The notes beneath the pieces were generated by a model. The model had not been told where the DNA came from. It saw nothing but the letters and a program-made list of their open reading frames with translations, and did not search any database. This document shows, in pieces, positions 1 through 62,757 of a stretch of 62,757 bases of DNA. A program made the position numbers and the translations under genes. Within the stretch, counting starts at the first letter, position 1; each line of letters starts with the position of its first letter. Location: the NCBI GenBank assembly GCA_000388065.2, contig KB932210.1, one strand, 5' to 3'. Source of the stretch: Fonticula alba ATCC 38817 (lineage: Eukaryota; Protista; Nucleariida).

Positions 1-366
1 ACTCGTAGGGAGGTTATCCCCCGCCCCCCGAGCACCTCCCCGGACAACACCGACGCAACATCCGCCATACCAACCACTGGCCCACCCTCTCGGAAATCTC
101 CGCCGCCACAGGCCGCGTGCGCCCACTTCCCGGGTTTGTTCGGCTCCCGAAGCCCCCCATGCGGCGTTTGTCCCGCAACGAGACAGCCGGAACCCCCGAG
201 CCCAGCGCATCCCTTCAGACACCCCTCCACATAGCACCCTGGCCGGGAATGGGCCCACACGCTCGCCCGGCACCCCATTCGCCAAGACCCACTGCCCTGG
301 CCATGGCCACCGCCTCGCATCCTCGGACTCCGGCAGAGGACATCGATCCCCGCGACTCCAAGTGCT

Positions 367-432
367 CCTCAGGTTCAGGTCCAGCCACGGCCAATCCTCA
401 GGTTCAGGTCCAGCCACGGCCAATCCTCAGGT
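367..432. repeat. 29-bp tandem repeat, about 2.3 copies (CCTCAGGTTCAGGTCCAGCCACGGCCAAT)
   Basis: Exact units at 367-395 and 396-424, partial unit 425-432. Confidence 0.9.
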
Positions 433-3348
433 CGGACAGCCGCCGCCCATGTTCTCGCTCGGTGCCATGCCCCCGAGGGCACACCTTCCGATGGCCAGAC
501 CGCGGTCGAATCGACATAATTAAAATACCCCCAGGGCGGCCTACAGGACACGCGCATCCACCCGCAGATCCCCTCCTCTGCCTCCCCGCTCCATTCTGGC
601 AGATCATGTACTTCCCACCCAGCCCGGCCCGTCACACGCCCATTGACACCCCACTTCACTCACACCATCCTCGGTGGACCTCCACAACGACATGGCCATC
701 CATCCAGCCCGAGCCACCCGAGGGGCCTCCTGCCCCCAGACACTCCGGCAAACGAGCGGACACAGGGCCGGCCGTGAAGGTACTGGACGGAGGCGCCATG
801 GGCGCGCTCGTTGCTCAGTCACTCGGCCACCGTCAGCCCCCCATCCGCCTGCCCGCCGGGCGTGTGCCAGATGCCCCGCGCACATTCTCCTCACTTGCCA
901 GCAGCCATGTGCTGGTTGCCCATCGCCCATATTGCCCCCCCACCCGAACATTCGTAGTGTGGCAGCCGCGATGTGAGCATCCGCTCACGCGCGCCCGCCT
1001 GCTCGGAAGGGCTCGTCGATGTCCGCACCAGTTGCAGGCCTATTCATTCCCGGCGCCGTGGTCTCGAGGCCCCGGCTGTACAGCGGCGACGGCCGTCCTG
1101 TTCCCACCCCAGCCCCTGGGCCCCCGCACCGCCGGATCAAACTGTCTCGAATCCTTCGCACACGCATAGCCGCCGATGCCGACAGCCGGGACTGCAGCGA
1201 ATCCACCCTCCCCGAGGACCCACCCTCTCGGCCCCGTGGACGACTGGTGCAAGTCGCTTGCAAACAGAGGAGCAGACAGCCGATCCTGCCGGTTCGGACC
1301 CGGTTATCAGCCCCGGGTAATGGCATCCATACCATAGTCTCGCCCATCAACGCCACGCGCCCTGTCGCTTGCCAGTGACTGAGCCATCTTGTCCCTCGAC
1401 AGGGCGAGGGCCCATCCTCACCAGCCGGAGATGCCCCACAGCACCCTCCTCAAGGGCCCGGCAAACGTGCGCCAGGCCTGACGCGTTCATCTTCCGGCAG
1501 AACATCCCCCTGATCCAGGCAGCCAGTCCGAGCAGGGCGGCGCTCGCCCGCCGAGGAACAAACCGAGCATCATCGGCAAAGAGTCAAGGAGGATGTCCAA
1601 GGAGGGAAGGCAAACCGGCTCCCGGGGGGACCGTGGCTTCAAAGTGCACTCACACCCGCTGGAGCAGGGCTGGTCATTCGCGCGCCCTCCCCTTCACAAA
1701 CCCCAGCGATCGGCGTCGGTACCCGAGCGTGGATCCCCTCCCCACCAAGTTCTCTTCGGCCTGCATCCGAGTCCCTTATCCCCCCCCCACCCAGGAGAGA
1801 GGTGCCGAAGCCCGCTTGGGCAGAAGGCCGATCGTCTGCCGACGTGGATGCCCCGAGTCAAGAAGAAGTGTCGTTCCTCTCGCACAGAAAATGCTCGTCA
1901 GACAGATTCCGCGACGGGAATGTACAAGTTGTGCACATGACACTGTCAAACATTCATCGCGCTTTACCACCTGTGTTCTGGAGTAAGTCTTAATCGAGCC
2001 GGATCGCCTCGGCCCCGCGCCCTCCAAGGCACCCTGCCGTGAAAGAGCTGCCCGCGGCATGCTTCAGCCGAGACCCCTCCCAGCGGGCTGCACCAAGCAA
2101 CACGGCCCCCGCCTGCCTGCCTCCTCTCGGACGATGTCCCCCCCCACCGAAACACCCTGCAGGCTCTACGGGCAGGGTCCTTCCCCGTTCGCCTATGGGG
2201 CGTTGAGTGTGGCCACCTCCTATGCGCGACCCCGCGGCCCGGATACATTCGGCCCCTTCGGAAACGAGGAGCCTTTGACGGCGGGCTGTCCCCGCTGGGT
2301 CGGCACGACCGCGGCCTTTTTGTCGATCCACCCTCAGGCGACCAAGGACCTCCTGGTGCGCCCTTCGCCATCTGCATGTGGCATCCCGCGCCATCGATCA
2401 CACACTCCCAGGGTGGCCGTGTTGCTCGGTAGGGAAGTACCACCCCGCGAGGGGCCAACCCCGGCCGGAGGCATTCCCCCGCACCACGGCCAAAATTCGT
2501 CCCCCATTCGCACGACCATGCAGCCCAGCTCCTCCGGCGATCCGTCCGGATGCGAAGGAAGAAAGGCCGGCGCCTCAAGCACCACCACATGCCCGCTGCC
2601 GTGGTCGCCAGAACCCCGGCCACCTGAGCGGCGTTCCGTTTCCGAAGTCCGTCACTTGGCCATCTTTTAGCACCCATCGCCCAGGGGCGTGCGTCGCCGC
2701 GTGAAGGGAAAGCCGCCCGCTCGCCTCCGGGCCCTGATGAGCGGTCAGACCCCGCCCGTGGCATGTTGGCACGCACATGCCTCCCAAATGACCTGGACCA
2801 CCTCCCAGGGATGCCCTCGGAACAAGGTGTCACCGCACCCGCAGCAGGCCACACACACCTGGCGCTCGGACGTAAGCACACGCGCGTGCGCAATCGCCAT
2901 TAGGGCCTGCCCAGCAGAGCCTCCCTGCCCTCGGCGCACGGATGCACACCAGCGCTCAGACCCGGCCCCGAGCACATGTCCGCCCGGTGCCGGCACGCAT
3001 CCGCGCTGCAGGTCCATCCGCCCCTCCCCATGTCCCGACATGGGTGTCATACCTGAGGGGGGCCGCATCCGAAAGGAGTGGAGCCCGAGCGAGACGCGCT
3101 CCAAGGCAAATGACACCCACCCCTCTAACACACCTCCGGGTCTCCTCCGGGGAGGGGCGCGACCGAGACAGCCTGCCCCAGACGCTGCCCATGACCAGCG
3201 CACAGCCATGTCCAGCGTGCAAGGCACCCCCGAAGGAAGATTGGGCACCGGGGTCGGGAAATGGGGCGGCCGCCCACTGTGGCCTGGGCACCGCCCACCC
3301 GCCCCCGGCGATGTCCCCTGCTCATGCATCGGCCAACAGTGGGCACTG

Positions 3349-3543
3349 GCACCTCGACTAAGCACCTCCCCCCCCCCCCCCGCGCCACTCTACCGCCAGG
3401 GGAAAAGCCCACGAGCAGCGGCAGCACGCCAGCACCGTGTGTCTGACGAATGGCGCAGCCGCAGACTCACCGCCTGGTCGGTCCGCGAGCGTCCATCACC
3501 CCCCTCTACGAAGTCAGGGAGCACCTCGACCAAGCACCTCCCC
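3349..3543. repeat. Dispersed 23-bp direct repeat GCACCTCGAC(T/C)AAGCACCTCCCC
   Basis: Copies at 3349-3371 and 3521-3543 with one mismatch. Confidence 0.7.
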
Positions 3544-5875
3544 CGGGCCAGGACGTATCCTCCTGTCCCCGCCCCAAGTATGGCAGCATACTGGCATCGG
3601 CCCCTCGGCCCCGCATTGGCTGACACGAAAGCCGGCAAGCATAGCCACGATGTCTCGGCTCGCTGGAGATGGCCTGCGCGCCAGCGAGCCTGCTCCCCGG
3701 TCACGCCCCGTTCCCGGGAGGCACTGCATGGGTGCTGGGCCGGCTGCCGAGTGCCCATCGCCTGCCCGTGCGGGCTGGCCGCCCCATCGGAATCCCCATC
3801 CAAAACACCGGCAACAGCCCCGTCCCGCCGCTCCTCCCGGTAGGCCACCAGCGCCATCCTCGCCGGGATCAGTCTGCATCGACCAGACCACGCGGCGGCA
3901 CTGCAGCGCATCCCGCCCCACTCGCCCAGACGTGGTGCCCCTTCCCGGCATGCGCCGCGCCGCGATCGGGACCTTGCCCCAGGCCGGTGGGCGCCTGCCG
4001 CTGGACATCGCCCGGCGCACCCACGCCCAAGTGCAGGACGCCCACGGGGGAGGACCCCGCACGGATGCGTGGGTCGGCTCTCGCCGGGGAGGCAGACAGC
4101 ACGGGCCGAAGGGCGCCCGGCCAATCGACTCCAGACACCCCAGCATCACGCATGGCCGACCGCGCGAGACCCCACGGGCCCACGGGAGGCACACGCCGCG
4201 GCGCATCCCCCGTGCCAAGGGCGCCAGGCACACCGGCGCTCACGCAGCACCGTGTCTCGCGCTCGGCGGGAGCACGCCAGGTCGCCGGTGCCATGCCCCC
4301 TCCCCGGGGATGGAGCCAAGAGGAGCGCCGATCCCCCGTCATGGTATGCCTAGCCATGTGTCAAGCTGATGGCAGGGGCTGCGCCGCAGTCGCAAGGCGA
4401 GGGGGGTGGGATGCGGCGCACAGAAGACGACATGCACATGTATGTGTCCTGCCAGCAAAGTAGTCAGTTCCTCTCTGGGGGCAGAATGGCAAGGAGAGGC
4501 CCCGCCTGGTCCCCCTGACAGCCAGCGGCACACGGGAGGGGAGGTGCGCGCGGCAACCGAAGAAGGGCAGCGCCAAAGACAGCTTCAAAGAATGGGAAAA
4601 AGGGTGGAGGGCGTTTCGAGAGCGGCGGCGGCGACGGGAGAGAGAGAAAAGGAAAGCAGAGAGAAGGAAGAGGCGCGTGGATGGACCACCACACGCTGAC
4701 AGGGGCCGCGGCAAGCAATCGCATGTCGGCGCGGCGCATTGCCACGGAGCAGGCAGGGACGAGGAGCGAAAGGGGGAGACAGGCAGGGAAGGCGCGCCAG
4801 CAGAGGGCCACGTCTCGGACAAACACAATCGCCGCATGATGCCCCGGGCAATGGCCCCTGCCTGCGAGCAGGCACACGTCCAGCAGGAGCGGCCGGGCGC
4901 AGGACCCAAACCAAGGGGACCCCCGACGGGCGAGCGAAAAAAAAAAAGAACACGGCTCACGGAGGGGGGAAACCAAAAAAGACCAGTCGCAATAAAGCGC
5001 CGTCCGTCCCCCCTCGGGAGAGCAGCGGTCCAGAGGAGGAGGCATGCCGGCAAGGAGAGGCCGAGGGGGACCCGGGAGGCGAGGCGCCAGGCGTTTGGGC
5101 CTCAGGGCAAAAGGCACACGGGCAGACTCGCCGGGGGAGGGGCGCGGAAAAAAAAAAAAAGGCGTGGAAAAAACTTCGTGGTGCACGGCGCCAAAGACAG
5201 CATCCATGCATACACGCGGGTCGGAAGGGGGGGGGGGGCGTGAGGACGTGGGGTGGGGTGAAGAAACCTCTCCCCACACACAGGGCCCATTGCCCCCCAA
5301 AAAAAAACGCCCTATTTTGCCCGCAATATATTACTCGCCCTTTCCTTGGATTTTGCCTCGCGCGCCGAGGGCCCGGCTTCCTGGACGCATGGGCACCGCA
5401 CGTGCCAACGCGCCCCGTCGGAACCACATCCCCCTGCATCTTGCAGCCCACGAACATGTACGTCTGTCCCCCCCCCCCCGGCCGTCGGGGGCTCGGCACA
5501 GAAGCCCCGGATCCACGGCCAGCACCATCCCCGGCGCGCACCCACAGCCGGTTCCTCCCCGAGGCGGGAACGAGGTCCGGGCCCGAGAAGACCATTCCTC
5601 CCGGTGCCCGCACCACACCGCATGGTTGCACCGCCCCCCCCCCCCCCCCGCCCGACCGCCGCCGGCAGCTCCGTGCGATCGCCAGCCATGCGCGCCCTGC
5701 CCTCCCTTCTCGTGGCGCTCTTTGCCCTGTCCGGGCCGCCCCACTGACAGGCCCGGTCGGCCAGCCGCCCGCCCCCGCTCTTTCCCCCACACATTCATGC
5801 ATATACATCGACACAGTCCCCCCCCCCCTCACAACAGCCGGAAACACTCTCTCCCCAACAACCAGGACAGTGCCA

Positions 5876-7936
5876 TTAGCGAATGTAGTGTATGCACCGA
5901 TCGTAGAAGCCGATCTGGCCAGGCTTGACCATCAGCCCAACTTGGCTGCGCGTCAAGTGGGGATTGGCAATCAGCAGCTCCTTCAGCTCGAACGCCCGGC
6001 CAGCCGTGTGGCGTGCATAGTTTGGCAATTTATAGTTGACACCCTGCCGACAGGCATGCCGCAGCAACGAGTTCAACACCTGCGGCAGGGCGCAGCCCAG
6101 ATCCGCCGCCACCTGGTGCAGCAGCACCCCGGGGGTCGGGGTCTCCACCGCCGCCAGGAGTGCAGCCAACTTCCCCTCCGGCACGTACATCCCCCCCGGG
6201 CCGGATCCCGCCTCCGGGGCCAGCGCCAGGAAGAAGTACTCCGGACAATACCGATGCAGCAGGGTGTACACCAAATCCGGGCACCGCTCCATCTTGGCCG
6301 CGATCTCCGACACCGTGAGCAGCATGCGCCCGCCGGCCGGGTGCACCCGGTTCCCCAGCATCCTCAGCTTGAGAATGTCCTCACGCGGCAGGGCCAATGC
6401 CTGGGTCTGGTAATTCCGCGGGTCCGCCGGCCAGTCGATCGCAGCCACGGCCTTTCTGAGGCTCTGCACCGACATGACCAAGTGCTCGGCCAGTTCGAAC
6501 ATCGACAAGGTCGGCCGCAGCCAAACCAGCGACTGAATGACCCCCCTCAAGTCCCGGTCATTGGCCGGCGCCCGGGCTCGCGAGCCGGGCTCCGACCCGG
6601 CGCCGCCGGCCGACGCGCCGGCTTCCCACTCGGCGCCCAGCCGGTCGATGAACTCCACACTCGGGTTCCGGCGAATCGGCGATTCCTCCGGCAGAAAGCG
6701 ATTCACATACATTTCCAGCGTCAGCCGGCCGAGCCCCGCCGGCGGGGCCAGCTGCCGCAACGGCCCATTTATCCGACGTGGCAGCATCGCCCCCGGCTCA
6801 TAGTGCTTGATGTACCACCGGAGCCGCTTCACCGGTAGGCCCAATTGGTCGGCCATCTCGCGCACGCTGTGGCACCGCTTCCGCAGCAGCGCCCGCAGCT
6901 GGTCCACCATCGCCGGCGGTAGTTCCCCCCACCGGCGAACCGCATATTCCGCATGCAGAAGCGGCCCAAAGGTCCGGAGGGCGTACAAATCCACGCCGGC
7001 TAGCTGGCACACCTCCGCTTGTGTGGGCGCCGGCACGATGCTCCTATCGGCCAATACGGCTCGCAGCGCCTGCTGCTTTCCCGGGGGAATGGTGAACACA
7101 TGAACGTCGAGATACTCCGGCATGTGGACCTCGATCTTGCGTCTCACGGAAAACGCATCGCACGACAGCAGGACAGACATGCTGCGTCGCGACAGGGCCG
7201 GAGACACGGTCACCAGCTCCCGCAGCCGGTGGATACACACCCCTTGAGCCACTTCCGGCATGGTCAGCACCTCCGGCATATGCTCCTTCAGCAGGGCCTC
7301 CACCACCTGGCTTGGCATGCGCACCAGCCGGCAGAGGGTCCTCCCAAGGACCGGTGGATCTCGCCGCGCCAGCGCCATCATGTCCTCGAAGATCGGATGC
7401 CCGGGGCCCAGCCCGGGCACCGGGGTTCTCATCGAACGCCGCGACGGGGGAATCCCATAGACTCGGGCATACCGGTCAAGCAGGCCCCGCACCGAGGCCC
7501 GATCCATCCCCAGCAGCCGACCCATGGTGCAGAGGGCCTCCAGCGGCCGGCCCACGGACGGGTCCCCGCTGAGCCGCAGGAATAGCCGGAAGTGTTCCAC
7601 ATCGTCGAACCCCCGCGGCAGCGGGGTCACCCCGGCCTCGATCTCCCGACAAAGACGCGCCCCGGCACAATCCACATCATACGGGGCCAGATCTATGGCG
7701 CCTCTGGGGCCATGCGCCGGAGGGGGGGCCGGCCGGGGGGGCGTCTCGACGGCGGTCGAGGAAAGCCCGCGGCTCGGGTACGCCACCGCGCCAGTGCCCA
7801 GCCCGAGCGTCGCGGGCAGCATGGCCACAGGCCGAAGGCCACCATTGGGCCGCGGTGCCCCTCGCGCCAGTCCCAGCATCGCTGGTCGGATCGCCTGGCG
7901 CAAGGTTCGGCCAGCGGCCACTACCGAGGGGAGCAT
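5876..7936 (-). CDS. Intronless 686-aa protein with a mitochondrial-presequence-like N-terminus and 8-9 tandem helix-turn-helix-like repeats; unknown family
   Basis: ATG at 7936, TAA at 5876-5878, with globular-like composition unlike the neighbouring shadow ORFs. The first ~60 aa are Arg-rich and acid-free, ending SRGL/SST. Recurrent motifs include HSVREMADQLGLPVKRLRWYIKH, LSMFELAEHLVMSVQSLRKAV, LTVSEIAAKMERCPDLVYTLLHRYCPEY and LLHQVAADLGCALPQVLNSLLRH. Confidence 0.8.
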   Translation of the reverse strand: MLPSVVAAGRTLRQAIRPAMLGLARGAPRPNGGLRPVAMLPATLGLGTGAVAYPSRGLSSTAVETPPRPAPPPAHGPRGAIDLAPYDVDCAGARLCREIEAGVTPLPRGFDDVEHFRLFLRLSGDPSVGRPLEALCTMGRLLGMDRASVRGLLDRYARVYGIPPSRRSMRTPVPGLGPGHPIFEDMMALARRDPPVLGRTLCRLVRMPSQVVEALLKEHMPEVLTMPEVAQGVCIHRLRELVTVSPALSRRSMSVLLSCDAFSVRRKIEVHMPEYLDVHVFTIPPGKQQALRAVLADRSIVPAPTQAEVCQLAGVDLYALRTFGPLLHAEYAVRRWGELPPAMVDQLRALLRKRCHSVREMADQLGLPVKRLRWYIKHYEPGAMLPRRINGPLRQLAPPAGLGRLTLEMYVNRFLPEESPIRRNPSVEFIDRLGAEWEAGASAGGAGSEPGSRARAPANDRDLRGVIQSLVWLRPTLSMFELAEHLVMSVQSLRKAVAAIDWPADPRNYQTQALALPREDILKLRMLGNRVHPAGGRMLLTVSEIAAKMERCPDLVYTLLHRYCPEYFFLALAPEAGSGPGGMYVPEGKLAALLAAVETPTPGVLLHQVAADLGCALPQVLNSLLRHACRQGVNYKLPNYARHTAGRAFELKELLIANPHLTRSQVGLMVKPGQIGFYDRCIHYIR

Positions 7937-10528
7937 TGGAGTCCGACAGAAGGAAAGAGAGAGGGGAGAGGGGGGTCACGAAGGGGGCGGGGGAGAGGAG
8001 GAAAGGGAGGGAAACACAGGGAGGAGGGTGGCTTGGATGCAGCTCCGGACGCCGTGGGGGAGGGCGGGGTGGCGGCCGAAATAAAAAGAAGGACCCATCT
8101 GGCGTGCGTACACACGGGCCAGCTTCATGCGGATGTGTCCGGACCCAGGCCTGGCTGTTGGTAGATCGGGCTCTCTGGCATCCCCGGCCAAGGATGGGGG
8201 CCGATTCGAAGGCTGGTGTAGTGGAATCCCCGCCCGAACTCCATAAGCCAAATCACTTGTTGAGTTACAAACCGCACGTGTCGGATACCCCGTGACAGAC
8301 TTGGCATTATAAATGGCGTTCCTCTAAGGAGAAGCGCGGGGCAAGACAACAGCCGAATGGCCGCCCATCCCGGGCCGATAGAGGAGGAGCCCGAGAGAGG
8401 AACGGAGATACGCGCGTGCGCGGAGTTCTCAAATCTGCCCCTTGACCGACCCAAAGGTCAAAAGGGGGACTCCCCCCGGGAGCCTCCTGAGAGCGAAGAG
8501 CTTGGCAGCTGTGTGCGCCGAAGAGCAAGCGAGAGCATCACTGAGAGCCACCAGTCCAGCCCGCGAACACCAGTTCAGGCTCCCTCTCGAACCCTGTTAT
8601 TTTATTTTTATTCTTTCTTTCTCCCGTTCGTCCGCTAACTCCTCTCAGGCCGAGTTACCAGTCTCGCTCCTTCCAGGCGGCATCGTATTCCCTGGTTCGG
8701 TACGCCCTCTACTTCATGCCCCAGAGTGCCCCATAACCAGTGGCAGATTTCCGGTATGGCTTCCGTCAAAGCATCACTCCTTTGACGAAAGACCGGATCC
8801 GTGAGAACCCTGCTACAACCATGAAATATACATCACATGATGTGGCCACCAGCGCCCAATGCCAATGGCGTTGGCCCTGCACAACGTGGCTCGCGGCCCG
8901 GTCATCTGGGCAACGCATCATGCCCTTCGAAGCATGGAACTGCTCTTTCCCCGGGCCGATTCGTCCCGCAGGGGCGGCCCTCCGATCGGCGATGGGCCGG
9001 CGGCCCGCACGGCGCCAACTCCCAGATGCCTTGTCCGATGCTTCTCTGCCCGGCCTCAAAACGCGCGCATCGAACTCGCCTGCCCCTCGCCCCGGACGCG
9101 CCGCCTCGCGTACAGAGACCCCCAACCGGCTGATCGCCGCCCGAAATGGCCCCTGCCGTGCCCCGCACCCAGGCGCCTCGGCCGGGCCGCCGTCCAACCC
9201 CGGCGCATGGATCGGCACCGGCCCGGAACGGCACCGATCCAGCCGCCGGCTGGCCCGGTCCATGTGCTGCCCGGGGGAGCATGGCAGGCAGCCCACTGGC
9301 CAGGCCTCCCATCTGCTCGAGGTTGCGGCGAGGATGTGGGGCATCGGCCGGCAGGCCTGGCCACTTCCCTGCTTGCGGCCGGGGACCCCAAGTGCTTGTC
9401 TTCGAGCAAAGATGAAAAGGCACGCACACACAGACATACGCTCCCCGAGCCAGGGGTCTGGGTCGGGCGGACAGCCCACATCTCCCTCCCCCTCCCCCAA
9501 CGACCGGCCGCCCCGGACTCGGGAGGCGTGTGTCTCCTGCCTGCGTGTCACCCCTGCCCCTTCGACCGGGTCACCACCACGCAAGGGGCATTCGACACAT
9601 GCGATGTATGTGCGCGGCCCCGAGCTGGACAGCCTCTCTCCCGGGTCCCGGAGCATCTTCGCCCGGAGGAGCAGCTGTCGGTCTGGTGGCGGTGCCCGTG
9701 CTGCCTCCAGCGGCCGGAGGCAGATCGCCAGCCTGCCCTTGCTGGTGGCGCCCCGTGTCTGCCTGGCGATCTTCGCGGGGCGAGGCGCCTCGAGTGGTTC
9801 CCATGGCCCGCGGCCCGGACGAAGAACGTGCCCGGCCCGAAGGAGCATGCTGCCAGAGGGGCCCCCTTGTCAGCCCCAAACCGGGCCGGGCGGCGTCAAA
9901 GCAACCCAAGCTCGGCCCTCGGTGGTGGGCCCGGCCGGAGTGCTCGGCGACCGCTGGTCGGCTCCACACGTGCGGGACTGCTTCCCCCGTCTCTCGCCTC
10001 CGACTGCCCGAACGCGCGGCCGGCCCGAGGGATGCCGCGCCCCCGCTCCCGGGCTGCCCCGGGCGCCGGCGAGCCCATCTCGGTCCCCTCGGCTCTGATG
10101 GCGGGTGCTGGGGCGCCGGCGTAACGACACCATGACGTCAGGAGGTTGATACACGGCGGTGTCTTCGGTACGTTGGCGCCTCGGCTGCAACTCATCGCTC
10201 CGAAGACCCCTCGCTCCCACACAGGCAGGGGACACCCATCGCCGCCGGGAAGCATGCCCGGCCCCGGGCCGAAGGGACCCAAATGGAGGGCCCCACAGGG
10301 CAGCACCACTCAACCAGTCCCACACCCATCGCCCGGCCCCCCCCGCGCAACCTGAAGTGCCCGATCTCGCGCACCTCCCCTCTCAGCCGCCCCCCCCCTC
10401 CCCACAGCGGCGCCACAAGCAAGGTCAGCGCGGCTGCCCCACTGCGACCGGCCAGTTCTACCCCCCCCCCACCCCGCAGCGGCGCCTTTGCCCAGAAAGT
10501 GCCCCCTCCCCAGGGAAGACCCGCCCAG

Positions 10529-12193
10529 ATGGCCAGACATCAGCCACTCCACTGGCAGCTCCCGGACGACGTGGACCGGTTCTTCAGGACTGCCGAGCGC
10601 AGGAGTACGTCCTTTCCCGCCGCCGCCGCCGCCGCGATGGGTCGCCTTGCGCGGATGAGGTGTCCCCCGCCGCCAGCCCACTGACCATCCCCACCCAGTG
10701 TCGGAGCTGGCCGAGGAGGACGACATTGTGGCGATAGTCTTCTCCGCCTTTCAGCAGACCGAGACGCTTGGCATTTTGGACCGAGCCGTCGTCCTTGTAC
10801 GTGGCACGCGCTGCTAGCACACCCCCCGTCCTCCCCTCCCCTGCTGATCACCGGGCGAAGCACCACCTGACGCGGCCCGGCTCCCCAAGGCCTTCATGAT
10901 GTACCTGCTCCACTACGACACCACCCGCTTCTTCAGCCATGGGTATGGGAACAAAGTGCTCGAGTTGAAGGCGCAGGTGTGCGACAAAGTGGACGCCCTC
11001 CACGGCATGCTCTTCGAGGAGGCCAGCGCGCACCTGCAGCCCCACCCACTTCGCACGGGTCTGGCCGTCCTGAAGCCCTTCGCCATCCTCATGCGGGATC
11101 AGCTGCTGGCCAAGATCCCGGACTTCGACATCGGTGCGTTTGGCGCTGCCTGCCTGCCCGAGAGGGGGGCTTGCTCGCGCGAGGTCCGGCCTCCTTCCCC
11201 CTCCCTCCCCCCCCCCACTGATTGCCTACCCTCCCCCGCCGAGCAGACCTGAACATGGGGGAGTATTCCCACATGCTGGAGACCACCTTCCCCCCTGGGG
11301 CCTACCTGTCGCTACGTGGCTCATTCCACGCCATCTTCGTCGGGCATGCCCCCCCGGCCAGCCTGGCCCTGGCCCTGCAGCAGCCCATCGACATGGCCCA
11401 GCGGGGGGCATGCAGCCTGCCCGAGCTCCAGCCCGACCCCTCGTCGCCCCGGCAGAGACACCTTTTCCGGCAGTCCACCCGGTACATGGATACCTGCTCG
11501 GCCATTGTCATCCAAAGGCCCCAGGTGCCCCATCGCGGCCGGGCCGAGCCCGAGCCCTATCTCGTGCGCATTGCCCTGCTCCAGGCGCCCTGGCAGCCGA
11601 GCACCGACTCATGGGCCGACATGAGGCAGCACCTCACCGGCATGGACTTCCTGTTCGACCTTCGCCACGATCAGTCCCTCTACTGCCTGGCCCACTTTCT
11701 GGCGGCCGCGTCCGGCTGCCCGCGGCGCCCCTTGGTGCACTTCGACCAGTCGAGGGAGCTTGCCATGCTGCTGGCCTTCATCCTCAACAGCAAGTACGGT
11801 GCCATCCTCCTGGCCGGCACCCGGCCGGCCATCGATGTGGCTGGCTACCCCCGCCGCCCGGATGGCGAGCATCATGCCGCCGACGCAGGGGACCCCGCCG
11901 CCACCCCCGGCACTTGGAGCCAGCATGCCCATTGTGTGCTTGGCCCGACCATGGGCGAGCGTACGCTGGAGCGCCTGGTGGCCATCTGCCCCGGTCTCCC
12001 TGTGCCGGATGCCCCGACGTTCCATGGGATTGCCCGCAGCAAGGAGCCCGGGGCCACTCCTCTTTCGGCCTTCGCCTATCCCCTCATCCTCGGCGAGTTG
12101 TATGTCTTCTATGCATATCTCCATGCTGTGGATCGCACGGACGAGCGAGTGGCCGACCTTTGGGACACCGTCTCCCGCAGGCAGCGCCAGTAA
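10529..12193 (+). CDS. Spliced hypothetical protein, about 454 aa; exons 10529-10604, 10699-10796, 10890-11133, 11247-12193
   Basis: Donors GTACGT (10605, 10797) and GTGCGT (11134). The first two acceptors have CTGAC branch points. Splicing gives one continuous frame (MARHQPLHWQ...AVVL|AFMMYLLHYD...DFDI|DLNMGEYS...RQRQ*). Further 5' exons are possible. Confidence 0.7.
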
Positions 12194-14331
12194 GATGCCC
12201 CCCGGCCCGGAACTCGCCCGCCCGCCCTCTGGGGCCCCCGGCGGGGCTCATGGCGCCGTCCCTTGCACCCTGGCCCAGGCTCCTTGGCTCGCCATCACGG
12301 CCCCCTGTGCACAATACACCCCCCCCCATGGAGGTCTGTTTCTGCCGGGCAATGGCGGCATGCTATCTGCTGGCCACTGGGGAACTTGCGCTCGCCCCGC
12401 CGGCCCCGATGGCCCGAGGGCGGCCTTGTGACCCTCCGAATCGGCCCCTCCACCAGAGGCGCCTCCTCCGGCGGGTGATGCGCTCGCACCGTCAGCGCGG
12501 CCAAGACGCGCGCCCGCCGACACAGAGGAAGCCAATCGCACAGGCAGGCGACCAGGGGCCGCGCCTGCGCGCGCAAATACTCTCCAAGGGTCTAATCTCC
12601 CCTCTCAGGGGGATCGCTGCTGGACCTCCGCCCGCGGGGGCCGGCCCGGCCCATCCTCTCGCAGTCAGATGCAAGCAACCCCCTTCCGGCGATGGGATTG
12701 CTGTGGGTCGCCTGGCATCATTCGGTCTCTCCACCCCCTGTCTCCGTCGCACCCGATGTCCTGTCTGCTCGCTCCCTCTTGCTCTACTTTTCATCCTCCC
12801 CCCCCCCAACTGCCGGCCAGTCCACATCTTCGATGCGGCGGCCGAGGGCGGCTCGCCCAGTGCCCGCCATCGACCGGGCAAAAGCCCCAGCGCGCCCATG
12901 CCCGAGCCCCGGGCCAAACGTCGAGCGCAAACGTGCTCATCGAAAGCAGCCCCTGGACACGGGAGCCCGCTCGGCGTTGTCCAGGCCCCCACCCGCCGGA
13001 GGGCCCAGCCTTGGTGTCTGCTCCAACAGGCACACCCATCCATCTCGCCCCGTCCTTCACCTGGAGACCGGCGGCTGTGCCGCCTCATTTTATCCCTCAG
13101 CCCGCCTCCGCCGTTGTATAGCGCGGCGGTTGCCATCTGAAGCCTGTCCCCGCGGACCTCCCCCGTTCTCCGGGTTTCCCTCTGACACCTTGGCGATCCT
13201 GCGCTTGGAGCGTCTTCGCGACATACCCTCCTCGACGTTCTGGCATGCCATCATGCCGAGGCACAACCATAGCCATCCTCTACCAGGACCATGTCGACCG
13301 GTCAGCTTGCCTCCCGTACGCCATAGCACCCGCCGCGCGGGCACCTTCCGCCCGGCGAGGCCCGCATCGACCGAGGTATCGCATGTGCCGGAGAGACCTT
13401 GGCGCTTGATGCGCGCGATTGGGCTCCCCTCGCCTGCTCGGCCCCAGAGGCCAGACAGCACACCGCCAACCAGGGCGCACACTCGCTGGGCCCGATTGCG
13501 CAACACTCGTCAATGCCCTCCCCTCGCCACCTAGCCATCTCCTATCACGTCGCTTCCGGCCCGAGAGTGACCGCGCGACACACCCAAGCCATGTATTCTC
13601 CTCGCTTGGTCTGTGGAGGCGCCCCCCTCCCCTTGGCAGGAGCTTCGGTCGTCGCCGAGATGATCTCGGGTAGAAAGCCCCAATCGCCACAAAACAGCCA
13701 GGCAAGCAATCGCTCGTCCCAGCGCGGGCGCTGTTGTGGCTCCTTTGCTCGGCGAAAGGCTGCTCCGAGCATACCGGCGCCCGAAGCTCCGAGATTCCTT
13801 TCTCCCCCTGACCACTGCTTGGCCACCCAGGTGCAAGGGGGCCATTCGGCGTACGGACGCCACGACACCGGATACCGGTTCTTTCGCGCACCTGGGACAT
13901 GGTTTCTCCAAGGGCCGGTCGACCAGCCAGCGCCGCCACGCAGATTCATGCGCACACATGCACATCCATCTGCCATACAGGGCTGCCCAATCGCATTGCC
14001 AGGGGCGGTCGGCTTCCACGCGCCTCAAATGGCACGCGCCCCGCCGTGCAGAGCCCCTTGCAGGCAGCCACGCCCTGTATGTCATGCTGGAAGGCCGGTA
14101 TCGAGCCGCCAACATGCCCATCGGGCCTGGGAGCCAGGGAGCGAGGCCATTGTGACAAGGACCCCACACCATGGCCCGTCATCCGTACGATGGCGGCCCC
14201 TACGCGTGGGGCATGGTCGCCCAGCACATGGGCCCTGCAGTGCTTGTCGAGACAACCGCAAGCAAGAACCGGTCCATCCCGGTCCTGTGAAATGCCCCCG
14301 ACACTCCCCCCACTGCACCTCGCCCCGTCCA

Positions 14332-14375
14332 TTGGCGGCCCGAGGCCCACCACGGCCCACCACGGCCCACCACGG
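14332..14375. repeat. Short 10-bp tandem repeat (CCCACCACGG) x3
   Basis: Visible at about 14345-14375. Confidence 0.7.
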
Positions 14376-15224
14376 CCCTCCCTCGGATCACGGAGGGCAT
14401 GGTGGAGGATGTGCGCGCCAGTCTGTCAGCATGGGCCACGCGCCTCATGGCTCGCAAGGGCACCCACCCGGAGCCAAGGTCGAGGACAGAGGCCGGCCTC
14501 CCCTTGCCGACGGGCCCCATTGGTTGTGCTGGCAGAGGCGCGCCGCTCCCGGTGGTGGCCATGTGGCTCGAAAGCCTGGCCCCTTGTCGGTGTCCCACCA
14601 GCTGCAAGCATCACCCCACACCGCGCGATCTTCCCTTCGTGGACGTGCGCCGCCCGGCGGGCCGCCCATCGCCGCCTCAACATCCATCGCGCCACACGGC
14701 GCCCGATGACCCATCCGAGGGAAAGCCTCTCGCCGGGTGTCCCCAATACTCGGGCGCGTTGTCGCTCTGCATGCGTCTTCCATGTCCGCTGGGGCCCTTG
14801 TGAGGCGGATGCCGGAGCCCACATCCAGCACACACAATGGCCGTTCCGGCGCGATGGCCCCGACCGGCTCAGCTGGCCAGACGACCATGACCCCCAAGGA
14901 GCCGGACCCATCCACACGGCCTCGCCGCCCTCTCTCCGGAGAAAGTCGCCTCCTGGCCGGCCCGGCTATCAACCACCGCAAAGTCCATAGCTCCACTCCC
15001 GTCCAGCCCCTTATGGGGATCTCCAACGTGGTCGGGCTCCGTGCAAGGCGCCTCCTCGTGGTCTCCCTGCCTCCCTTTCAGTGAGAATCCCCAGGCATCT
15101 CGGGTGCAGATGCCGTGCGTCCGATCGCGGTATGAGACGTGACAAGCGAACCGGGCAGGAGGGCTTATGTGGGATGTGGTGCGACGTTGTCTTGAGTCAA
15201 CAATGAATCCCACATGCGACCACT

Positions 15225-18200
15225 CTACTCCACGGAGGTTGTCAGTTCCTCAAGCCACGGAGCAGCTGTGGCCTCACCAAGGAAGGGGCGCATCTCCCTC
15301 TCTCTGCGTCTCAATGATAAAGCGCACCCGAAACCGACCGCGTACAGCAGGCTGATCCCTGCATGTGTCCATGCAGTGAAAAAAGGCCCCGCCCCGAGTG
15401 ATTCTACACTCGCCATTCGACCGAAGTCCCGCCATCCGACAAGCACCTTGATCCCTGCATCACCCATGGGTGCTGGAGAGGTCCCCTCGGGCGAGGGCTC
15501 CTGCCCGAGCGACTCCGGGCATTCGTGCGATGCCCCATGCTCGACCGCCTCGGCCTCCTGACCGCAGGTCTGCCTGACACATCAGCTCCAAAGTACAGGG
15601 CATAGGCACGCAAAAAAGCATCGTCTATTGAAAGGCAGCACCACCGGGCAGGGGCCCACCGCTGTCTCGGACGAAAGCCCAGCCCACGGATGAGCTCGTA
15701 CAATGGGAAACCCACCCAAGGGTACTACTACACAAACACAGGGTGTCAGGAGCCCAGCATGGGCGCACCCAGGGGGGGGGGGGAGGCAAAAACCGGCGGA
15801 AAAAAGACCTCCCAAAGGCGAGCCCGGCCGCATTCTTCACGACTCATGCAGCCATGGCTCCAAGTGCTACATTCTACTGCTCGTCCTTGACAGTCAGGCT
15901 GCTCACGACGGAGGTAAGAGCATGAGCCGAATACTGAGACCACCACCACCCAAGCGACTGTGAGTGACACGGTCACATTCAACACAAAGGGGGAAAATCG
16001 AGCGCGAGGCATCGTGGCCAGGTAAAAGTGACCAGGCGCAATGAAAAAAAAAAAAAAAAAAAAAAGATGTTCCCGCGCACGTTGTTGTCGGAGACTGAAG
16101 GGGACAAACAAACACTTCGGTTAATAAGGCACATGTGCGTAGATGGGCAATCGCAGCCGAAAGCAACTCCACCAACACCCACGATCAACGCACAGTGACG
16201 GTACACCGCCAGAATCGGCATGCGATCCTAAGAACGTGACAGCGCGGCGATTTGACCCACAGTTAGAAGACGAATCCCCGACCCATCGACGCACGTACAG
16301 ATGTCCCACACACACACACACACACACGCAAGAACATGATTGCAAAGGGACTGACAGAGGTAAAGGCTCCCGCGGCCGATTTGTCCCCTTGGCGGGCACA
16401 AGGCAAGATCCCATCCGCCGTTCGAACACCGAAACGAGCGGCGCGGAAATGCAAAACAACCCTCGACTACGTACGGGAAGATATTCATTGACAAACTTGA
16501 TGGTCCTGTAGATGTGGTCCTCTTCCTTGGTCTCACTGTCCTCGCCAAATAGCTGGCACACCTTGGCAAAGCGAACTTCTCGAAGGCACGCGGTCAGAAG
16601 GCACCAATACTCCGTCACTCCCTGGTTGTGGACCGAAAAAAGCCACTCCCAACCCTCGATCACAACAAGAAGACATACCGAATGACAGGGCGAAGACAAG
16701 AAGCACACAGGTTTTCTGGGTTGGCATGGTAGCCCGAGCCACGTCCCACAGGGTGTCATATGTGAGTGACCATCGAAAAGCAACCCCGGAGAAAGGCGCA
16801 GGGCATAGGCACGCGTCAAGGCCGGAGGGCAAAGGAGCATCCACCGGCGGTTATGGGCCATGTGCAGGACTCCAAACATACACTCTTCTGCATCAATTCA
16901 TACAACCGCTCAGCGGACCTCACGGGCTCCATGGCCGTGCCGGGATTCTCGTCCAAGCCAGTTTCCAGGTTAATGTGAAGAACCATCGGCTTCATGCCAT
17001 TGCATGCACCGTCACAGGTGTGCTGGTCCAAATTCATCTCTTGGGGAAGGCGCCCGTTTTCGGAGACAAAGTATGTCTTGCTCAGGTCGATGATGGTGCC
17101 TTGACGACAGGCGAATCGACAGCGGCCACATGGCCCGGCGAGTGCATTATCACCGTCAATGCGTGCTCGAATAAGCCGAAGTGCCAAAATGCCCACCGCC
17201 AGGCAATCGACAGCCTCACCGGGGGGAGGGCCGGATGCAATGCACAAAGTAGGCCTGGCCCCGGGACCCGGCCCCCACCTCCACAGGCAGAAGGGTTACA
17301 TACCGAGTTGGTAAATGTGTGTATCCGCCTTGTCTTCATTCCGGCGTTCCTTATCCTTGTCCGACTGGAAGACTGCCAAGTACACAAAGGTCGAGACGTG
17401 TCGGTGAGCGGCCCGATGGACAGTGCGATTGGCCAGGAGGGGTGGTCTTTCATTTTTTTTCTTCCCTGCTCCAAGGAGCAGTGCTCCTGTTGCCTATCAT
17501 TGTGTCCAATGTATCTGGAACAAATGCCCCAACCAGCCCATAACGCACCCCACTTCCACACGCGCAGGGCGATTTTCCGGTCCTGTGTAGGCATTGAGAG
17601 CAGGAGGGCGGGCGAAGGCAAGCGAGAGAGAGAGAGAGAGAGAAATGCTATGGTCAGTAGAAATAGACATGCTCATTCCCCAAAAGTCCGCCATGCCCGA
17701 AGGGGCATTCCTCTGTGAGCGCAGCCCCACTTGGAAGAATGCATTGTTGAAGCGCCTCCCCAGCAGGCCGACTCAACGCACCGAGAAGCGCTCCTCAGCG
17801 CATGTCGTATCCTTCAAGGGAGCATCCATGCTCCCTTTAGCGCTGTTATTCCCGGAGCGAGGGCATACGAAGACATAATCTGACGGACGGAAAGGCAACA
17901 CCAGTTGTGCTCTGATTAGTAACCCTCGACATGGTGCCAGCCCAAATTTAACTGGCCATGCTGCTTCCACCCGTCGATGACTGGCAACGCACCCTCAGGA
18001 TCGAGCTTGGTAGCGGGATACTTTGCCGCCTTCTTGTCTGAGTCGGGTATCGCGAGGCAACACCGGCCACAGAGGAGGAGGCAAACGTGTCCGCGCGTTC
18101 AGGACACCGTTGGCACACGATCGCAGTGCGCACCCAAAGAGCGTCCACGAGCCGAGGGAAATGTCGGCGGTGAGTGGTTCGAAAAAGAACAGCCATCGAA

Positions 18201-18498
18201 AGACAAACAAGGCAACAGGGTGTCAAATCATAGCAAAGGCGCACTGGCGGAGCGTTTGATCTCGTGTTTGGTGCCCTGGATCATTCGAGCAAGCTCCTCC
18301 ACCTGGTCCTTGACATCTTGCTCGGTGGCGTCCTTGGGGAGTGTAAGGTAGACGTAATCGCCTGTGCGGTGCGCGGCCGTAGCCGAGCGATGCCATCGGC
18401 CGAGGGCGGGCACGTTAAAATGAAAATACATCATCGGTGGAGCTGCTAGGGACCGGCATCCCGGCGAAGAGAGGCCGAAGTGGCATCCACGTACTCAT
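15225..18498 (-). CDS. Intron-rich hypothetical protein gene (at least 9 exons), 3' end uncertain
   Basis: Exons 18498-18495, 18361-18245, 18037-17993, 17879-17782, 17582-17549, 17372-17304, 17099-16882, 16715-16679 and 16578-16475 join in one frame with GT..AG ends (MSDYVYLTLPKDATEQDVKDQVEELARMIQG...KIALRVWKWVFQSDKDKERR...HIYRTIKFVNEYLP). Further exon-like segments run down to a TAG at 15225. Confidence 0.7.
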
Positions 18499-21400
18499 GG
18501 GGGCAACGGCGTGTGGAGAGAGGGAGGGAGCGAACGGCGGCTGCTCAGGCGAAGGGGGAAAGGGCAGGTGCTTTCGAAGGGGAGGATGTTCGACCGGCCG
18601 AGGGGGAATGCGCTTCTATGGCGATGTTCCGATGGGTGCGGGACACACCGGCTCCTTATAAACCCCCCTTGCCGGCCCAAGTGTCCGCCTGCCCGTGGCT
18701 TCCGTCGTCCTCCCATCCATGCTCCCGTGTGGATCGATGGCTCCATGAATGGCCTGGCATCGGAGGGAAGGGTACAACCACCGCAAGCGGCCGGACAGCT
18801 GATCCCCACGCTTCCGAGCAATGACGGACAGCGGCCCTGCCCCGAGTGCCCCGAGGTCGTGTCGAGCGACCCAGTCGACACACACCCGACAGGCAGCCCG
18901 GCAGGTATAATGTCCCTCGCAGGAGGGGCCGCCATCCAGTGGAAGCTCTCCACCCGGCGTCCCTCCTTGCCCACCCTGGATCAGCATGTCCACTGGGGTG
19001 TGAGCGTGCCTTGTGCGACATGCCCCCTCGCGTAGACACTGTCTGCCACACCGTCGACATGGGCGCGGTCTGTTTCTCTGGCTATGGGCTGGTTGAGTGT
19101 GACCGAGTTGGGCTCCGGCGTGGCCGCGCCCCCTTCCCCGGCGGAGGATGGCATGGGCAAGGCCAGGGCCTGTCTGGAAAAAACGACCACCTCTTGGCGC
19201 TCGGCTGGGATTGCCCCGCACACAGGGCGGGCATGTGGGCTGCCGTGCGCCGGGGTCATGCACGAGGGGGCTGCCACGCCTCGCGTTTCGAAGGCGACAA
19301 AACCCAACGTATCTGGACCACATCAGCGCTGTGTCGCCTTCCTGGGCCATGGCCGCTCGAAGATCACGGCTGTGCTCTCGCGACCAAGCGTGGCCCTCCC
19401 CCGGCAGGCCCGGTGTCCAGTTGCCTGACATGGATCCGTACAACGCGAGCTCGCGTCGGGACTCCTCTCCCATATGGCCGGCGGTGCCCTCCCCTCCCTC
19501 GCGGGCCCTCAACAGCAAGAGGGCCCCCGACCTGTCTCCTCCAGCTCCGGACAAGAAGGTGAATGGAGAAAACAACAACAACAACAACGGGAAAAAAACC
19601 CCACAAGAGATGCCATCAGCTCGAAGGACTCCCTCTACTGCAGCCCAATCAGGCAGGACTGCAGCCCACAGAGTCAATTCGAGGAAATGGCCCAAAGCAC
19701 CACGCCGGTGGCTGCTCGATTATGGTCGCACGGGGCAGGCGCACGGGGCTCCTAGGAGGAGTCCTGCAGCTCATAGTTCGCAGGTAAGGCCTCCGGAATA
19801 GACCACAACGCCGGAGGGGCGGCCCAAAGCCAAGTCCCTCCGGACCCCTCCTCCCTCCCACCGAACGCCATCCTCCTGCCCATTGTGCATGTATGTGTGT
19901 ACATGTGTGTATGTGTATGTATGTGTGTGTGTTGGTCGGCCATCTTACTCCATTTGACCCGGTCTCTTTCGCGGCCACGTGCCGGGAGGGAGGGGGCGGA
20001 TGATCGGCATTAGGTGTTGTCATATGCACATCCCTCCTCCTTCCGCCTCGGTGCCCCTCCCATGGATGTGGTCGTGCGCGAGCGCCGCGATGGCGGGGTG
20101 AAGTTCCACACCTCGACGCCAGGGCCGATGGCCGGGCCTGTTGCGCGGCGCCCACCCCCTCGCGGCCCCCCCCGGACCTGTCGCAGGGCCCGTGCGGGTG
20201 CCCATGTTGATGAGGGCACTCGGGCCCCAGCGGCCCCCTGTGGTGTGCGAGCATGCGGGCGGAAGGGCGTCCTTTGTGGGTCCACGACTCGCATGCTCCT
20301 CCTTTCGCATGGGATAACCACAGTTCCTCTCGTCTCCCCCCGAAAGGGTACCCGCCTCGCCGTCCCCCCTGTGGACCACCTCTCACCTTGTGGAGGGGAC
20401 GAGGGGCGAGGCAGCATGTGCCCACCGCGCTCGGCACCTCGCACCCCCAGCCACAAGGAGCCGCATCACTCCATCGACCGGGCCGACGCCCCGCTCCCCC
20501 ACCTGGCCTCGGCCACAGGCATACCCCTCATCCGGCAGTGTTTGCCCTTGCCGGGCGCGGGGTAGCCCCGTGCAACAACACGCCCGGTCCCTGCGCATAG
20601 GGGCTTCATGTTTCCTTCCCACGATGCCTCAGCAGGGGAGCCGGCCCCCATTCAGGGGGTGGCCAAGTGCACACCCACACCCGGACAAGCCCGGTCCCAG
20701 GCGCCGGGGCGGGAGGCGCGGGGCGGCCCCCCCCCCCCCCCCCCGGAGAGGCCCTTCCCACCTGGAGATCGCTCGGCCCTCGAGGCCCATGGAGGGGGAA
20801 AAGAAAACAACAACAACAAACAAAAGGCATGGTCTGGCCCGGTCTCACTCGCTGCCAAGGCCAAGGCATCTCGTCTGTTCGCCGAGCATGCGCATGTGAT
20901 GCACATTCCGACAAAGCAGCCCCGCGGTGGGGCCACAGAACCCGGGCGTCATCATTCCGGGTAAGAGACGCAGTTCTAGACGAGCGCATAGTGCCAACGT
21001 TCAGGAAAAGAGCGATAAGTGCACGATGCCAACTCTACGGACGATCGCCACTGAGACACTATCCTCGGCAGGCCGGCACGCGGGCCGCCCAAAACATGAC
21101 CCTTAACTGGTCCCCGCTTATAGGCCCCGCATTCAGTTACACCTTGGGTCGGACTCGGGGCCAAGTCCGCCGTTCCCGGTCTCAGGCCGTCATGCGCTCG
21201 GTGACAGGGGCCGCCGGCGCCGGGGCCCCCACGTCGAGCGATCCCCGCTTGTGGCCTCGCGCCGCTGTCTCACAGACCGCCAGGAGGTGCCTGCCTGTTG
21301 CCTGCCCTTGCGACCCGGGGCGCCCCTTCCCGAGCAGCGGCCGGGCCGGCCTCATTCCGAATGTTGCATGCCGCATGGCCGGTCCCTGGAGCATATCTCT

Positions 21401-22857
21401 TGCTCCTAGTGTGTTGGGCATCGGGTGCTTGCCGGTGCCCACTGCGCGGTGCTCGCATTTTGGGCAAATGCCCTCGGCCGGGAAGCCGGAGGATCGTAGG
21501 CCGGAAGCCGGGCCACTCGCACCGAGGACGCCCGGGCAGGAGAGGCCCCTCCCCTCGTCAGGTGTGGTCCTCGGCCCTTGGAGCCTGGTGGCCGCCGATC
21601 GACGGCCCAACCGGAGCCACCGGCCCGGGCCGTGCGGGGCCGACATTTCGACGAGCACCCCGGCGGCGATGCACGGCCAGGAGTGCCCGGACGCTCGTGC
21701 GATGAAACCCGAGGCAGCGACGGCCCGAGGCCCGGCCAGGCACCGTGGACATCGACTTCCGCGCGGAGACTGCCCCGTGTGCCGTGGCGCCCGGCCAGGC
21801 CCGGGGCTCCGCCCCATCTTGGAGGCCAGCGCCGCGCCCCGTGGCACATGGCGCCCCCTCGGTTCGTCCTCGCTGAGAGGCCGGCGGCGGCTCCTGCACT
21901 GGGAACACAGAGGATGACTCAGTCCCTCGAACTCAGGGTCCCCCTCGCGCCTGCAGTGTGCAGTGGTCCGCCGCCGAGGCCAGGCACGGCCCCATCGCCG
22001 GGTGGCCCCGGCATGAAGAGCTCCGAGCATGGATCGGGATGCGACTGCCGATTGACCGGAGCCTGGTTCGCTTGTGCCTGCACAGGGGCACGCCCTTGCT
22101 GGCGGTGGTCGCAGATTCGCCAAAGCCCCGGCCGACCGGGCAGGCCGGGCCCTCTCCCTGGAGAGACGTCCCTCGGGCGTCGTGTGGCCCCGAAGCACGC
22201 GGCACCCCCTCCCCCGCCGCCGCTGGACCTCGAATTCGGACCGGGACCGGCGATCCGCCCACTCCACGGCGCCTGGAGCGCCATCACCGTTGCCATTCCC
22301 GCTCTCGCCGTGACACATGCCCGGGGGACTTGGCACTCGGTCATGCACCCGACCGCCCGGAGTACAGCGGATCCCCGGCAGGCCGGCACCGGGCATGCCC
22401 AGTGGTGTCCCCATGTCCCGCGGCATGCGGGTCTCTCGCGGGCCCTGGTGCTGGCCTGCCGGGGACCCGCTGGACTCCGGGCGTCCGGCTCGGCGGCCCG
22501 AGGGCCGGCCGATGCGCCGCTTCTTTCGGCCCGCCTTCGTGCGCGAAGACATGTCACCGACATGCCGGCACCCGCTCCCTGCGACAGGGCCCGCATGCCC
22601 GGTGCCTGGTGGGATAGGGCCTCGCCTCTCGCGAGGGGGCCACAGCCGGCGTGTCGGCCACTCGATCCGCACGGGAATGTGACCCGACGCACAGGCGGCG
22701 CGAGTGCGTGCTCGGCACCGAGCGTGGGCCATTTCCCGGGCATCCTCGCCCGCTGGGCGCCAACCACCGGCATCCGGCGGCCGTGGCGTGCTCGTTCGGG
22801 CGTCTGTTTCTCGGCCGTCGGGTTGCCGGTGGCGGAGACCACAGCGGGGTGTCATAT

Positions 22858-23420
22858 TGAAACGCTCGGACTGATTCACCGAGGCTTGTTCTCCGATATG
22901 GAGATCACGCCTCGGAAGAAAGCATTTCGTCTCGAGAGGTACAAGAAGGCAAGCGATGACAATAAAGCGCGCGCGGTCTTGTTGGGGGAAGCAAAAGTAT
23001 TTACATCAGAGACTACTGGCTTGGGGGGGAGAAAGCCAGGCCAAGGAGGCAATGACTATCCTTTCTAGGGTCGGAAGACATCACGTCTGAACTCCAGTCA
23101 AAAAGTATTTACATCAGAGACTACTGGCTTGGGGGGGAGAAAGCCAGGCCAAGGAGGCAATGACTATCCTTTCTAGGGTAGTCGTACATGGGAAAGAGGG
23201 CGCGGATGCCGTCCCTTATATAGGGGTTAGGCACATGGGAGAAGGAGCACCTTGCCCCTCTTCCCTGGCGCCGAGGGAGGAGGCGGCAGGGCGGGGCGAA
23301 GGTCTGTACACGGAGGCGCGGCTCTCCCCAAGAGGAGAGGAGAGCCGGGGATCCGACTTCTCAGATGTGGTCACGTGACAACCCGTGACCAATTCTGGGA
23401 TTTGGGCGGCAAAGGTTACA
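22858..23420 (-). mobile_element. Solo LTR, family C, copy 1 (563 bp), with 5-bp TSD CATAT; ends 34 bp upstream of tRNA-Glu
   Basis: Termini TGAAACGCTC...GGTTACA; CATAT at 22853-22857 and 23421-23425; minus-strand TATATAA at 23216-23222. Shares its termini and several internal motifs with 56168-56736. Confidence 0.88.
22993..23179. repeat. Exact 79-bp direct duplication inside the solo LTR
   Basis: 22993-23071 is identical to 23101-23179. Confidence 0.92.
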
Positions 23421-23454
23421 CATATTGGCCACCCAGCGGAAGCCCTTCATCTTC

Positions 23455-23527
23455 TCCCATATAGTCTAGGTGGTTAGGATACGTGGCTCTCACCCACGAG
23501 ACCCGGGTTCGAGTCCCGGTATGGGAA
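23455..23527 (+). tRNA. tRNA-Glu(CTC)
   Basis: Cloverleaf TCCCATA...TATGGGA-A; anticodon arm CGTGG-CTCTCAC-CCACG; TTCGAGT T-loop; T-run downstream. Confidence 0.96.
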
Positions 23528-23579
23528 TTCTTTTGGACCGGGGCCGTCCTTTTGATCGCCGAGCGAGCAAAATGGAAGC

Positions 23580-23653
23580 TGACCATGATGCGGCTCGAAC
23601 ACACAACCTCCTGATCCGTAGTCAGGTGCTCTATCCAATTGAGCTACACGGCC
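23580..23653 (-). tRNA. tRNA-Arg(ACG), copy 1
   Basis: GGCCGTG...CATGGTC-A; anticodon arm CCTGA-CTACGGA-TCAGG. Confidence 0.95.
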
Positions 23654-24792
23654 ATGCATGTCGGCCCTCCGCGAGGCTACATCTCGCTGTGCGCTTTGTG
23701 CCGATGTCGCCGGGTGGCCGGGCCCGCGCCGACCGGCCGACCCCCCCCCCCCCCCCCCCCCCCGGCACGCATCCCCACCCATGTCCCCGCTGCTGCCCGG
23801 GCCGAAGAAGCCCCCACACTCACGTCCCCACCGGGCAGGCATCCCGGCGCGATCCGCCGGCGGCGTATGTGCCCTGCTCGTGGGTGACGCCGAGGCCGCT
23901 GTCCTCCCGAGAGACCCGCCACCGGCTCGGGCGCCGGGCCCGGGGCCGGGGGACGCAGCACGGCGGGTCGCCTCGGCGCACCGGAGCCCCTGGTGCAGGT
24001 CTGCGCCCCCGAGCATGGGGGCCCGGTCTCCGCAAACACGCCGCCCCAGGAGGGCCCCACCCGGGCCGGCTCCCCTCGCCGTGGCGCCTGACAGCAAGCC
24101 CGCACCGCGGTTTCATTCGTGAAGCACAGACGTCAGCCTGGCTCAAGCCGGCCCCGGGGCGGGGCCTTCGCGCAGGCATACCGGCCCCCCGGGCGATGGC
24201 ACATCCTGCCGGGGGCCCCTGCTGAGGGACAGCCGGCCCGCCCGAGCCAGCGGACACGTTCCCCTGCCGGCTGGATCGCCCGGCGGCCCGCATGCATGGC
24301 CCGGCGTCGTGGTTGCCCCGCTCGTCGGCGGGGGCGGTCTTGCTCCGCAGGGGCCAGCGGCCACGGCGAGGCCCTTCTCGACCCTGGCACGCCATCTCGC
24401 CGAGCCAAGCACTCGAGGCGCCACGGCACCATATGAAAGCGCCCACGGGGGAGGCATGTCGGCGTCCAGGCAAGGGCCGTGGCCCGGGCCACGCTCCGGG
24501 ACAGGCATCCCTCAGGTGGTGGCCCCCTTCCCAGCCGGACGAGACGAGGCAGGGTCCTGCGCCGGGCATGGACGACTTTCGCCCCTTGGCACGATGCCAG
24601 GAGATGTGGACACACTTTTGTGCACATCGGTGGAGAGGGCGGCCCAAGTGCGCCAAATGCGCCAGCCAGGCGCGGGCCTGGGCGAATCTCCGCCGAGAGG
24701 CCGCCGCCCAGATCGAGCAGAGCACCGGCGAGCAGGCAAGCGGGGCACACACCAGGCGGCGTGCCAGGCGCGGTTGCTCTCGGCGGGCAACC

Positions 24793-24800
24793 TATAAAAG
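24793..24800 (+). promoter_or_regulatory. TATA box (TATAAAAG) at -37..-30 of tRNA-Ile
   Basis: Canonical TATA sequence at the TFIIIB position in otherwise GC-rich DNA. Confidence 0.65.
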
Positions 24801-24829
24801 TCCGGCGCCTCCCATACAGTCTAACCGGA

Positions 24830-24903
24830 GGCCCCATAGCTCAGTTGGTTAGAGCGTCGTGCTAATAACGCGAAGGTCGTCAGTTCGATCCTGGCTGGGG
24901 CCA
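24830..24903 (+). tRNA. tRNA-Ile(AAT)
   Basis: GGCCCCA...TGGGGCC-A; anticodon arm TCGTG-CTAATAA-CGCGA. Confidence 0.96.
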
Positions 24904-25102
24904 CTTCCTTTTGCCGCACCGACGCGCGGCATTGTTTTCCCCCCCCGGCTGCCAGCCGCGAGCAGGCAGAGGGGCACAATACGCCGGTGGCCGGGTCCGC
25001 TGGCTGGAGGCGTGCCCCTCTCCCGGGCACATTATTTTGGATGGCCCTGCGGGCGCGCGGGAGGGCGACATTTCGCCGGCAAAAACAAACAAAAGGAAGA
25101 TG

Positions 25103-25184
25103 CATCACCGGCAGGATTTGAACCTACGCGGGCAGAGCCCATCCGATTTCTAATCGGACTCCTTAACCACTCGGACACGGTGAT
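25103..25184 (-). tRNA. tRNA-Ser(AGA)
   Basis: ATCACCG...CGGTGAT-G; anticodon arm TCCGA-TTAGAAA-TCGGA; long variable arm GGGC-TCT-GCCC. Confidence 0.96.
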
Positions 25185-25499
25185 ATGAGGATGAACGGGC
25201 CACGGGTGGTACATGTTTGTTTGCACCTGGCCTGCCCATGTGTCTGGTGCTCGGTCGCCCGGCCAAGGGGGATTTACCGCGGAGCCTGGCGCCGGCCCCC
25301 ATCGAGCCGCCCCGCGGCTGGTGCCTCCGTGTCGCGAGGCCAGGCCGTGCCCGCCCCGCCAGCCTCATCATCCACCCTTCCGGGGGGGCTGATTTTCTTC
25401 CCCCATTACCCCCGGAGCCGGGGGCGATGCACGGCCGCCCCCCACCCGCCTCAGTCGTACCCAACAAATGGCTCCCGAGCTGCCCCCTTCAACACCGCT

Positions 25500-25571
25500 G
25501 CTCGTTTAGCTCAGTGGTAGAGCGCCAGTCTAGTAAACTGGAGGTCGGGTGTTCGATCCACCCAATGAGCA
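25500..25571 (+). tRNA. tRNA-Thr(AGT)
   Basis: GCTCGTT...AATGAGC-A; anticodon arm CCAGT-CTAGTAA-ACTGG. Confidence 0.96.
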
Positions 25572-26054
25572 TTTCTTTTGGCCCGCGGCGAGCATTTCCT
25601 TTTCCTCTCTCGGCTCACGCGCTTCGTGGCCCCCTCGCGCGCCCCCTTCTGCCGGCCCAACCAAGCGGGCCTGGTCTGGCAGGCCGGCGGCGCAAAGACA
25701 ATCAAACAATCAGAAGGGCCCCCAAACATGCGACGGGGCGCGGCCGGTGTCCCGTGTCTCCTGGTGCGCCCCCCTCCTGCCGGCCGCGCGGACCCGCACT
25801 CCGGCGTGCCAGTCAAGAACCCCGGACGGTGCTCTGCGCGCGTGCGTGCCTCTCTCTCGTGCTCCTCTGTCGCTCCGGTTTGAAGCGCCTCGTCGGCCGG
25901 AGACAGGCGCACCCCTCTCTCCCTCATGGACCGCAGCCCCCTCCTCCTTCCGACGGCGGGCCGCCCGCCCCTCGCCCGGTCCTCCTCCCCCCCCCCCGGC
26001 GGCGGAAGTTGCCACTCTCCTGCCTCGTCAGGGCGGAGGGCAAAAAGGAGAGAC

Positions 26055-26125
26055 TGCGTCGACCGGGAATCGAACCCGGGTCTACCGCGTGGCAGGCGGC
26101 AATTCTACCACTAAACCATCGACGC
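26055..26125 (-). tRNA. tRNA-Gly(GCC)
   Basis: GCGTCGA...TCGACGC-A; anticodon arm GCCGC-CTGCCAC-GCGGT. Confidence 0.96.
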
Positions 26126-26800
26126 CTGGAGGGGGTCCCTCCAGGAGGACACAAAAAGCCATGTGGCCTGTTTCTGGCGCCGTCTCCCGGCTCCGGGTCC
26201 AGTTGAGCCCCCTCCGCAGCCTGGCCCGCGGCCGGCGCGGTGCAGCTCCCTCTCCATGCGGCCCTCCCCCGCCCGGCCGCTGTCTCCACCGCGGAAGTTG
26301 TCGCGCCCCAGTCGCCGGTCCCCTCCGCCGACCACCGCCCAGTGGGATCTCCTCGATACATGCGTCCCGGCCTGGACCCACTCGCAGGCGGTGGCTGTCA
26401 TCCCACGGCCTGGGGACGTTCCCGAGGGTCACCCTCTCCGCCGCAGCTGCTCTGCAGCCCCGGCCCTGTGAATACGTTCGGCCGGGCGCTCGACCTGCAC
26501 CGCCACGCGTGGGGCCACCGCAGGCCAGCTGCCCTGCCCTGTTCGGCGTACATCTGCCGCCAACAGGACTATCCCCACGCCCCAAGCGGGCACGCCGTCG
26601 TCCCGCTTAGGCCATCGGCGATCGATTCCTCCCCCCCCCTGCCGAGCACCGGGTCGCGCCTCTCCGCCGACACCGGCCCCGGTCATACGCCACGCCCCCG
26701 AGCCACGCCACGCCCCCCGGGCTGCCGCCCTGTGCCCAGGGCGGTCACTGGGCAGAGAGGAGAGAATTTCCGCCATTCTTTCGTGGCCCTAGAACAAGAC

Positions 26801-26872
26801 GGTTGAGTGGTGTAATGGTTATCACGGCAGACTCTGAATCTGTCAATCCGAGTTCGATTCTCGGCTCGACCT
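26801..26872 (+). tRNA. tRNA-Gln(CTG), copy 1
   Basis: GGTTGAG...CTCGACC-T; anticodon arm GCAGA-CTCTGAA-TCTGT. Confidence 0.96.
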
Positions 26873-27077
26873 TCTCTTTTAAATATTTTGCATCACCCCC
26901 TGACCTTCCTCCCCCGTGCCCCTATCTCTTTTATTTCTCTCTCCCTCTTTCTCCGTGTTTCTCTGTCCCTTGTCCCCCTCCCCCGCCCCAACCCGGACCA
27001 CATCACACCTGCATCAACACAACCCACAGGCAGTCAATCAAAAGCTGTATTGGCAGATCGCGCGGACACTCGCCTCC

Positions 27078-30000
27078 TCAGGCCGCCACATGCTTCGGCG
27101 GGGCGGCGATGCAGTCCAGCATGCGCACGGCCCCCAGCGAATCCGAGGCGGTCAGGTTCAGCAGCACCGACCCCGGGGCCGGCAGCAGGGCGGCATCGCC
27201 AGCTTCCGCCGCCGCCGCCGCCGCCGCCGCGCCGAGGTTCGAGCTCAGCAGGGTCACCTGGTCCACCGACAGGTGGACCACCGGGGCCAGGCGCGAGCTG
27301 GCAAACATGCCCACCGGCTCCAGCCGCGGCATCAGGCCCAGGGGATCGTCGGTGGCCGCCGCCGCCGCCGCCGCGTGCAGCGGATCAACCACCCGCGACA
27401 CCCGCACAAACCCATCGGACCCGGCGGTCACCAGCAGGGCCGACCCCAGCACCGGCGGCAGGAACCCCCGCGGGATGTTGGCTTCGCTCAGCCGGCCCAG
27501 GTACAGCGAGTGCTGGCTGTTGGTGCTGCTCGCGGGGGACGGCACGCCCCCCACCGAGGGGGGACCCGCCGCCGCCGCCGCCGCCGGCAGCTGGGTGTAG
27601 TGCTCGGACAGCGACACCCCGCCCAGGAAGACGGCCTTCTCCCAGCACCGGCGCCCGGCCTCGCGCGACAGGTCCCGATGCTCGTCCGCCGACCAGGTGC
27701 CATTGCCACCGTCGGCCGCGGCGGTCTCGGCCAGGAAGGCCACCACCCCGGCCGCCGGCTCCAACGGCGGGGCCAGCTGCCCGGCGATGCGGGCCACCGC
27801 CGACGAGGCCGCCGCGCTGGAGGCCGCCGCGCCCGGGCCGAGCGGCGTGTCGGCCACCGACCCGGGCACCACGCGCCCGGCCGCCAGCAGCGCCTCCGGC
27901 CGAATGACAGCCACCCCTTGGACCAGGGCCGCGCCATCGTGCGGCCGCCACACGGCCGCCAGCTGGTACACCGGGCGACCGGGGGTCAGCCGCCCGGTCA
28001 GCTGCTCATGCAGCCGGCCACCCAGCCCAGGGCCCAGCAGCAGCGGCGGCAGCCGGGCCGACGGCCGCAAAAGGGCCACCCGCCCGGCCGCCGTGCCGAG
28101 CACCACACTCGGCGGCATCAGCGCCGACACCGAGTCCGGCCGGTGGTCCCCCAGCGTCAGGGCCACCGAGTGCACCTGCGCCGAGAACCCATACCGGCGG
28201 ACATCCCCCGGCACCAGGCACCGGTCCAGCAGGGCCACCTCCTGCACCCAGAGCCCGAAGTGCTTGTCGGCCGCCTCGGCCGCCGGGGCCCAGGCGCCCG
28301 GCACCTCGGCCGCCGGCCGCATCGCAAACAGCACCGCCGACCCCGAGGAAAAGACCACCGCCGCATAGACAAGGCCCACCCCGCCGGCATGGGCCAGCAG
28401 GGCCGCCGCGCGGACCGGCCGCTGGCCATACCGCGTGCTGGCCGGCAGGGCGGCCCCCAGCGAGCCGCCCGGCGGCCCATCGGCCGACCCGCCATCGCCC
28501 AGCGGCCGGCTCGACTGCAGCCACAGCCGGTGCTGGTTGGCCCGCTCGATGGCCCGCGTCTCGCGCGATCCCAGCACATCCAGGGCCCGGGTGTGCGTCG
28601 AGTCCAGGTACACCAGGTGCAGGCGGCTGCCCGAGCAGGCCAGCGCCACCGGCAGGCCGCCGCCCATGGCCACCGGCAGGTCCACCGGGCACAGGGCCGT
28701 CACCATGGCATCGCCATGCTCCAGCATCTGCAGCAGGACCCACCGCGGCCCGTCGCCGGTGCCCGGGTCCGACTCCTCGGTCTCCAGGTCCCCGGGCGAC
28801 CCGTGCACCAGGGCCCACAGGGCCAGGTGACGGCTCGCGTGCGAGGTCAACACCAGGCTGTACGACGGCTGGCAGGCGGGGCACCCGGCCGAGGCGAAGG
28901 ACTGCCCCGGCAGGGCGACCATCGCCTGCACCGGGCCCAGGCCGCCCTCCGGCGCCGGCGCGGTCACCGCCCCCGACAGGGCCGGCAACAGCTCCTCGCC
29001 GGCCAGCGCCCGGAACGAGAAGAGCTTGGCCGTGTCCAGGTCCGCTGGCTGGCCAACCCGCCGGAGGCGCCGGGCCAGCACGGCCCCGGTCCCGGCATCG
29101 CGCACCGTCCACCGGACCACCCCGCCCAGGCACCGGTCCACCGGCAGGTAGGGATCCGCGAAGGCCGACACCGTGGCATGCTCCTCCACCAGGAACCCGC
29201 CAGCTGGCAGGTGGTGATACGGGCTCGCCTGCCAGCAGCCCGACTGCCGGCAGGCCATGACAGGCATCGCACGCGCCCGGTGCGCCACCGTGGCCGAGCA
29301 CAGCACCGAGTGGCCAAGGGCCGCGCTCGACCCGGGCAGCGACTTCGGGCTGGCCCCGGCCCGGGGGGCCTCGGCCGATGGCCCGAGAAGGGCCGCCGTC
29401 TCGACCGGCGGCAGGCCGCCCGCCGCCGCGGCCGCCGCCGTGGCCGGGCCATTCGGCACCGGGCCCCAAAACACCGACCGCCCATCGACGCCCGTGGTCA
29501 GGAAGGCCCCCAGGGCCCCGGTCGGCGAGTGGATCGCCACAATCGGCCCCGTGTGCAGCCGGGCCTTCAGCGGCACGGCCGACGACGACGATCCGCCCGC
29601 CTGGCGCGCCACCGCCGCCTGCGCCATTTCCAACGACGGCATGGCAAATGGCCGCCACACCCGCAGGGCGCCATCGCCCTCGGTCCCGACGAACACCAGG
29701 CCCCCGGGCATGAGGCTGCCCTCGGCGGTGCCCAGCGCATCGGCCAGGGCACACACGCGCCCGGCCGCCGCCCCGCCCGGCGCCGGCAGCATCGTCAGCG
29801 GCGACAGCTCCGACGACAGGACCTGCACCGCCGACCCGTGGGCCACCAGCCGGTGGCCCACGGCCAGATGCAGCACCGGCGCATCGCCATCGCTACGCGA
29901 CGCCAGGCACTGGCCCAGCGGCCCGGCACCGGCGGCTGTGCCGCCGGACCGGCCGCCACCGGCGCCGGCCGTCCCCATGCCGACCGGCAGATGCGCCTCG

Positions 30001-33000
30001 GCCAGGGCACCCAGCGACAGGGTTCGCTCATGCGACCCGTCGTACAGGCTCCCGGCCATGTCCACCGTGACCAGGGCCGCGTCGGCCGGGCGCCCGGGCC
30101 GGGCGCCCGGCCCGGCCGCCAGCAGGGCCACCCCGGCCAGCGACGAATCCGACACCGGCACATGCCGGACCCAGGAGGCGAAATTGTGCCGCGTCGCCTT
30201 CAGGCCCCGGTCCACCGGCAGCAGGGTGCACACCCCGCCGGTGGTCCCCAGCGCCAGGACCCGCCGCACCGGGCACAGGGCCACCGCCATGTAGCGCCCA
30301 TGCTCCGGCACGAAGTCCACCTGGAGCTCCGGCCCGGCCGGCGCCACCGGGCTGTAAAAGTGCAACTGGTCAATGCACTTGCAGGAGCGCGACACCGCCG
30401 GCCGCGGCGCATGGCCAAACACCGCGGCCGACCCATCGCTCAGGACCAGCGCCAGCACCGGGACATTCGGGTCCCCCACGGCCGAGGCCATGGTGCCGGC
30501 CCCGGCCGAGGCCACCACCTCCAGCCCGGTCTCGATGAAGGCCGAGGCCACGGCCTCCCGGCTGGCATGCGTCTTGCCGGGGATGCTGACAAAGCGCCGA
30601 ACCGCGCAGAACCCCAGCCCCTGGCCCGAGTCCACGGCCCACACCTCCAGCAGGCCATTGGCCAGGACCGCCAGGAAGAAGTGCAGCGTCGGCACCGGCT
30701 CCGGGTCCTTGGCCCGGCGCGCGTTGGGCTGCATCAGCTGCCCGGCGGCCCCGGGCGTCAGCGCATGCAGCCCGACCACGGCCCCGCGCAGGGGCGCCAC
30801 CGACCCGCCGGTCATCGGGTCCGTCACGCCGGACGCCGCGCTGGCCGCGTCACGCGGCGCCTGCCCCGGCTCCAGCTCATTGGCCGCCATCTGGTTCATG
30901 AAGATGTTGGCCGTTTCCCCGAGCGGGCTCTCATGGCTCAGGCGACTGCTGTGCCAGCCGCCCTCCTCGGTGGCCCGGACAAGGTAGAGCGTCCCGGCCC
31001 GGGTGCCGGCCACCAGCACCGGCCTCGAGGAGGAGGAGGAGGAGGAGGAGGAGGAGGAGAAGCCGCCACTGTCGCCGGGCTGCTCGACATCCAGTCGCAA
31101 GAGCACCGTCGCCGGGGACTTGAGCGACGTGGCGAACTCCACCGTGCCCAGGGGCCCGGGGATCGGCAACGACGGCGCCGCAAAGTCCCGGAAGACCCCG
31201 GGATCCGTGCTGCCGCCAGACACGCCGCCCGGCATCACGGCCCCGCCGCCGCGGCTGTACACCATCCGGCCGGACCCGAGGGATGCCCGCCGGCCGCCGG
31301 TCGGCGCCGGCGCACCCCGCAGCGACACCCCGGCCATGGTGCTCAGCCCGGGCACGCGGAGAAGCGACCCGTCACGCAGGGCAAAGGCCAGGCTGCCCCA
31401 GGCGCAGAACCGCGCCCCGGCAATCGGGCTCAGCGGCACGGTCGAGCTGAAGCACAAGGCCCGGTACACGGTCTTCTCGAAGTCCCGCGACAGGAACGAC
31501 CAGCGAGGGGCCCCGGGCAGCCGGGAAAACAGCGACACGCTGCCATCCGCATGCACCGCCAGGAAGTACAACTCCGACGGGTGCAGGGCCACCGAGAGGA
31601 CCGCCTTGCGGAAGCTCACGGACCAGGTGGAAGTCTGCGCACGGGTGTCGGGCCAGCACAGGCACGATGGGGGAAGTGGTCAGCAGGGAGCGATCGAACA
31701 AGCGAGCTGAGCAGAGAGGGCGAGCTGAGCAGACAAAGCGAGCTGAGCAGACAAAGCGAGCTGAGCAGACAAAGCGAGCTGAGCAGAGAAGGCGAGCCAA
31801 GCAGGAAGCGAAGGCAGCAAAAAGGGCGTACCATCGTGCGCAGGTCCAGGAAGTGCAGCGAGCCCCAGGTGCCGACCAGGGCCCCGGGCGACCGCCGCAG
31901 CGGGACCATGCAGCTCACCGGCGGCGGGAGGTTGTTGTCGGCCACCTGGAGCAGCGACCGTGGCGGCGGCCCGGAGGGGGTCCACACCGTGGCGGCGGCC
32001 GCGGCCGTCGGGGCGTCGTCCCCGCCGCCGGCCGCCGCCCCGGCGTCATCATCATCGCCGCGCGCCCCGTCGGCCCGGCCCCCAAGCAGCGACCGCGACA
32101 AATGCTGCAAGGCCCCGGCACACAGGTCCGCCAGGGGCCAATGGAACAGCCGCCCATCGAGGCCGGCCGTCAGGAGCCCCGCACCGGGCCCATCCCCAGT
32201 CGGGCCATCCGCATGCAGCAGCAGCCCGCTGACCGCCAGCGAGTGGGCCTGGAAGGCGCTCAGCAGCCGGCAGTCGAAGGTGTTGCTCGGGCTGCCGGCC
32301 GAGTGGGCCCCGGACAGGGAGCCGCCGGGCCCGGACCCGCGTCGGAGAACACCGCCCCGGTGCAGGGCCTCCCCGCCGCCCCGGGGCCCGGACAGCACGT
32401 GCTCCGGCACCGGCGCATACACCAGCGACACCGAGCCGTCCTTGGTGCCGACGGCCAGGACGACACCCTCAAAGTGCCGGCCCATGGCCGCCTGCATGGC
32501 CGACGAGGTCAGCGATGCCAGGGACCCGAGCTTGGAGGCGCCGCCGGCCGCCGCCGCCGCCGCCATCGACGAGTTGGCCAGGCTGGAGGCCACCACCAGC
32601 GACCGGAAGGCCCCCAGCGGCAGGACGCACACCGCCGAGGGGGCCAGCGTGCCGGACCCCATCAGCCGGAAGCGCGACAGCGTCAGCCCGGTCTCCAGGC
32701 AGAGGATCTCGATGGAGAGCTGCGCCCGGCGGTGGCCATCGCGCGAGGTGGGGAGCAGTCAGTACAACAAGGCCAGGGAAAAAAAAAAAAGAAGGACATC
32801 CCACACACACACGCAGGCGCCCGGACCCGGCGCCAGGCACGTACATCGCTGTAGCAGAGGATGCTGATGCGCGCGGCGCCCGGGGCCGCGCTCGCGGCCA
32901 GCAGCTGCGCCGCCGCCGACGAGGGAGCCCCCGCATCATGCCCCGGCGCCGAGGCGAGCGCCACCGGGAACTGCGGATCCCCGGTGGCCGGCGGCCAGAC

Positions 33001-36000
33001 CGCCGAGCACGTCACCGACGCCGGGCTCGAGGACAGAACCAGCGGCCGGCCGCCGCGGGCCGCCGCCGGGGCCGCCCGGTCGGCCTCCGCCAGGGCGCGC
33101 GGCGCGAACCACGCCCGGCCAGCGCGCAGCCGGCCAATCAGCCGGCCAAAGCCCGCGGACCAGGCCGACCGCGGCAAATTCGACAGACACAGCTGGAACA
33201 CCAGCCCCGGTTCGGCCAGCAGAGCCGGCACAAAGGGCCGCACCACCGCCCCATACAGCACCGGCAGCCGGGCCGCATAGGAAGTCGGCTGCCCGGGCCC
33301 GAGCCCGGCCTCCACCCGCCGGACCCCGGCCGCATACTGCACCAGCAGGAAGGGCAGCAGCCGGGCCACGGTGGCACATGCAAAGAACCCGGCATCCCCG
33401 AGCAGGCGCCAGGCCCCGGCATGGGCCCCGGCCGCGGTCAGATGCGGCAGCGCCAGGCGCAAGGCCCGCGCATCCAGCGCCGCCCCCGGCACATCGAAGG
33501 CATCCACCGTGGCCAAGGCCCGCCGGAGGAAGTGCCCGCCCAGCAGCCGGTGGGCCGCGCGGCGCTGGCGCTCCCGCGGCATGTACCGCTGCGCCAGCAC
33601 ATGCACCACGGTGACCGGCGCGAAGGACAGCTGGAACAGCGGGTCCGGCCCATCGACCACCCGCACAAACAGCCCGCGCAGGGTCGACGACAGCATCGAC
33701 CACACGGCGTACGGCAGCCGGCCGGTGGCGCTGGCGCCGCCGACGCCGCCGACGCCGACGCCGGCACCCGCCGGCACCGGCAGCAGCAGCGCCCCCGCGC
33801 GCTGGCACAGCCCCGGGAAGGCCCCGCCCAGCAGGGCCAGCATCTCCGACTCGTACACCCCCCCGGGGGACACGCACAGCAGGCTGATCGCCAGCCCGAG
33901 CAGCTGCTCGCCCAGCGACCCGGCGGCCGCCCCGTCCGAGGGCCCGGCCAGCCCGGCCAGCGAGTCGCGCATGCTGGCCTCGGCCCGGCGCAGGGCCCAA
34001 TCCACCAGCTGCCACAGGCCGGCCTCCGGCATGGACCGGACCACGGCCGTCAGGCGCCCGGGCAGGTCCGCCTGGGCGATGCCCGCCCGCCGGGCCGCCA
34101 CCAGGGCACCCGGCCCGGCCCCGCCGGCCGCATCCAAAAACGAGAAGGACCCCCGCTGGAGGAGCTCATCGCACGCCAGCGCCAGGAACAGCGGCGACCC
34201 GGCACCGGGCTTGGCCACCAGCAGGTCCAGGTCCGACGGCTCGGCCCCGGCATCGCCCGGCCCCAGGCGCTTGTAGAAGCGCCCCAAGCGCCGGGCCACG
34301 AAGTCCGCCCGCTCGGCCGGCGCCAGCTCCCCGACGAAGAGCACCGCCCCGGCCAGCAGGACACTGGTCAGGTCGGTGGCCCGCTGCAGCTCGCCGATCA
34401 TCTGGCTCACCTGCGACGCGGACATCGAGGCGCTGGGGTTGCCGCCGGCAGGCCCGGCCGAGGCCGCGCCCCCGGCCCCGCCGAGGACCAGCGACCGGCT
34501 GGTCTCCAAGTGCCGCTGCGAGAAGACCGGATGCCAGTGGGAAATGGACGCCAGCGCCCGGCCGAGCGGCGGACCCGTCGGGCTTTGCCCCGGTCCGGCC
34601 CCCGGGCCCGGGCCCTGCGCATGGAAGGCGAAGGCCGCCTGCCCGGCGCCGGCCATGCGCCCGCGATCGGCCACCGCACCGAGCCCGGTCACGATCGCGG
34701 CCGCCGGCGCGCCGCCCACAATGGACGGGCTCAGCACCGGGCCCGGCGCCGTGCAGGTGATCACCACCCGCACGCGATCCGTATTCAGGGCCACCACCCA
34801 CCGGAGCCAATCGGTGGACAGCCCGCCGGACGGCGGCGGCGGCGGCGACGACGCCGAGGCCGAGGGCCCCGCATCGCCCTCGCCCTCGCCCGGCGCCGCG
34901 ACCTCCGGCACATCGAACACATGGTCCAGGCCGTCCAGCACCAGGACCAGCCGCCGGGACTGGGCCACGGTCTCCACCTGCCGCGACACCAGGTGCACGC
35001 TCTCCCCGAGGGTGCTATAGGTGTCGGTGAGGGCCACCTGCCGGAGGTCCTCCGCGTGCAGGAACTGCGGGAAGGCCCGGACCAGCGATTGCGACAGGCG
35101 CCGGAGGATCAGATGCGGCTCGGCCGCCTGCAGGGAGGCCCCGCAAAAGTGCGTCCACACGAAGGGCCGGTCCGCGGCGTCGGCCGGCCCATGCTCCGGG
35201 CCCCCGGTCGAGGGGTCCTCATCCGCCAGCAGCAGCGACCCCTCCCGGTGCCCGGCCAGCAGCAAGTGCGACAGGAGGGCCGTCTTGCCACTGCCCGAGG
35301 GCCCGGTCAGCAGGAGGGGATTCATCGGCGGCATCAGCGGCGCGCCAGCCACCGCAGGGCCGGATGCCACCGGCTGCGACTGCTCGGCCGCCGAATGGAA
35401 GTGCACAAAGGCCCCCAGCCGGGCATGCGCATCCGGCCGGCTGACAAACAGCCCGCCCTCGGCCAGGGCATTCAGCGACAGGAGCCCCCGGTGAAGGGCC
35501 CCCTCGGAGGCGGCGGCCTCCATGGCGCCCCCCCCGGCCAGCGCGTCCACCGCCTGCAGCAGCGGCAGCTCCTCGGCCGGGGCCGCGTCAAAGTGCCCGG
35601 CCAGGGCCGGGTCCGTGCGCAGGAGCTCCCACAGCCGGTCGACCAGCGCCCGGCGGAAGTGCCCGAACAGCGCCGCCGCCGAGGCCGCCATCTGCCCGGT
35701 CTTGGCCGAGTAGGCCCACACATCGGAGAAGTTGTACTCGAAGGCGGTCACGCGGTCCGGGGCCGCGGCCGCGGCCTGCGCCACCGCCGAGCGCAAGTGC
35801 GCCACGCGGCTGGCCGCGTCGAACCCGCCGCCGCCGGCCGCCGCGGTCGTGGCAATCGCCGCCGCCGCCGCCGCCGCCACCTCGCTCATGGAGCAGGCCC
35901 CCGGCTGGAAGGCCCCGCGCACGGCCGCCGGCAGCTGGTCCAGCACCGGCTGCGGCACGGCCGACCGCAGGGCAAACACCGCGCGCGCCGGCTCCGGCAC

Positions 36001-39000
36001 CCCGCCCAGCCGCAAGCCCACCGCATACTCGCACTCCAATTCCGTCACCGACATCAGCTCCGCCGCGGCCGGGTCATTGCCACGCAGCCAGCCGGCCAGC
36101 CGGGCCATGGCCGCCGGGTCGACGCTCGGGTCGAACCCGGCCGCCAGCTCCTCCGCGCACCGGGCCACCGCCCGGCCCCCGGGGATGTGCCCCAGCCGGT
36201 CGCCCAGCACACCGACAAAGTACGGCCGGCAGGCGTCCACCGTGGCCAGGCAGGTGGCCGTGGCCGCGGCCGACTGCAACACCGGCGGCACGCCCCACCG
36301 CAGGTCCACATCCACCAGCTCGATCCGGTGCCGGCGCAGGCGCTCCCGCAGCTCCGGCATCACGGCCCGCGAGATGATCTCCCGCTCGACGGCCATGTCC
36401 GCGAAGGTGGACGACACGAAGATGCGAACCGTGCGCCAGGCCGGCCCGGCCCCGGACACCATGCCCGAGCCGCTCGGGCCCGGGATGGTGCGCCGATCGA
36501 AGGACAGGGCACTGGTGTCGGCCTCGACCAGCGGGTCCTCCCGTTCCGACTCGGCGATCGGGATGACCTGCGCATGGCCCGGGCCGGGGTCGGCCGCCGG
36601 CGAGCCCGGCTGCCCGCGGCCCGGGCCCGGAGCCACCAGGCGCAGCTTGTGCCTCGGCCGGCCATCGGCCGCCAGTGGCTGCAGCCCGCGCTTGCGCTCC
36701 GGGTCCACCGACATCCGGCCCAGGGCATAGGCCGCGCTGTTCACCTGGCGCGAGGTGACCACCTCCGCGCGGGCCCCATACCGCGGGCCGCCGGTCGCCA
36801 GGGCCGAGCGCAGGGCCGGCCCCCAACGGGAGCGCCCGGCCCCCGGGCCCCGGCGCCCGGGACCACGCACACGCCGCAGCCCGCGAATCGTGTCGATGTT
36901 GTCCACCAGGGCCAGCTGCAGCTCGGACTCCGTGTGCCCGGCGATGTGCCGCAAAATTTGCGCACTCGCCCCCGACAGGTAGATGTCATCCGGGTGGGTG
37001 ACCGTCACCGGCAGGGACGGCCGGCCGCCGGGGCCGGCCAGCGCCCCGAGCATGCGCAGGGCACTGCTTTCGGCCGGGCCGCCATCCGGCCCGGCCGGCG
37101 CCGGCGCCGCCAGCCCCCGCGACGTGATCGAAATGTAGGACATGACCAGGCGCTCGCGCGACCCGGCCTCCTGCACCATCCGCCGGTAGTCCGCGGCAAA
37201 GGCATGCAGCGAGGCGATCAGGTCCAAGTTCCCCAGCGTCAAGTCCATGTAAATGACATGCGACAGGGCCCGCCGGTGGGTGATGTACGGCTGCAGGATG
37301 CCCGGCAGCGAGTCGGCCCCGGCGGCCCGGTCCCGGTAGCACCGGGCCACCTGCTCGCACAGGGCCCCAAAGTGGTCCAGGAAGGAGGCCCCCCGCGCGG
37401 CCGGGCCCATGACCACCGGCTGGTAGGTGCCCCCGGCCGCCGGGCCGCCCATCGGCAGGGCCAGCACCAGGTCCACCCCCTGCGAGGACAGCAGCAGCGT
37501 CGTGGCAAAGAGCATCAGCGAGCTGAGCCCCGGGTGCCGGAGCACCGCATGCTGGAACCCGCGCTCATGCTCCACGGCCTTGGTCAGCACGCGCTCCGGC
37601 AGCGACAGCGACAGGAACAGCAGCACATTCCCCGCCAGCGGGGGGATATTCAACCGCAGCGACAGGCTGATGGCACAGGACAGGCTGGCCAGGTACCGCT
37701 CGGCCAGGCGGGCGATGGCCTGCTCGGCGGGCTTCGGCTCGGCGGGCTTCGGCTCGGCGGCCCCGGCCCCGGCCCCGGCCCCGGCCTCCTCCCCCATGGC
37801 CAGGGCTTCCAGCTGCAGGTCGCGCAATTGGAAGTACGTGGTCAGGTAGTCCCAGGGCAGCAGGCGCCCGGACTGCACGGACATCGGCGAGGCAATGCGC
37901 TGCATCACCCGCTCGTGGATGTGCTGGCTGATGCCCGGCGGGGCGCCCGGGCGCCAGCCCGGCGGGTAGGTCTTCTGGATGATGGTCTTGAGGTTGCGCA
38001 GCAGCGCGGTGAACGGCAAGTTCCGCGTGATGATCAGCTCCCGCCAGGCGGCCGCATTGTTCCCCCGGCGGGAGAGCTGCGTCTGCCAGGTGACCGGCAC
38101 CGGCAGGCGCATGCGCTGGCCCGCCTGCGCCGAGTCGAAGGTCCCCGGCAGCCGGGCCGCCACAAACTCCTGGAAGGTCCCCGGGTACCGGGCCCCCAGC
38201 AGGCTCATCACATGCAGCGGCGGGTCGGCGATGTGCAGCAGCTTGATGAGGAACTGCAGCGTGAAGCTGAAGGCCGCGCGGCCCGGGCGCGCCAGCACCC
38301 GCGCGTCCTCCTGGTCGTCGGTCTCGCCGGTCTCGGCCGTGGCCTCCAGCCGCGACCGGGCGCGCTTCATCAGCCGCCCGGACTCCGGCGCCCGGCGGTC
38401 GTACTTGGCCAATTGGTAGGCCGTGAACCGGGGGAAGGCCGCCACCAGGGCCCGGCGCAGGGCCATCGGCAGGGTCACGCGCGCCAGGTCCTCCATGGTG
38501 TGGAGTTCGTAGAACCGCAAGGCCCGGTACAGCTCGGCCACCTGCAGCCAATCCGTCGGCAGGAGGACCGTCGCAGGCAGGTACTTCAGCAGGTACGGGC
38601 AGCAGGCCGGGATGGAGGCCGCCACCGCCAGCAGGTAGTTGGCCGTGGACCGGACGAAGAGCTCCAGGCGCACGTACAGGGCCAGGCGCAGGACGAACTC
38701 CGGGTCGCCGGCCTCGGCCACGGTGCGTGCCAGGCGCAGGAGCTCGAGGCTAGCAGGTGTGTGTGGATGTGTGTGTGGATGTGTGTGTGTGTGTGTGTGT
38801 GTGTGTGGATGTGTGGGCATGTGGATGTGTGGGCATGTGTGGGCATGTATGCACATATGAACGCATACATATACGTATACATATATGCATGCATACATAT
38901 TTGCATGTGGATGCAGCCACGCCACAGGCACAGCGAAGGGGGCCAGAGAGCAGACGAGCAACGCGAACACAGGTCAGACGGGTGGGAACCCACACTTCCA

Positions 39001-39897
39001 CGGGAAACAGGCAGCCGGAAGCACGCACCGCGAGGAATCCGCCTTGCTGTAGTAGTTCGGGTTCATGAAGAGACTGCTCGAGGCCGACAGGATGAAGTCG
39101 TACTTGAGCTTGTCCATGGCCAGCGAGGAGGAGGACGGGGGAACCGCCCCGACGCCCGGGGCCGCCTTCGGCCCGACACCCCCGGCCCCGGAGAAGGGCG
39201 ACGCGTCGCCGGCCGTCCGCAGGAGGGCCTGCTCGCCGGCCGAGAGCGGGCGCTCGGCAAACAGCCCGCCCACGGGCAGCAGCTCGGCCGGAGCAAAGCA
39301 GCCCTCACGGGTGACCGGCTCCTGGGCCTGCTCCAGCTGGAGCAGCAGATCGTCCCCGGCGTCCGGGGGCGAGGTGCGCTGCTGGCCAGGCTGCTGGTGC
39401 GCCAGCACCGGGGCACCGGCGGCGGGGCCCGACGCCGGCATGGTCGGGGTGACGCCCGGCCGCGCGGGCACACCCACGGTGGCCGCCGGCCGCGGGCTCA
39501 GCACGCTCGGCGATGCCGCCGCGCCACCGGGCCGGTCGCCGATGATCGACGATGACGACGACAGGACCGACGGGCTGGCCCGGCTGGAGGACAGCAGCGA
39601 GGACCCGGACAGCAGCGAAGACCCGGACAGCAGCGAAGACCCGGACAGCAGCGAGGACCCGGACAGCAGCGAGGACCCGGACAGCAGCGAAGAGCCGCCC
39701 GGCGCAGGGCCACCCTGAGTGGAGCCCGACAGCAGCGACGACGTCAGGGGGCTGACATTGGCCCCGGTCGACGACGGGCTCAGCAGCCGGTTGACCGTGG
39801 ACGCGTGGCCGGTGGTCGACGACGACGACAGGAGCGAGCTCCGGCCGGCGGTCGGCTGCCGGGTGCCATGAGCCGAGGAGGAAGACGAGAAGGACAT
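27078..39897 (-). CDS. TEP1: Telomerase/vault-associated protein 1 homologue (TROVE + DUF4062 + NACHT + WD40), about 4,072 aa; exons 39897-39029, 38749-32845, 32719-31832, 31634-27078
   Basis: TROVE start DPEFVLRLALYVRLELFVRSTANYLLA and LPFTALLRNL; DUF4062 WRTVRIFVSSTFADMAVERE...DLRWGV; Walker A GPSGSGKT; Walker B LVLVLDGLD; C-terminal WD-like repeats (TAGLDGRLFHW, TGVDGRSVFW, TAGSDGFVRVS). Three GT-AG introns keep the frame (12,219 nt total). Confidence 0.88.
31702..31797. repeat. 18-bp minisatellite (GCGAGCTGAGCAGACAAA), about 5 copies, inside TEP1 intron 3
   Basis: Tandem units visible within intron 31635-31831. Confidence 0.9.
38757..38835. repeat. (TG)n-rich microsatellite in TEP1 intron 1
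   Basis: GTGTGTGGATGTGT runs inside intron 38750-39028. Confidence 0.85.
39589..39692 (-). repeat. Coding 18-bp repeat, about 6 tandem copies, encoding SSLLSG in the TEP1 N-terminus
   Basis: GGACAGCAGCGA(G/A)GACCC units on the plus strand, with extra dispersed SSLLS copies upstream in the same exon. Confidence 0.9.
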
Positions 39898-40499
39898 GCT
39901 TGTGGTTGCCAGCAAAGGGGAGACAGGCCAAACGGGAGGGCGAGTGTCTCGGCTCGGTGGTGCTGCTCTTGCTCTCGGAAGCTCACGCGATCGGGGGTGC
40001 ACTTAGGGGGGGGCGGGAGGGGATGCGGCCCGGAAGGAGGGACAGCCCAAGCAGCGCTGACAAGGAGGGAGGGAGGGGAAGAGCGAGGCAAAGGCGGGGG
40101 TACACCCAGAGACAAGGGAAGAAGCAGGAAGGGAAGGAAGTAGGGTGGAGGGAAACTTGGCGGCCGCCTGCTCGGGCGTGGGCCCGGGCTCGTCCGGCAA
40201 AAAGGCCGCCACCGCCGAAGCGAACACCCCCGGGGCAGGGGCCTCGCCGGTCGGGCGCCGAAGACGGGGCCGGATCCCGCGGCCGGGGTGTCGCCCGCCG
40301 CCTCCCCGCTCGGGAGGGGCCCTGCCCGGGCGGCGGCCGGCGCGTGTCGATGGCCGCACCCACGCCCAATTCACACGGGCAGCCACACAGGCAGCCGGAC
40401 GTGTGCAAACACACACACACACACACACTGGCAAACCTAAACACGGGCGGGCTGTGTACACGGGCGGGCTCTGTGCGCGGACACACACGCCCACAAGTA

Positions 40500-40540
40500 C
40501 GCAAACACACAAGCACACACGCACACACGCACACACGCAC

Positions 40541-40587
<47 letters not shown>
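40500..40587. repeat. (CA)n-rich microsatellite upstream of TEP1
   Basis: ACACAC/GCAC run. Confidence 0.85.
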
Positions 40588-40588
<1 letters not shown>

Positions 40589-41356
40589 GCACATCGCCAG
40601 CCCCAGAGCGCCGGAGGGAAATGACTCCCACACATCCCCTCATCTGACCGGACGGGGGAGGGGGCCCAGACGCCGAATCCCCGGGCCCACCCCCCAGCCG
40701 GCGCCCGTTGCGTCACCCTTGCATCGGATTTCCCCCGGGGCCGCGCAATAACACGCGCACCGTGGCGAAAGCGCCGGCCGCGCCACAGGGGGAAGGCGCA
40801 CACCAGCCCGCCCTAGCCAGAGCAGGACGCCGGGGGCGGAGACAGGGCCCCCCCCCCCCCCCCCCCGACACTCATGAGCCGCCCCGACCCCCGCCGAAGG
40901 GTGGCGACCGTGTCCCCGCCCCCCGCGCCGGAGCCGGCGCACACCCCCGCACGGGCGCGCAGATGCGGGCCGATGCGTCGGCAGTTGGACGCCGCTCCAC
41001 CTCGGGAAAACAGAGCACCAACGGGGGGGGGGAAGATGCTCCCGCACCCGGCACGCGCATGCTCCCCAATGGCGAGGTCCCTGCCCCTGTGCGTGGACCG
41101 ACCGGAAGAGCCGCCTCGGCCAGCCACCAACATTAATATTGATGGGATCATAAAACAGCCACACACACACTCGCCGCCGAACCCGGCGTACATCGCCCCC
41201 TCCTCGTACCCCTGGCCCGGGAGGGAGCGCGCGCTCGCACCCCGATGTTCCCACCTTCCCGCTCGGGCGTGCCCCGGCCCCCCCCCCCCGCTGGGCCTGC
41301 CTGTCCGACGACGAACGCACCACCCCAGGGAGAAACGGCAAAAAAAAACAAATGTG

Positions 41357-41430
41357 TGACCACGATGCGGCTCGAACACACAACCTCCTGATCCGTAGTC
41401 AGGTGCTCTATCCAATTGAGCTACGCGGCC
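41357..41430 (-). tRNA. tRNA-Arg(ACG), copy 2
   Basis: Identical to copy 1 except for a compensatory 6:67 acceptor pair (C-G instead of T-A). Confidence 0.96.
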
Positions 41431-41505
41431 ATTTCTGCAGGGGTACCCTGCTCGGGGGGCTTTTGTTGCGCGGATTTTCTCGCCCCCGAGCGACGAAAAA
41501 GAATG

Positions 41506-41577
41506 CTCCCGATCCGGGAATTGAACCCGGGCCTCCCGCGTGACAGGCGGGGATTCTCACCACTATACTAATCGGGA
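41506..41577 (-). tRNA. tRNA-Asp(GTC)
   Basis: TCCCGAT...ATCGGGA-G; anticodon arm CCCGC-CTGTCAC-GCGGG. Confidence 0.96.
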
Positions 41578-41999
41578 CTCCGATGGATACCCACCCCACG
41601 GGTGTCCCTCTTGAATCGAGCGCCTTGCCCCGACGCCCCCCCCGAGCCGCCAATGTCCCCGCCACCGGCGCCCCCCAGCACGCTCTGCCCGCCGCGAGGG
41701 GGGTGCCAGCAGAGACGGCACCAGCGACCGCACACGGCCGTGCCGCGCAGAACGGGGCCCGGCCGGACAGCCGCCAGGAGGCCCAGGCCAGCAAAAGGGT
41801 CATCCCACGGGCCGGGCGGGGACACAGCGCCCCCCCTCCGGGGACCGCCTTCCCCGGCGAAGCGCCAGGCCGGTCTGCGCAGTGCACCGACAGCTGGCCC
41901 AGCCCCATGCCGAGCCGCGCGCGGGCAGCCGGGAAGCGGGATCCCAAAGACCCGCATTGAGGCGGAGGCGTTCCCGGTGGTGCCGCGAGGCAGCTTTGC

Positions 42000-42183
42000 T
42001 GTAACATACATCACATGATGTAGTTAAAGATTCGGGGGTATATAAGCTTCATCCTTCCAGTGTATTCCCCAGACTTTACGCCTCAGTCTGCGGATTCTTT
42101 CTTTTAATATACCAAATCCGCCTCTCTCAGCCCCAAGGTCTCTGAGATCACCCCCTCATCTTTCACTCGGCATAACCGGTTCA
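42000..42183 (+). mobile_element. Solo LTR, family A (184 bp), with 5-bp TSD TTTGC
   Basis: TGTAAC...GGTTCA; TTTGC at 41995-41999 and 42184-42188; TATATAA at 42039-42045; homologous to the LTR-like flanks of the element at about 49657-53525. Confidence 0.85.
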
Positions 42184-42261
42184 TTTGCGATGCCGGTCAC
42201 GCGGAATACACGGGCCCCATCGGCCCATGCCGGATCACGCGGCGACGAGAAGCGCCCGCTG

Positions 42262-45200
42262 GAAGAGTTGGCACCCAGGCTCTTAGCGAACTGCCCACGG
42301 TGCCCCGAGGAGCAATCCGGATTTCACTTTTTAAACATCCCCACCGTGTGAGAAACCTCCGCTGCTTGAACCATCGTCAAGCGGATTTCCGAATACAATA
42401 CATACACCTTCGAATCGCAGCCTCCCGGGTTGATAGACTGGCTGAGAGAAGATCTTGGTTCATTATCCGCTGACTCCAATCCCCCCCCCCCCGCACGCAC
42501 ACCCACCCTCACCTCCGTCACCATGACGGCCCAGGGCGCCCCATCCGCTCAGATCCTGCACCCAGACCCACTCATCCCGCGCATGGCCGAGCGCTTCTCC
42601 CTGCTAGGCCAATGGCACGCATTCACCTCCTTCCGCCCAGGCAACAGAGCCCTGGCCTTGGCAATCACCCTGTTCCGGGACATGCTGGACTTCGCCATCT
42701 CAGGCCAGTTCCCCAGCCTGAGCGCCATCTCCCACTTCCACATGCTCGTCGGCACTCTGCAGGATTTCCCCCCCGCACACTTGATCTTCGTACTCCTTCT
42801 CAGCGAAAATGCCTCTCGCTTTCCCCCCTATGCAACAACCCCACTGGTTCGACTGCATCGCAACATCAGCGAACAACTCATCTCCAACCAGGCCCGCGAC
42901 AGTCCTCTCCTCACGGGGCACTTTTTCACCCCGGACGAGCTCTCCCGGCAGACACACAGCGCAAACATCATCTACCCCTTCTATGACCCACAGGCGATCC
43001 AATACTCAGCCAACTCCAGCGTCATCTTGGCCCTGCGTCATGACGAGGCCTTCAGACGCGAAGTGGAGCGCACCGCCTCGCGAGCCGTGGAAGTCAACAG
43101 CATCATCGCGGCGGTTCCCGCGTCAAGGGGAGACTTCTTTGACAAGATCCCCATCTTCAGCACCGAACTCATCAACGGCCTTGCAGCGGCCCAGGCCCAC
43201 ACCCTGGACAAGGTCCTATCCGGCCTAAAAACCCAAATGGCCCACCTCTCGAAAGCCCACCGAGACACCCTCGAGCATGTCTACGCTCTTTACACCAATC
43301 CAGCGCCCCATCCTCCGCCATCCTCCTCAACACACTCCGCCGGCCTCATCGCGGCTCTCGCCGGCGTCGTTGCGCAAGATCGACTCAAGTCCCGGACCCA
43401 GTCGACAAGAACCACCACGGCTCCGGCCCCCATCCCCCACAGGCAAGATGCATCCTCCCCGGCGAATGGCAATATCACCACCGGCACAGCGCCCGCTCTC
43501 CAGCCGCCCGCCCCTGCCGAAGCCCACCAACCGGCCCCCCCCGCCCGATCATCGGCCCCGATCACCCTGGGCCCTCCTTCTCGCCCTCCCACATCCACCC
43601 AAGCCCCGACGTCGGGCCCGTTCATCGTGCAAAGCCCGCCCGCCCCACCCCCTCCCTTCCCACCCCCCTTCCAATATCCCCCCCACCCCCCCACCACCTC
43701 TTCCCACCTACAGCACCCCCCCCACTGGATTTTCTCCCCTCCCCCAACCCCCCACGACCACCAGCAACAAGATCCTCAGTCCAGCCATCCCAGCTACTAC
43801 GCACAGTATTCTCCATCAATCTTCCAAGGCTCCTTCCACCGACCCCACTGGAGCCCGGAACTCCACCGGCACAACATGGACACCCTCAGGCGATGCTGGA
43901 CGCCCAAGTGGGCCGAAGGGGTCCTTCCCGTCATACCATTCAAACTGGACGAAGAGCATCTGTCGAGGATCTTCGCCAACGGCTTCCCCCCGTCCTCCGG
44001 GCGCCCGGGCGCCACCCCCTCGATCTGCATCGGGGAGCCTCGCCTCGGGCAGCACTACAAGTCGATCGCTCTGGCCGTTCGCATTCGGGCGGCCATAGTC
44101 GTGTTCATGAGCACACCGATGTCGCTTAGCGCCTTCGAAGAGCTCTCCGGGCTCAAGTGGATCCAGTCACTGGTCCCCCCGATGGATCCCGTCGGTCTCA
44201 TCCCCCTCCTTTGTCCCCCCGACACCGACACTCTCTGGGCCTACATCGAATTCCTCCGCAGAGTCTGGATCACCCGGGAGGACATGCTGTTCTCCCTCCG
44301 GATCAGGGCCCTTGCCCTGACTCTCACCGAACTGGGGATTGCCCCTGACCCCGCTGAATTCTGGGCTGCCATGTCGCCCCACTGCCCGGCTCATCAACAA
44401 CCCAGCCTCCGCGCATTGCGCTCCTCCCACTTCACCTCCATCTTCGGCCCCGGCTTCATTCCTCCGCTTTCAGCTCCGAGCAACACCACGGATGTCACGG
44501 TCACCATACATCGCAGCGCCCAAATCGTCAGCTGGGACGGCATGACAGCCTTCGCGGGCTCCCACCACCCCATCCGTCCTCCCCCGCTTGCTGACGGCCA
44601 CGCCTCGCCGGAAGGCAACATCCACGCCCCCCCTCCGACCTCCCCCCTCTTTGGCAATGCCCCCAGGGCCCGGGGACGGCCATCCCCTCCGGATCGCCCG
44701 CGCCCCGGTCCCTTCTCGCTTCCGCCCAAGGACGAGGCCCCCTTCCGCCGCGCCTGCTCCGAGGCCGATGCCGAGCGAAACACCACCCTGGCATCGGGCC
44801 TTGGCTTCAGCATCCTCTCGGACAAAGACCTCACTGACCGCATCAAGGCCTGGCAAAACGAGGAGCCCCTTGCCCTTGCCGAGGGATTCAGCCGCTCGAA
44901 AGAGGGCCTGCTCCTGCGAGACAACCGAATCTGGATCCCCCAGGCTCATGTCCAGGCCCTCGCCCTTCTGCTACACGAACTGCCGGAGATCAATCACACC
45001 GGCTCGGCCTCGCTGACCGCCATCCTCATGCGTGGTTTCTCCGGCACGGGATTCGACAAGGCAGCCCGAAATGCCACCCAGCGCTGTCTCCTATGCCATC
45101 GCTTCAAGCCCAAGAGCTCCTCATTAGCCCCCGCCCCCTCCGGGCCAGCCGCCATCCCAACGAGGCCCTTTGAAGCATTGGCCGTCGACTTCTGCTCCAT

Positions 45201-46293
45201 CCGACTGCCCCACCATCCCACCAAATACAAGGTGCTGGTAATGGTGGACACCTTCTCCAGGTACATGATGGCCCACGTGGTGCCCGCCTCGACGACGGGA
45301 GCCATGGCCCTGTGTGCCTTCTTCCACTCCTTGCCTCCCGGTCACCCTCCCATCGCCACGGTCAACGCCGCCGACGAAAGCCCCTTCAACTGCGCCCGCT
45401 GGAAGGACGAGCTCATCAGCCGCAAGATCAGCCCCACCTACTCCGGCCCCCCTCATGACCACTCCAACGGCGCCGCAAAGCGCGCCGTAAGATCCCTCAA
45501 GCAGAGACTGGCCATTCTCAGCAACTCTCGCAAAGACCTCACCACCCTCAACAGCCTCCTCGAAGAGGCAACCTCCTCGCACAATGCATGCCCCAATTCA
45601 CTGGGCTTCTCCCCGAGAGAGCTGGTGTTCGGCTCGCATGCGGTCGCCTCCCTCAGCGCCATCCCCTCGATCCTTGGGCCCCACATTCCCCACGAGGAAG
45701 CCATCAAAACCGCCTACGACCGCTTGGTCAGCGAGCGGACGGCTCGCCGCCCATCCTCACTCGCAACCCCTGCGCCACAATCACCCATCAAACCCGGCGA
45801 CTATGTCCTGGTATCTCTCTTCCCGCGGCACTCGCCCAAGGCCCAACCGCTCGGCCTGGGCCCGAGATTTTCCCCTCCCACACTCGTCGAGAGCGTGGGC
45901 GCCAGCACCGTGAAACTGGCTGCCCCGGTCGAAGGTCGCAAGTCGCTCCACATTCCCCTTTCCGACATCAAACTCTACTCTCCACCCGCCGCTACCTCGT
46001 ACTCTTCCCCCCCATCCGCGGCGCGCCCGGATGCCACTTCTCCATCGGCACCCTCGAATCCGCCGGATCCGTTCCCCGCCTGGGGAGTGTAACGTGGCAT
46101 CATGTGCTCTGACGGGGCTGCCCACGGTGCCCCCGAGGGGCATTCCGAATCCCACACTATTTAAGCATCCGCCGTGAGCCGAGAAGCCCGCTGCTCGAAC
46201 CATCCTCCAGCGGCTTTCCGAATACAATACCCACACCTTCACCCTTGGCTCGGCATTCCCGGTTGGTACCGGTTGAGAGGGGCTCTCGGTTGA
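42262..46293 (+). mobile_element. Ty3/gypsy-derived element 1: diverged family-B LTRs (about 42262-42462 and 46088-46293) flanking one Gag-integrase ORF
   Basis: The two flanks align (CTGCCCACGGTGCCCCGAGG...TTTCCGAATACAATAC.CACACCTTC). Purine tract GGGGAG precedes TGTAAC at 46088. The 5' LTR ends GGTTCA at 42462; its left boundary is approximate. Confidence 0.8.
42523..46092 (+). CDS. About 1,189-aa Gag-like + integrase polyprotein lacking protease, RT and RNase H; integrase triad degenerate
   Basis: HHCC finger LHELPEINHTG...CLLC; core ALAVDF and MVDTFSRY; SNGAAKR where NGxAER is canonical; GPY/F-like tail LGPRFSPPTLVES. The stop TAA falls inside the 3' LTR TGTAAC. Confidence 0.85.
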   Translation: MTAQGAPSAQILHPDPLIPRMAERFSLLGQWHAFTSFRPGNRALALAITLFRDMLDFAISGQFPSLSAISHFHMLVGTLQDFPPAHLIFVLLLSENASRFPPYATTPLVRLHRNISEQLISNQARDSPLLTGHFFTPDELSRQTHSANIIYPFYDPQAIQYSANSSVILALRHDEAFRREVERTASRAVEVNSIIAAVPASRGDFFDKIPIFSTELINGLAAAQAHTLDKVLSGLKTQMAHLSKAHRDTLEHVYALYTNPAPHPPPSSSTHSAGLIAALAGVVAQDRLKSRTQSTRTTTAPAPIPHRQDASSPANGNITTGTAPALQPPAPAEAHQPAPPARSSAPITLGPPSRPPTSTQAPTSGPFIVQSPPAPPPPFPPPFQYPPHPPTTSSHLQHPPHWIFSPPPTPHDHQQQDPQSSHPSYYAQYSPSIFQGSFHRPHWSPELHRHNMDTLRRCWTPKWAEGVLPVIPFKLDEEHLSRIFANGFPPSSGRPGATPSICIGEPRLGQHYKSIALAVRIRAAIVVFMSTPMSLSAFEELSGLKWIQSLVPPMDPVGLIPLLCPPDTDTLWAYIEFLRRVWITREDMLFSLRIRALALTLTELGIAPDPAEFWAAMSPHCPAHQQPSLRALRSSHFTSIFGPGFIPPLSAPSNTTDVTVTIHRSAQIVSWDGMTAFAGSHHPIRPPPLADGHASPEGNIHAPPPTSPLFGNAPRARGRPSPPDRPRPGPFSLPPKDEAPFRRACSEADAERNTTLASGLGFSILSDKDLTDRIKAWQNEEPLALAEGFSRSKEGLLLRDNRIWIPQAHVQALALLLHELPEINHTGSASLTAILMRGFSGTGFDKAARNATQRCLLCHRFKPKSSSLAPAPSGPAAIPTRPFEALAVDFCSIRLPHHPTKYKVLVMVDTFSRYMMAHVVPASTTGAMALCAFFHSLPPGHPPIATVNAADESPFNCARWKDELISRKISPTYSGPPHDHSNGAAKRAVRSLKQRLAILSNSRKDLTTLNSLLEEATSSHNACPNSLGFSPRELVFGSHAVASLSAIPSILGPHIPHEEAIKTAYDRLVSERTARRPSSLATPAPQSPIKPGDYVLVSLFPRHSPKAQPLGLGPRFSPPTLVESVGASTVKLAAPVEGRKSLHIPLSDIKLYSPPAATSYSSPPSAARPDATSPSAPSNPPDPFPAWGV

Positions 46294-47176
46294 CCCATCC
46301 CCCGGGTCGCGCGGTAACGGGAGGCGCGCCCGCGGGAGGCGTTTCCCCACTGACACCCGCACGGTATCTCGGCGGGGCCGTGCGGGCGGGGCTGCCCCGC
46401 AGACGGCGCCGGCCTCTGGGCCCACGCAGATCCACGATATGAGCACAGGCACCAGCAGCGGCCTGTGGGAACCACCCGGGCACAGGCCAGCTCCGGGCAT
46501 GTGGGGCGGCCGCGCCTCGCAGGCAGCGCCCCCCGACCGAGCCGCCAGCATGCCGCTCGCGCGCCCTCGTCCCGCGGATATCCCGGCAGCAGGCTCTCCG
46601 CCTTCGGCCGTTTTCTCGACGGTCGCCGCTGCGACACCTCCACGCGGTCCACCGGGGAGGGGGGGGGGTGGGTCCCGGGTCGCGGGGATCCGCCCACGAG
46701 GACCGATCAGAGTCCTCCCCTAACGGGAGCATGGCCAGTCACCGCCGTCGCGGCTTGCGCAGCGCCCCCTTGGCCCCGGCATTGGGGCCTGCCCGGCACC
46801 GCGGCACTTTTGCGCCCCTTCCCCAGGGGCCGCGCGATCCGCTGGCTCGGCCGCGCCCCGGTGTCGCATGGGCCGGGACCGGATCTGGATGCGGCCCGAG
46901 CTGCCGACCGAGCCGGCTGGCCGTGAGCGGGCGACCCGGGCACCGGGCAAAGGGGCACCGTGCGGTGGGCCCGCCGTGCGGCCATGTCGGCCGGCCAGGC
47001 GGGGCCGGGGGGCGTGCCCACCGATGTGCCTGAATTTGTGAGGCAGGCAGGGGATGCCCGACGTCGGTGCGGTGCATGCGCGCCAAACCCGTGGCTCCTG
47101 CGCCGTGGATGCCGCCACGCGTTCCGTGCGGCAGCAGCACATTTATTCCAATTGTCCCAGGGTGCACCCATCGTCT

Positions 47177-47255
47177 GGTTGGATGGCCGAGTGGTTAAGG
47201 CGCTAGTTTCAGGTACTAGTGGGAAACCTCGTGGGTTCGAGTCCCACTCCAATCA
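47177..47255 (+). tRNA. tRNA-Leu(CAG), copy 1
   Basis: 79 nt; GGTTGGA...TCCAATC-A; anticodon arm CTAGT-TTCAGGT-ACTAG; short variable arm. Confidence 0.95.
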
Positions 47256-48284
47256 AAACATTATTTTTTGGCCCCAGGGCGCACGGACCGCAGCCCGGGG
47301 TCGGGCCAGGGAGATGGATCCACGACTCGAGCCTGGGGGGGAGGGGGGGCGCATGTCCCGCCAGCGGGTCCCGGCGCCGCCCCCCCGAGCGGCCGATAAA
47401 TCCCCCTTGGTCGGAGTGCCCCGACGGCTGGTTGGGCCACCCCGCCTGTCCGCCGGGTGCTGCGTCTCACGCTCGCGCCCGCCGTCGCGGGGAAACCCTG
47501 GCGCGCTCGCGAACCCTTAACCGACTCCGCGGTCTATGGAATCCCCTGGGAGTCTTCCGAATGTCATTTCAGGGGAGATAGTTCAGAGTCGTTAACCGAT
47601 TCCCTGGGTCCAACACCTGGCCAAGCCCCGTCAGTCTTGTTGCTTCCCTCCGGGGGGGAGGCGGCTTGTGGCGAGGTGCGTCTCTTGAGTCCCCCCCTCC
47701 CCCGGAACACGCCGCCGGGCATCTCGCCTCGCCCCGGTGCAGGAGGCGACGGTGTCCGGTGGCCGTCCGCCAGCATGCCGCCGGATGCGCCAGCAGGCCC
47801 CCGCACAGCCGGGATGATGTTCCCCCCTTCGGCGTGGCAGGGCCCCGACACGCCTCGCCCCCCCCCCCTGTTATGGGGTATTTCGCCTTGTCCCGGTCCG
47901 ATGACGCGGCGTCCAGCTCCATCGGCGTCCGGCCTGCAGGCAGCATCGGGATGCCCTTCGGTCCTCGCGTGTGCCCGCCCCGGTCGCCGGGCTTGTGTCG
48001 CTGTGCCCCCCCCGCCATGAGGCGGTCCGCCCTGCCACCGCCCACGCGTCCACATGCATGACCCAGCCTGGCCCCCTCTCCGGGCACGGCTCCAGGGCGC
48101 CCCGTTGCCGGGCGTCTGCCTTGTTTTCACAAGCACGGCGGGGCCGCAATTGATCGGACGCGCGCCCGACGGATCGGAGAAACGCGACCAAAAGCGACGG
48201 AGAGCCCCATAACCATAACCCTTCTTCGCCGGCAGCGCCGCCTGGCGCACGCGAAAGAGACGCCACGTCCGGCGCCAAAAAGGA

Positions 48285-48356
48285 AGGTCGAGCCGAGAAT
48301 CGAACTCGGATTGACAGATTCAGAGTCTGCCGTGATAACCATTACACCACTCAACC
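48285..48356 (-). tRNA. tRNA-Gln(CTG), copy 2
   Basis: Reverse complement identical to 26801-26872. Confidence 0.96.
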
Positions 48357-48385
48357 GGCGATGGTAAACCAGCGCCCGCCCAGTC

Positions 48386-48393
48386 TATTTATA
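48386..48393 (-). promoter_or_regulatory. TATA box (TATAAATA) at -37..-30 of tRNA-Gln copy 2
   Basis: TATTTATA on the plus strand, at the same offset as the tRNA-Ile TATA. Confidence 0.65.
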
Positions 48394-48463
48394 CTATCCA
48401 GCATTGGGCTGCCAACGGAGAACCCCCAACGGTATATGTGCCACCTCCAAACACCGGCCATGC

Positions 48464-49660
48464 GAGCGCAATGGTCTTGTTGGGTCGGTGGCGTGGGATC
48501 CTTCTCCGCCCTGGTGTAACCTCGATCCCCGGCACCAACTTCTTCTGCTGCTACTATTGCTCCTTCCCGTGGCCCCCGGGAGGAGAGGCGGGCGGCGCCC
48601 GGTGGGGGGATTCTCTCCCTCCCCGTGCCGAGGCCAGGTCCCCCTCCCTCTCTCGACCACAACCCGTGTGTACGTGTGCCTCTCGGGCTCTCTCTCCGCG
48701 CACACACGGGGAACGCCCCCCCTTGTCTCGTGAGAGGGGGGGAGGGGGAGGATGGGTGCGGTCAGCCGAGAGAGAGAGCGTCTCCTCCCGGTGCCGCGCC
48801 GTCGTCCTCCCACATCAACAACCCCCCCCTCCCGGGGGCGGGGCCCGCCACAGAAAGGGCCCGCGTGTGCTCGCGTCTTCCGGCTCGCGCCGTCCGCGGG
48901 AGAGTGCAAGACGGCGACACGCCCGAGCCCGGCCCTTCGCCCCGGGTGTGCCAGCCCGACCCCCGGCGGGGGATCCCGCGCTTAAATTCCCATCTTATCT
49001 GCGGCGGTCCCTGGGCTGGCACAGCCCCCAACACACCGCAACCGCTCCCCGCCCTCTCCCCCTCTTTTTGGTGGCCCGTGAAGAGGAGCCACAGGGCGGC
49101 GGTCCGGCGGCACCTCCGGCTGCGCCCCCGAAGGCAAGGTACATATATGACCTCCGGGATTTGATCCCCCGAGCGCAATGGTCTAGTTGGGTTCGGCGTG
49201 CTGGGATTCTTCTTATTGGTTCTAGTTTCAATTCCGGCCGCCTCCTCTTCTTATTATCGATACATAGCTGCCTCATGGCCTCTGGGGCCTCGCCCGTGGT
49301 GTGTGCCGGATATCGGCACGCTTCCCACCCGGGCAGGTTCCCTGGCCCGAGACACACCCGTTCTCCCGGGCGGGAGATGTAATCCCACCTGGGGAACACT
49401 CCGCTGAACAGACATCTGTTGAGTGACTTCTTACCCCTGGGGGTTGGGCCCCATTCCGGAGAGGCCCGCAGGCACAAATGTGCCCGCGGGCTGGCCCCTC
49501 CCCCAACCCGTGCCCGCCCATCATGCGATCCCGCAAATCCTGAAATATTCCATCTTCTTATGTGCGGGGTCGCGGGCGGGCACAAACCCCAACAGACTGC
49601 AATCGCTCCCTCTCTCTTTTTTCCCCGGCCGCCCGAGAGGCACACGGGGGCGCAGCCCCC
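48464..49660 (+). repeat. Nest of diverged duplicated segments (about 48464-48560 with 49171-49270; about 48975-49090 with 49540-49650), probably LTR or Pol III-unit remnants
   Basis: GAGCGCAATGGTCT(T/A)GTTGGGT occurs twice; CCATCTT..TGCGG..GGCACA..CCCCAACA.AC.GCAA.CGCTCCC occurs twice. Confidence 0.6.
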
Positions 49661-49942
49661 GCCGCCCCCGCCACCACATCGCGTGCAGCTCGCCCCCTCA
49701 GATCCGGCTGTATATATGAGCCCCCCACCCTCCCGGTGTATATTGCCGGGCCTTCCGCCCCGGTCTGCGGATTCCTCTCCCTGTGATAGCACACACCCAA
49801 TCCACCTTTTTTCTTTTCCTCCCGGCCACAAGGTCTCCGGGATCGCCCCCCCCCCCCCGCGTCTTTCACCTCGGCATAGCCGGCTCATCGTCCGCAGACT
49901 GCTTTGACCCCTTCCCCTCCCCCCCCCCCCCCCACCGCTACC

Positions 49943-52267
49943 ATGGATGTCAACCAGGATCTGGCCTTACAAACCCAGCATCCCCCCCCTCAGCCCCCCC
50001 TATTTTATCGTCCCCCTCCTCCCCCAACCGCCCCTCCTCAACAAAACCCACACAATCCACACTACAGCCCCCTGGCGGGATACCCACAGCCAGCCCCAGC
50101 CCCCCGCCCCACCCACCACTGGCCCTCGCCCGGCTTCCAAGGAAGCACCATCGTAAACACCGCCCCAGCCCAGGCATGGTCTCATCGCTGGTTCAGCCAC
50201 ACCTCTCAATTCAAAGCCAACTCCCTCCCCCACTGGATCACCGGTGACCAGGCCTGGGGCGCATGCTTCGACCCGCTCTCCGACGATCTGGAGACCATTC
50301 TCAGCATCGGCTTCGCCCCCCACGACTCCTCGGTCAAGCCCGAGCTCCACTTCGCCTCTCCGCCCACGAGCACCTCCAACATCACCTTCCATTTCCGCGT
50401 CAGACATGCCCTATCCCTCTTCCTCAATTCCCAGATCTCGGCGCCCAACTTCCTGGAACTCATCTTCCACTCGGATCTCGACCCGCACTTTCCCCCGGAC
50501 GGCATTCCCGCGCTCCTTCGCAGGTACCTGCTCATAACGGTCGATTTCACCCAGGCCATCAATCACCTGTTCCACAGGCTCCCGCACCGCCCGACGGTTC
50601 TCCTCAAGGCCCGAGACGTCGCCACTGCGCTCATGAAATTGGGCTACAGCCCCGACCCACACGTCTTCTGGGCCTTCTTCCGTACTCTGGTCCCCCCGAC
50701 AGACACGGCCACCTTCGACAGCGCCATCCGCAGCGTCTACTTCTCCATCTTCATGAGAAGCCAATCTCCCCTCCGCCTGGACTTCAAGGCAATCACCCCT
50801 CCCCACCAATCAGTCTCCTTCAACACCACGCCCGGCTCATCTTCATCCTTCGCCCCTCTTCTTGGCAGCACCGCCTTCTCCCCCTTCGACTCCTCCCATC
50901 GACGGCCTCGCCAACCCCGGCGCAAAAACACCCACGCCCCCCCGCAAAGCAAAGCCCATGCCCACCACAACCCCAACCCCGTGTCACACCCACCCACCAT
51001 CAGCTCCACATCCCGCCCCCCCATGGACACGCTCGCCTCTCCGGTCCACTCGCCCCCTGCACGGCCCTTTTTCAACAGGTCATTTGTTTCGCTCGAGACC
51101 TCCTTCGACAAGGGGGTATTCTTCAGACTTGGCACGGCGGCCGCCACCTCCATCATGCCAAGTTGGATGGTCACGAAGTTCAACATGCCCACCAAGCCCT
51201 CCCCCCTTCATCTTGCCCTGCCCGATGGCTCGCGAGCCTTCTCATCCCGCACAGTGGTCTTCTCCATCATCCACAACAATCGCTCCATCCCGGTGGAGGC
51301 GCCGGTGGTCGACGTCTCATTCACATACATCCTCCTGGGCAATGACGTCGTGCACCTGCTGCTCCCCCAACTCGAGCAAGCATTCGGTGACCTCGACAAC
51401 TCCGAGCAATTCCCCGACATCCCACTTGCCACTCCCTCCCCTCGGGATCTCCTGCCCCTGGACCGCACCCACTCGTTCGAGCGCCACGCTGGCCCGACCT
51501 CCATCAAAAGCTCGGCCCCCCATGCATCCTGGCTGAGCGAATTGCAAGCCTTCGAAGATCGCCCCGACTTCCCCCTCATGAGGGGCCACCAGCCATTCAA
51601 ACTCAACCTCATCAAGCAAGTCCAAATCCCGCGCAAAAAAAACCCCACCAGGTCAGCCGAAGCCGTCCGAATCATTGACGGCCAAATTGCGACCCTCCTC
51701 CAGCAGGGGGTCATCGTGCAGGTGGAATTCTCGGCCCATGCCGCGGATTCCCTCATGGTAGCCCGGCCGGCCGGCGGACACCGAGTGGTCTTCGATTACT
51801 CCTTCCTGAACAAATTCCTGGAAGCCCCCTCGGGCCAGCTGGGAGTGCCGGGCGATCTCTTCGCGCGAATCTCCCGGGCCCGCTTCTTCACCACCCTGGA
51901 CCTGGCCAACGCCCTCAATCACATTGGCATCGACAAAAGCAGCCAGCACATCCTCTCCTTCAGGCACCGAGGCAAATGCTACAACTTCACGCGTCTCCCC
52001 GCTGGCCTTGACAGCGCAGCACACATTTTTTCCAACGCACTCGGCCACGTCATTCAAAAGCACAACGCATACTCGGCCTCCTACGTTGATGACATCGTCA
52101 TTTTCTCCAACTCCGAGGAGGAGCACATCACACACGTCCTGTCTGTCCTGCGGACTCTCAACCAAGCCAACGTCAAACTGCGCCCATCCAAATGCCAGTT
52201 CTTTTCCTCCAGCGTCACCTTCCTCGGCGTCACAATTGGCCACAACCACTTCGAAGTGGCATCCTAG
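49943..52267 (+). CDS. Gag-like + aspartic-protease-like (catalytic Asp lost) + reverse transcriptase ORF
   Basis: Protease-like LGTAA (canonical LDTGA) and ILLGND; RT motifs HRVVFDYSFLN, LDLANALNHI, RLPAGL, YVDD, KCQF, FLG. ATG is in an ACCATGG context. Confidence 0.88.
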   Translation: MDVNQDLALQTQHPPPQPPLFYRPPPPPTAPPQQNPHNPHYSPLAGYPQPAPAPRPTHHWPSPGFQGSTIVNTAPAQAWSHRWFSHTSQFKANSLPHWITGDQAWGACFDPLSDDLETILSIGFAPHDSSVKPELHFASPPTSTSNITFHFRVRHALSLFLNSQISAPNFLELIFHSDLDPHFPPDGIPALLRRYLLITVDFTQAINHLFHRLPHRPTVLLKARDVATALMKLGYSPDPHVFWAFFRTLVPPTDTATFDSAIRSVYFSIFMRSQSPLRLDFKAITPPHQSVSFNTTPGSSSSFAPLLGSTAFSPFDSSHRRPRQPRRKNTHAPPQSKAHAHHNPNPVSHPPTISSTSRPPMDTLASPVHSPPARPFFNRSFVSLETSFDKGVFFRLGTAAATSIMPSWMVTKFNMPTKPSPLHLALPDGSRAFSSRTVVFSIIHNNRSIPVEAPVVDVSFTYILLGNDVVHLLLPQLEQAFGDLDNSEQFPDIPLATPSPRDLLPLDRTHSFERHAGPTSIKSSAPHASWLSELQAFEDRPDFPLMRGHQPFKLNLIKQVQIPRKKNPTRSAEAVRIIDGQIATLLQQGVIVQVEFSAHAADSLMVARPAGGHRVVFDYSFLNKFLEAPSGQLGVPGDLFARISRARFFTTLDLANALNHIGIDKSSQHILSFRHRGKCYNFTRLPAGLDSAAHIFSNALGHVIQKHNAYSASYVDDIVIFSNSEEEHITHVLSVLRTLNQANVKLRPSKCQFFSSSVTFLGVTIGHNHFEVAS

Positions 52268-53300
52268 GCCCCCAGCGACATCCGTGACTTTTCCCCCCCC
52301 CCCCTCCCCCTCCCCGGCATCCCCAAGCCGCGCAGCTTCGCCGGTTTGGCCAACTTCGCCCATCGCTGGCTCTCCCCCCTCTCCGAACGACTCATCCCAC
52401 TCACCACACGCACCAGTGACACCCATGGCGACAGCGGCCAAAGCAGCCCCATCGCCAAAGCCACGCCACTCCCAGCTCTTGACCTCGATCTACTCCTCTC
52501 CATCTGCTCGGACGCCCCTCGCACAGGCACCGGAGCGGGGCTCTCTTCCCACTGGCTTCCCCGTGCAGGTGGCCCCGAAACCTCCCCCAACCCCCCAATG
52601 ACCACGCCTCCTCCAGACACCCTGCCCCGATTGCCCTCTTCGCGAAAGTCCTCACACAGGCGCAAACCCGCTACCCAGTACATGGACGTGGAGCCCTGGC
52701 CATTGTTTCGGCTCTCGCACACTGAGGACGCCCACTGCGCGCTGGCAGCTCTATTATCACCTTCACCGACGGCGAATCCATCTCCCAATGGCGATCCCGC
52801 CCTCCTCTCAATGACCACCACCTACGTTGGAAGCTCCCCATCGGCTCCCTCCCGATCCCACACCCTCCCACATCGAAGGCGAAGATGGCCCCCCATGACC
52901 CTTTCAAATGGCCCGGAAGCTCTTTGCCACACCGCCTCCACGAGAAGATCCCGTCCATACAGCACGCCGGCAATGGATCCCCGACAAGAGCCTCGGGCTT
53001 CTCGCACGCTTGCAAACGTCCTCCCCTCCGAGCATCTCACCAGGAGATCATGCTGCAATAGACCTGACCGAAAGCCCGCTCTCCAACAATCGGCCTGCCC
53101 CAGGTCCGAGAAACTCCCCCAAGGTCGCTGACGTCAAGGGCACTGCCACCCTACTTGAATCTGGCATGCCTGAGCGCCGATCCCGGCCCCTCTCGGCCTC
53201 CCAAGTAGAGCCGGCCCCCAATCCAGCCGACGCACTCCAACTTCCCTCATTCTCCAGTTCCGCCTTCGCCCCTCGTGTTTCACTCCGCTCAGCCCTTCCC
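52268..53300 (+). pseudogene. Degenerate RT thumb/connection and RNase H remnant after an in-frame TAG
   Basis: The same frame continues ...PKPRSFAGLANFAHRWL (canonical LRSFLGLxNYYRRFI) and ICSDAPRTGTGAGL (canonical TDASxxGxGAVL). NPADAL appears later in another frame. Confidence 0.7.
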
Positions 53301-53955
53301 CGGGCGCCCGAGGCACCCCGGTAGCCCCCGCACCACACCACATGGTGTGTGGCTCTCGGATCCGGGCCGATAATTGAGCTCCATCCTCCCGGTGTACTGC
53401 CGGGCCTTCCGCTTCGGTCTGCCAACTCCTTCCTCATAATATACCAAACCCGCCTCTCTCCCTCTCTCTCGGTCATAAGGTCTCCCAGATCGCCCCTCAT
53501 CTTTCGCTCCGGCATGACCGGCTCACACACAAAGAGAAAACAATCTGGCCCTCAATCGCCGGCCTGCCGCCCGAGAGCGAGAGAGAGCGCGAGTCAGGCA
53601 CACACTGGCTTCGGGTCCTCGCCCCACGCGCCGGTCCGCAGGGGGGCACCGACGCGCCGGGCGTCTGCCGCTGGCGCCCGCATGAACCCCCTGGGCCGGC
53701 ACACCCCGGCCGCCGATGGCCACCGATGGTTTTGGATGCCACGCACACACCAGGGGGGGCTCTCCGAGGTGGCCCGCCGGTGGACCGCGCGCGCGCCGAC
53801 GCCGCTGGCTATGCCGCCGCGCTGGTCGCTGCTGGTCACTGCTGGTCGCCGGGCCACTCTCGGCTCTTCGCCCCGTCGCGGTGGGAGCCCAGCGGGCAGC
53901 ACGCCCCGAGGCCGAAGGCACAAAACCCGGGATCCACCCTGCGCTCCCATCATCT

Positions 53956-54034
53956 GGTTGGATGGCCGAGTGGTTAAGGCGCTAGTTTCAGGTACTAGTG
54001 GGAAACCTCGTGGGTTCGAGTCCCACTCCAATCA
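53956..54034 (+). tRNA. tRNA-Leu(CAG), copy 2
   Basis: Identical to copy 1. Confidence 0.95.
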
Positions 54035-54086
54035 TAAAACTTTTTCTTGCACAAAAGGGCCGCAGCCACACGGCCAAAAAGAATCA

Positions 54087-54160
54087 TGTCCGAACCAGGA
54101 CTCGAACCTGGGACATTCTGTGTGTTAGACAGATATGATAACCATCTACATCATTCGGAC
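54087..54160 (-). tRNA. tRNA-Val(AAC)
   Basis: GTCCGAA...TTCGGAC-A; anticodon arm TCTGT-CTAACAC-ACAGA. Confidence 0.96.
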
Positions 54161-54624
54161 TTCCAGATCCCCCGGCATCCCGCGTTTTGTACTCTCCGCC
54201 GCCGCCGCCCCTCGCGGGCCGCGCCGGCCCCTGCGCCGACACGCCCCTTTCAGATGACCCCCCCCCCCCCCCCCCGAGCGCCCGAGCACCGGCCCCGCCG
54301 GCGCGACCCCTCTCGCCCGTGGCCCGCCCCCCTGCCTCGGCCTGCTCGCACAGGCGAGGCTCGACACCCGACTGAGCCACGGCTAGCCCCCCGCCCCCCC
54401 CATGGCGTGGACCTAGGCCGCTCTCGCCCAGCCGTTCGGGCCCCGAGGTCCACCGCCCGCCGTAAAAAAACACCACCGCTTCCAGGCGGCGAGGACGACA
54501 CCCGCCCCGTGTCCAGGCCCGGCGCCCCCCCGCCGCAGCCCCCCCTTCTCTGCCCCCGTCTCTGCGCGGCACACGGGGAAGAAGAAAACCACCGCGGCAC
54601 GCCTGCCGCGCAAAATGTATGGTA

Positions 54625-54703
54625 TGATTGGAGTGGGACTCGAACCCACGAGGTTTCCCACTAGTACCTGAAACTAGCGCCTTAACCACTCGGCCATCCA
54701 ACC
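54625..54703 (-). tRNA. tRNA-Leu(CAG), copy 3
   Basis: Reverse complement identical to copy 1. Confidence 0.95.
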
Positions 54704-55095
54704 TGCTGGTCGACCAAGGGCCCACCCGGGGCTTTTGACCGGAGCGACGTCCGGCCCCGGCACGCGTCCCAGCACCGCACCGACCGCCACACTGCGCGGG
54801 CACCCATGGAAGCCGCGCGCCCGCGTCGCCCAAAGCACCCCCCCCCACCGCCGCATCCCCGCCCTCCTCTCGGCGGCCTCTCTCACACCCGGAGCGACAC
54901 CCTGCTCCCGGCCGCTTGTCAGGCCCCCCCCCCCCCGCGCTTCGGCGCCGAGGCTGCCTGGAGGCTGGCCGGTTTTTCCCCTGTGGCGGCGCCTCTCCCC
55001 CCGCCCCGGGATCCCCCCCTCTCCTCGGCGGACAGATCTCTCGCGGGCGGGGGCGACGCGCGGGCGCGGCCGCCGGGCGCGCAAAAAGAACGGTG

Positions 55096-55174
55096 TGATT
55101 GGAGTGGGACTCGAACCCACGAGGTTTCCCACTAGTACCTGAAACTAGCGCCTTAACCACTCGGCCATCCAACC
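55096..55174 (-). tRNA. tRNA-Leu(CAG), copy 4
   Basis: Reverse complement identical to copy 1. Confidence 0.95.
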
Positions 55175-55448
55175 AGATGATGTCCCTCCACCCACCAGAT
55201 GCCTTCATGAGGCCCGGTGCTTTTGCCGCGCGCAGAGAAAGAAGCCCCGCCGCCATGCACCACCAAAGCGAAGCCCGGCTCCCGGGGGGAAAGACACACG
55301 CCGGCGGGACGGTTGCCCCGGGCGCGCAGGAAAAAAAAGACCGCCCGCACATGCCCACCTCTCTCGCGCCACGGAGGAGCAGCCCCGAGCACACGCCGCA
55401 AGAAGCAGAGGGCCGCGTGGAGGAGGGACCGAGCAAAAGGAAAGGAAT

Positions 55449-55521
55449 AGCCCACTGTGGGGCTCGAACCCACGACCCTGGGATTAAGAGTCCCATGCTC
55501 TACCAACTGAGCTAAACAGGC
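55449..55521 (-). tRNA. tRNA-Lys(CTT)
   Basis: GCCTGTT...AGTGGGC-T; anticodon arm TGGGA-CTCTTAA-TCCCA. Confidence 0.93.
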
Positions 55522-56122
55522 TATGCCCTATGCATCAAGGGGGAGCCATATCAAGGACCCCGTTTCAGCCACACCGGGCCCGCGGCCCATGATCCTCCAC
55601 GCCCCACGAGGGCCCGCGCCCGGAAGATGCCCGAGCGGGCGCCCCCCCCCCACCGGAGGGCCGCCAGGGGCCGAAAGAAGGAAAAAAAAAACCACGGCAC
55701 AGCACCAAAACACAGAGGGCCGGCTGGCCCGCGTCTGACCAACGGCCCGCGGTGCCGACGCCGAGACAGTCCAACATGACCCCCCTTCATTGGCCCGGGT
55801 CGCCGGGGAAAGCCGACACCCCGGCGGCCCGGCCGGGAGGAGCCCCGGGCCATGCCCAAGGAAACGCGGGAACATCCCCTCGCCCGGGTGGTGGCGATCG
55901 TGCGTCGCCCCCCCGGGAAGCACGCCCGAGCAGGGCGGCAGGGGCCTGGCTCGCGCCATGCGGGCGCAGAGGAGGCTGGCCGCAGCCCCGGGCTGTTCAC
56001 GGTGGAGGGCAAGAGAATACAGCGGTCGGAAAAATGCGGGGTGGCGCGAAGGCCGGGGGCAGGCGGACGGCACACGCCTCTCCAGCGGCGCCCCGAGGAG
56101 AGAGCCATGCCCGAAAAGGCCC

Positions 56123-56756
56123 GGCCAATATATGTGCGGCCCGGCCAATATATGTGCGGCCCGGCCATGAAACGCTCCGGTTCTGGTATGTGATTCTGGG
56201 GGACCGGTGAGGGCCTTCCCTGAACCACCCAGAGCGTTCCGTCCCGAGAGGGTCACCACTCGGACATGAATACAACAACAAAAGAAGGGAAAGCTGGTGA
56301 TCTGCGTCTTTATGGGGATTACATCAGGGACTAGGTCACACCGCTCCAGAGGGAACGACGTACGGAGACAGGACTATAGGAAATCAAACCTCCGTAAGAG
56401 AGAATGACTATCCTTCAAGGTGCTGAGTCCTTGGAGGGGAGGCAGGAACGGGGGCCCCTTATATAGGGTGCCCAGAAAAGGGGGAATACATGGGAATACA
56501 TGGGAATTGAGAGAGAATGGGTGGCGTCGCCCGAACGACGACGCCAGCACCCCCCAACGGGGAAGTGCAGGTCGACTAGTGGACCTCGTTGCTATAAGAT
56601 CACGTGAAGGTCATGACCAGATCTAGCAGGGATGTGGCAGCAGGGGGAAAACAGAGCAGGGCGAGGTGAGGCAGGCGCGGAGGAGGTGAGCGGAGCGAAG
56701 TTCCGACGCAATGTCGGAGGTGACATTATGGTTACAGGCCAATATATGTGCGGCCC
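56123..56756 (+). repeat. 20-bp tandem repeat GGCCAATATATGTGCGGCCC x3; the third unit is split by the solo LTR
   Basis: Units at 56123-56142 and 56143-56162, then GGCCA, the LTR, and a complete unit at 56737-56756. Confidence 0.92.
56168..56736 (-). mobile_element. Solo LTR, family C, copy 2 (569 bp), with 5-bp TSD GGCCA; ends 36 bp upstream of tRNA-Leu(AAG)
   Basis: TGAAACGCTC...GGTTACA; GGCCA at 56163-56167 and 56737-56741; minus-strand TATATAA at 56459-56465. AATGACTATCCTT, TTACATCAG.GACTA and TCACGTGA are shared with copy 1. Confidence 0.9.
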
Positions 56757-56772
56757 GGCCCTAGGACATCGA

Positions 56773-56851
56773 GGTTGGATGGCCGAGTGGTTAAGGCGCC
56801 AGTTTAAGGCACTGGTGGGAAACCGCGTGGGTTCGAGTCCCACTCCAATCA
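56773..56851 (+). tRNA. tRNA-Leu(AAG)
   Basis: 79 nt; anticodon arm CCAGT-TTAAGGC-ACTGG; otherwise nearly identical to Leu(CAG). Confidence 0.95.
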
Positions 56852-57712
56852 TAACATTCCTTTTTGCCCCTCGGCACCAGCGCCCCCTTCCCCCCCCCGC
56901 ACGGAATAACCACACCAGGACACGGCGCTGCCACGGAGGAGGGCGCGTCGTCAAATGCCGGGCCTCCTTTATTGGTCATTTTAAATAATCCCCCATCATT
57001 GTGTGCCTGGAGTTGCTGCGATACATCCTCCCCCGGTGGGTCTGACGCGCGCGCGCGTGCATGCGTGCGTGTGTGTGTGGCATCCCCGGCGTGTGTGCCG
57101 CCCCAAGAGAGAAAAACACACCCAAAAAAAGTGGCATCCACCCGGCCACCATCCCCCCCTCCGGACGCAGCGCGCCAAGCATATGGACATGCACACACAT
57201 CGGGGGGGGGGACGCGCGCATGCCACACACGAGAGAGAGAGAGAGAAAAGGGCCCACGACGGGAGGCAGCGTTCAATTTTTACAGTGGAGAGGAAGAAAA
57301 TGGGGAAATGTACGAGTCGATATTGAGAGACCTAGACATCTTTACACATCTAGCCTCCCACCCATCAACCCAAAGAGGTGCTCTAGCTTCGCTAAAAATA
57401 TGATTCCCCGTGAAAAGAGGGGGTCTCAGGAGTGTGCGAAGCTGTTATCCTTGGAAAAAAGCCCAGGATGCCCCCGGGTGCCCCGGCCCGGCACGCCCAT
57501 AGCCCCCCGGGCAAGTCCCGGCCCCGCGCCATGCAGACCGGCGCCCTCGGGAAAATGTCATTCCCACACAGAACCCCTGCCGCACAACGAGACACACCAG
57601 CAGGAGGGTACTATTCCCGAAGGGCGCCAGGCGCCCTTCAGGCCAGAACACGGCCCAGGGCGCAGGGGGGGGGGGGGGCGAGAGGCAAGCGGAGGGCGCC
57701 CGGCCGCGGCCC

Positions 57713-58135
57713 TCAGCGCTGGCGGCCGTCGCGCTCGCGGCTACGGCTGCGTCCCCGGCGGCGATCATCGTGGCGGTCGCGCCCGGGCGCCTGGTGCCGC
57801 TGGCTCCGGCTGTGGCGCTCAGCGCCACGGTCTTCGTCCCGATGGCCGCCCCGGGCATGGCTGTCCTGATCCCGGCGACCGGCTCGGTGGTCGTCCTGAC
57901 GGGCATCCGGGTCCCGGCGATGGGAGTCCCGACGGTCGGTGCGATCCTCTCGGCGGTCGGTGCGATCCTCTCGGCGGTCGGTGCGATCCGCTCGGCGATC
58001 ATTGTAATCCTCTCGGCGGTCGGTGCGATCCTCTCGACGATCGCTATATCCCTCTCGGCGGTCGGTGCGATCCTCTCGGCGATCGGCATATCCCTCTCGG
58101 CGATCGGCATATCCCTCTCGACGATCAGCATATCC
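57713..58135 (-). CDS. PPIL4: C-terminal RD/RE/RS-rich tail of PPIL4 (140 aa to TGA), displaced across gaps
   Basis: Frame GYADRREGYADRREDRTDRRE...RGRSRSRERDGRQR* continues the DRREGYA repeats that are cut at the gap at 60789. Confidence 0.75.
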   Translation of the reverse strand, partial: GYADRREGYADRREGYADRREDRTDRREGYSDRREDRTDRREDYNDRRADRTDRREDRTDRREDRTDRRDSHRRDPDARQDDHRAGRRDQDSHARGGHRDEDRGAERHSRSQRHQAPGRDRHDDRRRGRSRSRERDGRQR

Positions 58136-58800
58136 NNNNNNNNNNNNNNNNNNNNNNNNNNNNNNNNNNNNNNNNNNNNNNNNNNNNNNNNNNNNNNNNN
58201 NNNNNNNNNNNNNNNNNNNNNNNNNNNNNNNNNNNNNNNNNNNNNNNNNNNNNNNNNNNNNNNNNNNNNNNNNNNNNNNNNNNNNNNNNNNNNNNNNNNN
58301 NNNNNNNNNNNNNNNNNNNNNNNNNNNNNNNNNNNNNNNNNNNNNNNNNNNNNNNNNNNNNNNNNNNNNNNNNNNNNNNNNNNNNNNNNNNNNNNNNNNN
58401 NNNNNNNNNNNNNNNNNNNNNNNNNNNNNNNNNNNNNNNNNNNNNNNNNNNNNNNNNNNNNNNNNNNNNNNNNNNNNNNNNNNNNNNNNNNNNNNNNNNN
58501 NNNNNNNNNNNNNNNNNNNNNNNNNNNNNNNNNNNNNNNNNNNNNNNNNNNNNNNNNNNNNNNNNNNNNNNNNNNNNNNNNNNNNNNNNNNNNNNNNNNN
58601 NNNNNNNNNNNNNNNNNNNNNNNNNNNNNNNNNNNNNNNNNNNNNNNNNNNNNNNNNNNNNNNNNNNNNNNNNNNNNNNNNNNNNNNNNNNNNNNNNNNN
58701 NNNNNNNNNNNNNNNNNNNNNNNNNNNNNNNNNNNNNNNNNNNNNNNNNNNNNNNNNNNNNNNNNNNNNNNNNNNNNNNNNNNNNNNNNNNNNNNNNNNN
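58136..58800. other. Assembly gap (665 N)
   Basis: Run of N. Confidence 1.
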
Positions 58801-59104
58801 CCTACGTGCCTGGGTGCGTCGCCCGGCGGCCGCGCGGCCTCGATCTTTCCCCCCGCCCGGGTCTCTCCGCCGGCCGGACCGGCCCACCCGGCGCAAGGGT
58901 GCTCCTTTGCGCCCTGCTGCGCCCCCCTCCGGGGTCTGATCAGCACGCGTCGTGAGACCCGGCCGCGCGAGGGGACCGCCAGCCCCCTCCCTCCCCCCCC
59001 CCTCCCCGCCCTCCCCTCCTTTCTTTCGGCTCCCCCTCCCCCCTCTCCCCCCTTTCCCTCTCCGGTTGTCACAAGCCCGTCCCCGGCTGTAGCACGCCCC
59101 TACC

Positions 59105-60392
59105 ATGGTCCGTGGCTGCCTCCGCGCGCTGCCCCTCTTGCGCGTGTCTGCGTGTACCTTCCTTGCACCCTGGCCACTGACATTTCCCCCCCCCCCCTCG
59201 CTCCGCCGCTGTCCTCAGGCCCAAAACGACTATATTGAGTTGGCCCAGAAGCGCCATGGCCAGCGCTTCGACCACGCCGAGCGCACGTACGTGTCCCGCC
59301 GCCGCGCCCCTTTCCCCCTCCCTCTCGTGGCCGGCACGCTGACCGGCATTTCCCCGCCCTCCCCTCCCCCCCCCCTCCCCTGTTCCGGCACAGCCGCAAG
59401 CGCAAGGCCCGCGAGGTCCACAAGCAGTCGCAGTTCGCCCAGAAGGTCCACGGCCTGCGCGCCAAGCTGCACAACCGCAAGCGCCGCGTCGAGAAGATCC
59501 AGATGAAGAAGACGTACGTGTGCCCATCCCCCCTTCCTCGCCTCCCCCCCCGCCCCCTGTGCCCCCCGTCCCGCCCCTGACCCATGCGCCCCGTGCTGTC
59601 GCGCCTGCCCGCACACAGCATCAAGATGCACGAGGAGCGTGCCACCACCAAGCGCGACGACGACGCCGTCCCCGATGGCGCCATCCCCGCCTACCTCATG
59701 GACCGCGAGGGCGTCAACCGGTCCAAGGTCCTGTCCAACATGATCAAGCAGAAGCGCAAGGAGAAGGCCGGCAAGTGGTCCGTCCCCCTGCCCAAGGTCC
59801 GCGGCATGTCCGAGGAGGAGGTCTTCAAGGTTGTCAAGAGTGGCAAGCGCAAGTGTACGTCTGCCCCCCCCCCCCCGCTTCCTTTCTCCCCGCCGCTCCT
59901 CCGCTGACCCGTGTTCCCCCTCCCAGCCAACTCCTACAAGCGCATGGTCACCAAGGTGACCTTCGTCGGCGAGGGCTTCACCCGCAAGGTATGTGCTCGG
60001 GCCGCCGCCATCACCGCCCCCCGGCCTTGCCCCGTCTCTCGGTTGCTGACATTTCCACGCGCTCCCCTCCCCCTCCGCGCGGCGCCCCCTGGACACAGCC
60101 CCCCAAGTTCGAGCGCTTCATCCGGCCCATGGGCCTGCGCTTCAAGAAGGCCCACGTCACCCACCCCGAGCTGCGCACCACCTTCAACCTGCCCATCATC
60201 GGCGTCAAGAAGAACCCCAACTCCGCCCTCTACACCCAGCTCGGTGTCATCACCAAGGGTACCATCATCGAGGTCAATGTCTCGGAGCTTGGTCTCGTCA
60301 CCACCGGCGGCAAGGTCGTCTGGGGCAAGTACGCCCAGGTCACCAACAACCCGGAGAACGACGGCTGCATCAATGCCGTGCTCCTGGTCTAA
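59105..60392 (+). CDS. NSA2: Ribosome biogenesis protein NSA2; exons 59105-59107, 59219-59286, 59394-59513, 59619-59854, 59927-59988, 60099-60392
   Basis: Spliced product [15 protein letters not shown]...[19 protein letters not shown]...[42 protein letters not shown]...[11 protein letters not shown] is the conserved NSA2 sequence. All five introns are GT-AG. Confidence 0.96.
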
Positions 60393-60778
60393 GCGAGAGG
60401 CTGCCCATATCGCGCATGCGCGCGCCTCCTTGTTTTTCCTGCCCTCTCTCGGGCGGGAGACCGACCGAAAGATGGTCCCCTCCCCTTCTCAGAGCATAGG
60501 CGAAAGTGCGCGCCGCCGGGTGCGTGTGCGTTTCTCCCCCCCCCCCCCACCCTGGTGTGCGCATGTGTGGCGGCGGCCGTTAGAGAGATTTGTGCCGCCC
60601 TCGCCCCTCCCCCCCCCCCTCCCCCGGGCACATGTCCGCCCCTTTTCGACGCAGGGCGGGCACCCGGAGCCAGCCCTTGTTGGGGGCGGTGATATGGAGG
60701 GCCCAGGAGGAGGGGGAGGGGGAAGAGAGGGCGCCAGGACGGGCATGCACACATACACACCCGTGTGCCGATCTCCCC

Positions 60779-60788
60779 NNNNNNNNNN
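60779..60788. other. Assembly gap (10 N)
   Basis: Run of N inside the PPIL4 repeat tail. Confidence 1.
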
Positions 60789-62207
60789 CGATCAGCATAT
60801 CCCTCTCGGCGATCGGCATATCCCTCTCGGCGATCGGCATATCCCTCCCGACGATCACCACGAGCCCCTCGACGGCCGTCACGCACAGCCCCACCGGCAG
60901 GACGGTGCCGGAAGTCCGACTGCGAAAAGTCCACCTTGATCCGGCTGTCATCGATCACCACATTGTCCATCTTCAGGTACGCCTCCTCGGCCTCCTCCCG
61001 ACGGGCAAACCGCACGAAGGCATACCCCAGCGACTGGCCGGTCTTCCGGTCGGTGATCACCTCGCACGAGGTCACCCGGCCGAAGCGCCCGAAAATGGTC
61101 TCCAGGTCCCCGGACCGCGTCAGCGGATTCAGCCGCGCCACGAAAAGCACCTGCTCATCCGGCGCCGAGTCCGGCTGCCGCAGGTCCCCCAGCAGCGTCA
61201 GCGTCGTGGCAAAGGCACTGTCGCGCATCTGCTGCGAGCGCTCCGCCACGCGCGCCGCGTCCACCGCCGCCGGGCGCTCGACCATCTCCAGCTCCGTTTC
61301 CGGCAGCAGGCCACGCTTCCATGTGCCCCGCACGCACGCACGCACGCACACACCAGGTCAGTCGCTGTCGCTGTCGCTGTCGCTGTCACGGCCCGCCGCC
61401 CGCCCAGGCGCGGCCGACCGGGCCCCACCCGACACCCCACCGCCACCGGAGGGAGCATACCTTCGCGCGCTCGGCCTCCCACTCGGACACCGGCAGCCGG
61501 ACGCCCGCCAGCCCCGGCGGATCGTCAAACGGATCGTCCACCAGGTGCGCCGCGCGCAGGCGCACATCGTAATACGGCGCGCCGTGCCGGTCCGACTCCA
61601 CCTGCCCCAGCTTGGCCAGCGTGTCATGGCCCTCGGCCACGATGCCGAACACCGTGTGGCGCCGCAGCAGGGCCGCCACACTCTCCGACTCCGACGCCCG
61701 GACCGCCGTGATGAAGAACCGCGACTCATTCCGGTCCGGCCCGGCGTTGGCCATGCACACGTAGCCCACCTGGTCGCCCACCCGGGCCACCGCACGCCGG
61801 GCACCGGCCAGCTCGTCCGCGAAAAAGCGCTCCTCCGGCCTGATCAGCCCGGCCGCCGAGCTGGCGAAGCGCGACGCCCGCGCCCCGGCCGCATCGTGCC
61901 CGCCAATCGGGTCGCCGGTGGCCAGCACAAAGTCCCGCTGGATCTGATGGAAGGGGCTCCCATCGAAGAAGCCCACCTTCGCCAGCTTCAGGAAGTTCCT
62001 GCACGCCGGGGGCCGCCGCCGCGCGTGAGAGTGTCAGTCGCCGTGCGGCCCTGCGGTCGGCCGCCGCCGCCGCCGCCCCTGTGGCCTGCCCCCCCCCCCC
62101 CCGCCGTCCCGGCCCGCGAGGCAAACGCACCGGCACGTCCGGGGACAGTCGTCGACAAACAGATCCACGACAATGTCCCCGAGGATGGTCTCCAGGAGGA
62201 CGCTCAT
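60789..62207 (-). CDS. PPIL4: Cyclophilin-RRM protein PPIL4/Rct1/CYP59 (5' part); exons 62207-62131, 61998-61461, 61315-gap
   Basis: MSVLLETILGDIVVDLF..CRNFLKL..QRDFVLATGDP cyclophilin domain; RRM VLFVARLNPLT...SCEVITDRKTGQSLGYAF...KMDNVVIDDSRIKVDFSQS. Confidence 0.93.
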
Positions 62208-62757
62208 CGGCGTGAAGGGCGCCTGCGTGTGATGGCGCGGGGGGTCCAGCGAAGGAGCCACGAGAGGGAAGGAAGAAGGTGAAAGTAAAGGGCCCGGCTA
62301 GACAGCTGCTGGGCACACAGCGGCAACAGGGGTGTGGCGAGAAGGGGATGGGGGAAAGAGGGAAAGGGTGTCTTGCTCTTGCGCCGCCCCTCTCCCCCCA
62401 CAGGGAGGCGGCGGCCGGTCGATCGGCGCGATCACAAATACCGTCCGAGTGCCAACGGGCGGGGTGCCCGCCGGCGGACGTGACCCCCGAACACCATTCC
62501 CGGGGCACGGGGGCGCCTGTGCCACGCTCGCCGCTCCCCCCCCCCGCCGCCCGGGCGCCGAGGCGCGCCGTCCCCGCCTCCCCCGGCACACAGTGCCCCC
62601 CCCGGCACACAGTGCCCCCCCCGGCCGCGACGCCCGGCCAGCCGCCCGCCCCGCGGGGTGTGTGTATGCCTCAGGCGCGCGTTGCGTCCCCGGACGCGTG
62701 TGCACGCCCGCACCGGGGAGCGGGGAGCGGGGGGGGGGGCGGGGGGGCGGCGGGGCG

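Follow-up and report, generated by a model that had tools for sequence, protein, structure and literature searches.

A Ty3/gypsy-type LTR retrotransposon family positioned upstream of tRNA genes in Fonticula alba

The aiming of retrotransposons at tRNA genes is a textbook case of convergent 'safe-site' integration in compact genomes, known in budding and fission yeasts and in dictyostelids. Ty3 of Saccharomyces cerevisiae primes its reverse transcription with a tRNA, while Tf1 of Schizosaccharomyces pombe has a chromodomain and targets Pol II promoters. In Ty3, a position-specific element with the domain order RT-RNaseH-IN, integration at Pol III genes occurs via TFIIIB, 1-4 bp upstream of the start site and on the downstream side of the factor, and a vestigial chromodomain touches Brf1 (PDB 7q5b; PMC8632968). 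Tj1 of Schizosaccharomyces japonicus, whose host also belongs to the Holomycota, is a Ty3/gypsy LTR element which generates 5-bp target duplications, is self-primed, its primer site pairing with the 5' end of its own transcript, and inserts with an orientation bias upstream of TATA-bearing tRNA genes, 1-10 bp ahead of the start site or 5-11 bp ahead of the mature 5' end, and thus between the TATA box and the gene (PMC4600332). Two papers describe the primer site of Tf1 likewise as complementary to the first bases of its own transcript (PMC4600332, PMC5006619). DGLT-A of dictyostelids, a Ty3/gypsy element encoding Gag-Pol in one frame, is found in either orientation upstream of tRNA genes in the compact genomes of aggregative amoebae; its distance is ~15 bp (13-33 bp), its primer site has the TGG signature, and its amoebozoan hosts are unrelated to Fonticula (PMC5006619, PMC5911963). 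TRE5-A of Dictyostelium discoideum lies in the opposite direction to the tRNA and encodes an ORF1 protein that binds to subunits of TFIIIB, but it is a non-LTR element relying on target-primed reverse transcription, without integrase and LTRs (PMC5911963). Each of these shares traits with the family described here, which in its behaviour is closest to Tj1 among known elements.

Fonticula alba belongs to a lineage sister to fungi and has independently evolved aggregative slime-mould-like life. The analysis started from a stretch of 62,757 nt of its genome (the window), which harbours two solo LTRs of two sister subfamilies, el1 and el2. The first one is located next to a tRNA-Glu gene:

22853..22857, no strand: CATAT target-site duplication, distal copy
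22858..23420, minus strand: el1 solo LTR, 563 bp, composed of the canonical 455 bp and a private 108-bp internal duplication
23056-23071, minus strand: second copy of the putative el1 self-primer, a product of the internal duplication
23108..23113, minus strand: TGTAAA, likely poly(A) site and R/U5 border, at the end of a contig from a probable RNA run
23164..23179, minus strand: putative self-primer ACCCTAGAAAGGATAG of el1, sense 242-257, complementary to the 16 nt after the 5' LTR of the full-length copy
23216..23222, minus strand: TATATAA box of the el1 LTR, sense position 199
23421..23425, no strand: CATAT target-site duplication, copy next to the tRNA, within the AT-rich patch (-34..-30 of tRNA-Glu)
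23455..23527, plus strand: tRNA-Glu(CTC), targeted gene, 34 bp from the el1 LTR (ARAGORN and Rfam)

The second one precedes a tRNA-Leu gene:

56163..56167, no strand: GGCCA target-site duplication, distal copy
56168..56736, minus strand: el2a solo LTR, 569 bp, with termini as in the first element
56408..56421, minus strand: putative el2 self-primer ACCTTGAAGGATAG, sense 316-329; it is the complement of CTATCCTTCAAGGT, the primer site in the full-length el2 element of contig C3
56459..56465, minus strand: TATATAA box of the el2 LTR, sense position 272
56737..56741, no strand: GGCCA target-site duplication, proximal copy, immediately followed by the AT patch ATATATG
56773..56851, plus strand: tRNA-Leu(AAG), targeted gene, 36 bp from the el2a LTR (ARAGORN and Rfam)

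A preliminary description of the window had reported two repeats of ~565 bp with common termini, a few common motifs and otherwise diverged sequences, flanked by different perfect 5-bp duplications, ending 34 and 36 bp before the tRNA genes and with their promoters directed away from them. All of this was confirmed. Both LTRs have the termini, a TATATAAGG box, a CACGTGA box and a AATGACTATCCTT motif in common and are elsewhere ~53% alike. On the window strand the el1 LTR reads TGAAACGCTC...GGTTACA, corresponding to TGTAACC...GCGTTTCA on the sense strand, and the family as a whole has TG..CA ends (TGTAACC...TTTCA) and perfect 5-bp duplications in most copies. From the full-length copy on contig C42, the sense strand of both LTRs is the window minus strand, and therefore both promoters point away from the tRNA. 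The el1 LTR is 98-99% identical to five other complete copies, and exceeds its 455-bp relatives by 108 bp because of an internal tandem duplication (22993-23071 / 23101-23179) which is private to it. The el2a LTR likewise reaches 98-99% identity with five further copies, among which are the LTRs of two elements that are full-length or gapped.

A contig of a related strain (run X9) skips positions 22853-23420 and represents the empty site of the el1 element. The missing 568 bp correspond to the el1 LTR plus one copy of the duplication. This proves a true insertion event, which must be recent, and it also refutes the reading of the repeats as segments copied together with tRNA genes by segmental duplication. 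The tRNA genes of the window are indeed clustered and duplicated, which would suit such a reading, but the copies differ in the tRNA species they adjoin, in their flanks and in their 5-bp duplications, and the full-length element encodes pol. Segmental duplication is therefore scarcely credible.

A genome-wide census of the best-scoring candidates revealed ~38 LTR copies in the 31.3-Mb genome, the assembly of which has many N gaps inside or beside elements. That the genome is that of F. alba was verified by its TBP gene. When the flanks of these copies were searched with ARAGORN, 22 of the ~33 assessable insertions among the best candidates had a tRNA gene 32-43 bp downstream, 22 different genes in all. 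With a 16-bp window and 658 tRNA candidates (a rough first-look count), the per-insertion probability is 3.4e-4 and the binomial tail for such a clustering is 7.5e-69. The distance to the mature tRNA 5' end is 32-34 bp in 7/7 el1 copies and 35-43 bp in the 15 copies of the el2 subfamilies. The sharp peak anticipated for such a census was thus found, and the proposed independence of the insertions is borne out by the number of genes hit, the differing duplications and the empty site. Position-specific integration of the family upstream of tRNA genes, almost only at 32-43 bp, is supported by these data.

Orientation relative to the tRNA is a bias and no fixed rule. The U3 end adjoins the tRNA in 18/23 measured copies (p = 0.011), and the opposite orientation was observed for five el2 copies, one of them full-length. 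The single orientation noted for both window LTRs holds for el1 (7/7), but not family-wide.

At several loci further copies are stacked behind tRNA-adjacent insertions:

C2:353.6-358.0 kb, stacked insertions at one tRNA gene
C2:1294.3-1295.3 kb, stacked insertions at one tRNA gene
C4:1027.1-1028.2 kb, stacked insertions at one tRNA gene
C10:470.8-471.9 kb, stacked insertions at one tRNA gene

The possibility that el1-el2 tandems form one composite LTR was rejected, as the partners are unequal in age and identity; the gap arithmetic also speaks against it and fits successive hits at the same site. Such repeated hits at one gene bear on the idea that integration is random and that selection merely retains tRNA-adjacent copies in a gene-dense genome. 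This idea would be in keeping with a compact genome that contains few transposable elements, with 0.36% repeats (bioRxiv 10.64898/2026.06.24.734286). However, selection can yield neither the repeated hits nor young copies 98-99% alike which are all at tRNA genes, and it can account neither for a 12-bp window nor for a duplication abutting the AT patch, so that this alternative appears very improbable. Four or five copies, among them those below, are without a tRNA gene within 1.5 kb and without any other Pol III gene of Rfam in that range, and no 5S, U6 or 7SL gene was found beside them at Rfam gathering scores:

C19:139291-139855, complete solo LTR without tRNA
C6:1369602, C4:24558 and C8:26680, LTR fragments without tRNA

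No tRNA was found in the internal loci of other gypsy families of the genome (C14, C11, C1 and others).

The AT-rich patch near -30, which had been noticed at the two insertion sites, was confirmed: 45 unoccupied tRNA genes have a patch at -36..-29, with an AT fraction of 0.58-0.78 at -36..-30 against ~0.3 in the surroundings. The patch persists between the inserted LTR and the tRNA, and the 5-bp duplication either abuts (el2) or overlaps (el1) the upstream edge of this TATA-like sequence, the patch lying at +5..+11 past the LTR end for el2 and within the target duplication for el1. Integrases generally prefer bent or AT-rich DNA, and in a genome of 67% GC an AT-rich, bendable patch next to the duplication could by itself direct integration without any Pol III factor. 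Against this, all placed copies are at tRNA genes, Pol II TATA boxes and AT-rich sites of other kinds yielded none, and the distance of el1 to the tRNA is constant at 32-34 bp. Furthermore, one el1 copy (C9:34677-35132) interrupts a neighbouring tRNA gene and lies exactly 34 bp upstream of a tRNA-Thr, in GC-rich tRNA sequence without AT patch. As this copy keeps its 34 bp in GC-rich DNA, position and not sequence decides, and a purely DNA-directed integration is improbable.

The distance of el1, which is tied to the tRNA body even in the absence of the patch, would also be compatible with a tether other than TFIIIB, namely TFIIIC or a Pol III subunit, in analogy to the interaction of Ty1 integrase with AC40. 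The orientation bias of Ty3 depends on TFIIIC (PMC8632968), which points in the same direction. A complex prediction of the integrase C-terminal part (linker, SH3-like domain and tail) with the F. alba TBP core gave 0.63, with 0.46 for one unrelated control, and delivered no verdict. On the other hand, the distance of el2 to the tRNA varies between 35 and 43 bp, yet its gap to the AT patch is nearly constant, which indicates a factor on the patch. Moreover, a Ty1-type window is broad and nucleosome-phased (PMC5911963), in contrast to the 12 bp observed here. A TFIIIC or Pol III tether is therefore considered rather unlikely.

The full-length element, the recovery of which had been recommended, was obtained from an unplaced contig with an intact frame of 2011 amino acids (ORF L055 184-6216) coding for Gag-PR-RT-RNaseH-IN. 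Pfam analysis of the full-length copy identified RVT_1, RNase H, Integrase_H2C2 and rve in Ty3/gypsy order, along with a DTG protease motif. The polyprotein motifs are as follows:

DTGA at 871
YVDD at 1195
RNase H at ~1315-1460
HHCC at 1627
D,D,E at 1694/1755/1788-1792

The best solved relative is Ty3 Gag-Pol (PDB 7q5b, E = 8e-64). Direct LTRs, TG..CA ends, a short target duplication and the order PR-RT-RNaseH-IN are all present, by which the element classifies as a Ty3/gypsy (Metaviridae) LTR retrotransposon. A full-length el2 copy on contig C3 is flanked by the target duplication ACGAA. The polyprotein has no exact match among the entries of the protein collection, and the homologue search retrieved generic Ty3/gypsy proteins of animals as best matches; these are only 33-36% identical, and the element therefore has no near relative. 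A quick RT-RNaseH tree, in which several branches are long, separated all nine Fonticula copies from 45 database hits by a 100% branch, a hint that they may form a group of their own. No chromodomain was detected at the integrase C-terminus, PF00385 giving no match even at E = 5. In the AlphaFold model the integrase ends in an SH3-like domain followed by a disordered tail of 24 residues.

Priming of reverse transcription appears to follow the Tf1 manner. TGG is absent directly after the 5' LTR, where the primer site begins with CTATCC. Instead, the primer site is perfectly complementary to an LTR motif over 16 nt in el1 and 14 nt in el2. The pair differs by subfamily (TTTCTAGGGT vs TTCAAGGT) with complementarity kept in both, and it is this co-variation which suggests self-priming. 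In the minimum-energy fold 16/16 and 14/14 motif bases are paired with the primer site. The motif begins 43-44 nt past the TATATAA box and ~66 nt ahead of the probable poly(A) site. With its first 14-16 nt, which lie ~43 nt past the TATA box, R would fold back onto the complementary site directly after the 5' LTR. No polypurine tract was found ahead of the 3' LTR, where the sequence reads ..CTCTTCACCCCACCAA in el1 and ..TTTTCAAAACACCAA in el2, and a conserved hairpin of 17-18 bp occupies this place. A polypurine tract is usual in Ty3/gypsy elements without strictly defining them.

Taken as a whole, the explanation of the two LTRs by a Ty3/gypsy family which integrates position-specifically upstream of tRNA genes, would be tethered to TFIIIB and would prime itself is very probable. 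The presumed anchor of the intasome is the Pol III pre-initiation complex, most probably TFIIIB on the AT patch, and docking would take place on the upstream face of the factor, in reverse of Ty3 and Tj1. Docking on that face would spare the tRNA promoter and the nearby protein genes. More tentatively, Pol III targeting may have arisen independently in Fonticula, with a chromodomain-less integrase reading the upstream TFIIIB face (Bdp1/TBP side), while the tRNA primer was replaced by the element's own 5' fold-back and the polypurine tract by a hairpin.

The Fonticula family differs from Tj1 in its insertion site, which is 32-43 bp from the tRNA gene and at the upstream edge of the TATA-like patch, in its direction, mostly away from the tRNA, in its single frame and in the lack of a polypurine tract. 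Its integrase stops 24 residues past the SH3-like domain and is thus devoid of the chromodomain which serves Ty3 as a ruler. The 32-43 bp window is further upstream than that of every position-specific LTR element in a review of 2018 (PMC5911963). Insertion takes place on the side of the TATA-like box which Ty3 and Tj1 do not use. Together with its other properties, this makes the family a test case for how differently integrases can read one Pol III pre-initiation complex, and for a possible link between self-priming and Pol III targeting in Holomycota. In the literature covered by a limited search, no published account of a tRNA-targeted LTR family of Fonticula was found, and the earlier designation as undescribed holds within that literature; this is apparently a further, undescribed case of a retrotransposon aiming at Pol III genes.

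The family is young and polymorphic between strains, apparently transcribed and probably still active, and it offers a useful case in combining these properties with an intact coding copy. In repeat annotation of F. alba (bioRxiv 10.64898/2026.06.24.734286), LTRs are to be expected next to tRNA genes, where they may split tRNA gene models. Between 87 and 96% of the element's words are contained in runs (X5-X8) that are probably RNA, a status guessed by the tool. One contig of such a run extends from the element interior into the 3' LTR, with the flanks uncovered.

Reading of the window confirmed the coordinates of the two solo LTRs, element 1 (subfamily el1) and element 2 (subfamily el2), together with their common termini and the distinct, perfect 5-bp duplications claimed in the preliminary description. 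The two LTRs and the tRNA genes next to them, which were located with ARAGORN and Rfam, are the following.

22858-23420, minus strand (LTR sense): element 1, CATAT duplication on either flank
start at 23455, plus strand: tRNA-Glu(CTC)
56168-56736, minus strand (LTR sense): element 2, GGCCA duplication on either flank
start at 56773, plus strand: tRNA-Leu(AAG)

On the plus strand both elements start with TGAAACGCTC and end with GGTTACA. The expected gaps between LTR and tRNA were recovered with both programs, 34 bp for element 1 and tRNA-Glu and 36 bp for element 2 and tRNA-Leu. The divergence of the two LTRs was also borne out: outside the termini they are only about 53% alike, and have in common a TATATAAGG box, a CACGTGA box and the motif AATGACTATCCTT.

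The F. alba assembly (31.3 Mb, 214 contigs) was searched with each repeat, giving 26 matches for element 1 and 28 for element 2. The full-length element called for in the preliminary description was obtained on contig C42 (6502 bp). The first 51 bp of this contig are the last 51 bp of the el1 repeat, and the 94 bp at its end are the start of the next one. A single open frame (184-6216) codes for 2011 amino acids with the following domains, in the order of Ty3/gypsy elements.

residue 871: protease motif DTG
RVT_1 with YVDD
RNase H
HHCC zinc module
rve core with D,D,E

The best solved relative of this protein is Ty3 Gag-Pol (7q5b, E = 8e-64), and its database homologues display an identity of only 33–36%. 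The frame lies on the strand where the repeat reads TGTAACC...GCGTTTCA, which makes the window copies minus-strand LTRs. In both of them the U3 end adjoins the tRNA gene and the promoter is directed away from it, so that the coding strand on C42 agrees with the direction initially proposed. A second full-length copy, of el2 type and degenerate, was identified at C3:3259470-3264166 (duplication ACGAA); it shows 73% identity to el1 over the first 240 RT residues. In an AlphaFold model (pLDDT 79) the integrase is made up of an N-terminal domain, a catalytic core and a long helix, together with an SH3-like C-terminal domain and a disordered tail of 24 residues; the insert that separates core and C-terminal domain is modelled with low confidence. 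No chromodomain was detected in the integrase, either in the model or with Pfam, and thus the Brf1-binding 'ruler' of Ty3 is absent. A complex predicted for the C-terminal part of the integrase and the F. alba TBP core scored 0.63, and one unrelated control 0.46, which speaks neither for nor against contact.

The distance of the genomic copies to tRNA genes was then surveyed. Fetched loci were merged into 30 regions, BLAST and ARAGORN were repeated, and every junction was read. Several fragments running into assembly gaps lie outside the assessable set.

Gaps between LTR and mature tRNA 5' end, by subfamily
el1, young, 98–99% alike: 34, 34, 34, 34, 32, 32 and 34 bp (Glu, Thr, Val, Asp, Arg, Pro, Leu)
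el2a, young: 36, 41, 40, 35, 42 and 41 bp
el2b, 99% alike internally, 83% to el2a: 36, 42 and 36 bp
older el2, six copies: 35–43 bp

The distance peak predicted upstream of tRNA genes was clearly found, at 32–43 bp. Of about 33 assessable insertions, 22 lie at this distance. For at most about 658 tRNA candidates in the genome, and with the window set generously to 16 bp, a single insertion would land there by chance with a probability of 3.4e-4 (tail for 22 of 33, 7.5e-69). The family thus targets tRNA genes. Most copies display perfect 5-bp duplications, each unlike the others. Some copies are stacked immediately behind a younger LTR at one tRNA gene, with a spacing consistent with successive insertions at one spot. 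For four or five copies, one of them complete (C19:139291-139855), ARAGORN and Rfam showed neither a tRNA nor any other Pol III gene of Rfam within 1.5 kb. The single orientation claimed at first holds as a bias, since the U3 end adjoins the tRNA in 18 of the 23 directly measured copies (p = 0.011) and in 7/7 of el1, but it is not fixed: five el2 copies are reversed, among them the C2 element at tRNA-Lys, which is full-length or gapped.

One el1 copy was particularly informative about site choice (C9:34677-35132, L002 1501-1956, duplication GGTCT). Placed 34 bp before tRNA-Thr(AGT), it divides the adjacent tRNA gene, which occupies this very position. The insertion point is GC-rich sequence, and the site was chosen by distance rather than by local sequence. 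An intact Gly-Thr tRNA pair separated by just 5 bp is present at C6:38446-38594.

The preliminary description had placed the insertions at an AT-rich patch near -30. In 45 tRNA genes without insertion, the AT fraction reaches 0.58–0.78 at -36..-30, compared with about 0.3 in the surrounding sequence, and the insertions abut or overlap this patch, in agreement with that proposal. The patch is a TATA-like upstream element, as likewise found in fission-yeast tRNA genes (PMC4600332). When el2 copies were aligned on the insertion point, it appeared at +5..+11 past the LTR, immediately beyond the 5-bp duplication; the tRNA distance of el2 is variable (35–43 bp) and the patch distance almost constant. 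In el1 copies the duplication is AT-rich in itself. The patch is invariably retained between LTR and tRNA. The intasome would be placed by the factor occupying the patch, i.e. TFIIIB, and would be located on its upstream face; from this geometry we infer on good grounds a TFIIIB tether. Ty3 and Tj1 use the downstream face, where they insert close to the start site (PMC8632968, PMC4600332, PMC5911963). The el2 target in the window (56123-56162, 56738-56760) is a 20-bp tandem repeat, CCCGGCCAATATATGTGCGG, of about three units without the LTR. It includes the AT patch of tRNA-Leu(AAG), and the TATA-like element is triplicated there.

The sequence after the 5' LTR is CTATCCTTTCTAGGGT in el1 and CTATCCTTCAAGGT in el2, the exact complements of motifs in their own LTRs, ACCCTAGAAAGGATAG and ACCTTGAAGGATAG, respectively. 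The motif begins 43–44 nt past TATATAA. As el1 and el2 differ here in primer site and LTR motif alike, the two covary, and in minimum-energy folds of R-U5-PBS every motif base is paired to the primer site. The same arrangement is found in self-priming Tf1/Tj1 (PMC4600332, PMC5006619). This complementarity argues strongly for self-priming of the family. No polypurine tract was found before the 3' LTR in the el1 (C42) or el2 (C3) copy. Both subfamilies have a perfect 17–18-bp hairpin 10–11 nt before the 3' LTR (z = -5.9 and -7.3).

L055:6347-6397 (C42): hairpin
L056:1650-1702 (C3), minus strand: hairpin

Comparing the stems of el1 and el2 by eye, 3/3 differing positions are compensated on the opposite arm. 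The hairpin may do the work of a polypurine tract in priming the plus strand, or may be a packaging or 3'-end signal.

Public contigs were aligned to 21900-24300 of the window. In run X9 (DNA from a related strain, its flanks a few per cent different), one contig connects 22852 to 23421 and omits exactly the LTR and one duplication; it represents the empty site and proves mobility. X9 also has the flank of the el1 insertion next to tRNA-Leu on C5; therefore some insertions are shared and that in the window is newer. In runs X5-X8 of the source organism, presumed (a guess) to be RNA, 87–96% of the element's words are present. A 3860-nt contig of X5 runs from the interior into the 3' LTR and ends at TGTAAA, sense position ~313, and X5 covers neither flanks, tRNA genes nor U5. 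Judged from assembled contigs, this pattern is compatible with a polyadenylated transcript ending at TGTAAA. The family is a real, young, tRNA-gene-targeted member of Ty3/gypsy, and probably active. The el1 LTR of the window carries a private 108-bp tandem duplication (22993-23071 / 23101-23179), so that its self-primer motif and TGTAAAT signal each occur twice; contigs of the other copies from the source run and the related strain are without this duplication. Of the words of the element, 67% are present in a soil metagenome of 2022 (X10), whose flank contigs differ from the window by about 3%; a Fonticula relative with this LTR family was thus in that sample.

A literature search retrieved no paper linking Fonticula to such tRNA-targeted LTR elements; the repeat content of F. 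alba was given as 0.36% (2026 preprint, bioRxiv 10.64898/2026.06.24.734286). Ty3, Tj1, Ylt1, Tyl3 and Tyl6 use a window 1–10 bp upstream of the start site (review table in PMC5911963), and the Fonticula window (32–43 bp) is the most upstream of the position-specific LTR elements in that table. The closest analogue is Tj1, with self-priming, TATA-bearing tRNA genes as target and an orientation bias. Its insertions have the opposite orientation and lie across the TATA box from those of the Fonticula family.

Two old, degenerate gypsy-like elements of another family are located in the tRNA cluster of the window, away from the -35 position (423 bp from tRNA-Asp).

42001-46240: older gypsy-like element; integrase frame 42430-46092; weak LTR pair 42291-42411/46118-46240
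49400-53525: older gypsy-like element; RT frame 49904-52267; weak LTR pair 49621-49887/53296-53525

One of their LTRs begins TGTAAC at 42001. The LTRs include GTCTGCGGATTC, the complement of which (TCCGCAGAC, GAATCGCAG) comes after the LTR, and these elements therefore look self-priming too. A further gypsy family has LTR pieces at about 11 places, namely C14:390293-396733 and ten others; its intact frame codes for about 2055 aa, with 35% identity in Pol. The F. alba TBP protein at NCBI matches the TBP gene on C2 with 100% identity. In this gene (C2:3504264-3504951; L081 1035-2295, minus strand), about 49 codons (DFNDFTIQ...LIFRMH) are doubled in different frames, and the NCBI protein (221 aa) is continuous through this stretch; the doubling probably reflects either a duplication made locally in the assembly or a repeat with introns on its flanks. 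In the stretch that separates the window's two tRNA clusters, very long open frames of 1983 and 2346 aa (26916-32867 and 32515-39555) lie in sequence of 72–75% GC.
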